Positions 1 to 64,000 of a stretch of DNA of 64,000 nucleotides are shown one piece after another. Where the stretch lies: positions 192,001 through 256,000 of the forward strand of contig CM000430.1 of assembly GCA_000165345.1 (NCBI GenBank), read 5' to 3'. Position numbers and translations under genes: made by a program. The notes beneath the pieces were generated by a model that did not search any database, was not told where the DNA came from, and saw only the letters and a list, made by a program, of their open reading frames with translations. How positions within the stretch are numbered: the first letter of the stretch is position 1; each line of letters starts with the position of its first letter.

Positions 1-2
1 AT

Positions 3-338
3 CTATCGTTTCTTTATAAATTCGAGGATTTAGAACAAATTAAGTCAATTTGCAAATCAACCTTGAAAATTTATACAATGGTAAATAAAAATCCTGGTGA
101 AAAAATTACTGAAGGAGGTAGAAGTGACCACGAGAAAAAGTATGAACTCTATGACGATCCAAAAAGTGCTGTAATTAGACAAGCTTTTAAAAGTGAAGAT
201 GTGACTTTAGATCTAGTCCATTTAAATAACGAAATAGATTCGATACATAACAATAAAAACATTATTCCAGTGGCAGACTTGCCACTTCCTTTAGTTTGTG
301 AAATGATATACTCGGATAAGTTTGCAGGGAAACAGTAA
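3..338 (+). CDS. Hypothetical protein; the frame is open from the window edge to the stop at 338, so this may be the 3' end of a gene that begins upstream (first ATG at 78)
   Basis: Frame 3 has no stop from position 3 to 338; the ORF-track start at 63 is a TTG; I recognise no domain in the 86-91 aa product. Confidence 0.25.
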   Translation, partial: LSFLYKFEDLEQIKSICKSTLKIYTMVNKNPGEKITEGGRSDHEKKYELYDDPKSAVIRQAFKSEDVTLDLVHLNNEIDSIHNNKNIIPVADLPLPLVCEMIYSDKFAGKQ

Positions 339-428
339 TTAAGAGAATATACTAGATGTATTTCGAGGTTATTAATATTGTTTCTATCATTACTAATGCT
401 TATTTTCTTTTTTTTTTTTTTAACTACC

Positions 429-1367
429 TTAAGCAGTAACGAAAGTTAGTATGTTTCTGAATGAAACAGATACTGTATCAAACATTTTTGACATTCTGTA
501 TGGACATGCATTTTCGTGGCATGGCTGAACATAATCGTTATTGACAAATCTTCGACTTACGAACCCGTTAGAATATCCCTTACCCCAAACAGGTGAGTTT
601 AAGTTAAATGATAAAGGTGTAAATTCTTTTAGAATATTCTGTGGTCCACTACTTTCATAATGAATGACTCCCCATTCTCCTTTATTATAAATGTCCCTAA
701 TTGTATACCAGCCATATAACAATCGATCTCCTTTAATACAGGATCCTTGGAACTTGGAGCAGGGTAGATAACCATCTTCTAAAACATTTAATAAAAATGC
801 TGTATCAAAAAGTGGGAGAGGACTTTCTGTTGCCTCATGTTGAGGTATTAATGATTGAACTAACTTATAACCAATAATATCCATATTTCTTACGTGGTAA
901 ATGGATGCAACTCTTAACTGGGTTCCTTGATCATATATATATGCAACACCATCCATTGACCTCAATAAGCATAGACCTGACAATTGTGGTCTCTCTGGTG
1001 TCTCGACTACCTTAAATTGAGATTTGAATGCTGGAATGATTGATAATATTCCTCCCCCAAAACCATTAAATGTATTACCAATTGAACATGCTGGAAGTCC
1101 TGCAATATCAACATCAGTCATTTCCTTGAAGAAATCTAACGATTTTCTTTCTAAATCTTCAATTTCACTCTGAGAAGCTCTCCAAATACGCCTATATACG
1201 TCGTAGTTGTTATCTGGAGGGAGATCGCCTCCTGTTGCCAATGGTACAATAATATCCGCCTGGAAATTTAATACATTCGTTATTTCACCTATTACGTGTT
1301 TAAATTTTATTAATACGTGTAAAATTAAAAAAAGTATTATACCTTCCCATCTATTAGTTTTTCTCAT
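429..1367 (-). CDS. Hypothetical secreted or signal-anchored protein (312 aa), family unknown
   Basis: ATG start confirmed (rc of cat at 1365-1367); the N-terminal hydrophobic stretch WEGIILFLILHVLI suggests a signal peptide or anchor; the body is globular and Cys-containing; no motif I can name. Confidence 0.55.
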   Translation of the reverse strand: MRKTNRWEGIILFLILHVLIKFKHVIGEITNVLNFQADIIVPLATGGDLPPDNNYDVYRRIWRASQSEIEDLERKSLDFFKEMTDVDIAGLPACSIGNTFNGFGGGILSIIPAFKSQFKVVETPERPQLSGLCLLRSMDGVAYIYDQGTQLRVASIYHVRNMDIIGYKLVQSLIPQHEATESPLPLFDTAFLLNVLEDGYLPCSKFQGSCIKGDRLLYGWYTIRDIYNKGEWGVIHYESSGPQNILKEFTPLSFNLNSPVWGKGYSNGFVSRRFVNNDYVQPCHENACPYRMSKMFDTVSVSFRNILTFVTA

Positions 1368-1752
1368 TTTTTTTCTTTTAAAAGATACTTCCTGGTTCTA
1401 AAAAACTAATTAGACTAGCGAATTTTTTTTTTTTTAGTATTGACTTTCCTTATAGATATTCAATAAAAAATCAAACTTTTGTATTTCTTTTCTTTTTGCC
1501 CTTTTATTGCTGAAATGTAGTCGGCAGAAGAAAAAAAAATAATAAATAATTTACCTTTTATATTTGACACGTTTCTTAATCAGAAACTTAAATATTAAAT
1601 GCTGTTGTCATTTATTCTTTAATTGTTGTCCTAGAGTATATTTTTTTCAGAGTTATCACTTTTTCAACAGCTCAATACACAATTTCACTAGAATACGAGT
1701 TACATGCATTTTTTGTGTTGTCCACATAAAATACTATAATATTAATGTGAAT

Positions 1753-1762
1753 TTACATGCAT
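1753..1762. promoter_or_regulatory. TGCATGCA palindrome (AP2-type motif) in the 5' flank of the gene at 429..1367
   Basis: tacatgcatgcaatt read directly, ~390 nt upstream of the ATG at 1367. Confidence 0.3.
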
Positions 1763-1964
1763 GCAATTAATAAGAAGCAACAAATAGGAGAGGAAGAAAA
1801 ATATGACGGAATAATATCAATAATTAATAGGTAATTAAAGCTACTCTAATGTATTCGTGTCTTTTTTAAATTATTAAAATGTTTTCTTAATACTACCTAT
1901 CCTAAATTCAAATGAGATAGAATACTCTCTTAACTAAATAAAGGTAATTATTAATAGAAGAGTT

Positions 1965-2597
1965 TTATAGGTTAGGAACGTCTTCTCCAGGAACTACAAA
2001 TTCCTCCACTCCACTCTTGTTAATGACTATAATTCTGATAATGCCACCAGAAGAAGAGTCTCTGAACATAGCGTGGGAAACTAAATCCCTAGCAAAAGAT
2101 TTACATTCATCAAGGTCCATTTCTGAATGGTACTTAGAGTCTAACATAGAGTAAATATAGCCTGATCCTGATCCTGATATTGCATATGAACCTTCAATCA
2201 AAGTTCCCCCCAATGGGATCCTGAAAACTTTAAATTCACCATTTGGATCCATTCCTGCAATGATCATATCTGCTAATAAGTGTTCTTTATTCTGATATGA
2301 TATCAATCTAGCAACAGAAGCGACAGACTTCACTTTTGTATCTTCGCCAGTCTCAAGCTCGTGATCCTGAACAATTCGGCGTACATATCTAGAAATAATT
2401 TGGGTGTCTGCTGCAGATCCAGAACGGCACATAAATACTTTATCAGTAATTTGAGTTATCTTCCTTGCTGCTCTAAAAGCAATAATTGGTCCAGTGGAGG
2501 TTCTTCCATCTGCTGCTAGAACCAACCCATCCTTGTATTTCAATGCCACAATTGTGGTTCCTGTCTCAATTTCTCCATTCAAAAAATCCAGTTCCAT
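1965..2597 (-). CDS. PSMB6: 20S proteasome beta subunit, beta1 (PSMB6/PRE3-like), catalytically active type
   Basis: A short propeptide ends ...ETG and is followed by the mature N-terminus TTIVAL (Thr1 nucleophile); the body aligns closely with PSMB6 (GADSRTTTG / SGSAADTQ / GSGSxYIY / SSGGxIR blocks). The ORF-track start at 2657 is a GTG; the first in-frame ATG is at 2597. Confidence 0.9.
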   Translation of the reverse strand: MELDFLNGEIETGTTIVALKYKDGLVLAADGRTSTGPIIAFRAARKITQITDKVFMCRSGSAADTQIISRYVRRIVQDHELETGEDTKVKSVASVARLISYQNKEHLLADMIIAGMDPNGEFKVFRIPLGGTLIEGSYAISGSGSGYIYSMLDSKYHSEMDLDECKSFARDLVSHAMFRDSSSGGIIRIIVINKSGVEEFVVPGEDVPNL

Positions 2598-3072
2598 GAT
2601 TTTCTGATCCTTTGTTCTAGCTTTCTTACTTATTTTAAATTCGTTTATTAAGCACACTAATTCAAAATTGCGCCAAAGAGGTTCACAGAATAAATTATGG
2701 GAAAATATATTTCAAACATTACGCGCAAATTAAAACAATAAAGATTTATTTGTTAGTTAATGAAATGGGAGTAATGGGGGTTTCTTTAAACTTTATATAC
2801 ATCCAATCAATCTAAGGATACCCTCCCCCCAAATATTTCTAGTACTTTCTGTCTGTTTCCCCTTATTTATGTGTATACAAGTAGTAACTAAAGTAGAATA
2901 GAAATAACAGTGAAAGATCTCCATATCTGCTCGGTAAAAATGAGGAAACATCTAATTTTTTTTCTCCACAGCAGTCATAAAGTGCAATATTTGATATAGA
3001 ATTAGACTTTACTAATGCTATTCAAATCAACTAAATAATGTGATAAAAAAAAGAATATCTGTCCTTTTTTTT

Positions 3073-3756
3073 TCAAGTAAGTTTAGGATTTTCGTTCATA
3101 GGATTCTCAGGAGACTTCTTCCAATTCTTTTGTAACATCTGAAGAAGTTGAGACCTTTTTAATGTGGGATTCTCATTCTTTAGAATTGGAAGGTTGTTAT
3201 CTACGTAAGCTAGCCATGCAGCTTTTTGTCTCTTCTCTGGATGCATATCTGCACTCTGCTTATCATCAACTCCAAGAGCCAAAAGAGCTTCATCAAGTGT
3301 TGATGCAGAAATATATTCAATATTCTTAGACTCAGTTTCAATCCTAAGTTCTTTCTCAATCCTATTGGGATTCTCCACAAGTAAATCGTCGTATCCTGAC
3401 TCTTCACTTTTGTTGCGAGAAATACCTGAAGAAGACTGCATTGCAAACATCAAAGTTCTTTTCGCTATCTCAGCCTTTGTAAGCTTGTTTCCTGTTGCTG
3501 TCTTGGCTTTGTTTGAAATTATCTTAGAATCTTCTTCCTCATATAACTTCTTTAACTCCTGTTTCTTTTGTTGTTTCTCTTCTTGCTTATTTAATGCCTC
3601 CTTTCTTCTTTCAATCTTCCTATTAGCATGTTTGTCATCATCTCTCCACTTTTCGTTCTCTGCACGTTCCTCCTCTTTTCTCTTCTTTTCTAAAGCTGCT
3701 GCCTGTTTTCTTTCTCGGGCTTCAAGAGCCTTCTGATTCATACCACCATATCCCAT
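3073..3756 (-). CDS. CCDC124: CCDC124 / Lso2-like ribosome-associated coiled-coil protein
   Basis: Lys/Glu-rich N-terminus with WRDDDKHANRK (human: WKDDDKHVMRK); C-terminal PEKRQKAAWLAYVDNNLPILKNENPTLKRSQLLQMLQKNWKKSPENPMN matches the CCDC124 C-terminal domain. Confidence 0.85.
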   Translation of the reverse strand: MGYGGMNQKALEARERKQAAALEKKRKEEERAENEKWRDDDKHANRKIERRKEALNKQEEKQQKKQELKKLYEEEDSKIISNKAKTATGNKLTKAEIAKRTLMFAMQSSSGISRNKSEESGYDDLLVENPNRIEKELRIETESKNIEYISASTLDEALLALGVDDKQSADMHPEKRQKAAWLAYVDNNLPILKNENPTLKRSQLLQMLQKNWKKSPENPMNENPKLT

Positions 3757-4301
3757 CTATTCTCTCATCTAACTAAAGCTTTTTATTCGGTAATTATTAC
3801 TTATTAGATAAATAATAACTCTTATTTCTAATCTTGGGTTAATTCCTTTACATTTATTTCTTAATTATTTTACTCATATAAGATTGAGCGCCAAAATGAC
3901 AAACCTAATTTAAATAGCATGCAAAAGGAATATTAACAAGATTAACACAGATATTACAAACTAGATAAAAAATAGCAATAAAATTACGGTAAAACTATGA
4001 AATCTCTAAATTCATAAATAGCAATATTATAAACAACATCTATTACACCTCTAGTTTTATCCCTGCTAGTTTTCTTTTGAAGTTACTAGCATTTATATGC
4101 TTTTAAGATGCAATTATTAGTACTATAAATATACAACGCGTTTCCCCCACGTAATTTTATTCTTCCTTTATGTGTATAAATACCTTAAATTTCAGTGAAT
4201 GAGTATTTAGTAAGCTGGAAAAAAAAAACTAAATAGCTCATTTTTTTCTTCTTTTTATTTCATTGTATATTTAAAAGTTTTGAGAATCTTTAGTATTTTT
4301 A

Positions 4302-6203
4302 CTAGTAAAGGAATATCCTTCCAGTATCATTCTTATCAAAATTTATGTGACACAAAGGACACTTCCTATTTCTTGATGATAAATTTCTATCAATACAGTC
4401 TCTGCAAAATAGATGTCCGCACCTATTAATTACAGTATCTTTAACTTTATCACAGCATACTGAACATTTCATTAAAGTTAAAAGTTCTTGATTCTCTGAT
4501 TTGAGTGAATTAATTTCTTTATCATAATCATCAATCTGTAGATTTATATTTTCTTCAGTATCATCAAAATTAATCTCCAAGTTGGTGAGCTTATGTACCC
4601 TATTTAGAATATATTGTACTCTGTTCTTAAGGATTGAAATTGTTGTATTATAATTTAATTCTTTATTTTCAATAGATTTCAATTTTTCCTTAAGCTTGCA
4701 ATACTCAGATTTGTAAAATTCAAGATCTAGTTTGTGTTTCTCAGTTATTGTCTTTTGCTCGATTAAAGACTTGTATACATCATTAAAATCATTTCCATGT
4801 TGTGTTTGGTAGTTACTCACTTGTTTATCTTCGCTGAGTTTGTTAATAAAGGATAAATGCTTATTTAAGAATTCAGATATCCTTGTCTCTTGGTTTTGTT
4901 GTATTCTATCAGAGTTAAGTACTTCTCTTGGTGATTCATTTTTGTTGGTTCTTCGAACCAAAGATAACTTCTCCTCATATAAAATCTTAATAGTTTCCAT
5001 TTCTTTGAGAGTTTGCTTAATGTCATCAATCCCTATTTTGAAATCATCATACTCCTTCTCCTTTTCTTTAAGTTTCTGCCGTAAATCGTCACATTCCAAA
5101 CTCTTTTCTTCAAAAGCATTACTTAATTCCTCGTATTCATTCATTAAATTTTCGATTACTTCTTCTTTTTCTCCTTTTTCCAGCTTTAAGTTGACGGTCT
5201 TAATGAACTCTGTTATTCTCATCTTCTCTGATTCAATTTTGCTATTTGCAAGCTCAAGTTCTCTGATTTTCTTTTTTTGCTCTTTATCTCTAGTATCCAA
5301 AGTCCTCTTAGAACTCTCTAAAGAAAATAGATCTTGTTTTAAAGAATTATACCTGTATTTAATATCCTCTAATTCTTGTATTATTACCTTGTTATGTTCC
5401 TCACAACTTTTTTGGTTTGCTAGAAAGTCCTTTATATCTTTAAGCAACTTGCTTTCAATCAAAGTAACGAATTTGAGCTTTTCAGAATTAAGTTGAGTTC
5501 TTAATTCAAAAATTTCTCCTATAATGCTTTGCACACAAATACAAAATTTGTCATCATCATCTTCCTTTTTACTGCTAATTTTCCCTTCAAAACTCTCATA
5601 TGGAGCGCACTTATTCACATTTTTTCTTAACTCGAAATTCTCCTGAGAGATCGCTTCGTACTTATTGGTCAATTCAGAAATTTGTTTTTCTTTTTCAATC
5701 AATTTCGACTTAATATCGCTTGAAATGATGTCAATTCTATCAACCTCAGATGAACAATCGTTTATTGGCTCGCTTAAAGTGGCTCCTTGTCTATTTGATT
5801 GATCAGTTTTACCAGACATACCAATTGAGTTCGTATTGGAGTTTGGATTTCCGGGTGAATAGAATCTTTTGAAGACATTCTGCATACTCAAACGTTGATT
5901 TTCGTTCCTTAAAGACAATATTTCATCATCTTTTTGTTGTATTATATGTTCAAACTTTTTTGATAGATTTTCTTCCTCAGATTTTCCTTCATCTTGAATT
6001 TTGTCAAAGATTGGAACCATTTCAGATATCTTAGCCTCCAGCTCATTAATTCTACGCCTGTACTGTTTACTAGATTCTTGCAGCTGAACTACATGGTAAT
6101 TAGTCAATTCCTGTGATTCTAATGGCAAATTTTCAGCCTTTGAAGAAATAGAGGGTCTTTTTGATTCATTTTCCTCTCTCTTCCTTTTACTAATCATCTC
6201 CAA
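4302..6203 (-). CDS. BRE1: BRE1-type RING E3 ubiquitin ligase (histone H2B monoubiquitination)
   Basis: Long coiled-coil body followed by a C-terminal C3HC4 RING: KCSVCCDKVKDTVINRCGHLFCRDCIDRNLSSRNRKCPLCHINF, with the same spacing and residues as the Bre1/RNF20 RING. Confidence 0.85.
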   Translation of the reverse strand: MEMISKRKREENESKRPSISSKAENLPLESQELTNYHVVQLQESSKQYRRRINELEAKISEMVPIFDKIQDEGKSEEENLSKKFEHIIQQKDDEILSLRNENQRLSMQNVFKRFYSPGNPNSNTNSIGMSGKTDQSNRQGATLSEPINDCSSEVDRIDIISSDIKSKLIEKEKQISELTNKYEAISQENFELRKNVNKCAPYESFEGKISSKKEDDDDKFCICVQSIIGEIFELRTQLNSEKLKFVTLIESKLLKDIKDFLANQKSCEEHNKVIIQELEDIKYRYNSLKQDLFSLESSKRTLDTRDKEQKKKIRELELANSKIESEKMRITEFIKTVNLKLEKGEKEEVIENLMNEYEELSNAFEEKSLECDDLRQKLKEKEKEYDDFKIGIDDIKQTLKEMETIKILYEEKLSLVRRTNKNESPREVLNSDRIQQNQETRISEFLNKHLSFINKLSEDKQVSNYQTQHGNDFNDVYKSLIEQKTITEKHKLDLEFYKSEYCKLKEKLKSIENKELNYNTTISILKNRVQYILNRVHKLTNLEINFDDTEENINLQIDDYDKEINSLKSENQELLTLMKCSVCCDKVKDTVINRCGHLFCRDCIDRNLSSRNRKCPLCHINFDKNDTGRIFLY

Positions 6204-6274
6204 AGTGAAATTTCTTATACAAGTTATTCAGACTTTGAACCACCGAAAAAGTTGTGTTTCCGTTCGCTTTACTA

Positions 6275-6297
6275 CCTCTCTCTTTCTCTCTCTCTCA
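6275..6297. repeat. CT/GA dinucleotide-rich tract upstream of BRE1
   Basis: ctctctctttctctctctctc read directly from the sequence, about 70-95 nt upstream of the BRE1 ATG (which is on the minus strand). Confidence 0.7.
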
Positions 6298-7288
6298 CTA
6301 CCTACTTTTTTTCTTACTTTATTCACTAAGCCAAGCAATAATTACTTGAGCAGTTTTCATGTATGACTAATTGGCAATTAAGCGCCAAGCAACTTTTTCG
6401 TCTCTAAATTAATATTAGTGAGGGGGAAGCCAATATAATATTAAAGAAAAAATAATCAAAATGTAAATAGATATATATATGAATGACTTGTTTTTGATAT
6501 ATTTTGGGTGAGTATTTAGCTCTGAGCATCAGTGTCCAAATAACTGTTTCCCAATGATACTTTGGGGTCGTTGTTCTTATATAAAATTAAGATTATATCA
6601 TTTGACTCAACGGTAATTATTTTTCTAAAAATAAGTTAGGAAATGAGAATTTAAGTTAAACTTGTGCGTGTGTTCAGTGAATAAACTTACTTTTTTGTTG
6701 TTTCTATAGTTATTGAAATATTCTCACTCAAAATTGAGCTTGATAAAGAACTTCTAATTTGTGTGATAGTAGAACAAAACTCTGAGACTTCATGTTTAAT
6801 ATGTTTAGATCCATATTCTGATTAATATTTAGAGATTATTTACTAGAACAGCAATAAGATTAATATAATTTACCTTGAATTGGTAGGCCTGTTTTTGTAA
6901 AAGATGCCATTCCTATGAATCCTGGTGAATTCTTTAATATCTCATAAGTAGAACTCATTTTATTAAGACTAAAAATATAAATATGCACTAAATTTGAATC
7001 TTAGAAATTTAATTATTTAATTTTTATTACTTTATTCTTGTTTCAATTCAGTCAATTAAATTCGTGTGGCGCCGAACACGTATTGTGGGAATCTACTGTG
7101 CAAATTCAACAATGTTAAAAAATTAGGATAAAAAAACAGAAAAAAAATAGTATTAGCAACTATTAAGACTATAAATATATATATATATAGCAATGTAGAT
7201 AATATAAAAAGATTTTTCTAGTATTTGTTAGCATTAGCTATGCCTTCGGTATATATGAAGTCCAAATATTTGTAAATAACAAATCACA

Positions 7289-8515
7289 TCAACACCCATT
7301 ATATACATCCGAACGAGTAAATTTGGGTCGGTTGTTCTGGTTTGATACTTGTAACTTACTATATTGAGGAGGTGTACCAGAATTTCCATTTGAGCAATTT
7401 GCATTTGGAGATGTTGCAATATTCCTATTTACAGATATGGTAGGTTTGGACCAATTAAGGAAAATCTTTGCTTCATTTCGAAGTTTATATGAAACATCAG
7501 AGGAAATTAAAGGTTGGGTAAAGCTGTTCTTGTTTGAAGATTGTTGTGAAGAGTCTAATGAGTCCAATGTTTGAATATTCAATACTTGGCCTGTTGGCTT
7601 TTCAGTACAAGTACCTGAACTATCATTTTCATCAGAAAATTTTACTGCAATATGCGATAATTTTTCAATATTATCTTCAGAATTGTTTTTATGAATAATT
7701 TCGCCGCTATTTTTAGTACTTTGTTTTTTTAGCATTGTTATACGATTTTGCTCCTTCTTCTGAAAGATTTGACTATTAATTTGTATAGAAGTAGTCATGC
7801 CTGGTCCATTAGAAATGCTTGAACAACCATTTTCGACTAAAGATTCTGACTCCTCTAGATTGGACCTTCTTTCATTTTTTTGTTCAACCTTTGAAAGAAC
7901 GTCATTCAATAATCCATAATGCTTATGAGCATTTGGAGGAATACCATTAATCTTAATGTGCACATATAATGACCAGGAAGGGTAAAGAAAGAAACAAATC
8001 GATATAATACATAGTAAATAAGCACAAGAGTATGTAATATATCCACGGATAACGGAAGCAATTAGAGCGTAAACATTGGCTATTAGTTGAAAGTTCAATT
8101 GTATAAAAAAGAAATATACGCATCGAGAATTTGAAATTGTGCATCCAATATAACCAAGCACACCACAAAATATACCAAAAGATATCAATAATAGACCTAA
8201 TACCATTATAATGGCGACAAAGAGAACAGTTTGAGTTCCAATTACTTCAGTAAATAAGTAAGATCCCTCGAATACCAGCAAACTTAACCAAATACATATC
8301 GACATTATAGAGATAAGCCTTACAAATGTGTCAAGTTCACAGCCTAGTATATTTGAGGCAGGCTTGATAGGAATACAAAATAGGAATTCTGGATAACTCT
8401 CGCACTTCTTACCATGTGTTGTTCTAGTCGCTTTTCCAGGGTAAGGAAGTAAATGGTGTTTAAACTGTTCCCTTTCACCCTTCTTAGAGTAAGATAAACG
8501 ACGCTGATGTCGCAT
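7289..8515 (-). CDS. Hypothetical multi-pass membrane protein (about 4 TM helices) with a long Ser/Asn-rich hydrophilic C-terminal tail
   Basis: ATG confirmed at 8513-8515; four hydrophobic segments between residues ~60 and 200; low-complexity C-terminus; no recognisable family. Confidence 0.5.
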   Translation of the reverse strand: MRHQRRLSYSKKGEREQFKHHLLPYPGKATRTTHGKKCESYPEFLFCIPIKPASNILGCELDTFVRLISIMSICIWLSLLVFEGSYLFTEVIGTQTVLFVAIIMVLGLLLISFGIFCGVLGYIGCTISNSRCVYFFFIQLNFQLIANVYALIASVIRGYITYSCAYLLCIISICFFLYPSWSLYVHIKINGIPPNAHKHYGLLNDVLSKVEQKNERRSNLEESESLVENGCSSISNGPGMTTSIQINSQIFQKKEQNRITMLKKQSTKNSGEIIHKNNSEDNIEKLSHIAVKFSDENDSSGTCTEKPTGQVLNIQTLDSLDSSQQSSNKNSFTQPLISSDVSYKLRNEAKIFLNWSKPTISVNRNIATSPNANCSNGNSGTPPQYSKLQVSNQNNRPKFTRSDVYNGC

Positions 8516-8608
8516 ATTATGGATTCTGTTCTTGCATGCTCTATAAGCTTTTTCCAGGCGATATTTCCTAATCAGTTGATTAATTCTTTTTTAATTCACT
8601 CCCACCAT

Positions 8609-8620
8609 CCCCCCCCCCCC
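8609..8620. repeat. Poly-C (12 nt) homopolymer in the 5' flank of the membrane-protein gene
   Basis: cccccccccccc run, unusual against a ~30% GC background. Confidence 0.8.
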
Positions 8621-9209
8621 AAATATTCACTTGCCCGCTCAAACTATCGTAGTACCGGCATTGTCATTTTATATTTGCATTTATGCAAATTTTCATTAAA
8701 AATTATTGCATGTGGACAAAATTAATTACGTGGAATAACGAAAGAAGCATTTAACAGCACACAAATTATTTAATAATTTAACTTTTCAGGAAAAAAATTA
8801 AAATTCATAGGACTTTGGATTGGATGAAATGTGTATATTTATCAAACAGAAAAATTCATAGACAAATTAAAAAGAAGAAAAAAGGTTGGCAATAAACAAT
8901 ATGAAGTTTAACAATATTAATGAATGCCTGAAGATCAAATACCTTTAAATAAAAAAAACACAAGTAAAAAAAATTAATAAATAATATATTATGAATTAAT
9001 AAGTGGAAATAATCTAATTGTGAAGTTAATGTTATCTTTATTCAAAGAACTTAGATGTAATAGGAAGTCAATAGCAAGAGGATATGAGCCAAAGCAGTAT
9101 AAGCAATAGCAAGAAATTTTCTATTTTAAGTTATTTTTTGCTTCCTCTCAATTATTCCCTATAAAATAATTGCTCCTTTTTACGTAAATCTAATCTTTCC
9201 ATCAACTTT

Positions 9210-11054
9210 TTAGTCCATGTCATCGTTTTGAGAACGGGGCTTTGGACCTCCTGCAGGCTTTGCCATAATGATTTCATCTATTTTAAGAATAGTAACAGCT
9301 GAGTCTGTTGCTAATTTTAAAGCAGAACAAAGAGTGCCCAAATGATCGACAATCAATCCTACTCCCTGCTCATTATTTGAGATACAGTCAATAATTGGAG
9401 AAGTTCCAGAACCACAGAAAACATTTATTCCTTTATGTGGTTGAGAACCTTGTTGATGTATTGCATGTAGTGATGCCAGAAGATCGGTGGAGTTTAGTCC
9501 AGAATTCTCAGCCAATAGTCTTGGGAAAACGTCTAAAGCTTCAGCAAACATATTTACTGCGTACTCCTCCATTCCAGGAACAGGTACATCTACAGAATTT
9601 TGTTGGTATTTGTTTTCAGACTTATCATATGCTCTCAAGCATTTAGAAAGCTCAACAAATGTAGCCCCAGCGCCAGCAACAAATCGATTATCTTTTGTAG
9701 ATGATTTAACAACAGAGACAGAATTCGCAATAGCCCTTTCCATTTCATCCAAAATTCCCTGAGTAGCACCTCTAAGAATAACTGAGCTTACTTTGGTATT
9801 AAGAGCATTAATCACAGTGACCTTCTTCGATCCAATTTCCTCAACCCTGATAGAACTAGCCTTTCCTATTTCTTCTGGAAGAGGAACTCCCAATCTAACC
9901 ATTGCAACAGCTCCAATACTTCGGCAAATGCGCCTCAGTTCCCATTTAGATGTAATTCTTAGAGTTAATATATCGTACTTGTTGCAAAAGTGTTGTGCAA
10001 TATCAGAAATTGGACCGCCTGCGATAATAGCATCGATCTTACCGGTTTGTTTAATATCTTTAATCAAGTTTTCAACCAGAGATTCCTCACCTCTAGTAAA
10101 ATCCAAAAGCTCTTGAGCATTATTTAAAACAACTGTACCTTTCGCCTCTGTTCCAGTCATCTCTAGTCCACATCCTAAAACCATAACATTTGAGACCTTT
10201 TCCAATTTTCTTATTGTACCTCCAGGCTCTCTATTAACCATCATACCATTTATTGTAAATGATTGCATTGGGGATCCTCCCAAAAGCTTAACAATTCTTA
10301 CATTGTCTATATTGAATTCTTTTAATTTATCTTCATCTGGCATTATGCTTGTAATGGCTTCACATGTCAATCTCGTAATTAAATCAGAATATCCTATATT
10401 CTTTGTTGAAACCAAAGGCCTTACAATTCCAGATAAGTCACTAACATTCTTAAAATTAGCAACTCTATGTGCTACCATTCCATTTAGTAAAGATAATGAT
10501 CTTTCTAAGGCTATTTCATATCCTGCTACAATATCTGAAGGATGTAAACCATTATCATTAAGTAGCTTTGCAGCATTTCTTAATAATTCTCCTGCAAATA
10601 TCAAAACTGTATTGCTCGCATCACCGTACTCTTCAGCCTGCCTCTTACATGCCATTACTACCATATTTGCTGCTGGATGCTGGATATCAAGTTCTTCTAT
10701 AATTGTTGACAAGTCACTAGTGATGAACTGTTTTCCAAGATGATTCACAATTAACTTATTCATGCTATTTGGACCATATGATGTTTGAGTCATCTCACTT
10801 AAATTTACGCAAGCCTCAATATTCCTCAATACGGCCTCATCCAGGCCGGAAAATGCCCTGCTTCCATCTTTTAATAAATTTGTAATTCCTGGTCTTAATT
10901 GGAACTAAAAACAATCAGAGGAAATTAATTAATGAAAATAATAATTAAAAAAATTGACCAATAAGTAGCTCAAGCTAAAAAGAATGAAGGCAAATGGGCC
11001 ATATCGCCATGTTCACCTTATTATTGACCAATTTTTATACTCTAAACTTACCAT
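9210..11054 (-). CDS. CCT8: T-complex protein 1 subunit theta (CCT8). Two exons: exon 1 is the ATG only (11054..11052), intron 11051..10905, exon 2 10904..9210
   Basis: The C-terminus IIMAKPAGGPKPRSQNDDMD matches human CCT8 IIMAKPAGGPKPPSGKKDWDDDQND; the equatorial-domain motifs are present. The open frame upstream of the ORF-track start reads FQLRPGITNLLKDGSRAFSGLDEAVLRNIEAC (human: PGFAQMLKEGAKHFSGLEEAVYRNIQAC) and ends at an acceptor tttttag; 147 nt further upstream lies ATG|GTAAGT. Confidence 0.85.
10905..11051 (-). other. Spliceosomal intron (147 nt) placed immediately after the start codon of CCT8
   Basis: Minus-strand ATG at 11054-11052 is followed directly by GTAAGT; acceptor TGTTTTTAG ends at 10905; the splice restores the conserved CCT8 N-terminus. 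Confidence 0.7.
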
Positions 11055-11507
11055 TGCTTCCTATTCTTTTTTTCTTGGCCAAACAATTTTAAATTAATTG
11101 GTATAATTGACCACACAATACACCCTCTTTCTAAAAAAAAAACAAGAAAAAATGTATTTCCACTTCGCAAACTTCTTCCGGTTCCCCCCTATTTGGCTCA
11201 TTTTCAAGTATGAGACATGATGTCTTTAATGATTATTTGAAGGGCTCTATGTTTCCCGCCTATTCTTAAAAAATTATATTAAAAATATACTATGGGGAAA
11301 AAGTTAAGTATTGTGTGGAAAATATGTTTTCTGAGTAAAAATTTGTTGAAATAAAAAAGTGCAATATTTTGACCAAACATTGAAGTTTTGTGATAGTTAT
11401 TGAATAGCTTGGTTGAACACACAATATCGGGCATTTTTGAAGTTCTAATGGTTGATTTTGAAGTAAAATGCTAAATATATTGAAAATATAGGAAAATAAA
11501 TAAGAAA

Positions 11508-12638
11508 ATGAAATTCCCAAATACATTAGAAATTAAGGAAAAGATTTCAAAAAGAGTATTTAATGCAAAATACAAAAGCCAGGACGTTGTGCTTAAATTA
11601 TTTACACCTGACGATTTGGATGGCTGTGCCGCCCAAATAAAACATGTTTTCGATGAGTATGAAGGCACAGATTGTGATTACTTGGAAACATCATTGGATG
11701 ACAGAGTTTTATATTGTATAAATATACATTATTTAATCCAAAGAAAGCTAGGGATATCCATGACATCAGAATATTACCGCAAAGATATGCAGGAATGGGT
11801 TTTTGAAACGATTGTAGATGGTCAAAGAGATTATTTAGAATCATCTCTGTCCGAAGAAAACAGATCTAGAACTAGCAAAGATATGAAAAATTCTTTCATA
11901 CAGCTGATTCATGTTTTTGGTGTGAGATTTGATCAGAAATCTCAAGTTTTTACTTCCCAGGATCAATTTATTGGCCTCATTTTTCCTAAGTTGGGGCAGC
12001 CATTGATGAATTTTGCACAAAACCAAAGATGGGTTCCAAATCCCATTTATCTATCTTCCGTCTTTAGTGATGAATTGTCTATTGCTCATATCTTCAAGGA
12101 TGTTGTAAAATCTGCTTTATTTCTTTTAAGAGAGTTGAATATTGTCCATAAAGATATTAAGATCGAAAATATATGCACTGTATTAGACAACCCAGAATCA
12201 AATAAAATACATCCTATAATAATTGATTTTGGTGAATCTCAGATTCTAAGTAATAATGGAATGCTCAGAGACGCATATGGGACTCATACAATGCTACCTC
12301 CAGAAGCATTTACATATTCATTTTGTTCTCACAATGATGAAAATTATATGGGTTATTCTGCTGAAAAAAGAGAAGTTTGGACTCTCGGCTGTTTATTGCA
12401 TACTCTAGTTTTTGGTTATCCCCCTTATTTTGATATATTCTCAAAAAAATCTCCCATAGAATTTCAGTTGAAACTGTGTGATGAAAGCATTACTATTGAT
12501 ATTCCTACCTACTCAAGTGTGCTAAATGCAGATATCTCACACAATTTGAGAAACCTCCTTAGTAGTATACTAGTCAAAGCCCCTAATAATAGACTTTGTC
12601 TTGAAAATATTTTATTACATCCATGGCTCCAACCCTAG
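11508..12638 (+). CDS. Divergent Ser/Thr protein kinase-like protein
   Basis: Catalytic-loop-like HKDIKIEN, DFG as DFGES, activation segment ...PPE, candidate beta3 Lys in VVLKLF; no canonical GxGxxG loop and a long insert between beta3 and the catalytic loop. Confidence 0.6.
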   Translation: MKFPNTLEIKEKISKRVFNAKYKSQDVVLKLFTPDDLDGCAAQIKHVFDEYEGTDCDYLETSLDDRVLYCINIHYLIQRKLGISMTSEYYRKDMQEWVFETIVDGQRDYLESSLSEENRSRTSKDMKNSFIQLIHVFGVRFDQKSQVFTSQDQFIGLIFPKLGQPLMNFAQNQRWVPNPIYLSSVFSDELSIAHIFKDVVKSALFLLRELNIVHKDIKIENICTVLDNPESNKIHPIIIDFGESQILSNNGMLRDAYGTHTMLPPEAFTYSFCSHNDENYMGYSAEKREVWTLGCLLHTLVFGYPPYFDIFSKKSPIEFQLKLCDESITIDIPTYSSVLNADISHNLRNLLSSILVKAPNNRLCLENILLHPWLQP

Positions 12639-12971
12639 AATATATAGATTAGAGGTTGAACCATCTCCAATATCCCACAAATATTAACTAGCAATTCGCT
12701 GTTCATAATGTTTATTTTTATTCATATATAAATATCCCCCCTTTCGTATTTTCAATTTTGCATGTATTCTCGCATTTTATTTGCATGTGAATATATTTTA
12801 ATAAATAAAGATCGTTGGCGCCATACGTGTCTTATAAATTAATAGGTCAAATTATTAGCAAAATGCCATTCGATAATAAAAATAGATTGGTCTATTGATA
12901 AGTACTCACAGCTGTTAATAACTACCTAAATAAATATATTTGAAGAATTAAAATTATCCCTATAAGAGAAA

Positions 12972-15900
12972 ATGATTAATAATTCACAGGAACTGGTTCA
13001 AAAAGTGGATGACATTGTACTTCCAGAATGTGAAGATAGAAAGTACAGAGCTTTAGAGCTTAAGAACGGTCTAACAGCCTTTTTAGTATCAGATAAGGAA
13101 ACTAAAACAAGTGGATGCTGCCTTACAGTCTACATTGGAGCTATGTACTCTCCTAAAAATTTAAATGGATTGGCACACTTTTTAGAGCATATGTTATTCT
13201 GTGGAACAAAAAAATATCCGAACGTGGATGAATATCAAAAATTTATTGCAAGCCATGGAGGAAAGAGGCATGGATCTACTACAAGATCAACTACAACATA
13301 TTACTTTGAAATAAAAAATAATGCTTTTAATGAAGCATTGGATAGATTTTCTTCATTCTTTACAGAACCATTGTTTTGCAAGGATATGACAGAAAAAGAG
13401 GTTTCTGCCATTGAAAATGAGTTCCATCTTAAATATCACAGTGATGAAAGAGTTAGATTCCATTTACTTGGTCAATTGTCAAACAAATCACATCCTTTGA
13501 ATTGTTTTACTACCGGGAATAAAGAAACTTTGGAATTCAAACCCAAAAAATTGGGAATCAATCTCCATTCTGAACTTTTAAAGTTCTACTCTTCCTATTA
13601 CAGCAGTAATATTATGTCAATTATTCTTTATGGAAAAGAAGATCTAGACACATTGGAAAAGTATACTATTGAATATTTTTCAAAAATTCCAAATCACCAA
13701 GTTAATTGTTTTGATTATACAAAGATTTTCATGGAAATTCCTCCTTATACAAGAGAAACTTCAATTGGAAAAATTATTAAGTTAATACCTTATGAAACTG
13801 ACAAAAGATTAAAAATCTACTTCCCACTTCCTCCTTTAGACAAATATAACGATAGTTGTGCTCCTGCTTATATTGCAAACATTATTGGACATAAAGGTGA
13901 AGGAGGAATATCATCAATATTAAGAGCTAAAAAACTTGCTACTGGTGCTTCTTTTGCTATTACTAATGAAGATCCATGTGCACTAGCTCAGTTTGGGGTT
14001 GTTCTAACTGATGAGGGGTATAATAATATTGGACAAGTATTGGAAATCATTTTCAACTTTTTAGTATTATTTAAGGCAACACCTGTTATTCCAGAACTAG
14101 TTGATGAGTTTATTGGGATTACTAGAGCAGGTTTTACTTATCAACCCAAATTCTCAATTCGTGACTTATTCTCATTACCAGCAAAGTATCTCAAATACAA
14201 ATGTAAATTTGAAGAAATCCTCTCTTCCGGTTTTGTTGTGAAAAAATTTTCACAAGATGATGTATTCTCTATTTTGGAATACTTAAGTAATGACAATTTT
14301 TTTATCTTACTATCTTCGCAAGCAATTGAGGAGGAGTATAAGAAAAATCAAGAAAACTTTATTGTTGAACATTATTATGGAACAAAATATAGTATTTCAG
14401 AACTAGATGAAGATTTGCTTTCAATAATTAATTCCTCCTCACCAGAAAAGGCTTTAAAACTTGGGTTAATTTTGCCAAAGCCGAATCAATTTGTATCAAC
14501 AGATTTCTCAATATTAAACCCACAAAAGGTTTGTGTTAATGATTACTTGAGAATTCCTGAGCTTCTAAATTTTGATGAATTGAAAGCTCAAGGTAATACC
14601 GATTCTTACAATATTCATTCACATCCTTTAAATATTTGGTTTAAACCAGATTCAACCTTTAATTCTCCTCATTCATTAATCAATATGAGATTAGTTGCTG
14701 AGAGAATTCTAGAATTTAAAGAAAACTCATCTTTTGAGAAATTGTCAAATTTTTCAAATGAATTAGTTTTCCAAGTATTTGGTGAAATCTTAAATGAAGT
14801 TATGTATAGAAGTATGCATGAGCTTTCTTCAGATATATTAGCAGCAAGTTTATCTTATACAATTAATTTCAATTCTAGAACAAATGTATTTGTTTTACAA
14901 GGATTTGGACTTTCTCACAAATTAAATTATTTGATTTCAATAATGTTCGAGAAATTATATCATGGAACAGAGGTTAGAAAATATTATGATGAAGCCATAT
15001 TAATTATAAGCAAAGATTGGAAGAATAAGATAATAAAACCAAATTTGACTTCACTTTCACTAGAATGTATCTCAGAATCTTTGTCACCTTTTTTCTTCAA
15101 TCGTCAAGAAAAATTAAATGTTTTGGAATCATTTACTTTTGAATTGTTTTGTTCTATAAGACAACACTTTTTATCAAACTGTAGACTTGAAGGGTTAATT
15201 ATGGGTAATTTTTCAGAACCAAATGCAAAGTGTATTTCAATACAACATTGGAAAAATTTGATAAATTTCCAGAATTCTGTTAAAAATGAAGTAAAATCTT
15301 GTGGAATAAAAGTAGAACAATTTTCAATTGTTAATTTAAAAAAGGATATTTATACTTTAAATTATATTCCAAATAGTTCGGACAAAAATGGATGTTGGAT
15401 GTTGAGTTTCTTCCTTGGAGAGTATAATTTGAGGAAACAAGTCCTATGTGATTTGATTTTACCGTTTGTCTCAAGTGAAGCTTTTGCTGATCTCAGAACT
15501 AATCAACAACTAGCTTATGTTGTTAGAGCTACACAGATATTTTCTTCTCCTGCAATTATTATTGGATACTATTTACAATCATCTGAGTATACTAATGCTC
15601 TAACTCTTGAGAGGCTTTTAGAGTTTCATATAAACAAAACAAAAGTGGAACTAAAAAGTAAATTGAATAAGGAAATGTTTATAAAATTGAAGGATTCCAC
15701 AATTCAAACCCTTTCATCAAATCCAAAAAGTATCTTTGATGAGTATAAGACTTATCTTCATGAGATTAATGAAAGATCATATTTATTTGATATAAGACAA
15801 AGGAAAATAGATATATTAAATAATGTACAATACAATGAATTTATTGAATTTTATGATAGTATATGGACTTCAAACTCCGTATTAACAGAAATAAGATCTC

Positions 15901-16052
15901 AAATAGATGATACTAAGAATTCTGGTGTGGGTTCTGAATATAAAGATCCATCTATTCCAGAAGGATATTTAAAATTGGAGTCAATTACTCAGATTTCAAG
16001 GAACAAAAATACACCCATGATTTCGCTGGAAGATAAACTAAAGAATTTGTAA
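12972..16052 (+). CDS. Insulinase-like peptidase, M16A family (IDE-like), paralog 1
   Basis: Inverted zinc motif HFLEH at the N-terminal domain plus a downstream ENEF Glu; ~1000 aa four-domain architecture typical of insulin-degrading-enzyme-like proteases. Confidence 0.9.
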   Translation: MINNSQELVQKVDDIVLPECEDRKYRALELKNGLTAFLVSDKETKTSGCCLTVYIGAMYSPKNLNGLAHFLEHMLFCGTKKYPNVDEYQKFIASHGGKRHGSTTRSTTTYYFEIKNNAFNEALDRFSSFFTEPLFCKDMTEKEVSAIENEFHLKYHSDERVRFHLLGQLSNKSHPLNCFTTGNKETLEFKPKKLGINLHSELLKFYSSYYSSNIMSIILYGKEDLDTLEKYTIEYFSKIPNHQVNCFDYTKIFMEIPPYTRETSIGKIIKLIPYETDKRLKIYFPLPPLDKYNDSCAPAYIANIIGHKGEGGISSILRAKKLATGASFAITNEDPCALAQFGVVLTDEGYNNIGQVLEIIFNFLVLFKATPVIPELVDEFIGITRAGFTYQPKFSIRDLFSLPAKYLKYKCKFEEILSSGFVVKKFSQDDVFSILEYLSNDNFFILLSSQAIEEEYKKNQENFIVEHYYGTKYSISELDEDLLSIINSSSPEKALKLGLILPKPNQFVSTDFSILNPQKVCVNDYLRIPELLNFDELKAQGNTDSYNIHSHPLNIWFKPDSTFNSPHSLINMRLVAERILEFKENSSFEKLSNFSNELVFQVFGEILNEVMYRSMHELSSDILAASLSYTINFNSRTNVFVLQGFGLSHKLNYLISIMFEKLYHGTEVRKYYDEAILIISKDWKNKIIKPNLTSLSLECISESLSPFFFNRQEKLNVLESFTFELFCSIRQHFLSNCRLEGLIMGNFSEPNAKCISIQHWKNLINFQNSVKNEVKSCGIKVEQFSIVNLKKDIYTLNYIPNSSDKNGCWMLSFFLGEYNLRKQVLCDLILPFVSSEAFADLRTNQQLAYVVRATQIFSSPAIIIGYYLQSSEYTNALTLERLLEFHINKTKVELKSKLNKEMFIKLKDSTIQTLSSNPKSIFDEYKTYLHEINERSYLFDIRQRKIDILNNVQYNEFIEFYDSIWTSNSVLTEIRSQIDDTKNSGVGSEYKDPSIPEGYLKLESITQISRNKNTPMISLEDKLKNL

Positions 16053-16477
16053 TACATACTTTATTTGCAGGTTATAATACTGTATAATTTCTTAAAATTA
16101 ACACACTCAATAATGAGATTGCAAAAAATTAGTTCAAGACTAAGTAATTTAATTACATTATTTTAAAAAAAAGTCACATAAAAAACACAAAATAGTCAGT
16201 TTCGATTCAAAATTTGTAAATTATTTTTTTTATTTTATTTTTGTATCTGAATATTTGTTATTTCATCCGATAAAGGAAATTATTGCAATTTTGAAATGGC
16301 GGGAACATTCAAAATGTTATGTGGGTTAATAGCACAAATATCTGGGAAAAATGTCAAAAGGGGGGGTAATTTTTGTATAGAAATTAGGCATAAAGATAAA
16401 AATAAAATAATCTGAAAACCAAGAAAAGAAAAAAGAGACACGAGGAAATTATTTTTTCAGAGATTTAAATAGAATAG

Positions 16478-19400
16478 ATGACAGAAATAAAGACGAATTT
16501 AAAAGAAATTCAGAATGAAATAACGAAGCCAATTTATGATGACAACAAATATAGAGCTCTGGTATTGAAAAATAATTTGAGGGTATTATTGGTTCAGGAT
16601 GAGAATACGGATATTTCAGGAGCAAGTATGTCAGTATTTGTTGGTTGTCAGCAAGATCCTGAAGAACTGAATGGCCTTGCCCATTTTTTGGAGCATATGT
16701 TATTTTTAGGCTCAGCCAGACATCCAAACCCTAGTGATTTTGATGACTATATGAAATTGAATGGAGGGAGTTCAAATGCATTCACAGATAATTTGTCAAC
16801 ATCTTACTTTTTCGAAATAAAAAATGAGTCATTTGAGCATGCATTAGACTTATTTTCTGCTTTTTTTATATGTCCTTTATTTGATACAAAGTATGTAGAT
16901 AGGGAAGTTAATGCAGTAAACAGTGAGCATAACAAAAATTTGTTATCAGATTTATGGATAAGATATCATGTAATTTCTTCAATAGCTAGGAATGGGCATC
17001 CATTGAGAAAGTTTGGTACTGGAAGTATAGAAACATTAAAATATGAGCCAGAAAAGAAAGGAATTGATTTGATTGCAGAACTGAAGAATTTTCATAATAA
17101 ATATTATAGTTCAAATAATATGTTTCTTACTTTGGTTTCAAATTGTGATCTTGATGAGCTTGAGAGTTATGCAATAAAGTATTTTTCAGAAATAGTTGAT
17201 AAGAATATTGCTCGTGTTGATTATTTTGGTGAATTCCAAAAAGAAAGACCATATTTAAGTATTATGGAATCTCCAGAAGATGGTGCTCTTGAGTCAATGG
17301 TATATGTAATACCTAATAAAGATGAAAAAAAAGTATCTTTTAATTTTCAGATTCCTGATTTACGTAAATTTAGAAAAGGACTTCCTGAAATGTATTTTAC
17401 AAATATTTTAGGACATGAAGGGCCAGGAAGTTTGACTTCAGCTTTGAGAAGAAATGGTTGGTGTCTTGCTCTAAGCAGCGGATTAAATGAAATGTATTCC
17501 GCTAATTTGTTTGAAATAATAATAACTTTAACAGAGAAAGGTGCAAGAGAAGTTTTGAGTGTTATTGAATACACATTAAATTTTGTGAATTTGGTTATAA
17601 AGAATGAAATAGATATGGAAGTAGTTTCAGATCTTGAAAAACTTTCTCAGCTTGTCTTTGATTATAGAAATAGACCAAGTCTAGATGAAACTATAAGTAA
17701 TAATGTATTTGCTCTTGCAAATTTACCTCCTCTAAAGGAACTTCTTACTTTTGGGAATAGAGTTGAAAAAATGGATGTAGATGCAGTAAAATATCTTAAA
17801 CAATATTTTGATCCCAAGAATATGTTTATTTTACTTTCAATTCCGGAAAATAAAGCTCTTATTGAAGATGAAAGACTTAAAGATAAATTAATTTATGACA
17901 GACATTATAATATAAACTATTTGAAGTTAGAGTTTGGACCAGAAATTAAGGAAATTATCTCTAATATAAGTCTTTCTAATGCTAGCAGATTTGGACTCAA
18001 AATGCCAACAAAAAATAATTATATTCCAGAGAATTTTGACTTAATGAACACGTATGGCGGCAACATGCAGGCATTCCCCACAATTTTGGAGATTCCTGGA
18101 AATTCATTTAGTGACAGAGTGGTTGCATATTATAAGCCTGATACAAATTTTCAAACTCCACACGGTTTTTCTCAATTCTTTTTCTTCTCATCAAGTAAGG
18201 TTACATGTGAATTACTTGTTCTTGATACTTTGACATCTTTAACATTAAGTAAATTTGTTGCAGAAGAGGCTTATAATGCAACCATTGCCAATTTAGACTA
18301 TAAGATTTCGGGTGGGTACAATTTAAGAAATTCAATGAATTGTTTATCTATCACAATTTCTGGTTTTAATGATAAAATGCACACATTATTAAAGTTTTTG
18401 ATCAAATCTCTAGTTGAACTCAAAAATGATGGTAAAAAGCAACTATATAAATCATTCTTTGAAGATGCTCTGGAGGAAAGTAGACTATCAGTCAGAAACT
18501 CACTTTTTAATCCAGATATACTTGCCCATTTGACTTCGTATAATTTCAGGGAGTTTTATTCTGTTTATACTCCTTCAAAAGAGGAGATTTTATCTATATT
18601 AAGTACAACTACATACGAAAGGTTGTGTGATCATATATCAACATTTTTCTCACAGTGTTTGATAAAATCGATCACAGTTGGTAACTTAAATAAGGAACAA
18701 GCACGAGAACTTGTTGAAACTGTGACTATCAAGGAATTGTTATCGTCTGAACAACTAAATTCTAAAATGGAAAAGACTATCATTAGAAACTGCATAGATT
18801 TGGAAAAAGCAATAGAATCAGATCCTGAAATAAAATCCAATAGGATCATTCTATCTAAGTCTGTGATAAACCCAATGGATAAGAATGGTTCAGTTATATA
18901 TTCAATTGATATGGGAGAGTACAATTTAAGAAACTACGTTCTTTTGGAGCTGTTGTCAAAATATTTGGATTCAAATTGCTACTTAGAACTTCGTACAAAT
19001 CAACAATTAGGGTATATTGTGCATGCATGTAGCTATAATTTAAAGCCAGCTATTGGTATTTATGTTTGTGTTCAGTCTTCAGACTTCAGTAATTCTCATG
19101 TTATAAACCGCATTCATAATTTACTTGATGATCTTTTGGTCGTAAAATTATCGGAAAAGCTTGATGAGGATCAGTTTAACATTTTAGTGGATTCTGAAAT
19201 TAAGATTTATTCAAACAAACCAAAAAATATTAAAGAGGAAGTTGCTCAATACTTGACAGCAATCACTAATGGAGAGAGCAATTTTGATTGGAAAGACAAG
19301 TCCATTAAAATTCTTGAAAATTTAACTTATCAAGAATTCTGCTCTTTTGTTACAGATCTAATCAGTAGGCCAAGGACTATTGTACAATCTGTATCAGCCT

Positions 19401-19519
19401 TGGACGCCAGCAAAAAATGTGAAGATGTGGCTAATGATTTTGTTCCAAATGGATTTATAGTTATCAAAGATTTCAAACATTTTAGAAATACTGACGCACT
19501 ACTTAACATAACTATATAA
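16478..19519 (+). CDS. Insulinase-like peptidase, M16A family, paralog 2 (tandem duplicate of the upstream gene)
   Basis: HFLEHMLFLGSARHP zinc motif, REVNAVNSEHNKN distal Glu (IDE: REVNAVDSEHEKN); N-terminal ~130 aa clearly alignable to paralog 1 (KYRALxLKNxL...NGLAHFLEHMLF). Confidence 0.9.
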   Translation: MTEIKTNLKEIQNEITKPIYDDNKYRALVLKNNLRVLLVQDENTDISGASMSVFVGCQQDPEELNGLAHFLEHMLFLGSARHPNPSDFDDYMKLNGGSSNAFTDNLSTSYFFEIKNESFEHALDLFSAFFICPLFDTKYVDREVNAVNSEHNKNLLSDLWIRYHVISSIARNGHPLRKFGTGSIETLKYEPEKKGIDLIAELKNFHNKYYSSNNMFLTLVSNCDLDELESYAIKYFSEIVDKNIARVDYFGEFQKERPYLSIMESPEDGALESMVYVIPNKDEKKVSFNFQIPDLRKFRKGLPEMYFTNILGHEGPGSLTSALRRNGWCLALSSGLNEMYSANLFEIIITLTEKGAREVLSVIEYTLNFVNLVIKNEIDMEVVSDLEKLSQLVFDYRNRPSLDETISNNVFALANLPPLKELLTFGNRVEKMDVDAVKYLKQYFDPKNMFILLSIPENKALIEDERLKDKLIYDRHYNINYLKLEFGPEIKEIISNISLSNASRFGLKMPTKNNYIPENFDLMNTYGGNMQAFPTILEIPGNSFSDRVVAYYKPDTNFQTPHGFSQFFFFSSSKVTCELLVLDTLTSLTLSKFVAEEAYNATIANLDYKISGGYNLRNSMNCLSITISGFNDKMHTLLKFLIKSLVELKNDGKKQLYKSFFEDALEESRLSVRNSLFNPDILAHLTSYNFREFYSVYTPSKEEILSILSTTTYERLCDHISTFFSQCLIKSITVGNLNKEQARELVETVTIKELLSSEQLNSKMEKTIIRNCIDLEKAIESDPEIKSNRIILSKSVINPMDKNGSVIYSIDMGEYNLRNYVLLELLSKYLDSNCYLELRTNQQLGYIVHACSYNLKPAIGIYVCVQSSDFSNSHVINRIHNLLDDLLVVKLSEKLDEDQFNILVDSEIKIYSNKPKNIKEEVAQYLTAITNGESNFDWKDKSIKILENLTYQEFCSFVTDLISRPRTIVQSVSALDASKKCEDVANDFVPNGFIVIKDFKHFRNTDALLNITI

Positions 19520-20060
19520 ATAGAACATCTTTTTTTCTCGCTCTTCCTTTTTAGCTGGACAAAATTACTTATAAATCACCATGCAGACTTAAACAGACAA
19601 GTTAAATCAACATTAGAACAAAATACTGGCACTTATGAGATTTACATCATACGTATCTATTTCAGACTAATTTAAATTCAAATATCTGTATATTCACAAG
19701 TTAAGAAATTTATTTGACAAGGACTACTTATTAAGAAAAAGATAACTAGTTTAGAATCATTAGAAATGTAGATCAACAATTATATTATCTCATTGGAGAA
19801 AACAATTTTTTAAAAATTTCTTCATTTTTTTATGAATTTACTATCATTTTGACAATTTTAATTAGAATTTTTAAAGGATATTTGCAATTTAGGCGGGAAG
19901 TGAAAAAACGACATAAATACTTACTATAGAGGAAACAATAATGGAGGAATAATATTAAGATAAAATAGCAAAAGTAAATCTTTTAAGTATATAATAGGTT
20001 AAAAGTAATTTTAAATACTAATTATTTGGAACATTTTGATGGGATTATCTAAGGATTACA

Positions 20061-23000
20061 ATGAATAAGTATCTACTTATTTACCATTTTTTCCTACAGG
20101 TGGTAATTCTATTATCAATTAATGGAATTTCATTAGGAAAAGAATCTGATTTGGTAGATAACGAGGAATGTGAAAATCCGGAGTATTTGTTTCCCTGGGG
20201 GAACGATTATCTTAATTCATGTTTGAGTTTTCAATGCCATAGGGTCCGAGAACATAAAAGTTGGTATCGCTTTTGGGAAAAAAAACCAAAATATGTTCAT
20301 AAAAATATTAATGGAAGTGAACGGGTGATACAATGTTCAGACTGTGAAGGTTTTTTAAAGAAAGGAGCTCTATTTGGTGGAATGTCAATTTGTACTCCAA
20401 TTGAGTTTGGTGGTAGTTTTGATATACCAAAAGGTTGGGTATCTATAGCTACTGCAAGCTTGCAATTAAATAAGGAAATTAAGAATAAAAGCTCAATTAA
20501 GTTAATTCCAGATAACTGGAGAATTGATGGACAGACTAAAAAGACAACCTTGGACTTGTCCGCTTGTTCCACTTCTGATGATTCTGAAGTAGCTTTATCT
20601 ATATTAGTAACTTTATCAAATATAGCCGAACCTTCCAGAAAGTCCTCAAAATATAGACGTATTTTGGGTCTTCATGATGATTCAATTAATGTGAGGATTA
20701 AAACTCTTGGAGTTGATATGGGAGACTCAGCGGATGGTTTTGACGATGATGATTTGGATGATGACTTTGATGACGAATTTGATAGTGAAGATGTTCAACA
20801 AAGCATGCAACCTGATAATGGGTATAATGAGTACTTTTTGTATGATATGAATAAATTAGCTTCAACACAGCATAGGGTACCTAGAGACAACCCATCCAAG
20901 GGCAAAAAAAATAAGCGAAAAGTAAGAAAGCAAAAACCATTTACTGGTGCAGAAAAACTCCCAAGAAAATGGAAACTTAGCAAAGGCCATGCTTCGATAT
21001 ATTCATCGTCCGATGTTGTGAGGCTTGATCTTGCTTCAGATATTCACCCCAATGAACTTGTCCAAGTTATTCTTACATGTAATAACAAATATATGAATTG
21101 CAATATCCAAGACTTTGTTTCGTGCTTCAATATTCTCTGTAGATCTGTAACCAAGGAAGAGCTTATTCGTAGAGCAGCTTTAATGAAAGCTAAACGGTTC
21201 ATTTCAAATTCTATTATTTCAGGTCAAGTAGTGCCTAAAATGGCTTATAACGGCATGCCATTTCAACCCGGTTTCCCGCCTGCTATTCCAGGGCCTTTCA
21301 ATGGTCAATTCCAGTATCCACATGCAAATAATATAGTAAATGGGAATTTCATACAAAGAAATTCAACTTTGCCTATTCAAGGAGTTTCGAGTGTAGGAGC
21401 AAATTATATTCAAAATAGGGGAAAAAATGGGATTGTTATGGTTAACAATGGAGTAGGAAAGCCTGCTGAAGTAAGTAACCAAGCTAACGTTTTTGTTGGA
21501 AATAATGATGGCGTACAAAATGTAAATATAAATACCAATACTAAGACTGCTGGAATTTCTAATATTTCCCTTCAGCAACCTCCTGCAAATGTTAAAACTT
21601 CTCAGAGTACCGCAGCATCAAAGGGTATTCAAATAATTTTTGTACCAGCACAGAGTCAAACGAATGCCCACTGCCAAAGCCAAACTAACATGGTTAATGT
21701 AAATAAAGCTGTGACTAAATCATCGTTAAAACAGAAAAAGCAAAAAACCTTCATAAGTCAAAACATCATTCCAAAGGAAAACACTAATATTCCAAATCAA
21801 ATTAATAATCCTCAAATACCTACACCAAAACAATCTAAGTCTCAAATAAACCAGATCGGAGTTTATGGCCCTGCTAATCACACCGTTGTTACCTCGTATA
21901 ACTCAAATGTATTAAACACTGATATTTATCAAACTTCCTCTGAGAAAAACTTGGAGAGTCAACCAACAACAGTTTGTATACTAGCTATGGAACCTAAAAG
22001 TGAATCTAAAGTAAATGTTGCGAGTTCAAACACAATTCAGCCCGTAGAACAAACTCAATTCAGCAATGTAAAACAAGATGTTACAGTAGTTTTTAATCCT
22101 ATAAATACAGTTACAAAAACCTCAAAAACTAGCAAACGCAATACTGTGAAACAAACAACAACTAAAACTCAAGCACCAACTTTAAATATTTTATTAGTTC
22201 CTAGTAAGACTGTTAAAAGAAAGAATAATTTCAAGAAAGTTTCTAAAGTCTCTAAAAACGAGGTTAAACATGCAAATAAAACAGTAGACATTATTTTGTT
22301 AAATAGTAATTTAAATCATAAACCTAAAAAGGCTGTTGATAAAAGTAATTCAGATTATATGGCTTTGAATACAAATAATGTCCTAAAACCTCCAAAAATA
22401 ATAACAGGCAAGATAACCTACAAATTGCCTAAAAAAATCAAGAAAAGTAGCAAATCAACAAAGCCAGAGTTTAATATTATAGATACCATAGTTTTAGAAA
22501 AGGTTGATAATAAGGAACCCAGAAACAAAATTGAAAAGTTAGTCCCTGTGGATAGCTCTTCTTTAAGTGATGAGAATATTTTATTATCAGATTCTGAAAT
22601 TAGTAGCCAATACATTTCTAGTAGCCAGAAGAAACATTCTAGACAGTCGCATAGCTCCCGTTCGAAGAATAAAGCTCATAGAAAGAAGTCCATAAAAGTT
22701 ATATCTCGAGAAGACGGAGCAACTGAAAACGTTCTGCTAGATTCCAACAAACATATTTCTAATTCCGATAATAAGGCTTCTTCGGTCAAAGTAGAAAAAT
22801 ATATTCTACATCCAGTTGGCACTTCAGAAAGTTCTGAGGACTCTGAAAGTTTTAGCGAATATGAATTTGGCTCGGAAGAAATTGGATATCTGAGTGATGA
22901 AGATTTCAGTGCCCTAATTCTGAAAAAAGTTAAAGATGATTCTGCAAAGTCAGATAAATCAGTGAAAACGGAGTCCAATTCTAAAGTCTCTATTCAGTCA

Positions 23001-23252
23001 CAGAAAACAAAAAACGAAGATGATGATCAAGTTAATGAGGAGATAAAGATCAAAAATATAGAAAAGAGTGAATCTAAAGTTGAAATAGAAAATAGCCCTT
23101 TAAGTGATTCTTCTGATTATGAAATTTTTACCAAACAAAAACATTATAATTACGAAACAAGAAGCACAATGAAGTCTATCTTGGGATATTCAATATTGAT
23201 CAGTGTTTTTCTGTTCATAGTGTTCATTATTATGAAACTACTCCTGCTTTAA
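20061..23252 (+). CDS. Large secreted mucin-like glycoprotein (1063 aa): signal peptide, Cys-containing N-terminal domain, poly-acidic stretch, long Thr/Ser/Asn/Lys-rich low-complexity region, C-terminal hydrophobic GPI-anchor-type tail
   Basis: N-terminus MNKYLLIYHFFLQVVILLSINGISLG; DDDDLDDDFDDEFDSEDV; T/S/K/N/Q-rich repeats (TKTSKTSKRNTVKQTTTKTQAPT...); the extreme C-terminus SILGYSILISVFLFIVFIIMKLLLL has no cytoplasmic tail. Confidence 0.7.
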   Translation: MNKYLLIYHFFLQVVILLSINGISLGKESDLVDNEECENPEYLFPWGNDYLNSCLSFQCHRVREHKSWYRFWEKKPKYVHKNINGSERVIQCSDCEGFLKKGALFGGMSICTPIEFGGSFDIPKGWVSIATASLQLNKEIKNKSSIKLIPDNWRIDGQTKKTTLDLSACSTSDDSEVALSILVTLSNIAEPSRKSSKYRRILGLHDDSINVRIKTLGVDMGDSADGFDDDDLDDDFDDEFDSEDVQQSMQPDNGYNEYFLYDMNKLASTQHRVPRDNPSKGKKNKRKVRKQKPFTGAEKLPRKWKLSKGHASIYSSSDVVRLDLASDIHPNELVQVILTCNNKYMNCNIQDFVSCFNILCRSVTKEELIRRAALMKAKRFISNSIISGQVVPKMAYNGMPFQPGFPPAIPGPFNGQFQYPHANNIVNGNFIQRNSTLPIQGVSSVGANYIQNRGKNGIVMVNNGVGKPAEVSNQANVFVGNNDGVQNVNINTNTKTAGISNISLQQPPANVKTSQSTAASKGIQIIFVPAQSQTNAHCQSQTNMVNVNKAVTKSSLKQKKQKTFISQNIIPKENTNIPNQINNPQIPTPKQSKSQINQIGVYGPANHTVVTSYNSNVLNTDIYQTSSEKNLESQPTTVCILAMEPKSESKVNVASSNTIQPVEQTQFSNVKQDVTVVFNPINTVTKTSKTSKRNTVKQTTTKTQAPTLNILLVPSKTVKRKNNFKKVSKVSKNEVKHANKTVDIILLNSNLNHKPKKAVDKSNSDYMALNTNNVLKPPKIITGKITYKLPKKIKKSSKSTKPEFNIIDTIVLEKVDNKEPRNKIEKLVPVDSSSLSDENILLSDSEISSQYISSSQKKHSRQSHSSRSKNKAHRKKSIKVISREDGATENVLLDSNKHISNSDNKASSVKVEKYILHPVGTSESSEDSESFSEYEFGSEEIGYLSDEDFSALILKKVKDDSAKSDKSVKTESNSKVSIQSQKTKNEDDDQVNEEIKIKNIEKSESKVEIENSPLSDSSDYEIFTKQKHYNYETRSTMKSILGYSILISVFLFIVFIIMKLLLL

Positions 23253-23670
23253 TTACTCAGAGAATTTAATTTTTAGTTCTGGCGGGAAACGAGTGTAATT
23301 TAATCAAATGTTTATTGATACTTCACGGACGTTAAGTTTTTTTTTAATTTATCCATCATTAACACATTTTAACTAGTAAGTCTAAGAATGAAGAGTCAGA
23401 AATTATGCTTTAGTTTTTTAGATTTATTTTAATTCAATTATTATTTCATTAGAGTAGGTATTTAGGTATTTTTAAGGATTTTTTCATGATTTCCGTTTTC
23501 CGGATATATGCCATATTCTCAGTAAATAATAACTTAAACCTAGTAGGGATAAATTAGTAACTTGGATTTATTATAGAAAACGAAACATGGCAAAACTTAT
23601 TTGTTTTATAACTATTGCAATAATATTGAGATTTTTCTTCCAAACAAATGAATTTTCTGTCAAATTGTGG

Positions 23671-23682
23671 TTGGCGCCAAGT
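23671..23682. promoter_or_regulatory. E2F-like palindrome TTGGCGCCAAG ~115 nt upstream of the gene at 23796
   Basis: ggttggcgccaagttg; a second GGCGGGAAAC at 23281-23290 lies just downstream of the mucin gene stop. Confidence 0.4.
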
Positions 23683-23795
23683 TGTCTTTTGAGATAAATA
23701 ACAGAAATTATTCAAGGAATTCAAAAGTATTGTAAACCAGACAGATGATGAATACATTATGATAGTAAAGAAGGCACACATTGTTTTAGTTTAAA

Positions 23796-25109
23796 ATGAT
23801 AGTAGATTTAGAATTATATCCTAAACAGTCACTCAGATTATTATTGTTTATTAATGAGCAAGAAAAACAAAGTAAGAAAAGTACAAAATTTCTGGAATAC
23901 TGTAATGAAGAGGAAGTAAAAGAATTCCAATATTTGGATGAAGAAGATAGAATAATTATATCTGAGAGCTTCAGGGAAGTGGTGAGAGCTGAAATTAGAG
24001 AGTATATTGATTTATACATGGAGCAGTACCAAGAACCATTAAATGATAAAGAAGCTTTGGATATTAATGAAAAGCAATATACAGTTTACGGGAATTTTCA
24101 ACTCTTCAATGAACAAAAAGACACTATTTTATGGGACCTACTAACATTATTGATATACCTAGATAGCATGAATCCACAAATATGGGATAGAAGGGCAGTA
24201 TTAATAGGAGAATTATTACAAAGAATAGGATTGGAATCTGAATATATGAGATTCTTAAGCAGTGAGTTAAATCTTACAAAGCTCGCACTATGTCATACCT
24301 TTAAGTATGGGGAAATCTGGAGTTATTTGGAGTACATATTAACTGAATACTATGAAAGAATTAAAGGAAACGAGTTTAAAAGTTTGAATAATGATGAAAT
24401 TATCAATTATGTTTTAAAAGATAATTTTGAGTTTATTTGTCTACAGATAGACTCCTATGAACACAACTACCATGCTTGGAGTTTAGTTAATTGGTTAATT
24501 TATGAATTAATCCCTACAATAATTTCATCAGATGATTCAAATAAGCCTTATAAATACAATGAAATCAGGATGATCGAAAGTTGGGTAATCAAATTATTAC
24601 AAAGACATCCATCTCATTATGGAGGTTACCATGCGCTTGTGAATCTGAATGAAAGCAAAATTAATTCACAAAGTAAATCAAATAAGCTCGAAGTATGCAC
24701 AGTAATAGGGTTAGTGTACCCAGAAGAAATTATTAATATGCTTAGAGTTATTATTGAGTGTTTTGATCATCATCTTATTAACTGTTTCTCAGTAATTCTA
24801 GGCTTCAGATATGCTAATTTCATGCTTTTGATTGATTCAGTAGATGAAAGATCTCATCTTGAAATTTTTGAAAACGAAATAATGTGGTTTCAAAAACAAG
24901 ATTTGGTTGAAAAAATGTCCAAGAGTCCGAAACATCTTGAAGAATTGAGAGAACACTTTTACTCCATTTTATCAGAGATATCAAGCTATAATTATAATAA
25001 AAGCATTATACAAAAATTCTACGACCTATTAGATTCAGAAATACAAATAATAAGGCAAGAATCAACGCTGTTTTACAATAGTGATTGTTCCTATAAAGGA
25101 CTGGTTTGA
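23796..25109 (+). CDS. Hypothetical helical-repeat protein; possible protein prenyltransferase alpha-subunit-like (PPTA) repeats
   Basis: Trp-centred repeat motifs NPQIWDRRAVLIGEL and HNYHAWSLVNWLIYEL resemble the PPTA N(Y)HAW..R.W(V/L) signature; otherwise no strong match. Confidence 0.45.
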   Translation: MIVDLELYPKQSLRLLLFINEQEKQSKKSTKFLEYCNEEEVKEFQYLDEEDRIIISESFREVVRAEIREYIDLYMEQYQEPLNDKEALDINEKQYTVYGNFQLFNEQKDTILWDLLTLLIYLDSMNPQIWDRRAVLIGELLQRIGLESEYMRFLSSELNLTKLALCHTFKYGEIWSYLEYILTEYYERIKGNEFKSLNNDEIINYVLKDNFEFICLQIDSYEHNYHAWSLVNWLIYELIPTIISSDDSNKPYKYNEIRMIESWVIKLLQRHPSHYGGYHALVNLNESKINSQSKSNKLEVCTVIGLVYPEEIINMLRVIIECFDHHLINCFSVILGFRYANFMLLIDSVDERSHLEIFENEIMWFQKQDLVEKMSKSPKHLEELREHFYSILSEISSYNYNKSIIQKFYDLLDSEIQIIRQESTLFYNSDCSYKGLV

Positions 25110-25322
25110 GCTATTCACACTAAATTTTTCCCACAACTAATCAATTGATTGCTAATTTAACAAGGTTATAATTTATACTATTTGGCGCCATTTGCCCACA
25201 ATATTAAATACCACATGTAATATAAATTAATCTTGAAGTTAAAGGAAAAATTAGAAAGCAGATGTTCTAGAATACTGAAGTAGTACTCAAGGGTGTAATT
25301 TGTAGGTAATTTATTCACTAAA

Positions 25323-27155
25323 ATGGCAGATACTCACTATCCAAATGGAAGCTTTGAAGAATATGAAGAAGAGAGCGTATATGAAATGGATAGATTAAAT
25401 ATTAATGATGAGTATATTGATGAACAAGGCGCAGAACATAATACTTCTGCATGCGCTACTAATTTGGGACTGTATAACTTTGACAGCGAGGATGATGAGA
25501 TATCAAGAGAAATTTATAAAGGATATGGAATAAAAAATGAGACAGATGGCTCAGTTACTGAAACTGAAAGAACAATCCATGAAAATGAAAATGAGAAAGA
25601 AAGTCAATTGAAAACACCACCAAAAAGACCATTTTTAAGGAAGGGAGAAGGTAAGTCCTTGGTAATAAGTAACTCAAGAAAAGCAAATGGAGAATCTATT
25701 TCTAGAAGAAGTTCCCAAATTAGGTCGAACGCAGCAGCCAAGATTGTTCCGAGCTCAGCTCCTTCCAGAAGGTTTATACGTTCAAACAAGTCAGTTGTGC
25801 CAGAAGCAGGTAGAAACAGCAAACTAGACTCGTTATTATTGGGAATTGAAAGCTCAAATTTGACCACCGAGAGTGGGGTGGAAGGATTTGAAATCTTCGA
25901 TGCTGAAGAAGAGTTTCTAGGGATTGACTGGGGCAAAGAACAGAATATTGTCAATGCAAAAAGTAATAGGGATGAGAAAATTAAGGGAAATATTACAGAA
26001 AAGGACCAAGAAAAAGACTATGACAAATTGATTCAACAAAAGTTGGATTTACTTGATGAGAAGATGGAATATATACATGAGACACACGAGGAAATGCTTA
26101 AGAAAAAGACTTTGTTGGCCAGAGAAAGAAAACTTCTTGAAAGCCAAAAAGTGACTTTTGAAAAAGAGTTGAGGGCTAAGTTTGAAAAGAGTAAGCAAGA
26201 AATAGAATCAGAAAAACGACGTTTGGAAAGAGAAAATAACAAGCTAACCAAGGATAAGATTGCCTTGAGCGATCAGGTAACTCGTTTAAAGATGACAATC
26301 AAGGCAAAAGACGCTGAGATCAATCGACTCACTAAAGAAATTACAATGATGGAGAAGAAAGAAAAAGAGAGAGAAAGTATGCAAAATAGAATCCCTATAG
26401 GAAAGAAAGAAAGCTCATCTGAAAGTGTGGAAAAGAAACGAGCTGTTAATCTGAGAGCTAATAATCAGAAAAATGGAGAATTTGAAAGAGCCAGACTTGC
26501 AGGAAACACCGGTATTACTACATTGACTACCAATTTGCAGACGACTACATCAATTTCTTCCAACTCTTCAGGTTCATTTATAGATCGGGATTTAGTTATT
26601 GAAGAACAATTGGCAGCCTTTGACTTTGAAAAGGAATTGGATTTACTATATGGAATCTTAAGTACTTGCTTTGAGTTTGTAAGTGAAGGGGAAGACTTCA
26701 CAACTTTACCAGGTATTCCTGAAGACGTAGGGAGACCATGGTGTGATATTGAAAAGCCGTATAAAGTTCAGAAAGACGACGATTTGAGAACTATTACCTA
26801 TAAGTTCCCTAGTGGACTTGTTGAAATTGTATTTTATGATGAGCAAGAGGATTCTGTTTGTCCAAAAAACACAAGAAAGTTACTTTGGACTCATCTTGGT
26901 TGGTGTATTCTAGTTTATCCAAATGGAGATATTAAAGCAATCAAACCTGACAAAAATATTACTTACCATTATGTTGAAAAAGATATTGTAAAATGCGTAG
27001 TAAGTACTATGGATCTATTGAACTATGATGGAGAAACAACTAAGCTACATTTTAGCAAGTTTTTCTCTCTTGGGCAGTTGCAATGTGTCGATCCTGAGAC
27101 TAGAAAAACATACATAATTCATTCCGATATGTCTAAGCAAATCCTTAATGGTTGA
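25323..27155 (+). CDS. Coiled-coil protein with a C-terminal beta-rich region resembling the G-box (TCP10_C) repeat of CPAP/SAS-4
   Basis: Central heptad-rich region (KKKTLLARERKLLESQK...EKRRLERENNKLTKDK); C-terminal YKFPSGLVEIVFYDEQ...LVYPNGDIKAIKPDKNITYHY...NYDGETTKLHF follows the FPDGT/YPNG G-box periodicity. Confidence 0.55.
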   Translation: MADTHYPNGSFEEYEEESVYEMDRLNINDEYIDEQGAEHNTSACATNLGLYNFDSEDDEISREIYKGYGIKNETDGSVTETERTIHENENEKESQLKTPPKRPFLRKGEGKSLVISNSRKANGESISRRSSQIRSNAAAKIVPSSAPSRRFIRSNKSVVPEAGRNSKLDSLLLGIESSNLTTESGVEGFEIFDAEEEFLGIDWGKEQNIVNAKSNRDEKIKGNITEKDQEKDYDKLIQQKLDLLDEKMEYIHETHEEMLKKKTLLARERKLLESQKVTFEKELRAKFEKSKQEIESEKRRLERENNKLTKDKIALSDQVTRLKMTIKAKDAEINRLTKEITMMEKKEKERESMQNRIPIGKKESSSESVEKKRAVNLRANNQKNGEFERARLAGNTGITTLTTNLQTTTSISSNSSGSFIDRDLVIEEQLAAFDFEKELDLLYGILSTCFEFVSEGEDFTTLPGIPEDVGRPWCDIEKPYKVQKDDDLRTITYKFPSGLVEIVFYDEQEDSVCPKNTRKLLWTHLGWCILVYPNGDIKAIKPDKNITYHYVEKDIVKCVVSTMDLLNYDGETTKLHFSKFFSLGQLQCVDPETRKTYIIHSDMSKQILNG

Positions 27156-27256
27156 TTGGGATCTGGAAATTACCATGAAACAATTTAGTCATTAGTTATT
27201 AATTAGAATTTTCTTATTTTGTAAATATTAATATAGTTTTCAAGATATAACTAGAA

Positions 27257-29566
27257 CTAAACTAAGCTTTTCTCTAATTGAATTGTATAATGGTTTTGTA
27301 GGTGACTGGATTCCTCAAAGTCTGATATAGTTCTCCAAATACAAATTGGAAGCCTGTTAAATTTGATAATAGATTCACTGAGCTCACTATTAAGTTTAGG
27401 TAATTCAATGGAATTTACTCTATTAAGACTGAGAATCGCCCTTTCACACCCTCCTTTTGTCCCATGAGACGAAATCTCTATTTGATTTGGTTGATTTGAT
27501 GAGACAATTTGAGTAATCATTGTCTTATTGAAAATGGGTGTCAAAAAGATGGTAGGTTGAGCTTCTTGGATGTTCTGGTCTGAATAGTATTTGATTGTAG
27601 ATCTAATTAACTTCTTTGAAATGTCCCAGGAACAATTATAAGTTTTAAGTATATTCGATATATAACATACAGGAATAAGTTTCTTTAGTCTTCCAAGTAG
27701 CTCCTTATTATTTTGATGTAATTCTATCAAATTAAACTCTTCCAAAAACTTCTTAGATTTTGAATACAAGCCGTTCAAGTGCCAGTCAAAACTAGTATCA
27801 TCAATTAAGGGTTCACTTTTTCTAACATGCATTTTCATATCTGCTATTATACTTTCAAAGCCTATTTCCATTAGTATAAACTTTAAAGCTTTGATTTCTC
27901 CAAAATATTTCTTCTTTATTGATTCCCATTGAGAATATTTTTCTTTTAAATCAGAATCTTCATTTTCTGGAGAGTTTTCGTATCTCCGTCCTAAGTGTTG
28001 AGTTTCTTTGTAAATTTCGATTGCAATCCTTATAAGTTGAGAAAAAATTGTTGTATTGTCATTTCTTACTTGAGGGATAAATCTATTCTCGTAAAGTTGT
28101 TGAGTGGAAGATTTCTCCAGTTCATCAAGCAAAAGCAAAACTATTTTGAAGATGAGATTTTCGTCTCTAATACTCACAAGAAAGCTCCAAAGTAAATCCG
28201 TATAATCAGCATCAATCCTTGAACTGGAAGAGCCTTTCAACTCAAATTTATCATTTTCCACGTATGTATTAGCTTCATTATCTTGTTGTTTTGAATCAAA
28301 ATGTTCCATTATGGAGTACCCCCACATTTTGGAAAGACTTCTAATAAATTTGAAAGAGATAATTTGCAACTCTTTCTTTTCAAATTCGGTACTTGGGTTA
28401 GATGAACAATGATTTTGTAGAGTGGTATCTTTGAAATCGGAGCTGGAGTTAATTAACAGTTCCAAAAAGTTAATTCCTTCAATAATTGATACAAGAGACG
28501 GATCTTTGATTTGGTTGATGTCAATTTTCAGAAAAATTAATCCTTCATCTATACTTGAAGGATTGAGCTTTGGTATATTTGGGTATAAGACATCGTCGAT
28601 TCCCAAATTCCATCTTACAAAGAGTGAAAAACAGGTTCCAGAGAATGTATTAATACATTTTAGCCTATTAAGTTTGTTGTATAGAATGGTTTCATCATTA
28701 AGAAGAGGGTAGTTTTCCTTATTACTATTCTCATAGTAGTCACTATTATTAATTTCTGAATAAATGTCAAATCTGGAGACTGCAGAATAAGCACTTTGAT
28801 CTGAAGGTTGCGAAGAAGAGTCAGTAACTTTGCTTGGAATGATCTCATTGATTACAATTTTGTCACAAGAAGATTCCCGGTTTTCAAGTTTTGTTAATAA
28901 TCCAGTTGGATTACAAACCATATACACATTAAACTCGCAAGTTCCATCTTCTTCATTTGGATCCAATATTATATATGACACCAAACCTCTCTGTGTGGGT
29001 CCTATTTCTACTCCTAGTTGTTCTTGTTCAACATAAAATACCATTCTAGAATTCAGTTTTACTTGTTTAATAACCATAATATATAAAAGATCCCTAACAG
29101 CCTTAAAACTTAGAGGAATAAGGTTCGATTCCAGAACGATGTACTTATACTTAATATTAAAAATGATAACCTCTTTTGATATATCCTCACATTGTTCTAC
29201 GTTAGAATTGATGCCAAGAAATTGACTATAATGCTTTAATAGTCCAAGGAGGCAGTTTCTATTCATAGGAGAATTAATATCTTGACAAATACAAAGTTTT
29301 ATAGAATCAAAATCTGGATGGTCAAAAATTCTGGTTCGGAGAGATCTCACAACAGTTTGTTGCAGTTCTGGGTTCATATCTTCTTCTTGTTGAATATCTT
29401 TAAACTGTGAAATTAAAAGGAAACCCCCAGGAAACCTATTATTCAAAGAATGAAAGTTCTCATCTCTCGTGTCCAATATTAACAAATTTCCCAGTATTCC
29501 CGTCAAGTTTCCCGTATTTTCTGAAGCAAGTTCATTTAACTTGAGTAACTCGTCATAGAAGTCCAT
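27257..29566 (-). CDS. Hypothetical conserved protein (769 aa), no recognisable domain
   Basis: ATG confirmed at 29564-29566; long uninterrupted ORF with mixed alpha/beta composition; not low-complexity. Confidence 0.55.
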   Translation of the reverse strand: MDFYDELLKLNELASENTGNLTGILGNLLILDTRDENFHSLNNRFPGGFLLISQFKDIQQEEDMNPELQQTVVRSLRTRIFDHPDFDSIKLCICQDINSPMNRNCLLGLLKHYSQFLGINSNVEQCEDISKEVIIFNIKYKYIVLESNLIPLSFKAVRDLLYIMVIKQVKLNSRMVFYVEQEQLGVEIGPTQRGLVSYIILDPNEEDGTCEFNVYMVCNPTGLLTKLENRESSCDKIVINEIIPSKVTDSSSQPSDQSAYSAVSRFDIYSEINNSDYYENSNKENYPLLNDETILYNKLNRLKCINTFSGTCFSLFVRWNLGIDDVLYPNIPKLNPSSIDEGLIFLKIDINQIKDPSLVSIIEGINFLELLINSSSDFKDTTLQNHCSSNPSTEFEKKELQIISFKFIRSLSKMWGYSIMEHFDSKQQDNEANTYVENDKFELKGSSSSRIDADYTDLLWSFLVSIRDENLIFKIVLLLLDELEKSSTQQLYENRFIPQVRNDNTTIFSQLIRIAIEIYKETQHLGRRYENSPENEDSDLKEKYSQWESIKKKYFGEIKALKFILMEIGFESIIADMKMHVRKSEPLIDDTSFDWHLNGLYSKSKKFLEEFNLIELHQNNKELLGRLKKLIPVCYISNILKTYNCSWDISKKLIRSTIKYYSDQNIQEAQPTIFLTPIFNKTMITQIVSSNQPNQIEISSHGTKGGCERAILSLNRVNSIELPKLNSELSESIIKFNRLPICIWRTISDFEESSHLQNHYTIQLEKSLV

Positions 29567-30079
29567 TTTAATCTAAGGCTCCCTTTTATAAATTCTTGAA
29601 TGTCACTGATTACACTATTTCTTTTGAATCTAATTACAATCTAGATAATCTCATTTTATCAAAATTTATCCCCTTTTGTTACTTCCAGTAATTATCCCTT
29701 TCACACAAATTTTTTTTGATTATTTTCTGGTTATTTAAACATATATTAATTTATTAGCGCATTATTATACAAATATTGGCGCTAAAAAAAGTACCGTATT
29801 ATTTTGACCAGGAAAAAAGCAAGGACAAAAAGAATAGGGAATAGGAATACTTGATTCAAAAAAAGTTTAAAGTTTTCTTGGACTAGAGCTTCGAAATTCG
29901 GATTTAGGACTGAATGTCTCTTAGGAGTTTGACTGCTCTTTAGTCTAGAGGGATCCAGAGGAAAACACAAAAGGTAGTCGTTTTTAGAGCTGAATAGTTT
30001 ACCAACGGAAAGGTAGCAAACAACCATCTATCTGGATTCTTAATACTTATAAGACAGAGTTAGGTGTATTTTAATAATC

Positions 30080-30697
30080 ATGGACAGTAGTGATAACCGA
30101 TTTTTTCGAGCAAGGAGGACGCTTTGTGAGATGCTAGAGGATAGGGGGTACATTGTTTCAAGCCAAGATAAAGAGGAAGACTTTTCAACCTTTAAGGAAA
30201 GGTTCGAGTCTCATCAACGCTTGAGGTCGAGGATGCTGATGGTTGCTTCCCATAGACAGGACCAAACTAAGCGAATTATTTGTTATTTTGCAGATGAATC
30301 AAAGAAAACCGGAGTCAAGCCAATTAGAGATATTGTAGAAAAGATGGATGAGCATGCGATACAACGAGCAATACTTATTTCTCAAAATGTATTGACAGCT
30401 CATGCTAAAGTGGCCATACTAGATGCTGCTCCGAAACATTATATTGAGAGCTTTTTGGAAAACGAGCTTTTGGTTAATATTACTAAGCATGAGTTAGTTC
30501 CTAAGCATATTTTATTATCAGACGACGAAAAGCTTCAACTTTTGGATAGATATAAAATCAAAGAAACTCAACTACCAAGGATCCAATATGCTGATCCAGT
30601 TGCTCGCTATTTTGGTTTGGCTAAAGGCCAAGTCGTCAAAATCATTCGTCCTTCAGAAACTGCTGGTAGATATGTCACTTATAGGTTGGTAGTATAG
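30080..30697 (+). CDS. RPB5: DNA-directed RNA polymerases I/II/III subunit RPABC1 (RPB5)
   Basis: The C-terminus [41 protein letters not shown] is near-identical to human POLR2[41 protein letters not shown]. Confidence 0.93.
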
Positions 30698-31216
30698 AGG
30701 TGGGTTCTATTTACAAGCAGCTCCAGTTTCTATTAATTAGTACTATACAACAATAGCTAGTAGAAATGATGGATAGACTAGTAGCTACGCTAGAGAACTA
30801 ACATCTATTTGTCACTAACAATCCTGAAAACAAACATTCTCTTCACTCTATTCTCTCCCACACCTAACCTAACAAAGAAAAACAAAGGGATCAAGTTATG
30901 CATCCATTATCTTAAATCCTATGTTAATTATCTAAGTAATACAAAATCTTTTGGGCTAAAGATCCCCAAATACTAACGCCAAGTGTTAACAAAAATGGTA
31001 TTCAAAGTAAAATACCCATAAGTAAACTTGCATTGTTATTAAAACTTCGAGTTCGCTTTATTCAAGAGAAATGTAATTCTTTTTGAAATCCAAACAATAG
31101 TTGAGTTTCAATTAAAAATATAGCAAGAGTAAATTCAAGTCATATTTTTAAAAGTACTTGAGCTTGCATAACAGCATAAAATACCGTCTATCGTCATCTA
31201 TTTTTACTTTTCACGA

Positions 31217-33163
31217 TCAATCTTTCTGTAATCTTCCCTTCATTCCATCAAATGTGTAAGTTTCCAATGCTGGTTCTGGTAACTTAATTGGATGAATTTG
31301 AAGATCAGTTTGCGTATACATAAACCAAGCCACAAAATCTTCGAGTATTCCATCAATGATAGACCTCCTTATCGACAATAATAAACCTTGATATTGCCAA
31401 TAGTTGTGCATGAATAACAATGAAAACCCTAAAATCTCACCGGAGTTGATTAAGTGGTGGATATATGCTCTCGAATGAGAGACTGGACTATTCTTTGTTA
31501 GTTTATCCGAGTCACAAGAATGTCTTCTATCATTCAGATTTAAATATTTGGCGCCACCGAAAAAACATACTCCTGCATCTACTTGCGCTCCCCCATTTTT
31601 CTCCAAAACTATTCCGCACTCATTACTTGAAAAATCAAACTCTAACAAAAATCTTTCAACATTCTTCTTCTCTTCGTCACTATAATTGATGATCTCTCTT
31701 TGCTTCAAAAACTCGTCAAGTTCAAATGATAGTGCGACTCCGCTTAGACTACATCTGTAAACATAAGGGCACTCAATAATGTCCATCCCAAGGTACACCG
31801 CTTGCAATATCTCTATAGGGCTACCCGTACTAAGTGAAATTAGCCTTAATTTATCATCAGGAACGTGATCCACAACAGCTTTAATGCACTCAGCCCTTAC
31901 TGACGACTTCTCTGAGTACCCCAGACCTCCTATGGCCACACCCAAAATCACTTCATCCAGTTCGCTGATCGCTTCGGGTCCACTTGAGCTATCAACCCTA
32001 AGATCAGCATTGCCTTTATCCCTTGAAAATCCAACATTTTTCAAGCCCTTGCCCATACCTCTACACAAATCCCACACACCCAGGGCAGCCGCTGCTCTGT
32101 AGTTCACAAACTGAGCTCCCTGTATATTTGCCAGCACCTTTGTCCTCGGTCTCTCAGACCTAATAGTGCGGAAAGCTCCTTCACCATCTTTTATAGAACC
32201 CTCCTCATCAACCTGGATTTTGCCTTTTTCTTCTATTTTCCTTTGAGTATATGCACTCTTTCTCTTTAGTTGCTCAATCAGAGCCAATAGCATCTCATCA
32301 GCTCTCTGAATCGACCTAAAAGATACATTTTTACCACATTGACCTGTTTGAGCCTCCTCTGCAGGAGAAATCAAAAATGCTGGTTGAAAGTATCTTACTG
32401 ACGCAACCAAATCGTCAATGCTGACCATTGCCCTTCCACTTTCAGTCTGAACCAGAATTCCATCCGAGCCATTCCAGCATGACACTCCAGGAATCATTGG
32501 CTGGCGGAACATCAGGTAATTGACATAGTCCTTGTTGGCTAGTTGAGGTGGGGGTTGTTCCAGCATGTCAAACTTACTTGCATTGTTCCCATATTTAATA
32601 CATGAACGATTTCCAGTTCGTTCATCATTTTTCTCTTTTATGGACTCCAACTCTCTCCTTTTGACTCTCTCCAAATCTAGTCCATGTCCTATTAGTAGAT
32701 AGTCCACTTCAGGCATCAAAGATGCTAACTCATAATTCTCTGATTGATCCGATTCAATCTTGGGCAAAATACAATGGGGCAGGCCTCCAAAAGTTGGAAC
32801 AGTGAATGACGGGGTCGCAATACTGGCTATCCCGAAATTCTCTAGGTTTACAAGACTCGATTTTGATCCAGTTTCTGTTATCTGAATACTCTCAATCAGA
32901 TCTGGGTTTTTAGAGGCCGTCTTAATTTCTGAGTGTCTTATCATATCACCATATTTTGAAAGAAAACATTCAGGAATCTCAAGGACTCCTAGTCTGTACC
33001 TTGCACCCCTATTATTATGCATTAAAATTCTAAAATTAACCATTGTATTAGATTTAACTAATTTAACAACTTTGAGGTGTTTTTCCTTATAACTTTTTAA
33101 ATCCCCAAAAGACATTTCGCGGGTTTTTAGAACACTGGATAGACACGGATCAATAATTTGCAA
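31217..33163 (-). CDS. QTRT2: Queuine tRNA-ribosyltransferase family protein, accessory-subunit type (QTRT2/QTRTD1-like), extended
   Basis: DKLRLISLSTGSPIEILQAVYLGMDIIECPYVYRCSLSGVALSFELDEF and HSRAYIHHLINSGEILGFSLLFMHNYWQYQ align with QTRT2 [33 protein letters not shown]...ALTFSFD and [29 protein letters not shown]. The ORF-track start is a TTG; the first ATG is about 16 codons in. My base numbering in this region has a 1-nt uncertainty. Confidence 0.75.
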   Translation of the reverse strand: MQIIDPCLSSVLKTREMSFGDLKSYKEKHLKVVKLVKSNTMVNFRILMHNNRGARYRLGVLEIPECFLSKYGDMIRHSEIKTASKNPDLIESIQITETGSKSSLVNLENFGIASIATPSFTVPTFGGLPHCILPKIESDQSENYELASLMPEVDYLLIGHGLDLERVKRRELESIKEKNDERTGNRSCIKYGNNASKFDMLEQPPPQLANKDYVNYLMFRQPMIPGVSCWNGSDGILVQTESGRAMVSIDDLVASVRYFQPAFLISPAEEAQTGQCGKNVSFRSIQRADEMLLALIEQLKRKSAYTQRKIEEKGKIQVDEEGSIKDGEGAFRTIRSERPRTKVLANIQGAQFVNYRAAAALGVWDLCRGMGKGLKNVGFSRDKGNADLRVDSSSGPEAISELDEVILGVAIGGLGYSEKSSVRAECIKAVVDHVPDDKLRLISLSTGSPIEILQAVYLGMDIIECPYVYRCSLSGVALSFELDEFLKQREIINYSDEEKKNVERFLLEFDFSSNECGIVLEKNGGAQVDAGVCFFGGAKYLNLNDRRHSCDSDKLTKNSPVSHSRAYIHHLINSGEILGFSLLFMHNYWQYQGLLLSIRRSIIDGILEDFVAWFMYTQTDLQIHPIKLPEPALETYTFDGMKGRLQKD

Positions 33164-33295
33164 ATCATAATAAGCACTCTGACAAAAAATTCACTTTGCC
33201 AAGTAATAATAGTATTCATTATGGCTATATTGGAAGTATTATCAGTATCGCAGCAGCGATAGGATCAGTAGAATTTGCCATGTTTGTGGTCCCGG

Positions 33296-33430
33296 TGTAG
33301 TAATGATGTTAGTGATGGAAGTGGTAGTAATAGTAGTAATATTAATAGTAGTAGTAGTAGTGGTAGTAGTGGTAGTAGTGGTGGTAGTAGTAATATTAGT
33401 AGTAGTAATATTAGTAGTAACAATATTGTC
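33296..33430. repeat. Imperfect trinucleotide microsatellite (AGT/GGT/AAT)n, about 135 nt, intergenic
   Basis: agtagtaatagtagtaatattaatagtagtagtagtagtggtagtagtggtagtagtggtggtagtag... ; both overlapping track ORFs (poly-Ser on plus, poly-Leu on minus) are translation artefacts of the repeat. Confidence 0.8.
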
Positions 33431-33622
33431 AAAACAATAAATTTCTCCTCCTTAGTCTCCGGTATGCATGCAAGACCCAAGTCTAGATATGGTTATGGGA
33501 GGATCCAAATATTCTGTTCCAGAGGCACTGAACTCCAGACCTCATATAACAGGGTCCACAATAACTTTGTCAAACATAATTACACTTCTTTGTTCAAATA
33601 TTAACAAGAGGGCTTCCATCTT

Positions 33623-35542
33623 CTAAACTCTGTGAGAGTTTGAATTGTCATAGATAAGTATATTTTTGAGGAGCATTTGCAAATTTGCAGATTTTTCGGG
33701 AAGATGATTCTGGCTCTCGGCAATCAAATGGCTATTCTCTAACGAGTCTATGGATGGTTGTGGGGCTGATTGAATTCTAAAGAAATCGGAAAATGATAGG
33801 GATGAATTGTTGGTATGGTCAATGTGAGAGCCCTTATTGGAGGTAGAATTTGCATTAGGAACGGCGGTAGTAGTATTAGTAGTAGTAGTAGTAATAGTAT
33901 TAGTGGCGGCGATAGGGTTAATTGGAAAATCTGTGATTCCATTATATGGAGAGTTGATACTGCCATCATTGGGTGGAAGTAAAATAGAGCTTTCATACTT
34001 CTGATTCATCCTAACATGACCAGGCTCAGGTCTATAGCGAGCCTGCTTTATTCCAGACACGTAACTGCAGTGGAGTTGAGTAGTGTTTGGGAAGGAGTTA
34101 ATTGTATTTGAAGCTGGTGAGGGAATAATCGGAGGGTTAACACAGCTGCCATTATTACGAGGAATATTACAGCCGTTCATGAAGGGCATATGATTGATCT
34201 GTAGAGAACTACTCTGTTGAGCAGCACTCTTAGACTTGGCTTCAAACTGCTCCTGATGAAAGTTTCGGTTTCTAGTAGATCCCTCGACAATAGGTCTCAG
34301 GGTAAGCGGAAGAAGTGCATCCTCACCTGCCTTAAGCTGGATTTTAAGAGGTTTTCCAAAGAACTTAATCCCCGCGATAGATCGGATTGCTGCCCATGTA
34401 GAGGGTTTGTTGTCATAGCTAATAAAGCCAAAGCAACGGTTTAGTTTCCCATTATTGTTAGCCGTCGGTAGTCTAATTCCAACAATATGGCCAAATCTCT
34501 GGCACAGCTGCATTAGAGTAACCTCAGTCCAGTCATTGGGTATGCCGTATATGAAAAGGTTGGCGCCTCCTGGACCATCTCTTAGCAGCGTAATAGAGGT
34601 CGGAAGGAAGTGTTTATCATCCTTTGCTTGGCTAACAGATAATGTCGGTTGCATATTGCCGGTGAAAGAATCCCAATATTCACATAAACCATTTTCTCGA
34701 TAGTATTGCATCCATCTTGCCGGAGGTTGATGCATCTTGTGATCTCTTCTGAAGCAGTTCCATGTGCCAAAGAATCCCTTGTTCTTTTCAATTCGGTTAT
34801 AAGATGGTAACCAAATCTCAGTGTCCTGAGGTTGGTACATTATAAGCCTTCGATTGGTTTCCTGGAACTCTGTGATAATTTGTTCTGCCTCTTGTGGATC
34901 ATAGGCAGAGTCAAAACTTGAAGAGAGTACGGATGGTGGAGGAATTGGGGATATGCAAGCCACAAGGCGGTGGAATGGCGCATTTTTGAAGTGCCTTCTT
35001 AGATGAAGGTGTTGGATGACTTTCTGGGCACAACTCCATGTCTTGAATGTTGCATATGCAGTTCTCCATTCCTTGTAACTTGGTTGGTAGTTAAGAGCAA
35101 TCATACGGTGGCAGTTGTCCTCTTCGCTTCGTGTATCAAAAGAAGATAAGATAACTGATTTTAAGTACTCATATGGAACATTCGGAGGAATGTTCCCAAT
35201 AAATACTATCGGATAGAGTAGACCACATGGTACAACTGCTATCGGGTTATCATCAAATATAAAATTGTTTACATATCGGGATTTTAAGTCCTTTGAACTG
35301 TTGTTTATAGGCTCTTCGTTCATATTACCCATAAATGATCCAAATTCATTGAGAGCTAATCCTCCTCCCTTGATAGGGTCCTCCCATCCAATTTCATCAG
35401 CCTTTAAACATGATTCCTGGACTGGCCATCCAATATCTGAGGCAGTTGATTCACTCAAAGTTTGGTATTGTGAAACTAACTCCTCCTCGAAAGATGGCGA
35501 GAAATAGCTCGACAGTCCTTTATTGCCATGGCTCTTATACAT
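33623..35542 (-). CDS. RRM-containing RNA-binding protein with a Thr/Asn-rich C-terminal region
   Basis: Canonical RRM: RNP2 LFIYGI and RNP1 RCFGFISY (NLFIYGIPNDWTEVTLMQLCQRFGHIVGIRL...KLNRCFGFISYDN); an N-terminal IVFIGNIP segment may be a second degenerate RRM; in-CDS (GTAGTA)n encodes TTTTTNTTT. Confidence 0.75.
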   Translation of the reverse strand: MYKSHGNKGLSSYFSPSFEEELVSQYQTLSESTASDIGWPVQESCLKADEIGWEDPIKGGGLALNEFGSFMGNMNEEPINNSSKDLKSRYVNNFIFDDNPIAVVPCGLLYPIVFIGNIPPNVPYEYLKSVILSSFDTRSEEDNCHRMIALNYQPSYKEWRTAYATFKTWSCAQKVIQHLHLRRHFKNAPFHRLVACISPIPPPSVLSSSFDSAYDPQEAEQIITEFQETNRRLIMYQPQDTEIWLPSYNRIEKNKGFFGTWNCFRRDHKMHQPPARWMQYYRENGLCEYWDSFTGNMQPTLSVSQAKDDKHFLPTSITLLRDGPGGANLFIYGIPNDWTEVTLMQLCQRFGHIVGIRLPTANNNGKLNRCFGFISYDNKPSTWAAIRSIAGIKFFGKPLKIQLKAGEDALLPLTLRPIVEGSTRNRNFHQEQFEAKSKSAAQQSSSLQINHMPFMNGCNIPRNNGSCVNPPIIPSPASNTINSFPNTTQLHCSYVSGIKQARYRPEPGHVRMNQKYESSILLPPNDGSINSPYNGITDFPINPIAATNTITTTTTNTTTAVPNANSTSNKGSHIDHTNNSSLSFSDFFRIQSAPQPSIDSLENSHLIAESQNHLPEKSANLQMLLKNILIYDNSNSHRV

Positions 35543-36562
35543 TGTTCTGCATTAATATCGTGCTCCCTTTGTTATTCCAAGCTTCTAGCATGCAAGAGTT
35601 TTATTTGTACACAAATTATTATTTCTGATTTTAAAGAAGACAGCATTTTTTGGCGGCAAGTGTCTCTAGTGGGGTTAATTGCCAAACTTGGCCAAATTTG
35701 GCAATGAATAAAAATATCCTTCCCTCCCCACTTATTTTATTTTTCCGTAATTTTTTTGCTTCATGAATGCATTTAATTTCTCCCAAGTCCGTTGCATATA
35801 GTTTCTCCTACTATCGCCTTTGCTAATGACAGGGTTCTACTTTTTTGCATTTTTTCTTCTATTGACAGATCTAATACAAATCACTGGGATGGAACGATCC
35901 GTAATCAGATCTTTAAGGGGGGAAAATTGGAGAACTAATTCGTCTAATAACGGTTGCTAATACCTAGAATAGAGCTAGAGAGGTCTTATTAGCCTCCAAC
36001 CCAACGGAGTTCTTGGCAGACCTCCTTGTTCTCTCTACGCTAGTCTTTGCTACAAACTATTATTACACTACTCCTTTCTCTGCTCTGTTCTAATGCTAAT
36101 ACCTCTCCAAGATTAACCCTAAAGAGAAAAATAAAGTCGAAAAACTTGGCAGAATTGCGTTTCACCAAACGAACGCAATGAAGACCTAGATAAAAAATGG
36201 GCGCCTATAGATCTATAATTGTGACAAAACATTCCTAATAAACATAATAAAGAAGTCTAGTGACAATACTTACAGATTTGATAAATTGGTCAATTAATGC
36301 GCCTTTCCGTCTGTCTTTAAACTTACTATTACGAATAAGTAATTATCGTTATTAGAGACGAATAATACATATAGTAAAAGAGGCGCGCATTTAGACTTAG
36401 CGAACGGTATTTAGGAAATGTTAAATTAACGGAAAAAACCAAAAAGGCGCGACTAAATGACCAAAACAATTCAAAGCTGAACTTTTACTAGAGTATCGGT
36501 TAGCTATTTCCGATTATTAAAGAACTATAGTCTTGGCCTTCTTTAAAGTAATAAAGCACTAA

Positions 36563-38326
<1,764 letters not shown>

Positions 38327-38697
38327 TATAACCCAAAAGCAACAATCGATGGACAAGGCAAGTCGAAGCCATGGTCCAAAGTGGTAAGCAGACAACCACA
38401 AAGAAATTGGGGGGTCTAAACCAGCTTAATAGAGACAAGGTTCTTGGTTCATGAAAACTATTTATCGGAGGGAACAGAGGAACTGATCATTTGTGCTAAC
38501 AGCTCAGCTATCTTTGTTTTTTCGGCTATTGAGAATGTTCTTCTCAGCCGGTGCTGAAAACATCACGGCTGCAATAGCAATATAATCAGCGTTGCAGTCT
38601 TCAGGTAAAATGAAGACAAGTGATTTTTACGCAGGCCTTACCTTGACGCATTCGAGGTGGAGCGAAGACATATCCGCACGTACCCAGCTACTAAAAG

Positions 38698-38726
38698 TTT
38701 GGCGCCTTGCGGTAATGGCGGTAGCG
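38698..38726. promoter_or_regulatory. Paired E2F-like motifs TTTGGCGCC ... GGCGG inside the GC-rich helicase-Rpn9 spacer
   Basis: aaagtttggcgccttgcggtaatggcggtagcg read directly from the sequence. Confidence 0.35.
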
Positions 38727-39450
38727 TTGTAACATTGAGAAAATGAAATAAGACAGCATGCAGGAGTGGATCTAACTAGTTCAACATGTTTAGAGGAATA
38801 AGGATGTTGCGCGTATTCTTTCGGTTATATTATCTGTGCGAAAATAACTGAGTGCGCTGTTTTATTGTGGGCAATTACAAGAGTTCATATTGGTCTTTTG
38901 TGGTGCGAATGAGGCTGTCATTCTTTTTGCTTATACGTTTATTCGTCTTTAGTTGTTAGGGACTAGTTGCTGAGTACCAGAATCCAAACTTTAGCATTTA
39001 TTTCTTTGAAGGACTCCCTCAGTATTACGAGTCTTTCCGCCTGTTGCGAAAAAAAAAATCAAACTCAGGCTTCAGTTCCCAGAAGAATTGCGTTTCCGAC
39101 GAGTATATATGGTTTTGTAGATAATTTGAGTATTAGATATTGGCTTTGTTGTGTTAATTTATTATTTAAGATATTTGTTTTTGTTCGGAATTTTTTCACT
39201 TGGACACATGTTGTGGCTCCTTGAGGGATGTGAATTATATACCGGCATTGGGCGCCAACAGCCTTTTGCATTGAGTGGGAGGGGGGAGAGGGGAAGACTA
39301 AGCTTAACAGACTTTCTTCTTTGGAAGGATCCACCATTGACAAAGAGTGTAAACAAATCATAGATATTCTCAAATAGAGTTTCTTGAGAGAATCTAGTTA
39401 AACAAAAGATTGAGGGAACGTAGAACGGAAAGGCTTGGGAAACAAAAGCA

Positions 39451-40743
39451 ATGATGGAATCTAGGACTCCATTGGAACAGCTAGAAATAGAGCTCAATAA
39501 GAGAGTTGAGCACAAGGAGCAGATTGAACAGTTAAAGTCTTATTTGAAGGAAAAGTTATATTTTCAGTTTTTGGAATCCTCTTTGGAATATATTTCTACT
39601 GATGGTCTCAAGGTTTGCGGAAACGAACTATGCGAATTCTTGGTAAATGCAGTTGAACCACTTAAAAGTAACTTTGATCCTTTGAGGTATGCAGTGTTTG
39701 TTGGGGAGGTTTTATCGAGGAGCCCCATCAGTATCCAAGAAAAGGTGGAGCTTCTCAAAAAAACAATGGGAGATGAGGATTTATATCAAGTAAAAGAAAA
39801 TTACAAGAATGCGAGCTTGACTCAAGAACAAAATATTGCACCAAAACAAGAAATCAAGGGTGATCTATACTTTAGATGCTTGCTAGCATTGGAGTATTCC
39901 AAGTCCAAGGATCTAAGTGTCGATTGTGAGGAAATGCTCGAGTTTTTAACCAAAAAGTTGGAGTTTTATAGGGGACTTGAGGCTGAAATATTAGCTTTAT
40001 ATCATCGTTCATATGCCTCTTATGAGAAAACAATGGGGAGAGTGAGCAGGTTTTACAGACAAACTATACACTACTTATCTTATACTCCTCTCAACAAAAT
40101 ACCTTATAAAGAAAAACCATCTTTGGTTTACGAGCTAATTATGGCTGCAGTCATTTCTGAAGAAATATATAATATGGGTGAGCTTGTTCTTCATCCAATT
40201 GTTCAGGAATTTAGTTCCATAGTTAAAGGAAATAACTCTAATCAGATGATAGATGAACTGACAAAAAAAGAGTTTGCAGAAAACGCATGGATACTTGAAA
40301 TATTAGTTTCATTGCATGAAGGTGATCTTAACTCTTTTATGAATGCTATTACAAAGTATCAAGATAAGGTTAGTAAAACCCCACTTTCCACTCCAGATGC
40401 CAGGGTATGCATTACCAAAAAGACTGCAACTCTAGCACTTATGGACTTAGCCTTTAGGAAGAATAAGAACGAGAGAGTTCTCACTTTTGACGAAATTGCA
40501 AAGCATTGTAGGATTGGAGCAAATGAAATTGAGCTATTAGTCATGAAGGCAATTAATATGAACTTGATAAAAGGTATTATTGACCAGGCTTCTCAGACTG
40601 TAGAAATTAGTTGGGTACACTCTAGAGTATTAGACAAAACAAGAATGAAATTATTAATGGACAAGATTGATAATTGGATCGGTTCCACCACGGATATTGT
40701 TTCCCAACTTGAGAATATTGCTCCTGAGCTTGTGAATTCCTAA
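39451..40743 (+). CDS. RPN9: 26S proteasome regulatory (lid) subunit Rpn9 / PSMD13, PCI domain
   Basis: C-terminal FDEIAKHCRIGANEIELLVMKAINMNLIKGIIDQASQTVEISWVHSRVLD matches PSMD13 [50 protein letters not shown]. Confidence 0.85.
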   Translation: MMESRTPLEQLEIELNKRVEHKEQIEQLKSYLKEKLYFQFLESSLEYISTDGLKVCGNELCEFLVNAVEPLKSNFDPLRYAVFVGEVLSRSPISIQEKVELLKKTMGDEDLYQVKENYKNASLTQEQNIAPKQEIKGDLYFRCLLALEYSKSKDLSVDCEEMLEFLTKKLEFYRGLEAEILALYHRSYASYEKTMGRVSRFYRQTIHYLSYTPLNKIPYKEKPSLVYELIMAAVISEEIYNMGELVLHPIVQEFSSIVKGNNSNQMIDELTKKEFAENAWILEILVSLHEGDLNSFMNAITKYQDKVSKTPLSTPDARVCITKKTATLALMDLAFRKNKNERVLTFDEIAKHCRIGANEIELLVMKAINMNLIKGIIDQASQTVEISWVHSRVLDKTRMKLLMDKIDNWIGSTTDIVSQLENIAPELVNS

Positions 40744-41047
40744 TATATGTTTGAATATATACAAGTATAAAGTATTAAACACAATGAAATAGGATCTAAT
40801 TTAGAAATAAAAGAAAATAACTTTAACATTTTAATTCGTATTTTGCTACTTTTTCTAATTGAATCTATTCTATATTTTTGACAGAATAAGTAATTAGGCT
40901 TAGTTTTCTGTGTTTAATAATAAAATTTGCTCTAAGAATAAAATGTGAAAACAGATTCAATGGCAAAATTTAAGACATGAGGAAGTAGTGAACTAGTTGA
41001 ATGTTTTTCTTGATGAAGTGAGAAAAACTCGATGGGTATTTAAAAAA

Positions 41048-41992
41048 TTAAAGAAAGTTTTTGACGGTTTCGTAAGTACCCCAACATAAAGCATATGATG
41101 GAGCAATTAAAAGTGACCTGGCTAAAGCTCCGGAATACATTCCTCTGATACCTTGTTTTCTTAAAGTATCAATAAAAGCTTTTTTAACGCTAGGATAAAC
41201 AACTCTTAACGTTTCTTTTTGGGAAACATGACATGCTTGCGTTTGAAGCTTAGTTTTAATAAGATCGAGAGGGTTAGTAATAAATGCTGCAGTTCCACCA
41301 CTAATTCCAGCAATAACAAAATTGAATGTGTTTTGTTTAAGCAAATCATCCTTATTTTTTCCAAAAAGGGATTTGAGATTCTCATTTAATAATACAAATA
41401 AACCAGTTTGGGGGATATTCATAAACAAAGTTATAGGTAGGGACCTATAAAATGACCGAATTCCCTCCCTTTTGAACATTGTTATAATACAATCAGCCAT
41501 TCCTTTATAAGAACCAACTTGTAATCTTTGCTTAATAACATCAAGAGGGGTGGCAATAATATCATGAGAAATGGTTGATAATCCACCACATATAGCAGGG
41601 GAAACCACTGAATTGAATATACTCGTATTGGCGTCATGTAAAAGACTAGATTTACTTTCAGCTCGTTTTTCTAGTTTCTTAGTAATTTTTGACATCAACC
41701 TCTTAGAAAACTCGTAAGTAGTAAACATAGATGCGTGAGCTGGGACATTGCCAAATACTACAGCAGGAAATCCTCTAAAAAGAGCTCTTGCTCCATTGCT
41801 TCTAATAAATGCAATCATACCTCGATTTCCTGTTAAACCATCAACCTTTCCAGATTGTAGGCATGTCTTAATTGTATCTAGGGGAAAAAAGCAGGAATGC
41901 TCCATAACCCCTGCAATACTACCCGCTAGGGAGTGTTTCCAAAAAGGAATATCTCCTTTCCAGATTTCCCAGTCCTCAATATCTTTCTCCAT
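41048..41992 (-). CDS. Mitochondrial carrier family protein, mitoferrin (MRS3/4)-like
   Basis: Three carrier repeats with PLDTIKTCLQ / PLDVIKQRLQ / PLDLIKTKLQ signatures; the first helix SIAGVMEHSCFFPLDTIKT resembles the mitoferrin AGxxEHSxxxPxDxxKT motif. Confidence 0.85.
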   Translation of the reverse strand: MEKDIEDWEIWKGDIPFWKHSLAGSIAGVMEHSCFFPLDTIKTCLQSGKVDGLTGNRGMIAFIRSNGARALFRGFPAVVFGNVPAHASMFTTYEFSKRLMSKITKKLEKRAESKSSLLHDANTSIFNSVVSPAICGGLSTISHDIIATPLDVIKQRLQVGSYKGMADCIITMFKREGIRSFYRSLPITLFMNIPQTGLFVLLNENLKSLFGKNKDDLLKQNTFNFVIAGISGGTAAFITNPLDLIKTKLQTQACHVSQKETLRVVYPSVKKAFIDTLRKQGIRGMYSGALARSLLIAPSYALCWGTYETVKNFL

Positions 41993-42027
41993 AACTTTAG
42001 TATCTTTTTTCCTTTAAAATTCAATGT

Positions 42028-42039
42028 TAGGCGCCAATT
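42028..42039. promoter_or_regulatory. E2F-like motif TTAGGCGCCAAT in the 72-nt spacer between the cytochrome b5 gene stop and the mitochondrial-carrier ATG
   Basis: gttaggcgccaatttt sits ~40 nt upstream of the carrier start codon (minus strand). Confidence 0.4.
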
Positions 42040-42064
42040 TTAAAAGAAAATTAAGAAAAAATAA

Positions 42065-42795
42065 TTAGTCGATTAAATTTCCCACATAACTAAATTGTAA
42101 AATTCTTTCACAATTAACCCAGTGATGAAAATGACTGCATGCTTTAGAAACATCTTGGCCTGCAAACTGAAGTAAGATTTCTTTACCTAAAGAGAAGAAT
42201 TTGTTTTCACTTGTTCACGTTAAATTTGGTCAAACTTACCTCCAGGGTGGAACTCTAGATATTTTGTAATGTCGTAAACTTTTCCTTGATAAGATATCCA
42301 GCAATCTTTCTCACTGTTGTGAGTTTTTAGTTCTTCTTTAGTAATTGGTCTGCATTGTTTTGGAGCAGAACCTTCCTGATCCTTCATTAACCCCATATAC
42401 CTAGCTTGATTAATCGATGACCTTTTGCCTTCTTTAAGTCCTTTAATTTTAGTCGCACTCTCAGTTATCATTGCCTTATTTGGGTTGCCTTGTTTTACTA
42501 CTCGAATGATATTAAAAGCACAATCTTCGACCAGTTCGTCTAATGTTGTGGCTCTCCAACAAACTTTATCGCCTTCTTCCAAGTATGATACCTCTATTTC
42601 TAATAAGTCATCTCCGCAAAATTTCCCATGAATACGAATAGATTTGTCCAAATAATTTACCAGGTTTTGCTTTGTCTGACCTCCTGGCCAAGTAAGGTTT
42701 AAGTCTTCACTATCTGCAAACTTACAGACTAATAAGCCTGATCTCTTCAAACCCATTCCAGCCATTTGGCTGGGACATACTTGACCCAAAAGCAT
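42065..42795 (-). CDS. Cytochrome b5 heme-binding domain protein with an unassigned ~140 aa N-terminal domain. Two exons (42795..42240, 42186..42065) with a 53-nt phase-1 intron
   Basis: Exon 1 ends ...KDCWISYQGKVYDITKYLEFHPG G|GTAAGT; the acceptor is tctctttag; exon 2 restores GKEILLQFAGQDVSKACSHFHHW, which is the canonical continuation of the cyt b5 HPGG...aG.D motif. Confidence 0.7.
42187..42239 (-). other. Spliceosomal intron (53 nt, phase 1) splitting the HPGG heme-binding motif codon
   Basis: GTAAGTTTGACC...TTCTTCTCTTTAG; without splicing the ORF would terminate 6 codons after HPGG. Confidence 0.7.
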
Positions 42796-43220
42796 ATACT
42801 AAGTTCTTAAAAGAAGCAAAATTAGAAGACTATTGCACGAAAGAAGTGTAAAAAATTAATTATTTGCCTTTATAGTTAATAAATTGTTCATGCAGAACCT
42901 TTTACGCGCAATTCTCATTTTTAGAAAATTACAATATTTATTTTTTATCAAATTTTAAATCCAAGTTCTAGAGGTATTATAAAAACATAACTTCTTAAAA
43001 ACTACTATTTAATTAATTATGGTATAATTTTCTCTCTTGCTCAATTCTTATTCACTTTAGAATTCATATATTAATCTCATATCTAATATAGACCATTTTT
43101 TTGGCGGTAACTGGCATTCTTGTATAAGCTGATTTTGTTTTTGCATATTTCCAGTTTAATATTTTTGAGTAAAATAGATATTCTTTTATTTTTGATAAAT
43201 TGAAACTTTTTGGAAATGTT

Positions 43221-44264
43221 ATGCTTGCATGGATAAAATTGATGTTCAGTATTTATATAATATTTTATATAATTTTTTTCTATATTCAAGTAGTCTATAG
43301 TTTATATTCAAATTTGAGTAAAGGAGCAAACAACCACAAGTACTTTATTTTAAATCCTATACAGTATAATGACTTTGTGCTAAACATTATAAAAAACTCA
43401 GAGGAAACTAGCTCAGAAAGCAGTTTTAGAAGATCTGATAATCTAAACCAAATAATTTCAAGCCAAATTAAAAACATTATTTGCAAGGAATCGGATTTAG
43501 TATTCAGCAATACTGAGACGAATGTAGGCCATAGTACAATTTTGAATTTGACTACTAGCGACAGTAAGACTAATGGAAATAGTGATTACTTGCTTCTATT
43601 TGGTGCCGATAGATGTATTTTGGATTCATCTTTTATAGATGGTAAATTTACCAAGATTAATATTCGATTTATCCCAAACTTGGCGAATCCCACAAAAGAA
43701 GTATATCAAGACAAAATTTGTGATTGTGTCTTCAAAAAAGGAAATGCTGATGAAGGCAGCCCTAGCGAATTCCAGGTTAATTGTAATTCTGATTCATCCA
43801 ATGATTCAAATAAAAAGGTACCAGAAGAACATAATTATCTAGAAATAGGAGGGGCAGCAACTTTAAATATTGCTGATTTAGTTAATCTACCTACCCCAAT
43901 TATAGATAAAAATTCTCAGGTAGGTAGGCAAGTTAAGGTTGAAGTTTCTAATAAATCTCCTTTAAAACCTATAATTAAACCAAACCATATCAAGGCTTCA
44001 AAGCCAAAAGTAAATAAGTTTAACTTTTCAAAATACTTTTGGGAAACTAATAGTGGATTTTTTGGTGAAGGACAAGAAGCTATTAAAAAGTCAAATATTG
44101 AATATTGTGAATCTCACAGCCAAAGCAAATCGTGCGAGGATGAAGAAAGATCTAGAATAGAGAGAGAATTTAGAGAAGGTTGTAATAGCAAGGAACATCA
44201 ACTAATATTAGAAACATTATTAATTATAGTCAATAAACTAGTAGAGTATTTAGACAACAAATAG
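43221..44264 (+). CDS. Hypothetical secreted protein (N-terminal signal/anchor, Cys-containing, Ser/Asn-rich)
   Basis: The ORF-track start at 43200 is a TTG; the first ATG is at 43221, followed by the hydrophobic MLAWIKLMFSIYIIFYIIFFYIQVVYSLYS; no C-terminal TM; no recognised domain. Confidence 0.5.
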   Translation: MLAWIKLMFSIYIIFYIIFFYIQVVYSLYSNLSKGANNHKYFILNPIQYNDFVLNIIKNSEETSSESSFRRSDNLNQIISSQIKNIICKESDLVFSNTETNVGHSTILNLTTSDSKTNGNSDYLLLFGADRCILDSSFIDGKFTKINIRFIPNLANPTKEVYQDKICDCVFKKGNADEGSPSEFQVNCNSDSSNDSNKKVPEEHNYLEIGGAATLNIADLVNLPTPIIDKNSQVGRQVKVEVSNKSPLKPIIKPNHIKASKPKVNKFNFSKYFWETNSGFFGEGQEAIKKSNIEYCESHSQSKSCEDEERSRIEREFREGCNSKEHQLILETLLIIVNKLVEYLDNK

Positions 44265-44395
44265 ATGCAGATATATATATTAATCTAGCAGGTCATTTAA
44301 GTCTAGAAACACAAATGACTTGTTGTTAATTAATTAAGTCAAAACAAACTTAATAAAGTACGATTTAGGAATATTAAGTGATAATAAAAGGCTAT

Positions 44396-46552
44396 TTAAG
44401 AATTAGATCTTCTGAACATTTCCAAAAATTCCTGAAAGTCTATCTCACCATCTCCATCTACATCAACCTCTTTAATCATATTCTTCACATCAGAAAGAGC
44501 CTTATCATTGATTCCCGCAGATCCTTGTTCAGAATTATATGAAAACACATTAAGTAATTCATTTGCTGTAATCTTCCCATTACCATCTTGGTCAAATACT
44601 TTAAAAGCCGCCCAACATACTTGTTCCTTTGAGTATTGTTTACTATCTAAAGTAGCTGCGATGAACTCCGTATAATCAATTGAACCACTTCCATCACTAT
44701 CAATATCATTTAGAATTGCAAGCAAGTCTGAGGGGAGCTCAGTAATCCCGCTATTCTTCAGTCCTGTAATGATTTCTTGTGGAGTTAGAGTTCCATCACA
44801 ATTAGCATCCAAAAGAATAAAGGCTTCCTTTAAATTACTAATTTGGCTCTCTGTCATCTGCTGAGCTATGACAGTAAGGGCAACCTTCATAAAACGATTG
44901 TATTTGTGGAATGCTCTGAAATTAGATAGCAGATTCAGGCCTGAAGAAGATGAAATAGATCTTCTCTTTGACCTACAGTACCTAAGTCCTCCCTTAATAT
45001 AGCCATTTCTTCTCGAACCCATTAAATTGCAATTTCTGGGCTTTTGTTGGCATTCCAAGGCTTTTAGGTTATTAATACTTGAATCAATATAGTCGCTAGA
45101 CACTATGCCTGTTTTCATAAAGCCATCATTGGAGTAGAAATAGTTTCTAGGAGACAGGAAGAGAATGTCATCTGCAAATCTAGTAATCCAGGGATGGTTT
45201 AGTGCATCTCTAGCTGTAATCCTCTCAGACGGATTATAAGTAAGTAATTTTCTGATCAAATCAATAGCAAGAAATGAAACATGCTTCCAGTCCTCCTCTT
45301 TAAAGGCATATACTCCCTTTTGAACTTTATGAAGTATTATACTATCATTACTACCATGAAAAGGTGGATATCCACAAAGTAGAATGTATAGGATAACTCC
45401 TAAGCTCCACATATCACATTGTTTGTCATATTTACCTTGCAATACTTCAGGAGCAACATAATACGGGGTTCCTGCTCGAGTATTTAAAGAGGTATCTTCA
45501 TTGTTAACTCTCGCGGCTAACCCAAAGTCAATAATTTTAAGTGGAGCATTGTAATTCTTATTGAGAAAGAGGAAGTTCTCTGGCTTCAAATCACGGTGAA
45601 CAATCCCATGATCATGACAATAACAAATTGTAGATAAAACCTGCTTCATTAGGTTGGCTGCATAAATCTCATCAAAACTCCCTTGACTAATAATTCTATC
45701 GAAAAGCTCCCCTCCACTACAAAGCTCCATGACTAAATATATATTTTCTTTATCTTGATATGTCTCATAGAGCTTTACTATATTTGGATGATCCAAATTC
45801 TTCAAAATGTTAATTTCCTTCATAAAGTTATCTAACGCTTCCACTCTAGTCAGTGGAATCGTCTTAATTGCTCTGATACAGCCTGTCAATCGGTTAGTAC
45901 CACTTTTAACCGAACCATAAGTTCCTTTTCCTATCCTTCCAGAATCAATAATATAATCTGAGTGTATTGACCCTTTGCATGCAGGAATTAAGCCTTCACG
46001 CCTAAACTTGCCTTCTGTCAAAGATAATTTAGGGCCACTACCTTTTTCAGATTCTGTTGGAGTTGCAGAATTCGAATTTGAGGTGTTTGTTGCTGATACA
46101 TCCGTTATACCCATTACTGTTGTACTTGGTGAAAGTTTAGGGATTGACTCATATTCACTTAAGCTTTCGAAACGGCTTTCATTAGACAACGCCATTTCAG
46201 ATGTTAATTCAATTAAATCACAAATCTCATATTGTTCAAAATAATTATCGTTACCATTTCTATAAGCCAAAGGAGAAGTCGGATCTGAGGTTGAACATGA
46301 TGCTTGACTTTTTCTTTCCTTTGCTAAATACCTGTCTGGCGAATTTCCTACAATATTACCATGGTTAATTAAGCGGTCTACAGCTTCTTTTAAATATTCT
46401 GGCTTTCCATGAGTCATGTTATGTGCTGGGAAATTTCCTCTCTTATTACTTTGTTTTCTTCTAACCTCTTTATTCTTGTTTATTTCTATGGAGTCCTTTT
46501 CATATCTTCTTGAACAAACTCCATTTAATGCGTTTTGGCCCTGTCCCATCAT
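44396..46552 (-). CDS. CDPK: Calcium-dependent protein kinase (CDPK): Ser/Thr kinase domain fused to a calmodulin-like domain with four EF hands, plus a ~225 aa low-complexity N-terminal extension
   Basis: Kinase motifs GKGTYGSV, AIK, HRDLKPEN, DFG, APE; junction region; EF hands DANCDGTLT, DIDSDGSGSIDYTEF, DQDGNGKITANEL, DVDGDGEIDFQEF. The N-terminus MMGQGQ... gives a possible Gly2 myristoylation site if initiation is at the second Met. Confidence 0.92.
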   Translation of the reverse strand: MMGQGQNALNGVCSRRYEKDSIEINKNKEVRRKQSNKRGNFPAHNMTHGKPEYLKEAVDRLINHGNIVGNSPDRYLAKERKSQASCSTSDPTSPLAYRNGNDNYFEQYEICDLIELTSEMALSNESRFESLSEYESIPKLSPSTTVMGITDVSATNTSNSNSATPTESEKGSGPKLSLTEGKFRREGLIPACKGSIHSDYIIDSGRIGKGTYGSVKSGTNRLTGCIRAIKTIPLTRVEALDNFMKEINILKNLDHPNIVKLYETYQDKENIYLVMELCSGGELFDRIISQGSFDEIYAANLMKQVLSTICYCHDHGIVHRDLKPENFLFLNKNYNAPLKIIDFGLAARVNNEDTSLNTRAGTPYYVAPEVLQGKYDKQCDMWSLGVILYILLCGYPPFHGSNDSIILHKVQKGVYAFKEEDWKHVSFLAIDLIRKLLTYNPSERITARDALNHPWITRFADDILFLSPRNYFYSNDGFMKTGIVSSDYIDSSINNLKALECQQKPRNCNLMGSRRNGYIKGGLRYCRSKRRSISSSSGLNLLSNFRAFHKYNRFMKVALTVIAQQMTESQISNLKEAFILLDANCDGTLTPQEIITGLKNSGITELPSDLLAILNDIDSDGSGSIDYTEFIAATLDSKQYSKEQVCWAAFKVFDQDGNGKITANELLNVFSYNSEQGSAGINDKALSDVKNMIKEVDVDGDGEIDFQEFLEMFRRSNS

Positions 46553-47640
46553 CTCCTTTTCAGAAAAAGCATTTCCTTCCTAAACTTTTACTTTTTTCCT
46601 ATTCAGAATATGTTGTAATTATTTCTATTAATTAATTCCAAATTATTAATTCATATGTCTATCAAACCATTAGCCTCGATGTTTATTCCTTATATGTTTT
46701 ATTATGATTTGAAGAAAATCAAGAATTAGTTTAGAATCACTTTGGGTATTCAACTTAATTTAATTTTTGAGAAAATAAGCTGAATTATATTTGGTTTATT
46801 AATCCTTGTGAACTAATTTGGCTCTTTACATTCATAAATGTTATTTGCCAGATTTACTTCAAGCTTATAAGGGATTATAACCACATTATATAATGAAAGT
46901 TTGCAATACTAATGTTCTAAAGTTTGCATTAATTATTACCTTTCTTTATCTTTTCGCTGATTTTTAATCTATTATTCACGCACGCTAATTTGCTTTGGCT
47001 ATTATTTTTAACTTATTTAACTTGTTATAATAATTATTTAAATAATTGGTTTTAACCGCCTAAACTTTTGTTTTCCATTAGCCATATTACTTATCAATCC
47101 ATTTGTAAAAATGTTAGCGCTCTGAAGAATTCAATTTTGATACTTTAATTATATTGCAAGAAAAATTAGAATTATTAAATAAAAATGTTTTTCTATTAGT
47201 ATAAAAAAAGCTAAAATAATTAGTTATATCTGCTTTATTTCTGAGAAATTCTATTTACAACAGGATGTTAGAGAAGAAAATGTGATTTAAAAGAATGAAT
47301 CTATATATACACACACAAAGATATTCTCGTTAATAAAGCTCAACATAGTTATTTTTAAAAGTCAAATACCTGTACTATCCACTGCATTGCTGTTTCTTTT
47401 TTCCATGAATTCATTCATTAAATTCATTTCCCTTTGCTTGTTTACCCCTTTATTTATTAAAACACTTTTAAAGGCGCCATATGTATCATGTCTATTCTGT
47501 CTCGAAAAATAAATAGCAAATTCATAACTTGAATAGCAATAAATATTGAAAAAATTAGTGTTATAGAGACGTGGGTCAGAGCAAGTCATTTTGGGAAGAA
47601 TTCGTTTATTTATTTGACAAATTAATCCTAACATTTAAAT

Positions 47641-47961
47641 ATGCCACCAAAGGGTGAAAAGAAGACTAAGGAGCAAATTGCAGCAGCAGCAGCAGCAGGA
47701 GGTAGAGCAAAGCGCAAGAAGTGGTCAAAGGGTAAGCAAAAGGATAAGGCAAACCACTCCGTCTTGTTCGACAAGAAGACTGCAGACCGTTTCCATAGTG
47801 ATGTTTTGAAGTCAAGACTTTTGACCCCAGCTGTCGTTGTTAACCAATTAAAGGTTAATGCCAGCGCTGCTAGAGCCATGTTACGTGACTGTGAATCAAA
47901 GGGAATTATCAAGCCAGTTGGAGAACAGACTCACGGACAAATGATATATACAAAGGCATAA
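47641..47961 (+). CDS. RPS25: 40S ribosomal protein S25 (eS25)
   Basis: MPPKGEKKTKEQ...KKWSKGKQKDKANHSVLFDKKTADRF...KLLTPAVVVNQLKVNASAARAML is the eS25 signature. Confidence 0.93.
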   Translation: MPPKGEKKTKEQIAAAAAAGGRAKRKKWSKGKQKDKANHSVLFDKKTADRFHSDVLKSRLLTPAVVVNQLKVNASAARAMLRDCESKGIIKPVGEQTHGQMIYTKA

Positions 47962-48156
47962 ATGGAATATTATTGTAAATTTACGTAGTTGATTACTTAC
48001 CATTTATTAAATGTCTGAGTAGTCGAATAGGTTTAAATAAAGTAATTCATTATTTAGTATATTAAATAGTATTCATCTCTGCTAAATGGTCTTATTTGTA
48101 TCTATGTATTTATAAATATTTATGCATAAATTTAATTATTTGCTCTCTAAATTGCA

Positions 48157-49911
48157 TTAAACTACGAGACAGCTATTTTCTATTAAATTATTTAGTAGGT
48201 CTATAGGAGTCTTATTGCGTTGAAGATCGATATTACTCTCACTAGTAGAGAGAGTGCGAATAAACTCTATGTTAAGACTTTGTGAAAACAGTATTATTAT
48301 TTCGTCTAGGAGTCTCTTTGCTCTCTTAAAATCATCAATATAGTCAAAGGTCAATGATTCTTGATATTCTTGTTTCGAAAGTAAGCAATAGGCGACTTGT
48401 AAATTGCTGAATATATGTCTAACTAGAGGCAAGAAAAACGAAATATCAGTAGTATTTAATAATAAATAAAGTATTTTAAGACCACAAAATATCATATAAT
48501 ATCCATTAATTAATTTCCCTTCAAAAAAGCCAACTTTAGATATATTTTTCGGTACAATAGAATCTGTCTCAATTTTAATTGAGTCGTCACATGTATTGAA
48601 TTCATGATTAGTACACAAAAATGACAATTTAGCCCAATTAATTATATTAATTTCTAGTGATGCTTTAATTAATAAATAATATTTTTCATTTGACTCATTT
48701 TTAGAAAACAATAAGGGATTAAAATAGTTGGCGATTAAAGCACAAAAAGAGCTTAAATAATTTATTTCTTGTTTTTCGCTTGAATAATATTTTAATTCTA
48801 TGCTATTTATAATAATAAAAATTCGATTGAACATGTAATCCATCATACTTTGCATCCTATTAAAATACGCATCATCAATCATTTGTTCAATATCTTTAGG
48901 TAAATAACTCAACTCAAGAGTCATTAAATTTTGAATATCTGTAAACATTTCCATATATATTTGAAAGTAATTCCAATATTCTACATCATCTATGCAGCCT
49001 ACCAAATTATAAGGAAATTGGTTACGTATTATTTCATATAATTCAAATTGTAAAAATAAAATAGTCCCACATCTATTATTCTCTTTATTATATGTTTGAA
49101 TAATTTTAAGTGTTTCAGTAAATTTGATAGCAATTAATAGAATACTCTTTTCATATGCACTAGAATATTCATATGTTCCATTGTTAATTTCAGAGTCGTT
49201 AATTTTATTATTCATCAAAAAAAGAGTCTTTATCATTCCAATGATTTTAGAAAATAATATGACTTCCCAAGACCTTTCAATATTCATTACAGTTTCTGCT
49301 TCAAATTGATTTAAATGAATTTTATTTACCATTATTTCAGACTTTCTCTTATATATTTCGTACATTCTAATATAACGGTTCTGAACTAATTCTTCGAGAG
49401 TCTCTCTAGAAACTGAATTAGTATCCTGCAGTAAATAGATATTATTAGAGTTAAATTTAGAAATAGCATGTTCAATTAAGCTTGCAATAGAGTTAAAGTT
49501 GCGAATCGATTCATTCTCAATCAAGTTTGGCTCATATTTGCCACTCACAGCATTCCTATATAAAGTGCAATATTCACCAGTATTATCAGATATCATAAAT
49601 TCACTGTCGATAATCTCAAACATCACAAATAAATCAGAAATGTCAAGCTCTGGTTGAGCTGTCAATTCTAATTCAAAGCTCGTAATAAAAGTATTTGCAA
49701 GCCTCTTGAACGAGTTATAAAGTATTTCAGAAATCTCATCATCGCATAGGTAGTCATATAAATATCCACATACTCTCTTTTTCAAATTTTCATATATTTT
49801 TTCAGAGTTTTCATTTAATGAAAAGTTATCAGAATTGAATGATTTTGCGTTAAATTCTGGCCACTTATTGATATACTTTCTAAGAAAATCCAATAGTTGA
49901 ATACAACTCAT
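48157..49911 (-). CDS. Hypothetical alpha-helical protein (584 aa), no recognisable domain
   Basis: ATG confirmed at 49909-49911; long uninterrupted ORF, AT-biased but not simple-repeat. Confidence 0.5.
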   Translation of the reverse strand: MSCIQLLDFLRKYINKWPEFNAKSFNSDNFSLNENSEKIYENLKKRVCGYLYDYLCDDEISEILYNSFKRLANTFITSFELELTAQPELDISDLFVMFEIIDSEFMISDNTGEYCTLYRNAVSGKYEPNLIENESIRNFNSIASLIEHAISKFNSNNIYLLQDTNSVSRETLEELVQNRYIRMYEIYKRKSEIMVNKIHLNQFEAETVMNIERSWEVILFSKIIGMIKTLFLMNNKINDSEINNGTYEYSSAYEKSILLIAIKFTETLKIIQTYNKENNRCGTILFLQFELYEIIRNQFPYNLVGCIDDVEYWNYFQIYMEMFTDIQNLMTLELSYLPKDIEQMIDDAYFNRMQSMMDYMFNRIFIIINSIELKYYSSEKQEINYLSSFCALIANYFNPLLFSKNESNEKYYLLIKASLEINIINWAKLSFLCTNHEFNTCDDSIKIETDSIVPKNISKVGFFEGKLINGYYMIFCGLKILYLLLNTTDISFFLPLVRHIFSNLQVAYCLLSKQEYQESLTFDYIDDFKRAKRLLDEIIILFSQSLNIEFIRTLSTSESNIDLQRNKTPIDLLNNLIENSCLVV

Positions 49912-50050
49912 CGCAAATTACATACTTTTGGCCACAATATTTCTCTAATTAGTCAATTTATTTGTTCATTGACAGAAAAAAGTTTGGGCGGGAATATTTG
50001 AATTTGTCAACGATCAAAATGACATGAAATTACATTAAATTTAAAAAAAA

Positions 50051-51568
50051 TTAATGATAAATATTATGAGTTACATTTGTTAAGTTAGCAATATACCCAG
50101 ATATATTTTCCAGTGGAATCTGTGGTATTCCTTCAATTTTATTTAAGTCTATTTGATCAATCTGTCCTTTAGAAAGAGCCCACAAATAATAATATAATAA
50201 AACTGCAATAGGCTGTCCACAGAAACAAAATGTAATCCAAAACAAAACATTGCCAAGAGTCTCTCTTTTTTGAATATAGCTTGATTGGGTCCAAGATGAG
50301 AGTGGGACTTGGAAAACAAAGGCAAGCACGACCCACCCTGTCCATCCGATATCTAATGGCACAACTACCAAATATTCATGAATTAAAGCAGAAAATGTGA
50401 ATACAAGTAAGCCTGAAAAAGAACTACTGAATCCCTTCTTTCTTAATGGCTTGAAAATATGTCTTGTGAGGAAGAAATGAACAGGGAGGTTCCATTTTCT
50501 CCAATACTCTCCAAAATTTCCAGCATTCCACCAGTCAAGATAAAATGCTCTGTCTGCAAAACATGTAATTTCTCCAAGTATATTAAGATAATGGTGAAAT
50601 AGTGAAACAAATCCCAATAACCACACATAAAGAGATGGAATTGAGAGCTTCATAATTCTAGTAGCCATATGGCCTAAAAATTGGAAAATATTCATACTTT
50701 GAATCTCCTTTAATGTAAAAGTGTAGTGCGCAGTCACCATAACATATTGTTCAGTTATTATTTTGATGAGAATAATACATGTAATTAGTTCAATTGTATG
50801 TTTAATCACCTGCAACCACCTTATTCCACCAGTTCTTGGATACCAGAATTGAAAACACATAGTTGGTGCCATTAGAAACCAATAATGATATCTTAATGAT
50901 AGACTTGTTGGATATTTACTCGCAATTTCAGCTTCTGGAGAGGTTCCGCAAACTTCATGGAAGTCTTCATTATTTAATATGCATCTTCTGACATCGTGGC
51001 AAACATGATGAAATGATAAAGTTTTGAAAAACCAAACAAATGAAAAGCTGAGTAAAATTAAAGAAGAGAGAGGATTTGGTGAGTAAAATTTAACGGTTTT
51101 ATATGGAATATAAAGCATCATTAGCATATTAATCATAATTAACACCAGAGATAACCCCCCCGTTATTTTAGGTAAACTAGAATGTGCAAAACCACAATTA
51201 GCCTGATTTGAGTTACTATTTGGCTCGCAGTCATAAATATTGAGTAAAAATATTTTTAAAGAAGCAAGATACTTCTCGAGCAGATAGGAAACAAATACCA
51301 AAGCCAGTAGTTGACAAATACACCATAGAATTGGCCAGTTTTGAATTAAGTCTGTAATTCCCTTGGGAAACGAAACTTTACAGCCATACTTCATTGCATT
51401 TTCCAGTACAACACCCATATTTGTGAACACAAGAATTAATATAAACAGATTAAAAAATCCTTTTAGATTTAGGTCTGCTGAGTTTTTACTTAGAATTGTT
51501 GTGCTCGCCATTTTATGGGGAATATCAAATAACGGTCGACCCCTATAATCTACACCTGAGTTCTTCAT
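50051..51568 (-). CDS. MBOAT-family O-acyltransferase, DGAT1/sterol O-acyltransferase (ACAT) type
   Basis: Signature FYLDWWNAGNFGEYWRKWNLPVHFFLTRHIF (DGAT1/ACAT FYxDWWN...WNxPVH...RH); multi-TM profile. The ORF-track start at 51589 is a TTG; the first ATG is at 51568. Confidence 0.85.
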   Translation of the reverse strand: MKNSGVDYRGRPLFDIPHKMASTTILSKNSADLNLKGFFNLFILILVFTNMGVVLENAMKYGCKVSFPKGITDLIQNWPILWCICQLLALVFVSYLLEKYLASLKIFLLNIYDCEPNSNSNQANCGFAHSSLPKITGGLSLVLIMINMLMMLYIPYKTVKFYSPNPLSSLILLSFSFVWFFKTLSFHHVCHDVRRCILNNEDFHEVCGTSPEAEIASKYPTSLSLRYHYWFLMAPTMCFQFWYPRTGGIRWLQVIKHTIELITCIILIKIITEQYVMVTAHYTFTLKEIQSMNIFQFLGHMATRIMKLSIPSLYVWLLGFVSLFHHYLNILGEITCFADRAFYLDWWNAGNFGEYWRKWNLPVHFFLTRHIFKPLRKKGFSSSFSGLLVFTFSALIHEYLVVVPLDIGWTGWVVLAFVFQVPLSSWTQSSYIQKRETLGNVLFWITFCFCGQPIAVLLYYYLWALSKGQIDQIDLNKIEGIPQIPLENISGYIANLTNVTHNIYH

Positions 51569-51880
51569 TTTCACAAAATCACAAATCAACAGAAAGAATT
51601 ATTTAATATACATAAATCTATATAAATATCTAAATTATTTTTTACTTGGCTATTTGCATTATTAATTCATCCTTTTTTTGTCCTCACACAGTGTAGCGCA
51701 TTGGCGCCTAAATTTTGCACAGTCTTAATAAGTCCATAAGAAAAATTAGTGAGATGGGAGTGGAAATAAAAGGAAAAATCAAACTTATAATTAAAAGATT
51801 TTCGTGGTAGCTTGTTAGCGATGTTAGTGACTGTTACTTCAATGGAGGGAGTTGGAGACTTAATTATTCTGAACTAACCC

Positions 51881-54793
51881 CTACATAGAAAGTTGACTCT
51901 GAGAGTCTTGATCCGTGTAACTTCTTTTACAAATTATTTTGATATTATTTCCCATTGAGTCAGTAGTTTCTGATATTAAGTAGTGCTTTAAGAATGAGGA
52001 TGATTTTAAATACGATAATGTCACATTATGAGAAAGTTTGATTTTCTCTGCTATTGCTATAAACTCATCCAGATTTACGGTCAGATTGTCAACTTCTTCC
52101 ACAATAGTATTCATCTGCTCCTCATCCCAATTTCTGAGCTTAATCTTTTGAATCTTATCTGAGAATAATTGTAATAAGAGATTTTCCAGCACATCCACAA
52201 ATCCACTGCTCAATGCCTTATATCTAGAGAAGATCTTTGAAAGTCTCTGAGCTACTGCATACTTTTGACTCTGAATGAATGATTCGAGCACCATACCAAT
52301 CGCTCCATCAACATCCTTATTTGATACGACTGGACTCAGTCTCATTTTTGCTTGAGCCTCTGCAAGACGAATAATACTCTCTATATGTCTTACAGTCATT
52401 GAAATGCCTCCGGTTTGCTGAGCCTCTTGTCTAATTCTCGAGTAGAATGTTATAATCTTTTCTTTATCAACGCTTCTAATCTGTGGTTTACAGTATTTCC
52501 TTGCGTATCTAATATATTTGCAGAGTAGCTTTTGGTCGATTGGTGCAAATCTCTGATCACAATTTTGGCTTGTATCGCTTAGACCAGAAGAAAACTTCTT
52601 CTCTTGATCATCCTGGTCCAAGCCACTACTTCCATACATTTCCTGACTATTCATGTGAGACTGAACCACGAAATTCGCCAATAATTCGTCTTTCATTGGA
52701 TGAACCTCGTCCTTCAAAACCGCTAAAACATCAAAACGAGAAATAATAGGATCTGTCAAATCTACATTATCCTTAAATGTCAAGCTGGAGTCATATTTGC
52801 CAAATATTGGGTTTGCTGCTGCAATAATACTGCACCTTGCACGTAGTGTTGTCACAATTCCTGCCTTTGAAATTGAAATACTCTGTTGTTCCATTGCTTC
52901 GTGAATAGAAACTCTATCTTTATCGCTCATTTTGTCAAACTCATCAATCAAACAGATACCTTCATCAGCAAGAACTAATGCACCTCCTTCGAGTGTCCAC
53001 TCACCAGAAATAGGATCTCTTCTAACTGAAGCAGTCAACCCAACAGCTGATGCTCCTTTACCTGATGTGTAAATTGTTCTGTCAAAACTCTTTTCTACAT
53101 ATTTGAGGAACTGACTCTTTGCAAGCCCAGGATCACCAACAATTAAGACATTAATATCACCTCTAATATGGTGGTGTTTACCTTCCACTTGCTTTCTAAC
53201 CCCAGAAAATAATGAACAAGCAATGGCTGTCTTAATGTGATTGTGGCCATAAATTGATGGTGCAATTGATGAAACAATCTTCTCTTTTATATCAGGATCT
53301 CTGGATAACTCTTTAATTTTTTTGTAGTCCTCATCAGTGAGATCATCTTTTCTAAGCGCATCATGCTTCTTCTCAATATTATTGCAGAGTATTTGGGTTC
53401 CCAAAATTGGGAATCCAGATTTGATGTTTAACTTTTGGTCCCTAAATGTTCTGTAAATTCCAGTAACAATAATTTCTTCACCTGGACAGGCATAATCTAC
53501 TAAGTCTCCACTAACAATGATTTCTCTGGACCTCGGAACTCTTCCAGCTGGAACACTACCAGGGGATTCTTGAATAGTAAGCTTTTGATAGTTTTCGTAA
53601 ATTGTCTTTTCTCTGTTAATTACAAAGGGTCCCTTGCTCTGGCAATCGGTACATTTTCCAATATTCTTCATTATTGAATTGCTTTCGCTCAAAGATCCAC
53701 TTTCAAACAATGGATTGTCTTCATAAGGCCCTAAATTATCGCAGCCACACTTTACACATTCCATATATAGAGATTTAAACTTAGTCAAAATGTCAGTTCT
53801 CCTAGTAATAATTCCAGAAACCCTGATTAACTGGTTTAACCATTCTACTCTTAAATCTCTGAGTTGATCAATATAGTCTAGACCAATCAATCTTACCATA
53901 ATGGACTTTCCAGAATATAAACTATGGTACATAGATGTTACGACCTCATATGCACATTGGTTAAAACATTCAATTACTGGAGTAGGATAAAGGTTCAAAT
54001 AGTCCCAGAGTTTGTAACAAAAAGTAAAAATGTGCTTAACATCCACATACAAGCTGGTTTTTTCTTCTTGTACCATTTCTTCGATTTTTTTAATATAATA
54101 GAGATCTTCAAAAGAGATATTTCTGCCTTCTAATTTGTTATCACCATTTGAAATAGTTTTGTACATTGAGGAGAGTTTGAAGTCTTGTAGAAATACCTTA
54201 AATAGACGTCGAATGATATTTTCTACATGCTCACTCCATTCAGACTGCTCAGCCAATGGCAAATCTTGAATTAGTTCATTAATATCAACAATGGCGCCTC
54301 CTCTGGCTGCCTCGTCTGCCATCTCTCTAAAGGCTTCTCTACGTTTCCTTCTCTTTTCAATCTCACCTTCATCGCCATCATCTGCATTAAATGTGGAAAT
54401 TCCATATTTGTGGTGAATTTCCGTCTGCTTTCCCTGGGATTTCTCAGATTTCATTCTATCAAGAGCTAAATCTGCTCTTCTTTTTGCCTCAATATCATCT
54501 TCATAGTGAGTATCATCCAACATCTCAGGGTCATATTTATCTAATTCAGGGTTCTTATTATAATCATTCATGAAGTTGTCTCCATACAAATCTTCTCCAA
54601 GCTCCTCCTCTGACTCATTTGCAATCTCTTCCTCATACACTACTTCATCAACCGCTACCTCTTCTGCCTCACTGTAGTCACTAGGATCTTGTGTTAATAA
54701 AATGTTTGCAATGCCATTGCTTGAAGAATTATTTCCATCATGTGAATTCTGTGACGACTCATCGTCATCATGAACTCTATAGTTGCTACTCAT
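51881..54793 (-). CDS. MCM2: DNA replication licensing factor MCM2
   Basis: Acidic N-terminal tail; Zn finger CVKCGC...CTDCQS; the Walker A/B and Arg-finger region VLIVGDPGLAKSQFLKYVEK...ASAVGLTA...CLIDEFDKM...SRFD aligns over >150 aa with human MCM2. Confidence 0.93.
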   Translation of the reverse strand: MSSNYRVHDDDESSQNSHDGNNSSSNGIANILLTQDPSDYSEAEEVAVDEVVYEEEIANESEEELGEDLYGDNFMNDYNKNPELDKYDPEMLDDTHYEDDIEAKRRADLALDRMKSEKSQGKQTEIHHKYGISTFNADDGDEGEIEKRRKRREAFREMADEAARGGAIVDINELIQDLPLAEQSEWSEHVENIIRRLFKVFLQDFKLSSMYKTISNGDNKLEGRNISFEDLYYIKKIEEMVQEEKTSLYVDVKHIFTFCYKLWDYLNLYPTPVIECFNQCAYEVVTSMYHSLYSGKSIMVRLIGLDYIDQLRDLRVEWLNQLIRVSGIITRRTDILTKFKSLYMECVKCGCDNLGPYEDNPLFESGSLSESNSIMKNIGKCTDCQSKGPFVINREKTIYENYQKLTIQESPGSVPAGRVPRSREIIVSGDLVDYACPGEEIIVTGIYRTFRDQKLNIKSGFPILGTQILCNNIEKKHDALRKDDLTDEDYKKIKELSRDPDIKEKIVSSIAPSIYGHNHIKTAIACSLFSGVRKQVEGKHHHIRGDINVLIVGDPGLAKSQFLKYVEKSFDRTIYTSGKGASAVGLTASVRRDPISGEWTLEGGALVLADEGICLIDEFDKMSDKDRVSIHEAMEQQSISISKAGIVTTLRARCSIIAAANPIFGKYDSSLTFKDNVDLTDPIISRFDVLAVLKDEVHPMKDELLANFVVQSHMNSQEMYGSSGLDQDDQEKKFSSGLSDTSQNCDQRFAPIDQKLLCKYIRYARKYCKPQIRSVDKEKIITFYSRIRQEAQQTGGISMTVRHIESIIRLAEAQAKMRLSPVVSNKDVDGAIGMVLESFIQSQKYAVAQRLSKIFSRYKALSSGFVDVLENLLLQLFSDKIQKIKLRNWDEEQMNTIVEEVDNLTVNLDEFIAIAEKIKLSHNVTLSYLKSSSFLKHYLISETTDSMGNNIKIICKRSYTDQDSQSQLSM

Positions 54794-54897
54794 GATGAAA
54801 AGTCTAGTAATTATTTAAAATTGAAGCAACAATACTATTCAGCCTCTAGTGTTTAGTTTCTTTCATTAGCAACTTACGGAAAAACAGTGTCTGCATG

Positions 54898-54912
54898 TTT
54901 GCCGCCAAAATT
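54898..54912. promoter_or_regulatory. E2F-like motif (TTTGCCGCCAAAA) in the divergent MCM2 / PGS1 promoter region
   Basis: gtttgccgccaaaattg sits ~105 nt upstream of the MCM2 ATG (minus strand) and ~370 nt upstream of the PGS1 ATG; MCM genes are classical E2F targets. Confidence 0.45.
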
Positions 54913-55277
54913 GTGGGGAACTTTACTTACTAAAGAGTTCAATTGCAGCAGCTTAAATAAAACAAAAAACTGCACTAATGGAATAATTAAACCATTTGAT
55001 TTCTAATTTTTGAGCAACTTTATAACATAATTCGTTACTGAACCTAAAGCATAGTAAATATAAATTACTCATTAGTATTAAATAGGTGCAAAATTTGTAA
55101 ATGCGTACAGTACTCTGATTAATTAATTAAAAAAAGACGTTCTTTCTTAAAAGATATCTTTTTTATAACTTTTTCCATTCTTATTGTTTATTTTAATTTA
55201 TTTATTCTATTTTTCAGTTGTCAATTAGGAGCCAACAGAATTTAAGAGGGAAATTTTCGGTTTTAGAGAAAATAACC

Positions 55278-56807
55278 ATGTCTGAAAAAATTATAGGCAA
55301 GGTTTTCAGGGTCAAAGATGATCAAATTCATATCTTGAATTCTCCATCATCATTTAAAGACTCACTTAACTCTATATTACTCAATGCTAAAAATAGGATA
55401 TATATTTCATCTTTATATACGGACAATGAAAATGAGGTAAGGGGAAAATTTTCAAATAGAATTCCCACTGAGTCATAGAATTTCAATTTATTATTAACTC
55501 ATTAATTTGTATCTCTATAGATTACCAAAACACTAAGAAATGTGGCTGAAAAATTAGAGAATAGTAGTGCTAGAGATTTAAAGATTAAAATAATTTTAGA
55601 TTATAATAGAATGACAAGAAAAGAAAATATTAACCCATTTATTAAGGCACTCAATAAATATCCAAACTCAGTAGTAATTTCACTCTGCAAAATTCCAATA
55701 GTTAATTATTCAGGTAATTTACTTGGACGAGCTACATGGAACGTGATAAATATTTTTTCAAAATACAAGAGAGTATCGTTTCTAAAGGAGGTGCTTGGAG
55801 TATACCACATAAAAATATTTATGGCAGATGACAACATAATTATCACCAGTGCAAATTTGAATTCTGAGTACCTTTTAAATAAACAAGATAGATACATAAT
55901 GATTACAGGTGCAAAGGAAATATGCGACTATTTCGAACAATCATTAGATTTAATATCAGAATACTCGCATAGAGTTTTGTCTGAGGGAGAAATACAAAAA
56001 CCTAAAAAACTCCATTTTAACGAATTAAAAAGAGATTTAATGGAGTTAAGTAGTGATGCAGACTTTCATGATAAAATAGCATCCACAATTAAGAAAAAGT
56101 TGAACAATGAAGATGCTTCTGATGATTGTGTACTGGCATCTTATTTTCAATGTTCTCCAATAAATATCAAAGCTGAAGAGCAAATCATTACAAATATTTC
56201 CCAACTTTGCGATAAAAAAAACACAGATATTTTTCTGATCGCTCCTTACCTAAATCTTCCCAAATACTTTATCTCACTGCTTAAAAATAGAGAGAGATCA
56301 GTAAATATAGTATCTGGAGTTCCTATCACGAAATGTGATAAAATGATTAAGAAACACAATAAACCGTCATTGGAAAGAATCAGAACTCTAGTTCTTCCAA
56401 AACTATACACTTACATAAATTACTTATTTATAAATCAGCTTAGGACGCAAGGAAATGGAATTATTAATTATTTCGAATATAAAAAGCCAAATTGGTCATT
56501 CCATTTTAAAGGTATTTATTTTTTTAGAAATATTAGCAAATCTAACCCTTGTGGCTCGAATATGCAAAATCAAGGGCAAATCATGGCTACTACATTTGGA
56601 AGTTCTAACTACAATTATAGAAGTACTAATAAGGATTTTGAGTGTTCATTTGTCCTAATACCCAATCAAAATAAAATTCTTGAAAAATCTTTAAATAATG
56701 AATTGACAAATATAATGAACACATCTGTAAAACAATGCGCGCCAAAAATCACTTGGAGACGTTTATTAATTTTGAAAGTAGTCAAAATATTTCAAGAATA
56801 TTTGTAG
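55278..56807 (+). CDS. PGS1: CDP-diacylglycerol--glycerol-3-phosphate 3-phosphatidyltransferase (PGS1, PLD-superfamily). Two exons (55278..55436, 55521..56807) with an 84-nt phase-0 intron
   Basis: Exon 1 ...ISSLYTDNENE|GTAAGG; acceptor tctctatag; exon 2 ITKTLRNVAEKLE... The spliced product matches PGS1 N-terminal conservation, and the HKD motif HIKIFMADDNIIITSANLNSEY lies in exon 2. The two parts are separate ORFs in the track. Confidence 0.85.
55437..55520 (+). other. Spliceosomal intron (84 nt, phase 0) in PGS1
   Basis: GTAAGGGGAAAATTTTC...TTTGTATCTCTATAG; joins the two track ORFs 55218..55478 and 55542..56807 into one PGS1 reading frame. Confidence 0.75.
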
Positions 56808-56860
56808 CAGAGAAGACTGGAGACAATATAGATAGATTTTCCGCTGCTTAAGAAAATCTG

Positions 56861-56881
56861 ATATATATATATATATATATA
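56861..56881. repeat. (AT)10 dinucleotide microsatellite between PGS1 and UBA4
   Basis: atatatatatatatatatat read directly from the sequence. Confidence 0.9.
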
Positions 56882-56895
56882 GGTTTAGTTTGTTG

Positions 56896-58386
56896 AAAAT
56901 GGAAATTATTGATCAAAACTGGGCCACTTTTGGATTTTACTTTTTATCAGTTGTAATATGCACCCTTTCAACTATAGTATTTTTCCTTTGGAAATCTGAT
57001 GGTGAAGTAAACACAAAAAAAGATATTTTTGAGACAATTAACTCTCCTTCTCTATCCGAAGAAAATGTTATTAGATATTCCAGACAAATTGCACTTAAAG
57101 AAGTTGGAGTATCTGGCCAAGTAAAATTAAAGAATGCAAAGGTATTAGTAATTGGTGCTGGCGGATTAGGTAGCCCAATTTTGCTTTATCTTACTGGAGC
57201 TGGAATTGGAGTTATTGGAGTTGTTGATCATGATACAGTTTCAACTAGTAATTTACATCGCCAAATTATTCATTCCACAGATAAAAACCATATGAGCAAA
57301 TCAATTAGTGCTAAACAATCATGTAATTCTCTTAATCCAAATACCCGAATTATCACATATCAAGAGGCTCTATCTATTGATCTAGTTAAGGAAATATTTC
57401 CACTCTATGATGTAATTGTAGATGCTACTGATAATTGTAGAAGTAGATATTTAATCAATGATGCAGCAGTATATTATAAAAAGCCTGTAGTTTCTGGAGC
57501 CGCACTGAAATGGCAGGGCCACGTCACTGTATATAACTATTCTAACGGCCCATGTTACAGATGTATTGCACCTAGAGAAGATAATGGAAAGGTTGATGGT
57601 ACTCCTGGAGGTGCAGAAATTTTTGGTGTATTAGGAATGATGGTTGGCGTTATTGGCTGTTTACAATCTACTGAAGTCATTAAAGTAATACTTAATGACT
57701 TTGGAAAGGGTGATAATAGTGGAATTGACTCTTCTAATCACCTTCCTGTTTTATCTGGGAAAATGCTCTTTTATAACTCATTAAGTAATGAACATATGGT
57801 ACGACTTGTTAGAATTAGAGATAAAAATAGCGAATGTAAAACATGTGGTAGTAATCCTATCCCATTCTTTAAGGCTGGAATTGATAGCTATAAAGTATTT
57901 AAGGGAATGGAAATGGCTAAAGACTCGTTCTACCCAATTCCAAGCTCAAATATTCTGAGCTCCGATAATTTTGAAGAAAAAATGAATCTTGCAAGAAAAT
58001 CAAACATTGATATCAAAATCTTTGACGTAAGACCAAAGAATCTTTATGATATTTCACATATTAAAGGCTCCAAGAATGTATTAGAGGACGACGTCATTAA
58101 GGGCCTTGCAAGCTTAGGCGTCCATACTAACTCTAAGACCGGTGAGATTATTAACTGGCCAAAGGATAAAAATGATCAAATCAAACAATTCTTGGTTGAA
58201 TACTTTCAAATTAATGAAAACTGTATTATTTTAGTACTCTGCTTAAATGGGGTTAGATCTTACTATATTTCTACAGTTATTCAGCAATGCTTTGATAAAC
58301 TAAATATGAAAGTATCAAACTACTACCTGAATGGAGGAATTTCATCTATTAGAAGCAAATTACTCAAAAATTTCCCAAATTTATAG
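56896..58386 (+). CDS. UBA4: Adenylyltransferase and sulfurtransferase MOCS3/Uba4 (E1-like ThiF/MoeB domain plus C-terminal rhodanese domain)
   Basis: RYSRQIAL...VLVIGAGGLGSP...VDHDTVSTSNLHRQ (ThiF nucleotide-binding fold), CxxC zinc pairs (CYRC...CKTC), C-terminal rhodanese fold IFDVRP...active-site-loop region; the N-terminus carries a hydrophobic stretch WATFGFYFLSVVICTLSTIVFFLW. Confidence 0.9.
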   Translation, partial: KMEIIDQNWATFGFYFLSVVICTLSTIVFFLWKSDGEVNTKKDIFETINSPSLSEENVIRYSRQIALKEVGVSGQVKLKNAKVLVIGAGGLGSPILLYLTGAGIGVIGVVDHDTVSTSNLHRQIIHSTDKNHMSKSISAKQSCNSLNPNTRIITYQEALSIDLVKEIFPLYDVIVDATDNCRSRYLINDAAVYYKKPVVSGAALKWQGHVTVYNYSNGPCYRCIAPREDNGKVDGTPGGAEIFGVLGMMVGVIGCLQSTEVIKVILNDFGKGDNSGIDSSNHLPVLSGKMLFYNSLSNEHMVRLVRIRDKNSECKTCGSNPIPFFKAGIDSYKVFKGMEMAKDSFYPIPSSNILSSDNFEEKMNLARKSNIDIKIFDVRPKNLYDISHIKGSKNVLEDDVIKGLASLGVHTNSKTGEIINWPKDKNDQIKQFLVEYFQINENCIILVLCLNGVRSYYISTVIQQCFDKLNMKVSNYYLNGGISSIRSKLLKNFPNL

Positions 58387-58407
58387 AAACTTATTTATAC
58401 TTAATTT

Positions 58408-60453
58408 TCAAACCTGAAAAACAAATATCACATTTTTTGGAATAATTGATTCAGGTTTTCCTATACTTTTTAGTGACATAGTTATATGTCCATCTATATA
58501 ATTATTATATTTCTTATAACAGTGATTCAGATACTTGAATAAAACTATATATGAATAATAAAAGTCGGCTTGATCATTTGTATTGTGATCTTGATTTACT
58601 AATTTACCTCTTAATTCACCAATATGTTGGTTATATAACCTTTTAACAAAATCTATTAAGAATAGCAAAACAGTCTTAATATTATTTTTTTGCGATTTAC
58701 TTATATTTTTTATTACTGTTGAAAATATTTCGGTGAATCTAATTGAATTAATATATCTTGGTGAGTTTTTAACTATTCTTGGAGAAAATGTATTTAGAAA
58801 AGGCAGTTCAATATTAGAGTTAATCGATACTTGATATAATTCCGAGTTAATTATTTCGCTTGGAATTTGACCAAAAAGATAAATAAACTTGGTCAGATTA
58901 TTTGCTGTGTGCAGTTTATCAAAATTTTCAAAAAACGTACAAATACCTTTAGAACCTGTTTCTAACTTAAAGTGTTTTTTAATGTATGGATCACATAATA
59001 AATTTGAGACTAGCTGATAGTAAACTGCCTTGCTGGCATCATTTCCCAAGTCAATACTTGCAATATTACTGATTAAGTTAAATAAATTTTGTGAAAATAT
59101 GGTCTTTTCAGAAAAAGCACTAATTCTTGGAAGTACACTTCTTTCCAAGGCTAAAGAATATAAAACTGAATCTTCGGTAATCACATGAATTATATCATCT
59201 GATAAAACTTGCAAAAATTGGTGTATGAATACTATCTCTCGTGAATAGTCATATATAATTTCATCTTTATGAACAAAATTTGAAATTAAGTAGTAACTTA
59301 AAGTAATACTTTGAATTTTATTATAGTATGAAACATTTTTAGAAATAAGTGGAATTAATATTTGAAACTCCCAAATTAATGTTCTCACATTCTTCCACTT
59401 GTCTTCAATTGCTTGAGTTGGTAAACTCTCGTAAATATATTCAATTCTATCTTTGCCTAATAATGAATGCCATCTGCTACAAATATAATGCATTATCTTG
59501 TGATGTTGAAATGTATTTGAGATAATTAGCTTTATAACTTTCTCGAAAGTAGATAATTCTCTAATATAAGCAGTAATAATAAAAAGTATTTCACATTTTA
59601 AGTATATAGAAGGAAGATTTTTTGTTTCAACAATTTCAACAATCAGACGTTCTTCAGATCCAATGCTTGAATATTCATCCCAAAGATTAAAAATAAAATG
59701 ACAGTTATTAATACACAATACTTTGTCATTTCCAGAACCTTTATCATCAAAAGTTAGCATATTCAATACAGCACATGTTTTTTGTTCTAATGTATTTAGC
59801 AGATTAATTTCACTTTCAAGCTTTGAAATGTATTTCTTATCCTTATTTTTTGTAGAATGTATATTTCTAATTTCTTCAATTGGTTTATCACAATATTTCT
59901 TATCTTGAATAAGTCTTAGAAACCTAAATCTCGAAGCAAGTTTAATTTCATCCAAAAGCGTTAATTTTTCTATAATATGATCAAAAATCTGATTTTTGAT
60001 CATCTTTGATTTTGTAAATATCAGAAATGGTAATAATAAGCAAGATAGAAAGGATAAGAGATCTTGAGAGTTCTCTATATTGCAATACTGGCAAAAATGT
60101 TCAACAAAAGAACTTTCAAGCTGAGCAATTCTTGCGCATATTCCTATAGAAATTATCCAATTTTTTTTTGTTAAGAAAAAAAGTTGTGGCCTTATATACT
60201 CCAAATGCCCATTATATGTATTTAAGTTGTTGCTGCAAGCAATTACTCTACTAGAATATGACTTTAATATTGTAATTAAAATCTTGACATCGTTTATTGC
60301 ATTGAATAATCTACAAACAACTTCTATTAAAGAATAATAATTTGCTTCTGTACAGATAAACTCTTCTGATACATTTTTTTGTACCTTTACAAGCTCAATT
60401 TCTATCTTTGATTCAACGCCAAGGCATAACTTGTGATTTATCCCAAAATTCAT
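58408..60453 (-). CDS. Hypothetical large alpha-helical protein (681 aa), no recognisable domain
   Basis: ATG confirmed at 60451-60453; long uninterrupted ORF; helical-repeat-like composition. Confidence 0.5.
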   Translation of the reverse strand: MNFGINHKLCLGVESKIEIELVKVQKNVSEEFICTEANYYSLIEVVCRLFNAINDVKILITILKSYSSRVIACSNNLNTYNGHLEYIRPQLFFLTKKNWIISIGICARIAQLESSFVEHFCQYCNIENSQDLLSFLSCLLLPFLIFTKSKMIKNQIFDHIIEKLTLLDEIKLASRFRFLRLIQDKKYCDKPIEEIRNIHSTKNKDKKYISKLESEINLLNTLEQKTCAVLNMLTFDDKGSGNDKVLCINNCHFIFNLWDEYSSIGSEERLIVEIVETKNLPSIYLKCEILFIITAYIRELSTFEKVIKLIISNTFQHHKIMHYICSRWHSLLGKDRIEYIYESLPTQAIEDKWKNVRTLIWEFQILIPLISKNVSYYNKIQSITLSYYLISNFVHKDEIIYDYSREIVFIHQFLQVLSDDIIHVITEDSVLYSLALERSVLPRISAFSEKTIFSQNLFNLISNIASIDLGNDASKAVYYQLVSNLLCDPYIKKHFKLETGSKGICTFFENFDKLHTANNLTKFIYLFGQIPSEIINSELYQVSINSNIELPFLNTFSPRIVKNSPRYINSIRFTEIFSTVIKNISKSQKNNIKTVLLFLIDFVKRLYNQHIGELRGKLVNQDHNTNDQADFYYSYIVLFKYLNHCYKKYNNYIDGHITMSLKSIGKPESIIPKNVIFVFQV

Positions 60454-60573
60454 TATTAATATTTACTAACACAAATTGCGGTAAAATTTCTGGTCAAAAA
60501 ATTTTAAGACAAACTGAAATAAAAATTAGCATAAAAAAAAGTTAAATTATTAATTAGCGTTAAGTTAATCCAA

Positions 60574-61542
60574 CTAGCTACTTTCAATTGTGAATCCAAT
60601 AATTATAGGCAGTAATACTACGAGAATTAGTATAAATATACACAAAATAATCCAAAGCATCTTTTTCTGAGTTTTCTTTTGATACTTTCTGGCGGAAATT
60701 AATTCAATATCTGCCTTTTCAGTGTAATCTTTTGCAGTTGAAACGGAAAATTCAATATGATCCAACATTTCACCCTGCTCGTTAATCAATGATGCTAATT
60801 CAATAAATAGTTGCTGAAGCTCTTCAACACTTTTCTCAAGCTTTCTAATATCTCTATATCTATCTTGTAATTCAGTTATTGCATTTCCAATAGTTTCATG
60901 TGATCCACTCAATTTCATTTTTATTAGTTGCGTTGTAGTTATCTTACCTTCTTCTTCTGCAATGGACTCAATAGCACTTTGCGTTGCATCTGGATAAACA
61001 ATTTTGATTTGCCTAAAGATTTTATTTCTCATCTCAGTTTTGTACTCGGATTGCACGGACTGAAACTCATATATAGTTTCCCTAAATCTTTTTGAAATAG
61101 TTTGGAGTAAGTTCTCTCTAATCATAATTTCAGTAGCTTCTTTCTTGCTTGCCTTCTTTTTAAGATTTTCATTTTGGATCCTCAAATATTCTATATTATT
61201 CTTTAGCTCCAGAGTCTTTTCATGAGTCTCATCCAGAATCTTAGCTAAATTTTCAGATATTTCCTCGTCCTTGCTTGAACTCGTAGTTAGCAATGCACGT
61301 TGTTTATTAATCCTAATTCCATCAATCATCTTATTTATATAACCAAGAGAAACTCCAATCGAGCGAATCTCACTGTAATAACTGGACATTTCTTCATCGT
61401 TTTTTGAGTTGCCATTTTGCTCATTTACGCCTTGGTCCACACCTACTTGAGCAACACCCTTTTCAGCATTGCTAATTGCAGCAGAGAATTCTGGGTGTTT
61501 TGCAACTGCATATTTCCTAAGATCATAGAGTAGGTCAATCAT
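60574..61542 (-). CDS. Syntaxin (Qa-SNARE), tail-anchored
   Basis: Habc-like N-terminal coiled coils; the SNARE motif IRKLEKSVEELQQLFIELASLINEQGEMLDHIEFSV is followed by a basic linker and the C-terminal TM WIILCIFILILVVLLPIIIGF. Confidence 0.85.
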   Translation of the reverse strand: MIDLLYDLRKYAVAKHPEFSAAISNAEKGVAQVGVDQGVNEQNGNSKNDEEMSSYYSEIRSIGVSLGYINKMIDGIRINKQRALLTTSSSKDEEISENLAKILDETHEKTLELKNNIEYLRIQNENLKKKASKKEATEIMIRENLLQTISKRFRETIYEFQSVQSEYKTEMRNKIFRQIKIVYPDATQSAIESIAEEEGKITTTQLIKMKLSGSHETIGNAITELQDRYRDIRKLEKSVEELQQLFIELASLINEQGEMLDHIEFSVSTAKDYTEKADIELISARKYQKKTQKKMLWIILCIFILILVVLLPIIIGFTIESS

Positions 61543-61642
61543 GTATGTAATCTCACATCCGAATATTAAATGAAATTCAGTCTCATTGCTACTTTTTATT
61601 CTTGATTTAATTTATCAACTTTTTTCATTTACAAATATGTGC

Positions 61643-61658
61643 CACGTGGCGCCAAATC
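61643..61658. promoter_or_regulatory. CACGTG box immediately abutting an E2F-like GGCGCCAAA motif, upstream of syntaxin
   Basis: gccacgtggcgccaaatcac sits ~100 nt upstream of the syntaxin ATG (minus strand). Confidence 0.4.
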
Positions 61659-62593
61659 ACAAATATTTATTTAATTGCACAGATCCAAATAAATTGTATG
61701 ATATTTACTATATAACGGACAGGAAAAAACACATAAGTTTGCTAAGATAATTCCCACAATTAAAATACCTTGTGAAAATTTTACTGTAAACTAATTTAAT
61801 CTAAACCTTAATTTTGAACCGCTCTAGGCTTCTTCTGCCTCAATTAACAATGATTGCTCAATGTTTGACTATAGATAGGACCTATGCTTAAAGCAATTAA
61901 GACTTGTATTCCAAGTTTTACAATACTTGACTCATTCCCTACCTCCAAATCATAATGCTACAATTTATATATTTCAAATAATAACTATTTAATACAATGC
62001 GATTTTGATGACAAAAATAACGTATTTTTTTCTAATCCTATAGAATGTATTTAGCATCGAATTCTATTCTTAAATGATTTGAATTATGATTCATTCCAAT
62101 AATTGAGCTTTTACATTCAAACTATTAATCAAGCGCACTCAAAACTACCTTCTCGTTTTAAGTCGTAATACAGCAGCTTGAATCAAGATCCAGCACTATA
62201 TGTAGAAATATAACTCATTTATACATATTTGTGAAGAATTTATTACTTTTTACTTGAATTTTTCCCGTTTAAAATACTCAAAATTCTAATCAAGATCAAT
62301 AGTAAAAAAAGGTGATAAACTCTAAGCTAAGGAAAATTTTATTAACAAATTATATGCAATAATAAATTGCTTTAGAAATGCTTACGAGCAGGAAGCTGCA
62401 AATTCACGTTAATATTAAATCTTATATTCTAATGAAAAATTTATTCGAGGAAAAATGGGAGCAAGATCAATTGCCGGCAAATCACTTTAATTTATTAAAC
62501 ATAAATATTATGTACAATTTTTATATTTATAACTGTATCTTTTCCTATTATTTTAATTAAAGATAAATTAACTTTTGAAATGTGTCTTGAAAT

Positions 62594-62606
62594 TGGGCGC
62601 CAAATC
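62594..62606. promoter_or_regulatory. E2F-like palindrome TTGGGCGCCAAAT upstream of the C2H2 zinc-finger gene
   Basis: attgggcgccaaatcgcc; a second GCCGCCAA sits at ~62693, 150 nt from the ATG. Confidence 0.4.
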
Positions 62607-62842
62607 GCCAATTCCAGTTTTTTATATAGTCAAATATATATATAAAGTCGCTGGAGTGGAGCGAATAATTAAAATATTGTGGTTATAGGACGCCGCCAAT
62701 AATTAATAAATAATTATTACTTTTTTCCTTTCCAGTTGAAATTAAACGAGTTTATGTAAGCGGTTTGCTTTGTGATTAAACAGTTGAGTAAAAGTTGGCA
62801 ACATTAGTAGAATCAAATAATATTCGTTATTTATGAAGAGTA

Positions 62843-63850
62843 ATGTCTTCAGAAGCAGTAGATGTGAAATCTCCAAGACTATTCGCTTGTGGATATCCTG
62901 GTTGTCATGCATCGTTTAAAAGAAGGTCTCATTTGGAGCGTCATGCTCAAACTCATACCGGAATAAAGCTTTTTAAATGTCATGAATGTTCAAAAGCATT
63001 CGGAAGAAGTGACCACTTACGCCGTCATATGATGTTGGTACATAGCTCAATTGAAGAAAAAGCGAGTTATCCATGTTCATCCTGTAATAGTGTATTTATG
63101 AGTCCAACATCATTAAGAAGACATATTAAAAGGTCACATGACACACCATATATTTGTGAGGTTTGTGGTAATCTCTTTCCATCTGCCACTTCCCTTCAGA
63201 GGCATACTCTCAGGCAACATCTTACTGCTGAAATTCCATTTCCTAATCGTACAGAAGATAGCAATTCAAAGCAATGTTGGTATGTTTGCAGAGCTGATCC
63301 TATGTTATGCTCTGCGGCTTTTCTTTCGTACCCTGGCTTAGTAAGACACATTAAATCTAAGCACTGGTCCTCGTCTAATGAGCCACAACCACTCATTCTT
63401 AACCAGAATCAGTGTATAATAAATAATGAGAATTCGCAAAATCAATGCCTATACGCCTTGCCTAATGAGGCCAACGTAGGCCATAACGAAAATGATCCCT
63501 TATTGAATAATACAATTGGGGAAAATAAAGATAGTGATATTGATTGTTCATATAGGTGTCCATACCCTGATTGTGGAAGATTTTATAGCTCAAAGAGCAA
63601 TGTCAGAAAACACATACAAGTTTCACATTGTAACAGCAAACCTTACGAATGCCACTTATGCCCCAAAAAGTACGGCTACAGAACTCCTTATATTCGCCAT
63701 ATGAAAAACAGCCACCCTGAATTCCAAGACGAAAACATAATAAATGACCATTGTAGTGGAATTACCACAATGGACGAATCTCACAGCGATCTAACGATAC
63801 CCGGAACTCCTCACTACCCTCCACTATACGTTGATGCTATTCCTTTTTAA
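62843..63850 (+). CDS. C2H2 zinc-finger protein (at least 6 C2H2 fingers in two clusters)
   Basis: Repeated C-x2-4-C-x12-H-x3-5-H units: CGYPGCHASFKRRSHLERHAQTH, CHECSKAFGRSDHLRRHMMLVH, CSSCNSVFMSPTSLRRHIKRSH, CEVCGNLFPSATSLQRHTLRQH, CPYPDCGRFYSSKSNVRKHIQVSH, CHLCPKKYGYRTPYIRHMKNSH. Confidence 0.8.
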   Translation: MSSEAVDVKSPRLFACGYPGCHASFKRRSHLERHAQTHTGIKLFKCHECSKAFGRSDHLRRHMMLVHSSIEEKASYPCSSCNSVFMSPTSLRRHIKRSHDTPYICEVCGNLFPSATSLQRHTLRQHLTAEIPFPNRTEDSNSKQCWYVCRADPMLCSAAFLSYPGLVRHIKSKHWSSSNEPQPLILNQNQCIINNENSQNQCLYALPNEANVGHNENDPLLNNTIGENKDSDIDCSYRCPYPDCGRFYSSKSNVRKHIQVSHCNSKPYECHLCPKKYGYRTPYIRHMKNSHPEFQDENIINDHCSGITTMDESHSDLTIPGTPHYPPLYVDAIPF

Positions 63851-64000
63851 TTTGGCTCGGGGCCGCATAATCATATTAAATGGAAGTAAACTAATTCAAA
63901 TTATCAAATTTTATAGTATCAATAGCTTGAAGCTTTAATTTTTGTTTATTTAAGAGATTTTCTATTTTATACAAAAAAAATTATTAGAATAGGAAAACAT

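What the first reader, a model, noticed from the sequence alone, without database searches (positions are those of the whole stretch)
1..64000. Compact apicomplexan-type nuclear locus, most consistent with Cryptosporidium or a close relative
No single gene settles the lineage, but five independent features together point strongly to an apicomplexan, most plausibly Cryptosporidium. (1) The window is ~30% GC with one gene per ~1.9 kb, intergenic spacers often under 150 nt, and very few short introns. (2) It encodes a CDPK with four EF hands, which is restricted to plants and alveolates. (3) It carries tandem insulinase-like M16A proteases, a family that is conspicuously expanded in Cryptosporidium. 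(4) It carries a Thr/Ser-rich GPI-type mucin. (5) GGCGCC/GGCGGGAA motifs sit upstream of almost every gene, which is the over-represented E2F-like upstream motif reported for Cryptosporidium.
Basis: partly seen in the sequence, partly recalled or inferred. Interest (0 to 1): 0.5.

Follow-up and report, generated by a model that had tools for sequence, protein, structure and literature searches.

The report
Cryptosporidium parvum chromosome 2 segment

Summary
The lineage call is right and can be made exact. The window is Cryptosporidium parvum chromosome 2 (IOWA-type). 23,081 nt are 100% identical to GenBank CP044421.1. The rest is 99.89-100% identical to other C. parvum assemblies. Eight of eight full-length proteins are exact matches to C. 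parvum entries.

Four of the five supporting features hold:
- The genome is compact: 32.6% GC, 32 genes (2.0 kb per gene), 77% genic, and four genes with short introns (53-147 nt where resolved).
- A CDPK with four canonical EF loops is present. It is CpCDPK2A (cgd2_1060).
- Two tandem M16A insulinase-like genes are present: INS3 (cgd2_920) and INS4 (cgd2_930).
- E2F-like upstream motifs are strongly over-represented: GGCGCC 16 versus 0.9 expected, GGCGGGAA 6 versus 0.2.

Two statements are overstated:
- E2F-like sites lie upstream of about two-thirds of genes (22/32), not "almost every" gene.
- The "Thr/Ser-rich mucin" has only 17% Ser+Thr and no Ser/Thr runs. It is a signal-peptide protein with a C-terminal hydrophobic tail.

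The locus is already known, so interest is low. Two side observations may deserve follow-up. One is a minus-strand C/D-box-like RNA candidate (38,499-38,623) with a 56-nt block invariant across eight Cryptosporidium species. The other is clade-specific variants of the E2F-like site.

The parts
429..1367 (-). 312-aa protein with a hydrophobic N-terminus; no Pfam family
   Evidence: ORF; no Pfam hit; N-terminal hydrophobicity
1965..2597 (-). Proteasome beta-type subunit (start codon inferred at the internal ATG)
   Evidence: PF00227, E 1.6e-50
3073..3756 (-). Ccdc124/Oxs1-family protein, 227 aa
   Evidence: PF06244; called gene in CP044421.1
4302..6197 (-). BRE1-like coiled-coil protein with a C-terminal C3HC4 RING E3 ligase domain, 631 aa
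   Evidence: RING Pfam families; the best solved-structure hits are BRE1/BRE1A RING domains
6516..6958 (-). 106-aa gene with intron(s), about 122 nt non-coding in total; no family
   Evidence: Called gene in CP044421.1; no single-intron solution found
7289..8515 (-). 408-aa protein with hydrophobic stretches, no Pfam family
9210..11054 (-). CCT8 (TCP-1 theta), 565 aa; 147-nt intron at 10905-11051 directly after the ATG
   Evidence: PF00118, E 8e-146; the ten best PDB hits are all subunit theta; intron
11508..12638 (+). Divergent protein kinase, 376 aa
   Evidence: PF00069
12972..16052 (+). INS3 (cgd2_920), M16A insulinase-like protease, 1026 aa, HFLEH at residue 69, N-terminus not hydrophobic
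   Evidence: Pfam M16/M16_C/M16_M/PqqF_C4; exact match to QOY43141.1; HxxEH; gene name from PMC8092296 plus gene order
16478..19519 (+). INS4 (cgd2_930), M16A insulinase-like protease, 1013 aa, HFLEH at residue 69; 29% identical to INS3
   Evidence: PMC8092296
20061..23252 (+). 1063-aa protein with a hydrophobic N-terminus and a C-terminal hydrophobic tail (by position cgd2_940). It has a conserved Cys-containing N-terminal domain of about 400 aa, then a low-complexity Ser/Lys/Asn-rich region
   Evidence: Source name 'signal peptide plus transmembrane domain or GPI anchor'; composition; 48% identity to the C. bovis orthologue over the N-terminal domain only
23796..25109 (+). 437-aa protein with a weak prenyltransferase-alpha repeat hit
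   Evidence: PF01239 below cut-off
25323..27155 (+). 610-aa coiled-coil protein
27257..29566 (-). 769-aa protein, no family
30080..30697 (+). RNA polymerase subunit RPB5 (cgd2_980)
   Evidence: PF03871 and PF01191; exact match named 'Cgd2_980 protein'
31217..33115 (-). Queuine tRNA-ribosyltransferase-family protein, 632 aa
   Evidence: PF01702; gene model
33623..35542 (-). RRM-domain protein, 639 aa; length varies 637-639 aa among C. parvum assemblies
   Evidence: PF00076; gene models
36566..38326 (+). DEAD-box RNA helicase, 586 aa
   Evidence: PF00270 and PF00271; exact match
38499..38623 (-). Side observation: candidate C/D-box-like non-coding RNA. Features: 56-nt block invariant in 8 species (38568-38623); 5' hairpin 38597-38617; C box GUGAUGU 38560-38566; covarying hairpin 38523-38550; D box CUGA 38504-38507; terminal stem GCAGC (38568-38572) with GCUGU (38499-38503)
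39451..40743 (+). Proteasome lid subunit Rpn9/PSMD13, 430 aa
   Evidence: PF22037 and PF01399
41048..41992 (-). Mitochondrial carrier family protein, 314 aa
   Evidence: PF00153, three repeats
42065..42795 (-). Cytochrome b5-domain protein, 225 aa; 53-nt intron at 42187-42239
   Evidence: PF00173; gene model; intron
43221..44264 (+). 347-aa protein with a hydrophobic N-terminus, no family
44396..46552 (-). CpCDPK2A (cgd2_1060), 718 aa: kinase domain at residues 205-456 and four EF loops at residues 582, 618, 654 and 697
   Evidence: Pfam; EF loops; both published cgd2_1060 primers match exactly at 46532-46549 and 44399-44423
47641..47961 (+). Ribosomal protein S25, 106 aa
   Evidence: PF03297 on the called gene
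48157..49911 (-). 584-aa protein, no family
50051..51568 (-). MBOAT-family O-acyltransferase, 505 aa
   Evidence: PF03062; gene model
51881..54793 (-). MCM2, 970 aa
   Evidence: MCM2_N, MCM_N, MCM_OB, MCM and MCM_lid; exact match; identity ladder
55278..56807 (+). PLD-like (PLDc_2) protein, 481 aa; 84-nt intron at 55437-55520
   Evidence: PF13091; gene model; intron
56899..58386 (+). ThiF plus rhodanese protein (UBA4/MOCS3-like), 495 aa
   Evidence: PF00899 and PF00581
58408..60453 (-). 681-aa protein, no family
60574..61542 (-). Syntaxin (t-SNARE), 322 aa
   Evidence: PF00804 and PF05739; exact match
62843..63850 (+). C2H2 zinc-finger protein, 335 aa
   Evidence: PF00096 and related families
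2670..2677 (.). E2F-like site GCGCCAAA, 72 nt upstream of the proteasome-beta gene
3888..3895 (.). E2F-like site GCGCCAAA, upstream of the Ccdc124 gene
7068..7073 (.). GGCGCC, 109 nt upstream of the 106-aa gene
11252..11260 (.). TTTCCCGCC in the divergent CCT8/kinase promoter
12817..12822 (.). GTTGGCGCCA, 149 nt upstream of INS3
16298..16305 (.). GGCGGGAA, 172 nt upstream of INS4
19892..19899 (.). GGCGGGAA, 161 nt upstream of the 1063-aa gene
23281..23288 (.). GGCGGGAAA, just 3' of the 1063-aa gene and 507 nt upstream of the next gene
23673..23678 (.). GTTGGCGCCA, 117 nt upstream of the 437-aa gene. C. ubiquitum has a GGCGCC site at the same position, and gastric species have GCGGTATA there
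25181..25189 (.). TTTGGCGCC, 133 nt upstream of the 610-aa gene; an E2F-like site lies 89-189 nt upstream of this gene in all seven species compared
36200..36205 (.). GGCGCC in the divergent RRM/DEAD promoter
38698..38706 (.). TTTGGCGCC, about 75-80 nt upstream (minus-strand sense) of the invariant block of the RNA candidate
39251..39256 (.). GGCGCC, 194 nt upstream of Rpn9; conserved in C. ubiquitum and followed by a conserved G-rich box
42030..42035 (.). GGCGCC in the 72-nt spacer upstream of the mitochondrial carrier gene
47473..47478 (.). GGCGCC, 162 nt upstream of RPS25
49987..49994 (.). GGCGGGAA, 75 nt upstream of the 584-aa gene
51703..51708 (.). GGCGCC, 134 nt upstream of the MBOAT gene
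54898..54909 (.). TTTGCCGCCAAA (canonical TTTSSCGC), about 105 nt upstream of MCM2 in the divergent MCM2/PLD-like promoter
61648..61656 (.). GGCGCCAAA, 105 nt upstream of the syntaxin gene
62596..62604 (.). GGCGCCAAA, 241 nt upstream of the zinc-finger gene

Best explanation
The window is a nuclear segment of Cryptosporidium parvum chromosome 2 (IOWA-type strain). It corresponds to about 730,268-794,267 of GenBank CP044421.1, reverse complement, and runs from roughly cgd2_8xx to cgd2_11xx. It carries 32 closely packed, mostly intronless protein-coding genes. These are housekeeping genes (proteasome beta and Rpn9, CCT8, RPB5, RPS25, MCM2, a DEAD-box helicase, UBA4, syntaxin) interspersed with parasite-typical genes: the INS3/INS4 tandem insulinase-like proteases, CpCDPK2A, and several genus-restricted proteins that match no Pfam family.

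The GGCGCC / GGCGGGAA / TTTSSCGC words are the E2F-like promoter elements already described for this species. They are concentrated about 40-250 nt upstream of start codons, in spacers that contain a promoter. Published ATAC-seq and motif work infers, but has not shown, that the parasite's E2F/DP heterodimers bind them. Cryptosporidium is the only apicomplexan genus reported to retain E2F/DP.

Shown here: species identity, gene content, synteny, and motif enrichment and position. Inferred: E2F/DP binding and promoter function.
For: Identity: L001 (CP044421.1 768216-791296, reversed) is identical at all 23,081 positions to window 2972-26052. Other C. parvum-type assemblies are 99.89-100% identical over 26.5-64 kb. 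C. meleagridis is 91.9% identical, C. ubiquitum 77-83%, and C. bovis and C. muris 71-75% in conserved genes only. Eight of eight full-length proteins are exact matches to C. parvum IOWA-ATCC/Iowa II entries.

Gene identities: Pfam; CCT8 is the theta subunit; the BRE1-like RING; CpCDPK2A via both published primers; INS3 and INS4 via PMC8092296.

Synteny: gene order is kept in eight other Cryptosporidium species.

Motifs: GGCGCC 16 versus 0.92 expected; GGCGGGAA 6 versus 0.23; DTTGSCGCCH 13 versus 0.34. GGCGCC is the top de novo hexamer in the spacers. 22/32 genes have a site upstream, against 1.2 in shuffles. 0/6 convergent spacers have one, against 17/25 promoter-bearing spacers. These match the published motifs TGGCGCCA and TTTGGCGGGAA (PMC3734150) and the reported E2F motif enrichment in open chromatin (bioRxiv 10.1101/2025.01.17.633476).
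Against: Nothing argues against the species assignment. Base-for-base identity to CP044421.1 was verified only for 2972-26052. For the remainder it rests on exact protein matches and on 99.9% or higher identity to sister assemblies. The six convergent spacers used as a negative control total only 1,271 nt. E2F/DP binding to these sites has not been demonstrated experimentally in the literature read.
Confidence: 0.98

Rival explanations
1. The window comes from a close relative (C. hominis, C. tyzzeri, C. meleagridis or another intestinal species) rather than C. parvum.
For: These species share gene order and proteins at 90% identity or more.
Against: The exact-sequence look-ups hit C. parvum accessions for all eight proteins, and for most of them the C. 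hominis, C. tyzzeri and C. meleagridis versions are listed as different cluster members (RPB5 is identical in several species). DNA identity is 100% to C. parvum IOWA-ATCC and only 91.9% to C. meleagridis. C. hominis and C. tyzzeri DNA was not compared directly.
Confidence: 0.015
2. The window comes from a non-apicomplexan AT-rich compact eukaryote, such as a ciliate or amoebozoan.
For: Taken alone, conserved proteins such as MCM2 have their nearest listed non-Cryptosporidium relatives in plants, algae, fungi and Stentor at 43-49% identity. No other apicomplexan is named among the 120 hits listed.
Against: MCM2 is 74-96% identical to seven other Cryptosporidium species. The window has nucleotide-level identity to C. 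parvum.
Confidence: 0.002
3. The GGCGCC-type words are over-represented for a reason other than E2F/DP binding. Possibilities are a site for another factor, a core-promoter or nucleosome-positioning signal, or a mutational or compositional quirk of spacers.
For: No direct binding data exist. In the syntenic promoters of gastric species the word at the same position is GCGGTATA, and in C. bovis and C. ryanae it is GCGCCA. This shows the sequence is not rigidly fixed.
Against: The words match the universal E2F consensus ([C/G]GCGC[G/C], TTTSSCGC). C. parvum encodes E2F and DP proteins, which are reported missing in other apicomplexans. The motif dominates ATAC-seq peaks. MCM2, a classical E2F target in animals and plants (general knowledge), carries a canonical TTTGCCGCC about 105 nt upstream. 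Dinucleotide-preserving shuffles exclude a purely compositional origin.
Confidence: 0.15

Closest known systems
Cryptosporidium parvum IOWA-ATCC chromosome 2, GenBank CP044421.1 (assembly GCA_015245375.1)
   Same: Identical sequence over the 23,081 nt compared, with the same gene models and the same eight proteins.
   Different: Nothing detected. Identity over the other 41 kb was checked only through proteins and sister assemblies, which show 0-9 mismatches per roughly 22 kb.
E2F-like upstream motifs of C. parvum (Oberstaller et al. 2013, PMC3734150: motif 3 DTTGSCGCCH, motif 4 TTTGGCGGGAAV)
   Same: The same words, the same upstream location and a comparable degree of over-representation.
   Different: In this window the motif covers about two-thirds of genes rather than nearly all. 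In the syntenic DNA of C. bovis, C. ryanae and the gastric species the full GGCGCC palindrome is largely replaced by other variants. I did not find that point in the papers read.
Insulinase-like protease (INS) family of C. parvum, M16A (Xu et al. 2021, PMC8092296)
   Same: INS3 and INS4 have the four-domain M16A architecture, the HXXEH motif and no hydrophobic N-terminal stretch, as published.
   Different: They share only 29% identity. One INS gene lies directly upstream of the 1063-aa protein's orthologue in C. bovis, C. ryanae and C. felis, and both copies are present in C. meleagridis. This suggests, but does not prove, that the tandem pair is old rather than part of the recent subtelomeric INS expansions.
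Apicomplexan and plant calcium-dependent protein kinases; closest solved structure 4MVF (named 'calcium-dependent protein kinase 2' in the PDB)
   Same: A Ser/Thr kinase domain followed by four EF hands. The gene is the published CpCDPK2A.
   Different: There is a roughly 200-residue N-terminal extension. About 125 residues separate the end of the kinase domain (about 456) from the first EF loop (582), which from general knowledge of CDPKs looks longer than usual; no comparison was made here.
Mucin-type glycoproteins of Cryptosporidium (gp900, gp40/15, CpMuc genes; named from general knowledge, not examined here)
   Same: The 1063-aa protein has a hydrophobic N-terminus and a hydrophobic C-terminal tail compatible with a transmembrane or GPI signal.
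   Different: It has no Ser/Thr-rich tracts: 17% Ser+Thr and no run of 5 or more. Its N-terminal domain of about 400 aa contains Cys and is conserved, which suggests a folded domain; no structure was predicted. It should not be filed as a mucin.
C/D box snoRNAs with long 5' extensions (U3/U8-type, from general knowledge) and the novel intermediate-size ncRNAs of C. parvum (Li et al. 2022, PMC9465071)
   Same: The side-observation RNA has a C-box-like GUGAUGU, a D box CUGA and a 5-bp terminal stem. It is conserved genus-wide, like the 28 candidates those authors report in all 10 Cryptosporidium species examined.
   Different: It matches no Rfam family. The region next to box D is not conserved as a typical 10-nt or longer guide. 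The invariant part is a 56-nt 5' domain. I could not check whether it is in Li et al.'s Table S6.

Membership tests
Cryptosporidium parvum nuclear genome (species-level identity) | Near-100% nucleotide identity to a reference assembly over long stretches | tested here: met
   100% over 23,081 nt to CP044421.1. 99.89-100% to other C. parvum assemblies over the rest of the window. 91.9% to C. meleagridis.
Cryptosporidium parvum nuclear genome (species-level identity) | Encoded proteins identical to annotated C. parvum proteins | tested here: met
   Eight of eight full-length proteins found by exact look-up under C. parvum accessions.
Cryptosporidium parvum nuclear genome (species-level identity) | Collinear gene order with other Cryptosporidium genomes | tested here: met
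   The same order is found in C. meleagridis, ubiquitum, felis, bovis, ryanae, muris, andersoni and serpentis. The one exception is a break upstream of the 437-aa gene in the gastric species.
Calcium-dependent protein kinase (CDPK) | A Ser/Thr kinase domain fused to a calmodulin-like domain with four EF hands in one polypeptide | tested here: met
   Pkinase at residues 205-456, with GKGTYG, HRDLKPEN, DFG and APE motifs. Four 12-residue EF loops at 582, 618, 654 and 697.
Calcium-dependent protein kinase (CDPK) | An autoinhibitory junction between the kinase and the EF hands; calcium-dependent activation | not testable with these tools
   The linker is about 125 residues, which looks long. Its function is not assessable from sequence.
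M16A insulinase-like protease (INS) | HXXEH zinc-binding motif in the first domain | tested here: met
   HFLEH at residue 69 in both proteins.
M16A insulinase-like protease (INS) | Four-domain architecture of about 1000 aa (active N domain plus three inactive domains) | tested here: met
   Peptidase_M16, M16_C, M16_M and PqqF-like_C_4 in both proteins.
M16A insulinase-like protease (INS) | Proteolytic activity | not testable with these tools
Mucin-type glycoprotein | Extended Ser/Thr(/Pro)-rich tracts suitable for dense O-glycosylation | tested here: not met
   Ser+Thr is 17.2% overall and at most 34% in any 50 residues. There is no run of 5 or more, and Pro is 4.4%.
Mucin-type glycoprotein | Secretory signal and GPI or membrane anchor | tested here: inconclusive
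   A hydrophobic N-terminus and a hydrophobic extreme C-terminus are present. The source annotation reads 'transmembrane domain or GPI anchor'. No dedicated predictor was available.
E2F/DP binding site | Match to the consensus TTTSSCGC or [C/G]GCGC[G/C] | tested here: met
   34 sites under the union definition. 13 matches to published motif 3 against 0.34 expected.
E2F/DP binding site | Enrichment in promoter regions | tested here: met
   26 of 34 sites are intergenic. 22/32 genes have a site upstream, against 1.2 in shuffles. 0/6 convergent spacers have one.
E2F/DP binding site | Occupancy by E2F/DP proteins | not testable with these tools
   Only inferred in the literature.
C/D box snoRNA (side observation, 38499-38623 minus strand) | Box C (RUGAUGA) near the 5' end of the core and box D (CUGA) near the 3' end | tested here: met
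   RUGAUGU and CUGA are invariant in eight species. The last C-box position is U, not A.
C/D box snoRNA (side observation, 38499-38623 minus strand) | A terminal stem bringing boxes C and D together | tested here: inconclusive
   GCAGC/GCUGU pairs in all eight species but never varies, so covariation neither supports nor contradicts it.
C/D box snoRNA (side observation, 38499-38623 minus strand) | A guide of 10 nt or more, complementary to rRNA or snRNA, upstream of box D or D' | not tested
Only about 7 nt upstream of box D are conserved.
C/D box snoRNA (side observation, 38499-38623 minus strand) | Expression as a stable small RNA | not testable with these tools
   The supplementary tables of the sRNA-seq study are not held.

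The most novel reading that the evidence does not exclude
The locus itself is known. The most novel readings left open concern two side observations.
(a) The 56-nt block at 38568-38623, invariant across eight Cryptosporidium species, belongs to an undescribed minus-strand RNA. This RNA has a C/D-box-like core and a long conserved 5' domain, a U3/U8-like architecture from general knowledge. It would be a genus-specific essential RNA absent from Rfam.
(b) The E2F-like promoter word has shifted between clades at orthologous promoter positions: GGCGCC/GGCGGGAA in the C. parvum-like intestinal species, GCGCCA in C. bovis and C. ryanae, and GCGGTATA / TAGCGCTA in the gastric species. This would imply co-evolution of E2F/DP specificity within one genus.
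Probability: 0.2. Interest if true: 0.4.

Novelty: already known. Interest (0 to 1): 0.07.

Why it matters
For the scan, this is a positive control. A reader working from raw sequence alone identified the genus correctly from composition, gene content and a promoter motif. Biologically the locus is fully annotated in public databases, and several of its genes (INS3, INS4, CpCDPK2A) are already under study, so it opens no new question.

The only value beyond confirmation lies in the side observations. If the ultra-conserved RNA candidate and the clade-specific E2F-site variants are not already catalogued, they would be cheap to follow up with existing sRNA-seq, ATAC-seq and genome data.

Tried and rejected
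- tRNA scan: none found.
- Rfam at gathering score, and at E up to 1, over the whole window: no matches. Rfam at E up to 10 on 38400-38800 gave only three chance-level hits.
- Metagenome scan for a 30-nt piece of the invariant block: no match.
- Supplementary tables of Li et al. 2022, needed to see whether the RNA candidate is already listed, are not held. Searching the main text for gene IDs gave nothing relevant.
- ORF listing in the four long spacers (35543-36565, 38327-39450, 46553-47640, 61543-62842) found nothing convincing.
- Identities considered for the RNA candidate from memory of consensus sequences, and set aside:
  - U4 (partial resemblance to the U6-pairing region, but one mismatch), U5 (UUUUAC in a loop, but a 7-nt loop) and U3 box A/A'. 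Single U4, U5 and U3 genes are reported elsewhere in the genome by Rfam-based annotation.
  - Telomerase RNA: no template longer than a 7-nt CUAAACC, which is expected by chance.
  - TPP riboswitch: the motifs are in the wrong order.
  - snR30/U17: m1-like AUAUUGCUA is present but there is no m2.
  - Coding exon: rejected because all third codon positions are invariant and the variable hairpin covaries.
- 'Mucin' reading of 20061-23252: rejected on composition.
- My first strict motif definition (GGCGCC, GGCGGGAA) undercounted. It missed canonical TTTSSCGC sites such as the one upstream of MCM2, and was corrected.
- The strict motif also made C. bovis look motif-poor, although it retains the half-site GCGCCA.

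Full report
**What the window is.**
The window has 32.6% G+C and no Ns. It is filled with long ORFs on both strands. Exact-sequence look-up of eight full-length ORF products found every one under Cryptosporidium parvum accessions (IOWA-ATCC QOY431xx, Iowa II EAK888xx and others). The eight were two insulinase-like proteases, MCM2, the CDPK, a DEAD-box helicase, the 1063-aa protein, RPB5 and a syntaxin. For most of them the C. hominis, C. tyzzeri and C. meleagridis versions appear as non-identical cluster members; RPB5 is identical in several species.

The contig look-up for the first protease returned GenBank CP044421.1 (assembly GCA_015245375.1, 992,704 nt), positions 768,216-791,296 reversed. 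That 23,081-nt locus is identical at every base to window 2972-26052. By arithmetic, the window is about 730,268-794,267 of that record, reverse complement.

For the rest of the window:
- Other C. parvum-type assemblies are 99.89-100% identical.
- C. meleagridis is 91.9% identical.
- C. ubiquitum is 77-83% identical.
- C. bovis and C. muris align only in conserved genes, at 71-75%.

MCM2 gives the same picture at protein level. Identity is 96% to chipmunk genotype I, 86% to C. felis, 81% to C. bovis, ryanae and xiaoi, and 74% to C. muris. It then drops to 43-49% in plants, green algae, fungi and Stentor. Its remark that no single conserved gene settles the lineage is fair.

**Gene content.**
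Gene models carried by the public contigs, combined with Pfam scans, give 32 genes, listed under 'parts'.
- The chaperonin is the theta subunit: the ten best solved-structure hits are all CCT theta.
- The coiled-coil RING protein hits BRE1 RING domains best.
- The CDPK is CpCDPK2A (cgd2_1060). The published 718-aa length, four EF hands and both cloning primers match exactly at 46532-46549 and 44399-44423, spanning the published 2,151 bp. Four canonical EF loops lie at residues 582, 618, 654 and 697.
- RPB5 is named cgd2_980 by its source. Counting genes in steps of ten fits cgd2_1060 for the CDPK. It places the two proteases at cgd2_920 and cgd2_930, published as INS3 and INS4 of a 22-member family (PMC8092296).
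- Both proteases have HFLEH at residue 69 and the four M16 domains. They are only 29% identical to each other. One INS gene lies directly upstream of the 1063-aa protein's orthologue in C. bovis, C. ryanae and C. felis, and both copies are present in C. meleagridis. This suggests, but does not prove, that the tandem pair is old.

**Checking the five arguments.**
1. *Compactness holds.* The window is 77% genic, with 2.0 kb per gene. The median spacer is 425 nt and 7 of 31 spacers are under 150 nt. Four genes have introns: 147, 53 and 84 nt with GTAAG 5' splice sites, plus an unresolved total of about 122 nt in the fourth.
2. *The CDPK holds.*
3. *The tandem insulinases hold.*
4. *The mucin label does not hold.* The protein at 20061-23252 has 17.2% Ser+Thr, no Ser/Thr run of five or more, and 4.4% Pro. 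Its first roughly 400 residues contain Cys and are conserved, with 48% identity to C. bovis. The remainder is low-complexity and diverges, while the C-terminal hydrophobic tail is retained. 'Signal peptide plus transmembrane domain or GPI anchor', as one source names it, is the defensible description.
5. *The motif claim is qualitatively right.*
   - GGCGCC occurs 16 times versus 0.92 expected. GGCGGGAA occurs 6 times versus 0.23. The published DTTGSCGCCH occurs 13 times versus 0.34.
   - 17 of the 22 strict sites lie in the 22.7% of sequence that is intergenic (p about 9e-8).
   - GGCGCC is the top hexamer in an unbiased scan of the spacers. It is followed by the G-box and by GCATGC, both also published C. 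parvum motifs.
   - Coverage is lower than 'almost every gene'. 18/32 genes have a strict site. 22/32 have one once the canonical TTTSSCGC is added, 18 of them within 300 nt of the ATG, against 1.2 +/- 1.2 genes in 200 dinucleotide-preserving shuffles.
   - None of the six convergent spacers has a site, against 17 of 25 promoter-bearing spacers.
   - MCM2, a classical E2F target in animals and plants (general knowledge), has TTTGCCGCC about 105 nt upstream.

**How it most likely works.**
The sites match the E2F/DP consensus. C. parvum encodes E2F and DP proteins, which are reported absent from other apicomplexans. E2F motifs dominate ATAC-seq peaks at the 5' ends of mono- and polycistronic transcription units. 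The best-supported reading is that they are promoter elements bound by E2F/DP. Binding itself remains an inference in the literature and could not be tested here.

**Synteny.**
The gene order of the window is retained in C. meleagridis, ubiquitum, felis, bovis, ryanae, muris, andersoni and serpentis. There is one exception. In the three gastric species, a Kazal-domain gene in two of them (an unassigned 530-aa gene in C. muris) lies on the opposite strand upstream of the 437-aa gene's orthologue, where the intestinal species have the 1063-aa gene.

**Side observation 1: a conserved RNA candidate.**
The 1,124-nt DEAD-to-Rpn9 spacer has about 40% G+C, against 28% for spacers generally. It is 87% identical between C. 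parvum and C. ubiquitum, more than the flanking coding DNA. A core of about 135 nt is the only spacer element in the 20-64 kb part of the window that aligns strongly to C. bovis (89%) and to C. muris and C. andersoni (83%). It is present at the same place in all eight species examined.

Features of the element:
- A 56-nt block (38568-38623) is invariant in all eight species.
- Read on the minus strand, it is followed by RUGAUGU, then a hairpin, then AGAUAG-CUGA-GCUGU. The GCUGU can pair with the GCAGC that precedes the C-like box.
- The hairpin has four pairs with compensatory changes. It also has nine G-U cells that would be A-C mismatches on the plus strand.
- On the named structure, 98.3% of cells pair, against 30-53% when the partners are slid.
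- Folding z-scores are modest, -2.0 on the minus strand and -1.8 on the plus strand.
- A conserved TTTGGCGCC lies about 75-80 nt upstream on that strand.
- No Rfam family matches.

This looks like a C/D-box-type small RNA with a long conserved 5' domain. Li et al. 2022 report 79 novel intermediate-size RNAs in C. parvum, 28 of them conserved in all ten Cryptosporidium species they examined.

**Side observation 2: the promoter word differs by clade.**
I compared the syntenic region of about 20 kb centred on RPB5.
- GGCGCC occurs in spacers 5, 4 and 5 times in C. parvum, ubiquitum and felis.
- It occurs 0 and 0 times in C. bovis and ryanae.
- It occurs 1, 1 and 0 times in C. muris, andersoni and serpentis.
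- GCGGTA occurs 5, 5 and 4 times in the three gastric species.

In 12 kb of C. muris spacers the top words are GCGGTATA (5 versus 0.1 expected) and GCGCTAAA (4 versus 0.08). In C. bovis the top word is GCGCCA (7 versus 0.6).

At orthologous promoters the variants sit at matching distances from the ATG:
- Upstream of the 437-aa gene: TGGCGCCAA at -123 and -126 in C. parvum and ubiquitum, against AGCGGTATA at -117 to -121 in the gastric species.
- Upstream of MCM2: TGGCGGCAAA at -113 in C. parvum, against TGGCGGTATA at -107 in C. muris.

The sample is small. I found no genus-wide comparison in the papers read.

**Verdict.**
The locus is already known and well annotated, so interest is low. The two side observations are leads, not findings.

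Noticed in passing
window 38499-38623 (minus strand); conserved flanks to about 38650; also L014:18267-18516, L020:17513-17697, L015:16916-17051, L019:16866-16991, L013:17181-17314, L012:17224-17357, L018:15795-15928: A candidate structured non-coding RNA lies in the DEAD-box to Rpn9 spacer. A 56-nt block is invariant in eight Cryptosporidium species. It has C-box-like RUGAUGU, D box CUGA and a possible terminal stem. A hairpin shows four compensatory pairs plus G-U pairs valid only on the minus strand. There is no Rfam match. It may coincide with one of the genus-wide RNAs of Li et al. 2022, whose tables I could not read.
   Followed up: partly
spacers of window 20061-41047 and of L012-L020; e.g. 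window 23673, 25184, 54898 versus L013:2426, 4243 and L016:9894: The E2F-like promoter word differs by clade at orthologous positions about 90-190 nt upstream of start codons. It is GGCGCC/GGCGGGAA in C. parvum, ubiquitum and felis. It is the half-site GCGCCA in C. bovis and ryanae. It is GCGGTATA and TAGCGCTA in C. muris, andersoni and serpentis. The sample is small (20-43 kb per species).
   Followed up: partly
window 31500-39500: G+C rises to 0.40-0.44, against 0.29-0.34 elsewhere. The rise covers the TGT-family, RRM and DEAD-box genes and extends into the DEAD-to-Rpn9 spacer. The cause was not examined beyond the conserved RNA candidate.
   Followed up: partly
window 33320-33419 and 33867-33904: An imperfect (AGT)n microsatellite of about 33 units lies in the TGT-RRM spacer. 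A (GTA)n/12-mer repeat lies inside the RRM gene. The RRM protein is 637, 638 or 639 aa in different C. parvum assemblies, so this may be a length-polymorphic marker.
   Followed up: no
window 20061-23252; L012:1-932, L013:1-1075, L018:104-718: The 1063-aa protein has orthologues at this position in intestinal and bovis-clade species: C. meleagridis (1052 aa), C. ubiquitum (1028 aa), C. felis (1012 aa), C. bovis (990 aa) and C. ryanae (986 aa). Upstream of the neighbouring gene in the gastric species lies an opposite-strand gene instead. It carries Kazal domains in C. andersoni and C. serpentis; the C. muris gene has no family on record. This is a synteny break or a lineage-specific gene. Only the N-terminal domain of about 400 aa is conserved.
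   Followed up: partly
window spacers 41993-42064 (72 nt), 56808-56898 (91 nt), 60454-60573 (120 nt), 49912-50050 (139 nt); convergent spacer 58387-58407 (21 nt): Several same-strand gene pairs are separated by only 72-139 nt. Two of these spacers carry an E2F-like site and two do not. They are candidates for the polycistronic units recently described in C. parvum. One convergent pair is only 21 nt apart, which implies overlapping 3' ends.
   Followed up: no
all spacers of the window, e.g. 39275-39295 (GGGAGGGGGGAGAGGGGAAG): Besides the E2F-like word, the G-box (CCCCCC/GGGGGG, 15 versus 0.6 expected) and GCATGC/CATGCA (12 versus 2.3 and 16 versus 4.2) are over-represented in the spacers. These are the other two published C. 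parvum upstream motif families.
   Followed up: partly
window 44396-46552 (CpCDPK2A); L016:18888-21599; L017:17711-19705: CpCDPK2A has a roughly 200-residue N-terminal extension and about 125 residues between the kinase domain and the first EF loop. The orthologue is 903 aa in C. muris and 664 aa in C. bovis, so the non-catalytic parts vary greatly in length within the genus.
   Followed up: no
window 62648-62709; L017:2181-2242: A 63-nt stretch about 135-195 nt upstream of the C2H2 zinc-finger gene is 82.5% identical to C. bovis. This is unusual for spacer DNA at that evolutionary distance. It may be a conserved UTR or regulatory element.
   Followed up: no
L015:14566-17682 and L019:14575-17641: The public C. 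bovis and C. ryanae contigs have no called gene where the DEAD-box helicase lies in the other species, although the conserved RNA element is present there. This is probably an annotation gap, but it was not checked.
   Followed up: no

What the first reader, a model, noticed from the sequence alone, without database searches (positions are those of the whole stretch)
1..64000. Pervasive E2F-like GGCGCC / GGCGGGAA motifs in nearly every intergenic spacer
By eye I find more than 25 occurrences of (T)TTGGCGCCAA(A), GGCGGGAA or GCCGCCAA in ~20 kb of intergenic sequence. Those found: 2670, 3897, 6382, 7068, 12827, 16296, 19889, 23281, 23673, 25184, 29777, 35651, 36199, 36383, 36446, 38698, 39251, 42030, 43099, 47473, 49984, 51703, 54901, 61648, 62596, 62693. 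By contrast only about two lie in ~44 kb of coding sequence. They are mostly 40-200 nt upstream of an ATG and are often shared by divergent gene pairs (MCM2/PGS1, syntaxin/ZnF, RRM gene/helicase). In a 30% GC genome a G/C-only 6-8 mer is strongly unexpected by chance. This looks like a general core-promoter or bidirectional-promoter element rather than a cell-cycle-specific one.
Basis: partly seen in the sequence, partly recalled or inferred. Interest (0 to 1): 0.55.

Follow-up and report, generated by a model that had tools for sequence, protein, structure and literature searches.

The report
Known E2F-like promoter boxes in Cryptosporidium
The short G/C-rich boxes (TTGGCGCCAA / TTGGCGGGAA) really do sit about 100-250 bases upstream of most genes in this stretch of Cryptosporidium parvum chromosome 2, but they are the E2F-type promoter motif already described as the most abundant upstream motif in this parasite.

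Summary
The window is Cryptosporidium parvum chromosome 2 (exact protein matches; MCM2 = cgd2_1100). GGCGCC occurs 16 times against 0.9 expected. The E2F consensus TTSSCGC/GCGSSAA is 10.5 times denser in intergenic DNA than in ORFs (21 vs 6 hits, p = 1e-8), although intergenic DNA is poorer in G+C.

De novo k-mer analysis puts GGCGCC, TGGCGC and GGCGCCAA at the top of the intergenic list. The 23 intergenic sites give the consensus tt-GGCG[C/G][C/G]-aa, with unrelated flanks. Nineteen of them lie 40-260 nt upstream of an ATG, against 40% expected (0 of 20,000 permutations). Two more join them once I added a missed small gene. 21 of 32 genes carry a site within 300 nt upstream (null mean 1.2).

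The enrichment repeats in syntenic loci of C. felis, C. bovis and C. muris/C. andersoni. Sites stand at similar distances from orthologous start codons and form islands of conservation in otherwise diverged spacers.

This is already known: Bankier 2003, Mullapudi 2007, Oberstaller 2013/2014 (upstream of 161 of 200 expression clusters) and Xiao 2025 (top motif in open-chromatin peaks). Binding by E2F/DP has never been shown. The "general, not cell-cycle-specific" reading fits; "core promoter element" is unproven. Interest is low.

The parts
2670..2676 (.). E2F-like half-site GCGCCAA, 76-79 nt upstream of the proteasome-subunit ATG (2597, - strand)
3888..3894 (.). GCGCCAA, about 135 nt upstream of the Ccdc124/HMG gene ATG (3756, -)
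   Evidence: orthologous sites in C. felis, C. bovis and C. andersoni
6382..6388 (.). GCGCCAA, about 188 nt upstream of the RING-finger gene ATG (6197, -)
7068..7073 (.). GTGGCGCC, 112 nt upstream of the ATG (6958, -) of a small three-exon gene that the ORF map missed
   Evidence: orthologous GTGGCGCC in C. andersoni at L004:13872
11253..11259 (.).
12815..12822 (.). TTGGCGCC, 154 nt upstream of the ATG of insulinase-like gene a (12972, +)
16299..16305 (.). GGCGGGAA, 176 nt upstream of the ATG of insulinase-like gene b (16478, +)
19893..19899 (.). GGCGGGAA, 165 nt upstream of the ATG of the 1063-aa signal-peptide protein (20061, +)
23282..23288 (.). GGCGGGAA, 30 nt past the previous gene's stop codon and 511 nt upstream of the next ATG; a positional outlier
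23671..23680 (.). Full palindrome TTGGCGCCAA, 121 nt upstream of the ATG at 23796 (+)
25182..25189 (.). TTGGCGCC, 138 nt upstream of the ATG at 25323 (+)
29776..29782 (.). TTGGCGCTAA in the divergent spacer, 213 nt from the ATG at 29566 (-) and 301 nt from the Rpb5 ATG (30080, +)
35653..35659 (.). TTGGCGGCAA, 114 nt upstream of the RRM gene ATG (35542, -)
36200..36205 (.). GGGCGCC, 364 nt upstream of the DEAD-helicase ATG (36566, +). Variant cores GGCGCGC at 36382-36388 and GGCGCG at 36446-36451 lie closer (183 and 120 nt)
38699..38706 (.). TTGGCGCC, 749 nt upstream of the PSD13/Rpn9 ATG; a positional outlier in a 1.1-kb spacer
39251..39258 (.). GGCGCCAA, 197 nt upstream of the PSD13/Rpn9 ATG (39451, +)
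42030..42037 (.). GGCGCCAA, 41 nt upstream of the mitochondrial-carrier ATG (41992, -), in the short gap after cytochrome b5
   Evidence: C. felis equivalent at L001:21979, 54 nt upstream
43100..43110 (.). Variant TTTGGCGGTAA in the divergent cytochrome b5 / 347-aa gene spacer, about 118 nt from the ATG at 43221. The orthologous positions in C. felis and C. bovis carry canonical GGCGCC
47473..47478 (.). GGCGCCA, 168 nt upstream of the RPS25 ATG (47641, +). RPS25 is absent from the ORF map of at least 120 aa
   Evidence: C. felis site 120 nt from the RPS25 ATG
49988..49994 (.). GGGCGGGAA, 80 nt upstream of the ATG at 49911 (-), inside a 139-nt spacer
   Evidence: orthologues at 67, 80 and 92 nt
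51701..51708 (.). TTGGCGCC, 136 nt upstream of the MBOAT ATG (51568, -). It is a conserved island together with GTGTGAGGACAA
   Evidence: (alignment A1)
54899..54905 (.). TTTTGGCGGCAAA (read on the - strand), 109 nt upstream of the MCM2 ATG (54793, -) and about 376 nt from the PGS1 ATG (55278, +). It sits in the conserved block CCCCAC-ATTTTGGCGGCAAACATGCAG
   Evidence: (alignment A2)
56739..56745 (.). GCGCGCCAAAAA inside the 3' end of the PGS1 coding sequence, 160 nt upstream of the ThiF/MOCS3 ATG (56899, +). The spacer itself is only 91 nt
   Evidence: C. felis has TTGGCGCG inside PGS1, about 105 nt upstream of the ThiF ATG
61648..61655 (.). GGCGCCAA, 109 nt upstream of the syntaxin ATG (61542, -)
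   Evidence: orthologues at 82, 89 and 100 nt
62596..62603 (.). GGCGCCAA, 244 nt upstream of the C2H2 zinc-finger ATG (62843, +). A second core, GCCGCCAA at 62692-62699, lies 150 nt upstream
31548..31555 (.). Full 8-mer TTGGCGCC inside the coding sequence of the TGT-like gene (3' part); role unknown, possibly an antisense or internal promoter
   Evidence: E2F motifs upstream of antisense lncRNAs are reported in PMC7840661
34560..34567 (.). Full 8-mer TTGGCGCC inside the coding sequence of the RRM gene; role unknown

Best explanation
These are promoter-proximal cis-regulatory boxes of the E2F type (consensus TTGGCG[C/G][C/G]AA, a palindrome or near-palindrome) in the compact genome of Cryptosporidium parvum.

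Shown here: one or two copies sit about 40-260 nt upstream of the start codon of roughly two thirds of the genes in the window, whatever the gene's function. The copies are under purifying selection across the genus.

Inferred: they are bound by the parasite's E2F/DP winged-helix heterodimers. Cryptosporidium is the only apicomplexan genus known to have kept these proteins. Binding would mark or open the promoter and drive transcription, in either direction because the site is symmetric, from the short spacers of this genome. Copies in very short spacers or inside the 3' end of an upstream gene would serve the downstream gene. Copies deep inside coding sequence may serve antisense lncRNA promoters.
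For: - Organism: exact protein matches to C. parvum Iowa II. MCM2 is cgd2_1100, and its 485-nt upstream region (PMC1779779) matches the 54794-55277 spacer.
- Over-representation. Against a second-order Markov model, GGCGCC, TGGCGC and GGCGCCAA top the intergenic k-mer list, and nothing similar appears in coding sequence.
- Compartment bias: 10.5-fold denser in intergenic DNA than in ORFs, p = 1.3e-8, although intergenic DNA is 29% G+C and ORFs 34%.
- Position: 19 of 23 intergenic sites lie 40-260 nt upstream of an ATG, against 40% expected (0 of 20,000 permutations). That gene list already included RPS25, which places the 47473 site 168 nt upstream. A second missed gene places the 7068 site 112 nt upstream, which makes 20 of 23.
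- Coverage: 21 of 32 genes have a site within 300 nt upstream (null mean 1.2, maximum 6 in 2,000 runs). None of the 32 has one in the first 300 nt of its coding sequence.
- Consensus: tt-GGCG[C/G][C/G]-aa, with unrelated flanks. This equals the textbook E2F site TTTSSCGC.
- Selection: the enrichment repeats in C. felis (13 vs 4 sites, p = 1e-7), C. bovis (10 vs 4, p = 1.5e-5) and the gastric species (GCGC core 11 vs 2, p = 4e-6). Sites stand at matching distances from orthologous ATGs and form conserved islands in otherwise diverged spacers.
- Literature: C. parvum encodes E2F and DP proteins. The motif lies upstream of 161 of 200 expression clusters. PBM-tested ApiAP2 domains bind other motifs. 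E2F is the top motif in sporozoite ATAC-seq peaks.
Against: No experiment has shown that Cryptosporidium E2F/DP binds these sites; the 2025 review says most regulatory components lack validation. The trans factors are not encoded in this window, so I could not examine them. About a third of the genes here lack a strict copy. Eight copies lie in coding sequence. Three intergenic copies (23282, 36200, 38699) lie 364-749 nt from the nearest ATG. Distances were measured to ATGs, not to transcription start sites. The gene map is ORF-based with manual corrections.
Confidence: 0.8

Rival explanations
1. The boxes are functional promoter elements but are read by a different sequence-specific factor, such as an ApiAP2, C2H2 zinc-finger or other GC-box binder, rather than by E2F/DP.
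For: No direct binding data exist for E2F/DP in Cryptosporidium. The motif occurs at genes of every function and expression time, which is unlike classical E2F regulons. Several variants depart from the strict consensus: GCGCCAA half-sites, and TAGCGCTA in C. muris.
Against: The consensus with its T-rich and A-rich flanks is the textbook E2F site. The C. parvum AP2 domains tested by PBM bind TGCAT, CACACA and G-box motifs, not this one. Cryptosporidium is the one apicomplexan genus that keeps E2F/DP, and it is also the one where this motif dominates upstream regions.
Confidence: 0.12
2. The boxes act mainly through DNA or chromatin properties, for example as nucleosome-excluding or boundary elements or as replication-origin marks in an AT-rich genome, without a dedicated activator.
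For: They are short G/C islands in 29% G+C DNA, lie in open chromatin, work in either orientation and occur at most promoters.
Against: Specific bases are fixed (GGCG invariant in 23 of 23 sites, with TT/AA flanks), not merely G+C content. The exact sequence is conserved at orthologous promoters while neighbouring bases drift. That pattern is typical of a protein recognition site.
Confidence: 0.05
3. The pattern is an artefact of chance or base composition, or the sites are copies of a dispersed repeat.
For: None found.
Against: Observed counts are 15-60 times those expected under dinucleotide shuffles and Markov models. Flanks share only 31% identity on average, with a maximum of 52%. The pattern repeats in four other species. 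There are no tRNA or Rfam matches in the window.
Confidence: 0.01

Closest known systems
The E2F-like upstream motif of Cryptosporidium parvum (5'-TGGCGCCA-3', [C/G]GCGC[G/C], GGCGGG): Bankier 2003; Mullapudi 2007 (PMC1779779); Oberstaller 2013 (PMC3734150) and 2014 (PMC4117751); Xiao 2025 (bioRxiv 10.1101/2025.01.17.633476)
   Same: Same organism, same sequence and same location upstream of genes of all classes. MCM2 (cgd2_1100), which lies in this window, was one of the promoters analysed in 2007. The 'general, not cell-cycle-restricted' reading and the link to bidirectional open-chromatin peaks are both already in print.
   Different: Nothing essential. This analysis adds a local measure of the distance to the ATG (mode about 110-190 nt). 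It also adds evidence from C. felis, C. bovis, C. muris and C. andersoni that site presence and position are conserved at orthologous promoters. I did not find either point in the papers read.
Canonical E2F/DP sites of animals and plants (TTTSSCGC; the E2F4-DP2-DNA structure of Zheng et al. 1999, as cited in PMC3734150)
   Same: The core and the T/A flanks are identical, the site is palindromic, and it lies in the proximal promoter. A classical target, MCM2, carries one.
   Different: In animals and plants the sites are concentrated at cell-cycle, DNA-replication and repair genes and are controlled through Rb-family pocket proteins. Here about two thirds of all genes carry one, and no Rb orthologue is reported in apicomplexans.
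General promoter-defining factors of compact genomes (for example the yeast general regulatory factors Reb1, Abf1 and Rap1); recalled from general knowledge, not tested here
   Same: A short, specific site at a large fraction of promoters, which works in either orientation and is associated with nucleosome-free regions and divergent gene pairs.
   Different: The protein family is unrelated. The analogy is functional only, and no chromatin or binding data were available here.

Membership tests
E2F/DP binding site (cis element) | Sequence matches the consensus TTTSSCGC / TTSGCGCSAA, with a (C/G)GCGC(G/C) or GGCGGG core and T- and A-rich flanks | tested here: met
   Frequency matrix of the 23 intergenic sites: GGCG invariant, then C/G, C/G; TT upstream in 15-18 of 23 sites, AA downstream in 17-18 of 23
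E2F/DP binding site (cis element) | Located in promoter-proximal DNA and depleted from coding sequence | tested here: met
   10.5-fold denser in intergenic DNA. 19 of 23 sites lie 40-260 nt upstream of an ATG. 21 of 32 genes have a site within 300 nt upstream; none has one in the first 300 nt of its coding sequence
E2F/DP binding site (cis element) | The genome encodes E2F and DP winged-helix proteins | not tested
   These genes are not in this window. The literature lists cgd1_1560 and cgd6_1430 (E2F) and cgd7_3650 and cgd8_1850 (DP)
E2F/DP binding site (cis element) | The sites are physically bound by E2F/DP (EMSA, PBM, ChIP) | not testable with these tools
   No such experiment was found in the papers searched. 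The 2025 review states that most components lack validation
E2F/DP binding site (cis element) | Under purifying selection as a discrete element (phylogenetic footprint) | tested here: met
   Conserved islands in the MBOAT and MCM2 spacers of C. parvum, C. felis and C. bovis. Sites stand at matching distances from orthologous ATGs in up to four species per gene (five species sampled). The enrichment repeats in each species
Classical cell-cycle E2F regulon | Sites confined largely to cell-cycle, DNA-replication and repair genes | tested here: not met
   Of the 21 genes with a site, only MCM2 is a classical target. The others include proteasome, ribosomal, protease, SNARE, lipid-metabolism and transporter genes
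Core promoter element (TATA or Inr type) | [quoted passage not shown] | not testable with these tools
   No start-site data are available. The distance to the ATG spans 41-260 nt and the site is palindromic, so orientation is undefined. Asymmetric GGCGGGAA copies occur in both orientations relative to the gene
Bidirectional promoter element | A single site serves both genes of a divergent pair | tested here: inconclusive
   After correcting the gene map there are seven divergent spacers. Five hold a single site: CCT-theta/kinase, 769-aa gene/Rpb5, cytochrome b5/347-aa gene (a variant site), CDPK/RPS25 and MCM2/PGS1. Two hold one site near each gene: RRM/helicase and syntaxin/ZnF. Whether a single site is really shared needs start-site and mutagenesis data

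The most novel reading that the evidence does not exclude
The E2F-like box is a promoter-defining element across the whole genus, held at a similar distance (roughly 70-200 nt) from the start codon at orthologous genes from the intestinal species (C. parvum, C. felis, C. bovis) to the gastric ones (C. muris, C. andersoni). It would act as a general chromatin-opening factor site that works in either orientation, functionally like the yeast general regulatory factors, and would largely stand in for conventional core-promoter signals. Copies inside coding sequence would then be real promoters for downstream genes or antisense RNAs.
Probability: 0.35. Interest if true: 0.45.

Novelty: already known. 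Interest (0 to 1): 0.15.

Why it matters
Cryptosporidium is a major cause of childhood diarrhoea, and its gene regulation is poorly understood. One ancient transcription-factor family (E2F/DP), lost from all other apicomplexans, appears to mark most of its promoters. That is biologically notable and has been recognised for over a decade. The open question is experimental, namely whether E2F/DP binds these boxes and what that binding does, and this window adds nothing decisive to it. The modest additions here are the measured distance to the ATG and the conservation of site position across species. Both support function and could guide promoter design for transgenes.

Tried and rejected
- Composition or chance artefact: rejected by dinucleotide shuffles and Markov expectations and by a Markov null for upstream regions.
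- Dispersed repeat or mobile-element remnant: rejected. Flanks are unrelated (mean identity 31%).
- Linked to RNA genes: no tRNA and no Rfam family in the window.
- Distant outlier sites as evidence against promoter linkage: two of them turned out to lie upstream of genes missing from the long-ORF map. These are RPS25 at 47641-47961 and a small three-exon gene with its ATG at 6958. Three others (23282, 36200, 38699) remain 364-749 nt from the nearest ATG.
- Depletion in convergent (3'-3') spacers: 0 sites in 5 spacers, but these total only 1.1 kb (about 1.4 sites expected). The test has too little power and I did not use it as evidence.
- A gastric-lineage motif variant: C. muris shows three TAGCGCTA palindromes at promoter-like positions, but C. 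andersoni has canonical GGCGCC. The sample is too small to claim a shift in specificity.
- ApiAP2 as the reader of the motif: disfavoured by published PBM data.
- Examining the E2F/DP proteins themselves: not attempted. They lie on other chromosomes, and the homology tools list only the top hits for a query, which would be animal and plant proteins.

Full report
**What the window is.** The sequence is 32% G+C and tightly packed with long, mostly intron-free ORFs. Thirty ORFs of at least 120 aa cover 48.0 kb and leave 16.0 kb between them. Pfam annotation gives ordinary eukaryotic housekeeping genes: proteasome subunits, CCT-theta, two tandem insulinase-like M16 peptidases, Rpb5, a DEAD helicase, a CDPK, MCM2, an MBOAT enzyme, a syntaxin and a C2H2 zinc-finger protein. 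The MCM2 protein and a 1063-aa membrane protein are identical to Cryptosporidium parvum Iowa II entries EAK88850.1 and EAK88860.1, on a chromosome of about 993 kb. MCM2 is cgd2_1100. Its published upstream length of 485 nt (PMC1779779) matches the 54794-55277 spacer I derived. The window is therefore C. parvum chromosome 2.

**Checking the observation.** Two coordinates are off by about 10 nt. Several sites are half-sites or one-base variants rather than the three named strings. One intergenic site (TTCCCGCC at 11253) was missed.
- Whole-window counts: GGCGCC 16 vs 0.92 expected; GGCGGGAA 6 vs 0.23; TTGGCGSS 16 vs 0.92.
- Unsupervised k-mer analysis of intergenic DNA against its own second-order Markov model ranks GGCGCC (12 vs 0.52), TGGCGC (19 vs 2.2) and GGCGCCAA (10 vs 0.16) first. 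Nothing comparable appears in the ORFs.
- The canonical E2F consensus TTSSCGC/GCGSSAA gives 21 intergenic and 6 coding hits. That is a 10.5-fold difference in density (Fisher p = 1.3e-8), although intergenic DNA is poorer in G+C (29% vs 34%).
Eight merged sites lie in ORFs.

**Anatomy.** Merging overlapping hits gives 31 sites, 23 of them intergenic. Aligned on the core, these 23 give tt-GGCG[C/G][C/G]-aa, with GGCG invariant. Sequence beyond two bases on either side is unrelated (mean pairwise identity 31%), so this is not a dispersed repeat.

Position is strongly biased.
- Nineteen of the 23 sites lie 40-260 nt upstream of a start codon, against 40% expected for uniform placement in intergenic DNA (0 of 20,000 permutations).
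- Two distant outliers of the original long-ORF map turned out to lie upstream of genes that map had missed. RPS25 at 47641-47961 puts the 47473 site 168 nt upstream. A small three-exon gene with its ATG at 6958 puts the 7068 site 112 nt upstream.
- Three intergenic sites remain far from any ATG: 23282, 36200 and 38699, at 364-749 nt.
- With the corrected list of 32 genes, 21 have a strict site within 300 nt upstream. A first-order Markov null gives a mean of 1.2 and a maximum of 6 in 2,000 runs. No gene has a site in the first 300 nt of its coding sequence.
- One 'coding' site (56739) lies in the last 70 nt of PGS1, 160 nt upstream of the next gene's ATG. The spacer between those two genes is only 91 nt.
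- None of the five convergent spacers holds a site. They total only 1.1 kb, so this carries no weight.

**Evidence from related species.** I fetched the syntenic regions around MCM2 and CCT-theta from C. felis, C. bovis, C. muris and C. andersoni. Gene order is conserved.
- The intergenic enrichment repeats in each lineage: C. felis 13 vs 4 sites (16-fold, p = 1e-7); C. bovis 10 vs 4 (11.6-fold, p = 1.5e-5); the gastric species 4 vs 0 strict sites and 11 vs 2 for the GCGC core (p = 4e-6).
- Sites stand at similar distances from orthologous start codons. In the order C. parvum / C. felis / C. bovis / gastric species: MBOAT 139/128/131/214 nt; MCM2 113/112/none/107; syntaxin 110/82/89/100; the small gene 114/181/108/71.
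- Spacer alignments show the box as an island of identity in otherwise diverged sequence. Upstream of MBOAT it is TTTAGGCGCCAA, followed by GTGTGAGGACAA. Upstream of MCM2 it is CCCCAC-ATTTTGGCGGCAAACATGCAG, a G-box next to the E2F box next to a TGCATG-like element.
- This is direct evidence of purifying selection on the boxes.

**Mechanism.** Shown: a specific 8-10 bp palindromic element, selectively maintained, lies at a preferred distance upstream of most genes regardless of function. Inferred: the parasite's E2F/DP heterodimers bind it and promote open chromatin and transcription.

The inference rests on three points.
- The sequence is identical to the canonical E2F site.
- Published inventories list two or three E2F and two DP genes in C. 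parvum, and none in other apicomplexans (PMC3734150, PMC4117751, PMC12246861).
- E2F is the most prominent motif in sporozoite ATAC-seq peaks, more than half of which are annotated as bidirectional promoters (bioRxiv 10.1101/2025.01.17.633476).

PBM-tested C. parvum ApiAP2 domains bind TGCAT, CACACA and G-box motifs, not this one, which weakens the main rival. No direct binding experiment was found. The two full 8-mers deep inside coding sequence (31548, 34560) may be promoters of antisense lncRNAs, since E2F motifs are the top motif upstream of C. parvum lncRNAs (PMC7840661). That is conjecture.

'E2F-like', 'promoter-associated' and 'general rather than cell-cycle-specific' are supported. 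Only MCM2, among the 21 genes with a site, is a classical E2F target. 'Core promoter element' cannot be tested without transcription start sites and is less economical than a proximal transcription-factor site. 'Often shared by divergent pairs' is partly right. Five of seven divergent spacers hold a single site, but two of the three named examples (syntaxin/ZnF and RRM/helicase) have a separate site next to each gene.

**Novelty.** None in substance.
- The motif was noted in non-coding DNA of C. parvum chromosome 6 in 2003 (cited).
- CGCCAA- and GGCG-core motifs were found upstream of replication and glycolysis genes in 2007; MCM2 (cgd2_1100), the gene in this window, was among the replication genes analysed in that study.
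- It was counted upstream of 161 of 200 expression clusters in 2014.
- It was tied to open chromatin, bidirectional promoters and polycistron spacers in 2025.

The small additions here are the measured ATG-distance bias and the conservation of site position across species. I did not see either in the papers read.

**Verdict.** This is a real, strong and functional-looking feature, correctly spotted by eye, and already known. Interest is low.

Noticed in passing
window, all intergenic DNA: Two other motif families are over-represented in the spacers: G-box GGGGGG (15 vs 1.4 expected) and TGCATG/GCATGC (17 vs 3.9; 7 vs 1.1). Both are published ApiAP2 motifs of C. parvum.
   Followed up: partly
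window 54880-54925 (- strand); L001:9870-9915; L002 equivalent: The MCM2 promoter holds a composite conserved block, CCCCAC-ATTTTGGCGGCAAACATGCAG: a G-box, the E2F box and a TGCATG-like element within about 40 nt. It is shared by C. parvum, C. felis and, with a degenerate E2F core, C. bovis.
   Followed up: partly
window 51670-51700 (- strand), about 12 nt 3' of the E2F box at 51701-51708: A second conserved island, (CACT)GTGTGAGGACAA(A), lies upstream of MBOAT in C. parvum, C. felis and C. bovis. It may be related to the published CACACA/GCACAC AP2_2 motif.
   Followed up: no
window 56739-56745; L001:8175-8181: An E2F-like box lies inside the 3' end of the PGS1 coding sequence, at promoter distance from the downstream ThiF/MOCS3 gene, in both C. 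parvum and C. felis. It looks like a regulatory site embedded in coding sequence, or a sign of a dicistronic unit.
   Followed up: partly
window 31548-31555 and 34560-34567: Full TTGGCGCC 8-mers lie deep inside the coding sequences of the TGT-like and RRM genes, far from any annotated start. They may be promoters of antisense lncRNAs or internal promoters.
   Followed up: no
L003 (C. muris) 2124, 3300, 9474: Three TAGCGCTA palindromes sit 42-100 nt upstream of start codons, where the intestinal species have GGCGCC-type boxes. C. andersoni (L004) has canonical GGCGCC. This could be a local variant or a small-sample effect.
   Followed up: partly
window 47641-47961 (+); 6567-6958 (-); 55278 (+); upstream of 10793 (-); 41993-42219 (-): An ORF-only reading misses several coding features: RPS25 (106 aa); a small three-exon gene; exon 1 of PGS1 (ATG at 55278, with an intron before the main ORF); a 5' exon of CCT-theta (orthologues are 555-565 aa, the ORF 527 aa); and the second exon of cytochrome b5.
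   Followed up: partly
window 23282, 36200, 38699: Three intergenic E2F-like boxes lie 364-749 nt from the nearest start codon. One sits just 30 nt past a stop codon, and the spacers concerned are 0.5-1.1 kb long. They may mark unannotated transcripts such as lncRNAs or small genes.
   Followed up: no

Follow-up and report, generated by a model that had tools for sequence, protein, structure and literature searches.

An intron directly behind the start codon of the CCT8 gene in Cryptosporidium parvum

Start-codon introns are defined as phase-0 introns located between codons 1 and 2, and a survey covering vertebrates, arthropods, fungi and plants found them to be enriched in genes for short, lysine-rich and ribosomal proteins (Nielsen and Wernersson 2006, BMC Genomics 7:256, PMC1626468). 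For Cryptosporidium parvum, RNA-seq raised the share of intron-containing genes from 4.3% to 10.8% (Isaza et al. 2015), and the introns of the IOWA-ATCC annotation are described as 100% RNA-seq supported (Baptista et al. 2022). Both are general statements about the genome and are not gene-specific; a gene-level mention was sought in the Isaza 2015 supplement, where the term 'chaperonin' was not found.

Within this context, the stretch of DNA analysed here (64 kb in total, referred to below as the window; G+C approx. 31%) carries on its minus strand a CCT8 gene whose 5' end is almost certainly interrupted by one conventional U2-type GT-AG phase-0 start-codon intron (Table 1). The 2.1 kb around the site are identical to C. 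parvum CP044421.1 (IOWA-ATCC) and CP029781.1. This intron is already known and annotated in C. parvum, and its mechanism is ordinary; the interest of the locus lies mainly in how such a short first coding exon is treated by annotation and in how widely the intron position is shared.

Table 1. Features at the 5' end of CCT8, in positions of the window
Feature	Position	Strand	Basis
Start codon ATG, sole coding bases of the first coding exon; 5' UTR upstream	11052..11054	-	Sequence and deposited models
5' splice site GTAAGT	11046..11051	-	Sequence; GTAAGTT unchanged across 7 Cryptosporidium species
Phase-0 spliceosomal intron, 147 nt	10905..11051	-	Gene span in CP044421.1 and CP029781.1
Polypyrimidine tract and 3' splice site tttcctctgattgtttttAG	10905..10924	-	Read on the sequence
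Exon 2, CCT8 (TCP-1 theta) codons 2-565 and stop codon (9212-9210)	9210..10904	-	
TTG (Leu27), start in the mechanical ORF list, not genuine	10827..10829	-	TTA in C. andersoni
First in-frame ATG (Met39), start of the short C. hominis TU502 model	10791..10793	-	Unconserved

Structure of the CCT8 5' end and its deposited models

Judged by homology, the gene is CCT8, the TCP-1 theta subunit of the TRiC chaperonin, and not another CCT subunit. PF00118 (Cpn60_TCP1) is precomputed on every strong hit of the protein, and the best PDB matches are all entries named 'T-complex protein 1 subunit theta' (E = 3e-136), compared with approx. 1e-55 for the gamma and delta subunits. At the same E-value of 3e-136, the alignment with human CCT8 pairs residues 8-543 of the human subunit with residues 5-565 of the spliced product, which bears out the colinearity with the human subunit that had been proposed in the first-pass annotation of this DNA.

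Around the start, the minus strand reads ...gaataggaagca ATG gtaagtttagag..., with the start codon in the context gcaATG (A at -3), and on reading, the 144 nt before it (11198-11055) proved to contain no further ATG. The 3' end of the intron reads ...ctctgattgtttttAG, its AG lying at 10906-10905, after which exon 2 begins with TTC CAA TTA AGA CCA GGA ATT ACA (F Q L R P G ...) and is open from the first codon to the stop. Donor and acceptor are those of a U2-type GT-AG intron (consensus GTRAGT at the 5' side; at the 3' side tttcctctgattgtttttAG, which ends at 10905 and has 82% pyrimidines from position -20 to -3), and candidate branch-point sites of the form yUnAy (ttaat, ctgat) lie 11-28 nt upstream of the intron AG; a candidate branch-point sequence in the C. 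bovis intron is tactaac. In C. parvum, the G+C content of the intron is 28%, compared with 39% in exon 2. Removal of the intron restores an ORF that is colinear with its orthologues, the junction falling between codon 1 and codon 2 in phase 0. The resulting protein has 565 aa (M + FQLRPG...DDMD), with the predicted N-terminus (M)FQLRPGITNLLK and the corresponding peptide (Ac-)MFQLRPGITNLLK.

The mechanical ORF list instead places the start of CCT8 at the TTG at 10829, giving 539 aa. From this codon the frame remains open for exactly 75 nt, until an in-frame TAG (10907-10905), which itself contains the acceptor AG, closes it. These observations agree with the first-pass annotation, which had remarked that the ORF track starts CCT8 at a TTG and lacks the N-terminus, and whose coordinates and counts for the ATG abutting GTAAGT, the 147 nt, the tttttAG acceptor and the 75-nt open frame were all right on the sequence.

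According to the proposed mechanism, exon 1 of the pre-mRNA would comprise the 5' UTR and the AUG, and the spliceosome would excise the 147 nt from 11051 to 10905, thereby joining AUG to UUC CAA. Scanning ribosomes would then initiate at the exon 1 AUG, apparently the first in the mRNA, and the product would be the 565-aa CCT8 with its conserved equatorial-domain N-terminus. An unspliced reading from the ATG reaches a stop at codon 14; thus, without splicing, the AUG would open a 13-codon dead-end frame, and exon 2 would offer no AUG until codon 39, so that synthesis of the full-length subunit should need splicing. For C. parvum itself, we infer the splicing event, the branch point and the transcription start from these features.

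Exact look-up of the spliced 565-aa protein retrieved QOY43143.1 (CPATCC_000856), WKS76385.1 and WRK30878.1, all from C. parvum; the splice of ATG to TTC CAA across a 147-nt GT-AG intron, as put forward in the first-pass annotation, therefore yields exactly the protein of three C. parvum assemblies. In both CP044421.1 and CP029781.1, the gene is annotated over 1845 nt (3 + 147 + 1695), a length that cannot be translated contiguously, and the deposited model must therefore contain the ATG-only exon and the same intron. Compared with annotated CPATCC_000856 (QOY43143.1), protein and exon-intron structure are the same without any difference, and the window sequence re-derives the model. The suggestion that this exon is hidden from annotation consequently does not hold for the current reference annotation, which already includes it. 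The 90% cluster of the spliced protein also contains 565-aa proteins from C. hominis (including CUV04446.1), C. meleagridis, C. ubiquitum, C. canis and chipmunk genotype I, and matching orthologous models of 565 or 563 aa exist for these same species as well as for C. bovis, C. ryanae and C. xiaoi.

Nonetheless, a first coding exon of three bases is undetectable by ORF-based gene calling, and the expectation that a start-codon-only exon is prone to mis-annotation is borne out by faulty records. For example, the 2004 Iowa II record is a 'partial' protein of 564 aa with no Met, the C. hominis TU502 record (XP_668422.1) is shortened to 527 aa, and the C. tyzzeri record is shortened to 528 aa and begins MMTQ.... 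The C. felis model (JABXOJ010000013.1) uses a CTG start (555 aa) and misses the conserved ATG/GTAAGT at L008:1332 (region L008:1332-1500). In C. andersoni (LRBS01000069.1), the CCT8 start is probably mis-annotated as well: the model (MCGQM-VRPG) places two micro-exons, neither of them conserved, before the conserved ATG at L006:1588 (region L006:1501-1730) and takes a TTTCAG/ acceptor 6 nt downstream, whereas the simple conserved model gives MFQVRPG. Logan ORF calls of 527, 540 and 555 aa are a product of ORF calling on unspliced or genomic contigs. The main value of the present analysis concerns annotation quality: in five public Cryptosporidium records, the start is truncated, lacks the Met, is non-AUG or is over-elaborate. 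All these faults affect a chaperonin subunit that is essential; with the C. parvum reference being correct, there is no new C. parvum biology.

Conservation within the genus and alternative starts

Orthologous loci were collected from six further species, giving seven genomes together with C. parvum, and the start was located in each. All seven have the same arrangement, i.e., ATG/GTAAGTT, an intron, an acceptor and TT[CT] CA[AG] (F-Q, codons 2-3). Intron length is 147 nt in C. parvum, C. meleagridis and C. ubiquitum, 139 nt in C. felis and C. bovis, 132 nt in C. andersoni and 119 nt in C. ryanae; in three of the seven species the length is not divisible by three, and in all seven a stop interrupts the unspliced reading within 4-29 codons. 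Intron G+C is below exon G+C in six species (20-34% vs. 35-40%), the exception being C. felis, in which the intron reaches 40% and the exon 38%. In C. felis, C. ryanae, C. bovis and C. andersoni, identity of the intron to that of C. parvum is 57-65%, which is little above what the gapped global aligner used here yields when AT-rich sequences are loosely related; in the same four distant species, by contrast, exon 2 retains 77-88% identity over its first 60 nt. A diverged intron with kept splice sites is the pattern that would be left by a real intron.

Transcript-type evidence comes from a relative of these species. Logan contig SRR26126320_17480 (1896 nt) reads ...tcgaat ATG TTT CAG CTA AGA..., with no intron, and encodes a 563-aa CCT8 orthologue preceded by 97 nt and followed by 107 nt. 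The encoded protein shares 88% amino acid identity with C. bovis/C. xiaoi and 87% with C. ryanae, which indicates an origin from an unsampled relative of C. bovis/ryanae. Aligned with genomic DNA of C. ryanae and C. bovis, the contig is collinear on both sides, and exactly the intron is absent. By its length and ends the contig is transcript-like; formally, it could be genomic DNA of an intron-losing species. As a control, Logan contig L014 of Theileria equi encodes full CCT8 without the introns of the genomic copy (L013), and hence the Logan collection includes RNA-derived assemblies. The spliced junction AGGAAGCAATGTTCCAATTAAGACC had no exact match in metagenome contigs, and the exact C. parvum protein of 565 aa has no Logan source among its listed records.

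Codons 2-3 are TTT CAG in C. ryanae, C. bovis, C. andersoni and the Logan contig SRR26126320_17480 (L003:101-106), which creates a second possible acceptor 6 nt downstream whose use would delete F-Q in frame. Of the two acceptors, the upstream one is used in the Logan contig and the downstream one in the GenBank model of C. andersoni; with TTC CAA, C. parvum has no second acceptor option.

Among alternative readings of the 5' end, the first dispenses with splicing and starts translation at Met39 (10793-10791), producing the 527-aa protein deposited for C. hominis TU502, a length also seen in the Logan ORF calls. It appears very improbable, given that Met39 is replaced by Ile in C. canis, C. 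felis, C. bovis, C. ryanae, C. xiaoi and C. andersoni, and that the 37 residues before it are near-invariant in the genus and align with residues 8-41 of human CCT8 (5-38 of the spliced protein). Conservation of residues 2-38 points to selection at the protein level, so that translation must begin upstream of them.

It is similarly hard to credit that another or additional upstream coding exon supplies the start. Such a structure has been deposited in the form of the two-micro-exon model of C. andersoni; however, the same locus also contains the ATG/GTAAGT, a 132-nt intron and the MFQVRPG reading, and the upstream ATGTGTG used by the model has no counterpart in other species. Moreover, an 'MF' N-terminus is general in Toxoplasma, Vitrella, Theileria, Babesia, Cardiosporidium and Perkinsus, and in C. 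parvum the 144 nt upstream of 11054 are free of ATG.

A non-AUG start in the unspliced open frame, either at the TTG at 10829 given by the ORF list or, following the GenBank model of C. felis with its CTG start, at a CTG/TTA near Leu11, is extremely unlikely. Near-cognate initiation should be accompanied by a conserved start codon without conserved coding sequence upstream; here, the TTG codon is TTA in C. andersoni, and the residues before both the TTG and the CTG candidates are conserved as protein, the 26 upstream of TTG being kept throughout Cryptosporidium and even in the human protein. At the C. felis locus, moreover, a perfect ATG/GTAAGT is followed by a 139-nt intron and an in-frame cttcAG/TTCCAA acceptor.

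How often the motif arises by chance was assessed within the window. There, ATGGTAAGT occurs three times on both strands, vs. 0.63 expected from shuffles, and the probability that a copy falls by chance within one particular 300-nt segment of one strand is roughly 0.2-0.7%. That ATG and GTAAGT are adjacent by accident and the true 5' end lies elsewhere is next to inconceivable. Two further copies of ATGGTAAGT in the window are indeed chance occurrences antisense to plus-strand genes, but at CCT8 all seven species retain the nonamer, the acceptor and an intron whose length is similar, despite the divergence of the intron in the four distant ones, and the position is common to T. gondii and Vitrella. 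Chance juxtaposition is effectively refuted by these comparative data, the conservation in seven congeneric genomes and two outgroups being the decisive argument.

The first-pass annotation had also raised the possibility that the pattern recurs elsewhere in the genome, for which the window provides no support. The copy of ATGGTAAGT at 26969-26961 (-) lies antisense inside a 610-aa coiled-coil-rich plus-strand ORF (25323-27155 +), that at 48003-47995 (-) lies antisense just beyond an RPS25-like gene of 106 aa (47641-47961 +), and both were rejected as chance matches; occurrences of ATGGTA[AT]G at 53899, 10249 and 8415 are internal to ORFs. A more general scan of the window, in which any ATGGT had to be followed by an in-frame AG heading an open frame of at least 120 codons without ATG, left CCT8 as the sole credible case, no other candidate combining a good donor with a pyrimidine-rich acceptor.

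Age of the intron and neighbouring non-coding elements

In two outgroups, annotated gene models place an intron at the same position. The first coding exon of Toxoplasma gondii CCT8 consists of the ATG only (ATG/GTGAGA) and is followed by a 639-nt intron and TTC GCA AAC (F A N); in Vitrella brassicaformis, likewise annotated with an ATG-only first coding exon (ATG/GTAAGC), a 204-nt intron precedes TTT TCG (F S). Theileria equi and Perkinsus chesapeaki CCT8 have ATG TTC contiguously and no start-codon intron. The simplest reading of this distribution is that the intron position is probably ancestral to apicomplexans and chromerids and was lost in piroplasms; parallel gain of a start-codon intron is a possible alternative to shared ancestry. 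A position common to Cryptosporidium, Toxoplasma and Vitrella and absent in Theileria and Perkinsus represents a small data point for alveolate intron evolution.

The T. gondii CCT8 gene spans 5,320 nt with a CDS of 1,671 nt, and tblastn delimits at least seven coding blocks in addition to the ATG-only exon. In intron-poor Cryptosporidium, the start-codon intron is the only CCT8 intron that was kept. Introns retained in intron-poor genomes are reportedly biased to the 5' end, a tendency that Mourier and Jeffares are said to have described in 2003, and Cryptosporidium CCT8 is alike in that the 5'-most intron alone is kept. Such retention may result from 3'-biased reverse-transcriptase-mediated loss or from a function of the intron. 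A stronger version, in which the intron is ancient and has been selectively kept for a role in expression while Cryptosporidium lost all other CCT8 introns, is conceivable but rather unlikely; if it applied, intron-mediated enhancement could be involved, or binding sites represented by TGGTCAAT, perhaps together with the palindromic block found upstream of the gene.

Several non-coding elements were noted around the start. The sequence TGGTCAAT is present three times in gene orientation within 160 nt (11106-11113, 11023-11030 and 10953-10960, all on the minus strand), once upstream of the ATG and twice in the intron; the whole window has 9 copies vs. 2.9 expected. These copies are kept in C. 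meleagridis, correspond to TGATCAAT in the C. ubiquitum intron and are unrecognisable in distant species.

Further upstream, 150-185 nt from the CCT8 ATG, lies a 36-nt block, CAAATAATCATTAAAGACATCATGTCTCATACTTGA (CAAATAATCAYTWWAGACAYCATGTCTCATACTTGA), at 11204-11239 (-), which holds the palindrome AGACAT-C-ATGTCT and occurs as a single copy in the window. It is near-invariant in six intestinal species, namely C. parvum, C. meleagridis (with a 1-nt deletion), C. ubiquitum, C. felis, C. ryanae and C. bovis, in which the flanking intergenic DNA is barely alignable, and it was not found in C. andersoni. The block sits in the divergent promoter region common to CCT8 and a kinase gene (11508-12638 +) and is probably a transcription-factor site. 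A conserved upstream ATG-TCT-CAT-ACT-TGA was considered as a strict uORF and rejected, because the 1-nt deletion in C. meleagridis removes the ATG. A search of Rfam with 10700-11600, i.e., the upstream region and the intron, gave no match at E ≤ 1.

Another element, GGCGGGAAA, is found at 11252-11260 (-), 21272-21280 (-) and 23281-23289 (+), i.e., three times in the window vs. 0.09 expected, and the copy that precedes the CCT8 ATG by approx. 200 nt is conserved in C. meleagridis. We take this element to resemble the E2F motif.

Relation to described start-codon introns

As in the class surveyed by Nielsen and Wernersson (PMC1626468), the CCT8 intron is a phase-0 GT-AG intron located directly after the ATG, in a gene for a conserved housekeeping protein without a signal peptide, and its ATG/G junction fits the weak proto-splice-site argument discussed there. 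However, the gene differs from the set in which these introns are enriched, since CCT8 is a long (565 aa) chaperonin subunit and its host is an apicomplexan.

Follow-up and report, generated by a model that had tools for sequence, protein, structure and literature searches.

The window analysed here, a stretch of 64,000 nucleotides, contains two neighbouring genes whose predicted products, each of approximately 1000 amino acids, both resemble the insulin-degrading enzyme (IDE). Such a pair raises the question of whether the two genes encode working peptidases of common descent and, if so, how long ago they separated and where in the parasite their products would act. The explanation that very probably accounts for the locus as a whole is that the genes are ancient tandem duplicates of an IDE-type peptidase, that their products are cytosolic and partitioned between life-cycle stages, and that one of the two, INS4, was lost in the gastric clade of Cryptosporidium. 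Both genes already carry annotations and names and have been studied in part; the missing signal peptides as well as the stage expression are known from print. The finding is correct but ordinary and has little importance beyond bookkeeping; one small addition to what is known is the relic of INS4 that persists as a pseudogene in gastric species.

Identity and organization of the gene pair

The pair is the already catalogued INS3 (cgd2_920) and INS4 (cgd2_930) of Cryptosporidium parvum chromosome 2, under the names given in PMC8092296. Exact-sequence look-up showed that the product of the first open reading frame (ORF) is identical to C. parvum QOY43141/WRK30880 and that of the second to EAK88861/QOY43140. 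In addition, published CpINS-4 (cgd2_930) reagents matched the second ORF, namely the primers used for cloning and for qPCR as well as the amplicon of 3042 bp. Both genes lie on the forward strand and are separated by a spacer of 425 nt. Two IDE-like genes of about 1000 aa at this spacing and on one strand had been described in the sequence-only reading, and their coordinates proved exact (Table 1); that reading had not identified them as the named genes INS3 and INS4.

Table 1. Positions of the coding sequences, catalytic motifs, and upstream elements of INS3 and INS4 within the window
Feature	Position	Strand	Description and basis
Conserved INS3 upstream elements	12759..12823	+	Three-species alignment
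Two TGCATG, AP2_1-like	12759-12764, 12782-12787	+	INS3 upstream; motif class from PMC3734150
Palindromic E2F-like TGGCGCCA	12816-12823	+	INS3 upstream
INS3 (cgd2_920) CDS	12972..16052	+	1026 aa, single exon, IDE-type M16A peptidase
INS3 zinc-binding/catalytic HFLEH, aa 69-73	13176..13190	+	Invariant in 9 INS3 sequences
INS3 E143...E150 (EVSAIENE)	13398..13421	+	Corresponds to IDE E182 and zinc ligand E189; IDE alignment, invariant columns
INS3 R842...Y849 (RTNQQLAY)	15495..15518	+	Corresponds to IDE-C chamber R824/Y831; IDE alignment, invariant
Conserved INS3-INS4 spacer block	16280..16369	+	Likely INS4 promoter core; C. parvum/C. meleagridis/C. ubiquitum alignment
E2F-like GGCGGGAAC	16298-16306	+	180 nt upstream of INS4 ATG, inside spacer block
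G-run	16360-16366	+	Inside conserved spacer block
INS4 (cgd2_930) CDS	16478..19519	+	1013 aa, single exon, IDE-type M16A peptidase
INS4 HFLEH, aa 69-73	16682..16696	+	ORF and ortholog alignment
INS4 E143...E150 (EVNAVNSE)	16904..16927	+	Corresponds to IDE E182/E189; IDE alignment, invariant
INS4 R839...Y846 (RTNQQLGY)	18992..19015	+	Corresponds to IDE R824/Y831; IDE alignment, invariant

Family assignment and fold

The Pfam domains M16, M16_C, M16_M, and PqqF-like_C_4 were all found in both proteins. The best match among solved structures was human IDE in each case, with 283 bits and an E-value of 1e-83 over a full-length alignment for INS3, and with 370 bits and an E-value of 1e-109 over aa 8-989 for INS4. 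The AlphaFold model of INS3 (pLDDT 90, pTM 0.89) superposed on closed IDE (2jg4) with TM-scores of 0.87/0.93; the small insertions at approximately aa 520-600 and 770-780 were modelled with low confidence. These results bear out the earlier assignment of both genes to the IDE-like M16A peptidases. The NCBIfam scan returned only sub-threshold pitrilysin/PqqF matches, as is to be expected, since a eukaryotic protein was scanned with prokaryotic models.

Targeting signals and predicted localization

Within the first 45 residues, the maximum 9-residue Kyte-Doolittle score was 1.22 for INS3 and 0.53 for INS4, while ORF 20061, a downstream reading frame with an evident signal peptide, scored 2.93 on the same measure. 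By this hydrophobicity heuristic, which is not equivalent to SignalP, no hydrophobic N-terminal core was found in INS3 or INS4, and no transmembrane-like segment was found anywhere along either protein. In-frame stop codons lie three codons (INS3) and one codon (INS4) 5' of the ATG, and the conserved domain begins at about residue 10 in both proteins, leaving no room for a prodomain. The SignalP-based analysis of PMC8092296 also lists both proteins without a signal peptide, in agreement with the heuristic and with what had been read from the sequence alone. Since INS3 and INS4 have neither a signal peptide nor an N-terminal extension, they are most likely cytosolic rather than residents of a secretory organelle and, by analogy with IDE and yeast Ste23, would act as peptide-degrading or peptide-processing enzymes.

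Mammalian IDE partly leaves cells although it has no signal peptide, and a non-classical route of this kind to the dense granules or the surface would make INS4, and possibly INS3, a secreted or organelle-resident invasion protease. This alternative draws on the data of He et al. (2021), which fit uneasily with a purely cytosolic INS4: anti-CpINS-4 serum stained the mid-region of sporozoites and merozoites, a pattern read as dense-granule-like, the same serum lowered infection (parasite load) by 36%, and the INS4 protein was seen as fragments. It is further favoured by the peak of the INS4 transcript at 2 h and by a former listing of INS4, by homology, as a putative rhoptry protein, noted in the INS4 paper. 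However, the absence of an N-terminal hydrophobic segment, of space for a prodomain, and of a transmembrane-like segment in both proteins makes a part in secretion or invasion, as put forward from the antibody data, less likely; those data consist of polyclonal sera against an Escherichia coli product and a modest neutralisation. The authors of PMC8092296 also take the absent signal peptide as an argument for a role unlike that of the secretory INS1. A spatial-proteomics (hyperLOPIT) assignment of INS3 or INS4 was not found in the main texts of the literature. We consider a secreted INS4 unlikely and retain the cytosolic location.

Divergence of the paralogs and origin of the pair

INS3 and INS4 aligned end to end (BLASTP E-value 6e-126) with an identity of 29-30%. 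The earlier statement that the N-terminal ~130 residues align clearly was correct, with 44% identity over the first 130 aa; the accompanying statement that the rest has diverged was not, as the whole length is alignable: domain 1 shows an identity of 42%, and domains 2 to 4 still show 26, 22, and 29%, respectively.

The best non-orthologous matches of INS3 were the INS4 orthologs, with 407-428 bits as opposed to at most 337 bits for all others. A word-indexed search with INS4 listed no INS3 protein despite a score of about 400 bits, so that the absence of gastric INS4 and of INS1 from its results carries no weight as evidence. Because of this miss, an exhaustive representative search of 1.84 billion proteins was used, in which INS3 was the top non-INS4 representative for the INS4 query (394 vs 364 bits). 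In a neighbour-joining (NJ) tree, INS3 and INS4 were monophyletic in 200 of 200 bootstraps; this tree is distance-based and omits INS1 and other apicomplexan homologs, its distances are saturated (~1.6 substitutions per site between INS3 and INS4), and the AT-rich composition common to both Cryptosporidium branches may cause artefactual attraction. Judged by their sequences, INS3 and INS4 are ancient tandem duplicates: they are mutual closest relatives, lie on one strand, and have kept their adjacency in related genomes.

The distance between the paralogs is close to that between INS4 and animal IDEs (1.54-1.75), which would also suit two IDE lineages of separate ancient origin that just happen to be neighbours. 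Nevertheless, both searches returned INS3 and INS4 as reciprocal best relatives, the NJ tree united them in every bootstrap, and they have in common the strand, the single exon, a near-identical length, and an adjacency maintained across species. Thus, a separate origin is highly improbable, and the tandem duplication is preferred.

Conservation, decay in gastric species, and selection

The order CCT, kinase, INS3, INS4, and next gene was kept in the intestinal species C. ryanae, C. meleagridis, and C. ubiquitum. INS3 was retained in every Cryptosporidium species examined, and on the NJ tree its gastric orthologs were the earliest to branch off within the INS3 clade. In the gastric species, the INS4 slot carried only decayed collinear relics, which were detected in three species with an INS4-ortholog HMM run on stop-to-stop fragments; none of the 30 shuffled control sequences gave a comparable match. 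In the C. serpentis gap, INS4 was not found by tblastn at an E-value of 1e-5, and a looser tblastn search yielded one marginal match; the collinear relics came to light only with the HMM.

Since the gastric species keep INS3 together with decayed INS4 relics, the duplication, as read from these genomes, predates the radiation of the genus and hence its crown group, and the decay of INS4 in place dates and polarises one known INS loss. The suggestion of an old duplication made before this analysis is in line with these data, in which INS3 and INS4 are reciprocal closest relatives forming one clade whose split is older than the gastric/intestinal divergence.

When the orthologs of C. meleagridis and C. 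ubiquitum were used for the comparison, dN/dS was 0.10/0.10 for INS3 and 0.12/0.09 for INS4, as compared with 0.18-0.37 for the neighbouring genes. Such values (dN/dS ~0.1) show that purifying selection on both genes is strong. For the C. parvum and C. ryanae orthologs, dS was undefined. The dN/dS between INS3 and INS4, which had been proposed as a check, is not meaningful, because synonymous sites are saturated at such divergence.

Catalytic residues and predicted mode of action

The residues H, E, H, E, E, R, and Y were invariant in 9 INS3 sequences (C. parvum and 8 orthologs), 8 INS4 sequences, and 19 other IDEs. In both paralogs, the third zinc ligand is a Glu located about 77 residues past HxxEH, in an ExxxxxxE pair. 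Each protein thus combines HxxEH, the distal Glu pair, four domains, and the chamber Arg/Tyr, the features of M16A peptidases. The placement of the INS4 HFLEH motif agrees with PMC8074150, and the alignment with IDE confirmed that HFLEH and the distal Glu (in ENEF of the first ORF and SEH of the second) are kept in both, as had been noticed from the sequence. With the catalytic residues invariant across orthologs, both enzymes look active. By sequence, INS3 equals INS4 in conservation and in the completeness of its catalytic residues, and of the two copies it is INS3 that persists across the genus; a functional characterisation of INS3 was not found in the literature.

Of the 22 INS proteins of C. 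parvum, only 10 have kept HxxEH (PMC8092296), and INS4 did decay in the gastric species, so one paralog might be a catalytically dead or decaying pseudoenzyme, as are several INS proteins lacking the motif. Against this stand the catalytic and chamber residues, all of them invariant in both paralogs in C. parvum and the intestinal species examined, and the dN/dS of ~0.1, which extends over all four domains; at the sequence level, the pseudoenzyme reading is refuted for C. parvum, and its probability is minimal. An assembly duplication or collapsed alleles, which near-identical nucleotide copies would have indicated, can be discarded, since the copies are strongly diverged not only in protein identity but also in nucleotides (blastn left only two short matches, 72 nt at 74% and 48 nt at 77%) and occur as separate genes in at least four species whose genomes were assembled independently.

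Based on homology, each of the two paralogs would form a four-domain clamshell of ~115 kDa. The zinc site is predicted in the N-terminal half, with His69, His73, and Glu150 as ligands and Glu72 as the general base, while the C-terminal half would shut over it, supply the conserved Arg/Tyr, and create an enclosed chamber. Because of this enclosure, probably only short unfolded peptides could be cut.

Comparison with other M16A proteases

Human IDE (MEROPS M16A) and yeast Ste23 share with INS3 and INS4 a length of ~1000 aa, four M16 domains, the lack of a signal peptide, and the active-site residues, namely HxxEH with the Glu ligand that follows it and the Arg/Tyr of the chamber. They differ in that their identity to INS3 and INS4 is only 23-31% and in that they occur as one copy rather than as two stage-partitioned ones; INS3 and INS4 are also slightly longer than IDE.

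C. parvum INS1 (cgd1_1680) is likewise a four-domain M16A protease whose HxxEH motif is active; it was grouped with INS3, INS4, and IDE and, like INS3, is high in macrogamonts (PMC8092296). However, INS1 has a signal peptide, is located in secretory vesicles, and carries HLIEH. No HLIEH protein was present among the top 150 representatives for INS4, so that INS3 is apparently a closer relative of INS4 than INS1, on the assumption that the INS1 cluster representative carries HLIEH. An N-terminal signal peptide is found in secreted paralogs such as INS1, INS6, INS15, and INS20-19, unlike in INS3 and INS4.

INS15 and INS16 (cgd3_4260/cgd3_4270) are, according to PMC11760560 and PMC9315855, also adjacent four-domain paralogs with HxxEH. 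Whereas that pair is recent, with ~90% nucleotide similarity (PMC5146892), subtelomeric, equipped with signal peptides, and variable between species, INS3 and INS4 are ancient (29% aa identity), chromosome-internal, and without signal peptides. The Toxoplasma toxolysins TLN1 and TLN4, used for comparison with INS4 processing in PMC8074150, are apicomplexan M16A proteases as well; they are equipped with a signal peptide or a prodomain and are located in the rhoptries or the micronemes, whereas INS3 and INS4 have no targeting sequence.

Stage expression and upstream elements

According to published data (PMC8092296, PMC8074150), INS3 expression reaches high levels in macrogamonts, whereas that of INS4 comes earlier and is seen in sporozoites and merozoites; this published partition supports the subfunctionalisation that had been suggested for the pair. 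Following these expression data, macrogamonts would be the main stage at which INS3 is used, and INS4 would serve early on, in sporozoites and merozoites as well as asexual stages. The retention of both copies fits such partitioned expression, and in the gastric clade INS4 has turned into a pseudogene relic while INS3 was kept throughout the species examined. A speculative and rather doubtful extension would be that one housekeeping peptidase was split by the life cycle into a female (macrogamont) INS3, indispensable as judged by its retention in every species examined, and an asexual/invasive INS4 that was dispensable in the gastric lineage and decayed there in place, with the promoter elements (TGCATG pairs and TGGCGCCA vs GGCGGGAA and the G-run) as the switch and the INS4 loss tied to the gastric niche.

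The spacer between the genes includes a predicted E2F-like site. The sequence AATGGCGGGAAC at 16295-16306 was compared with motif 4, TTTGGCGGGAAV, a C. parvum E2F-like upstream motif (Oberstaller 2013, PMC3734150), and agreed with it in 9 of 9 positions of the GGCGGGAAV core and in 1 of 3 positions of the T-run. The site was kept in C. meleagridis and differed by one base in C. ubiquitum. Thus, the E2F-like GGCGGGAAC reported earlier is indeed present in the spacer; however, it is not distinctive, because the E2F-like class is the most abundant class of upstream motifs in C. parvum (PMC3734150) and INS3 has an E2F-like site too. Within the window, GGCGGGAA occurred 6 times (0.23 expected) and TGGCGCCA also 6 times (0.13 expected).

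Identification of the INS3/INS4 gene pair

The window has a G+C content of about 30% and dense, mostly single-exon ORFs. ORF calling agreed exactly with the coordinates, strand, and spacing that a sequence-only reading had given for two insulinase-like genes, which lie 425 nt apart on the same strand. By exact-sequence look-up, ORF1 corresponded to QOY43141/WRK30880 and ORF2 to EAK88861/QOY43140 of Cryptosporidium parvum; EAK88923 is a 1028-aa variant of the ORF1 protein, and the 90%-identity clusters of both proteins include members from C. hominis, C. tyzzeri, and C. meleagridis. The published forward cloning primer for cgd2_930 (CpINS-4), ATGACAGAAATAA, is the start of ORF2, the published amplicon (3042 bp) has the length of ORF2, and the qPCR primer TCCAGAAGATGGTGCTCTTG has a single site, at 17272-17291, within this ORF. 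Together with the names given to cgd2_920 (INS3) and cgd2_930 (INS4) by Xu et al. 2021 (PMC8092296), the protein matches and published reagents identified the pair as the known INS3 (ORF1) and INS4 (ORF2) of C. parvum chromosome 2. The pair is therefore not new, being already named and partly studied; a functional study of INS3 was not found in the literature. The tandem arrangement was confirmed and its interpretation supported: judging from the sequences, INS3/INS4 represents an ancient, conserved tandem duplicate of an insulin-degrading enzyme (IDE)-type peptidase, with both copies predicted to be catalytically complete.

Coordinates and properties of the genes, promoter motifs, and INS4 relics (L005, L006, and L001, loci of C. 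muris, C. andersoni, and C. serpentis; KD, N-terminal Kyte-Doolittle score; residues from the alignment to IDE)
Feature	Position	Strand	Remarks
INS3 (ORF1)	12972-16052	+	1026 aa; H69, E72, H73, E143, E150, R842, Y849; KD 1.22
INS4 (ORF2)	16478-19519	+	1013 aa; H69, E72, H73, E143, E150, R839, Y846; KD 0.53
Downstream ORF	20061-23252	+	1063 aa; obvious signal peptide; KD 2.93
AP2_1-like TGCATG, two conserved	12759 and 12782		INS3 upstream region
TGGCGCCA, invariant E2F-like palindrome	12816-12823		INS3 upstream region
TGGCGCCA, all sites in window	12816, 23672, 25183, 31549, 38098, 61647		
GGCGGGAAC, E2F-like site	16298-16306		180 nt upstream of INS4 ATG
GGCGGGAA, all sites in window	11253, 16298, 19892, 21273, 23281, 49987		
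Conserved spacer block around GGCGGGAAC	16280-16369		roughly 90 nt; G-run 16360-16366
INS4-syntenic gap, C. muris	L005 13052-21235		
INS4-syntenic gap, C. andersoni	L006 13049-21076		
INS4-syntenic gap, C. serpentis	L001 13052-19305		
INS4 relic, profile positions 9-79	about 13.7-14.0 kb	+	INS4 HMM
INS4 relic, profile positions 197-236	about 14.2-14.4 kb	+	INS4 HMM
INS4 relic, profile positions 727-761	about 16.0 kb	+	INS4 HMM
INS4 relic, C. muris	L005 13673-14011	+	HFLEH position reads KAIEN
INS4 relic, C. andersoni	L006 14228-14443	+	
INS4 relics, C. serpentis	L001 13944-14231 and 14660-14995	+	

Active site, fold, and selection

Four Pfam domains (Peptidase_M16, M16_C, M16_M, and PqqF-like_C_4) exceeded the curated thresholds in both proteins. 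The best solved-structure match of each was human IDE, aligned over nearly the full chain (INS4, 370 bits, E 2e-109; INS3, 283 bits, E 3e-83), with E. coli pitrilysin ranked second. In an alignment of 35 sequences (9 INS3, 8 INS4, and 18 IDE-like proteins of other eukaryotes), the equivalents of IDE H108, E111, H112, E182, E189, R824, and Y831 were invariant, in agreement with the earlier view that the zinc sites of both copies are intact. The AlphaFold2 model of INS3 (57-sequence alignment; mean pLDDT 90, pTM 0.89) was superimposed on the substrate-free closed IDE 2jg4 with TM 0.87/0.93. INS3 and INS4 carry all sequence-testable defining features of M16A, the peptidase subfamily of IDE.

The dN/dS values, calculated by the Nei-Gojobori method between C. 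parvum and its C. meleagridis and C. ubiquitum orthologs, were 0.10 and 0.10 for INS3 and 0.12 and 0.09 for INS4, respectively, and ranged from 0.05 to 0.16 in every quarter of both genes, compared with 0.18-0.21 for the adjacent kinase and 0.37 for the downstream secreted protein. By these values, INS3 and INS4 are both strongly constrained, functional genes.

Divergence and age of the duplication

INS3 and INS4 were aligned end to end by BLASTP with 29% identity (E 6e-126). The sequence-only reading, according to which the N-terminal ~130 aa align and the rest has diverged, held in that identity was highest in the first 130 aa (44%; 42% across domain 1); however, the remainder is alignable throughout and has diverged only in degree (26, 22, and 29% in domains 2, 3, and 4). 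M16A proteins usually show such a gradient, the catalytic domain being the most conserved. At the DNA level, just two short blastn matches were left, which excludes an assembly duplication or a pair of alleles.

In a word-indexed search with INS3, its orthologs were followed by those of INS4 (407-428 bits), and other eukaryotic IDEs scored at most 337 bits. When INS4 was the query, the same type of search left out all INS3 proteins, although they score about 400 bits, so absence from its output does not mean absence from the database. In an exhaustive phmmer search with INS4 against 1.84 billion representatives, the best match outside the INS4 cluster was the INS3 representative (394 bits; next, 364 bits), and none of the best 150 representatives had the INS1-type HLIEH motif. 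The INS3, INS4, and INS3+INS4 clades were each recovered in 200/200 bootstraps of a neighbour-joining tree (Kimura-corrected distances, 943 columns) built without INS1 and other apicomplexan homologs; its distances were near saturation (1.6 between INS3 and INS4 vs 1.5-2.0 to other IDEs), and a biased amino-acid composition is common to both Cryptosporidium branches.

C. ryanae, C. meleagridis, and C. ubiquitum share with C. parvum the arrangement CCT subunit (-), protein kinase (+), INS3 (+), INS4 (+), and large signal-peptide protein (+). In C. serpentis, C. muris, and C. andersoni, which are gastric species, the same neighbourhood contains an INS3 ortholog with 46% identity; between it and the next syntenic gene lie 6.3-8.2 kb of DNA devoid of genes (G+C about 23%). 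An HMM built from nine INS4 orthologs gave five matches (E 2e-4 to 4e-3) among 555 stop-to-stop fragments of the three gaps, all on the + strand, the best minus-strand match being at 0.18; no match at E 0.005 or better came from 30 neighbour-preserving shuffles of the gap sequences. The relics were collinear with the INS4 profile, and an INS3 HMM gave them lower scores than did the INS4 HMM. Only C-terminal pieces (profile positions 702-760 and 923-990) were left in C. serpentis, which agrees with its 2-kb shorter gap. The INS3 orthologs and collinear INS4 relics of the gastric species indicate that the duplication, read earlier as old, predates the gastric/intestinal split of Cryptosporidium, with INS4 then decaying in place in the gastric lineage. 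Loss of many INS genes in C. andersoni has already been reported (Liu et al. 2016, PMC5146892), and the relic adds a small detail to these losses. The additions are modest: a duplication dated before the radiation of the genus, a relic of the INS4 pseudogene left in place in gastric species, and INS3 as the universally retained copy.

Predicted location of INS3 and INS4

The best 9-residue Kyte-Doolittle score in the first 45 aa revealed no hydrophobic N-terminal core in INS3 or INS4, and no TM-like 19-mer was found in either protein. In-frame stops lie 3 (INS3) and 1 (INS4) codons upstream of the start codons; homology to IDE begins around residue 8-12, too close to the N terminus for a prodomain to fit. 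The absence of a signal peptide, also proposed previously, is likewise described for both proteins by Xu et al. 2021 (PMC8092296), in contrast to the secretory INS1; the published paralogs INS15, INS20-19, and INS6 also have signal peptides. These features make a cytosolic location, like that of IDE and yeast Ste23, the most likely one. A less favored alternative for INS4 is the dense-granule location and invasion role suggested by He et al. 2021, who observed that anti-CpINS-4 serum stained the mid-region of sporozoites and merozoites and lowered infection by 36%, that the protein was present as several fragments, and that the transcript peaked at 2 h. However, that case is based on polyclonal sera, and the INS4 sequence carries no targeting signal.

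Expression and promoter motifs

According to sorted-stage RNA-seq cited in PMC8092296, INS3 is high in macrogamonts and INS4 expression comes considerably earlier, at 24 hpi; a transcript maximum at 2 h was given for INS4 in PMC8074150. The E2F-like site noted in the spacer is present, and its sequence agrees with the core of motif 4 (TTTGGCGGGAAV), an E2F-like upstream motif class (Oberstaller et al. 2013, PMC3734150). Conservation of the surrounding block extends to C. meleagridis and, in the form with GGCGGTAA, to C. ubiquitum, whereas the remaining spacer has diverged. The site is nevertheless unremarkable and does not tell the paralogs apart, since INS3 has its own TGGCGCCA and E2F-like motifs show overrepresentation upstream of gene clusters that together comprise 2,379 C. 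parvum genes, without a link to any particular expression profile (Oberstaller et al. 2013, PMC3734150). Both GGCGGGAA (6 found vs 0.23 expected) and TGGCGCCA (6 vs 0.13) were strongly enriched in the window, which fits the published dominance of E2F among C. parvum promoter motifs. What visibly sets the two upstream regions apart is a TGCATG pair in that of INS3 and a G-run in that of INS4. E2F-like sites near the two genes were mostly intergenic, some 150-260 nt upstream of a start codon; the GGCGGGAA at 21273, inside the downstream ORF, was an exception.

Neighboring genes

The protein encoded downstream of INS4 is of low complexity, carries a clear signal peptide at its N terminus, and has a hydrophobic anchor at the C terminus. 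With a dN/dS of 0.37 and no more than 52% aa identity to C. ubiquitum, it is fast-evolving; in C. serpentis, recognisable sequence was limited to roughly the N-terminal 390 aa and the last 32 aa. For the CCT/TCP-1 chaperonin subunit, the mechanical ORF (9210-10829, - strand) starts at a TTG and encodes 539 aa. Called orthologs are 560-565 aa long, and their genes span about 150 nt more than the coding length (e.g., 755-2599 in comparison locus L003), so the gene probably has a short 5' intron, uncommon in this genome. The region 32001-40000 contains several large ORFs and has a G+C content of 0.39-0.41 vs about 0.30 elsewhere.
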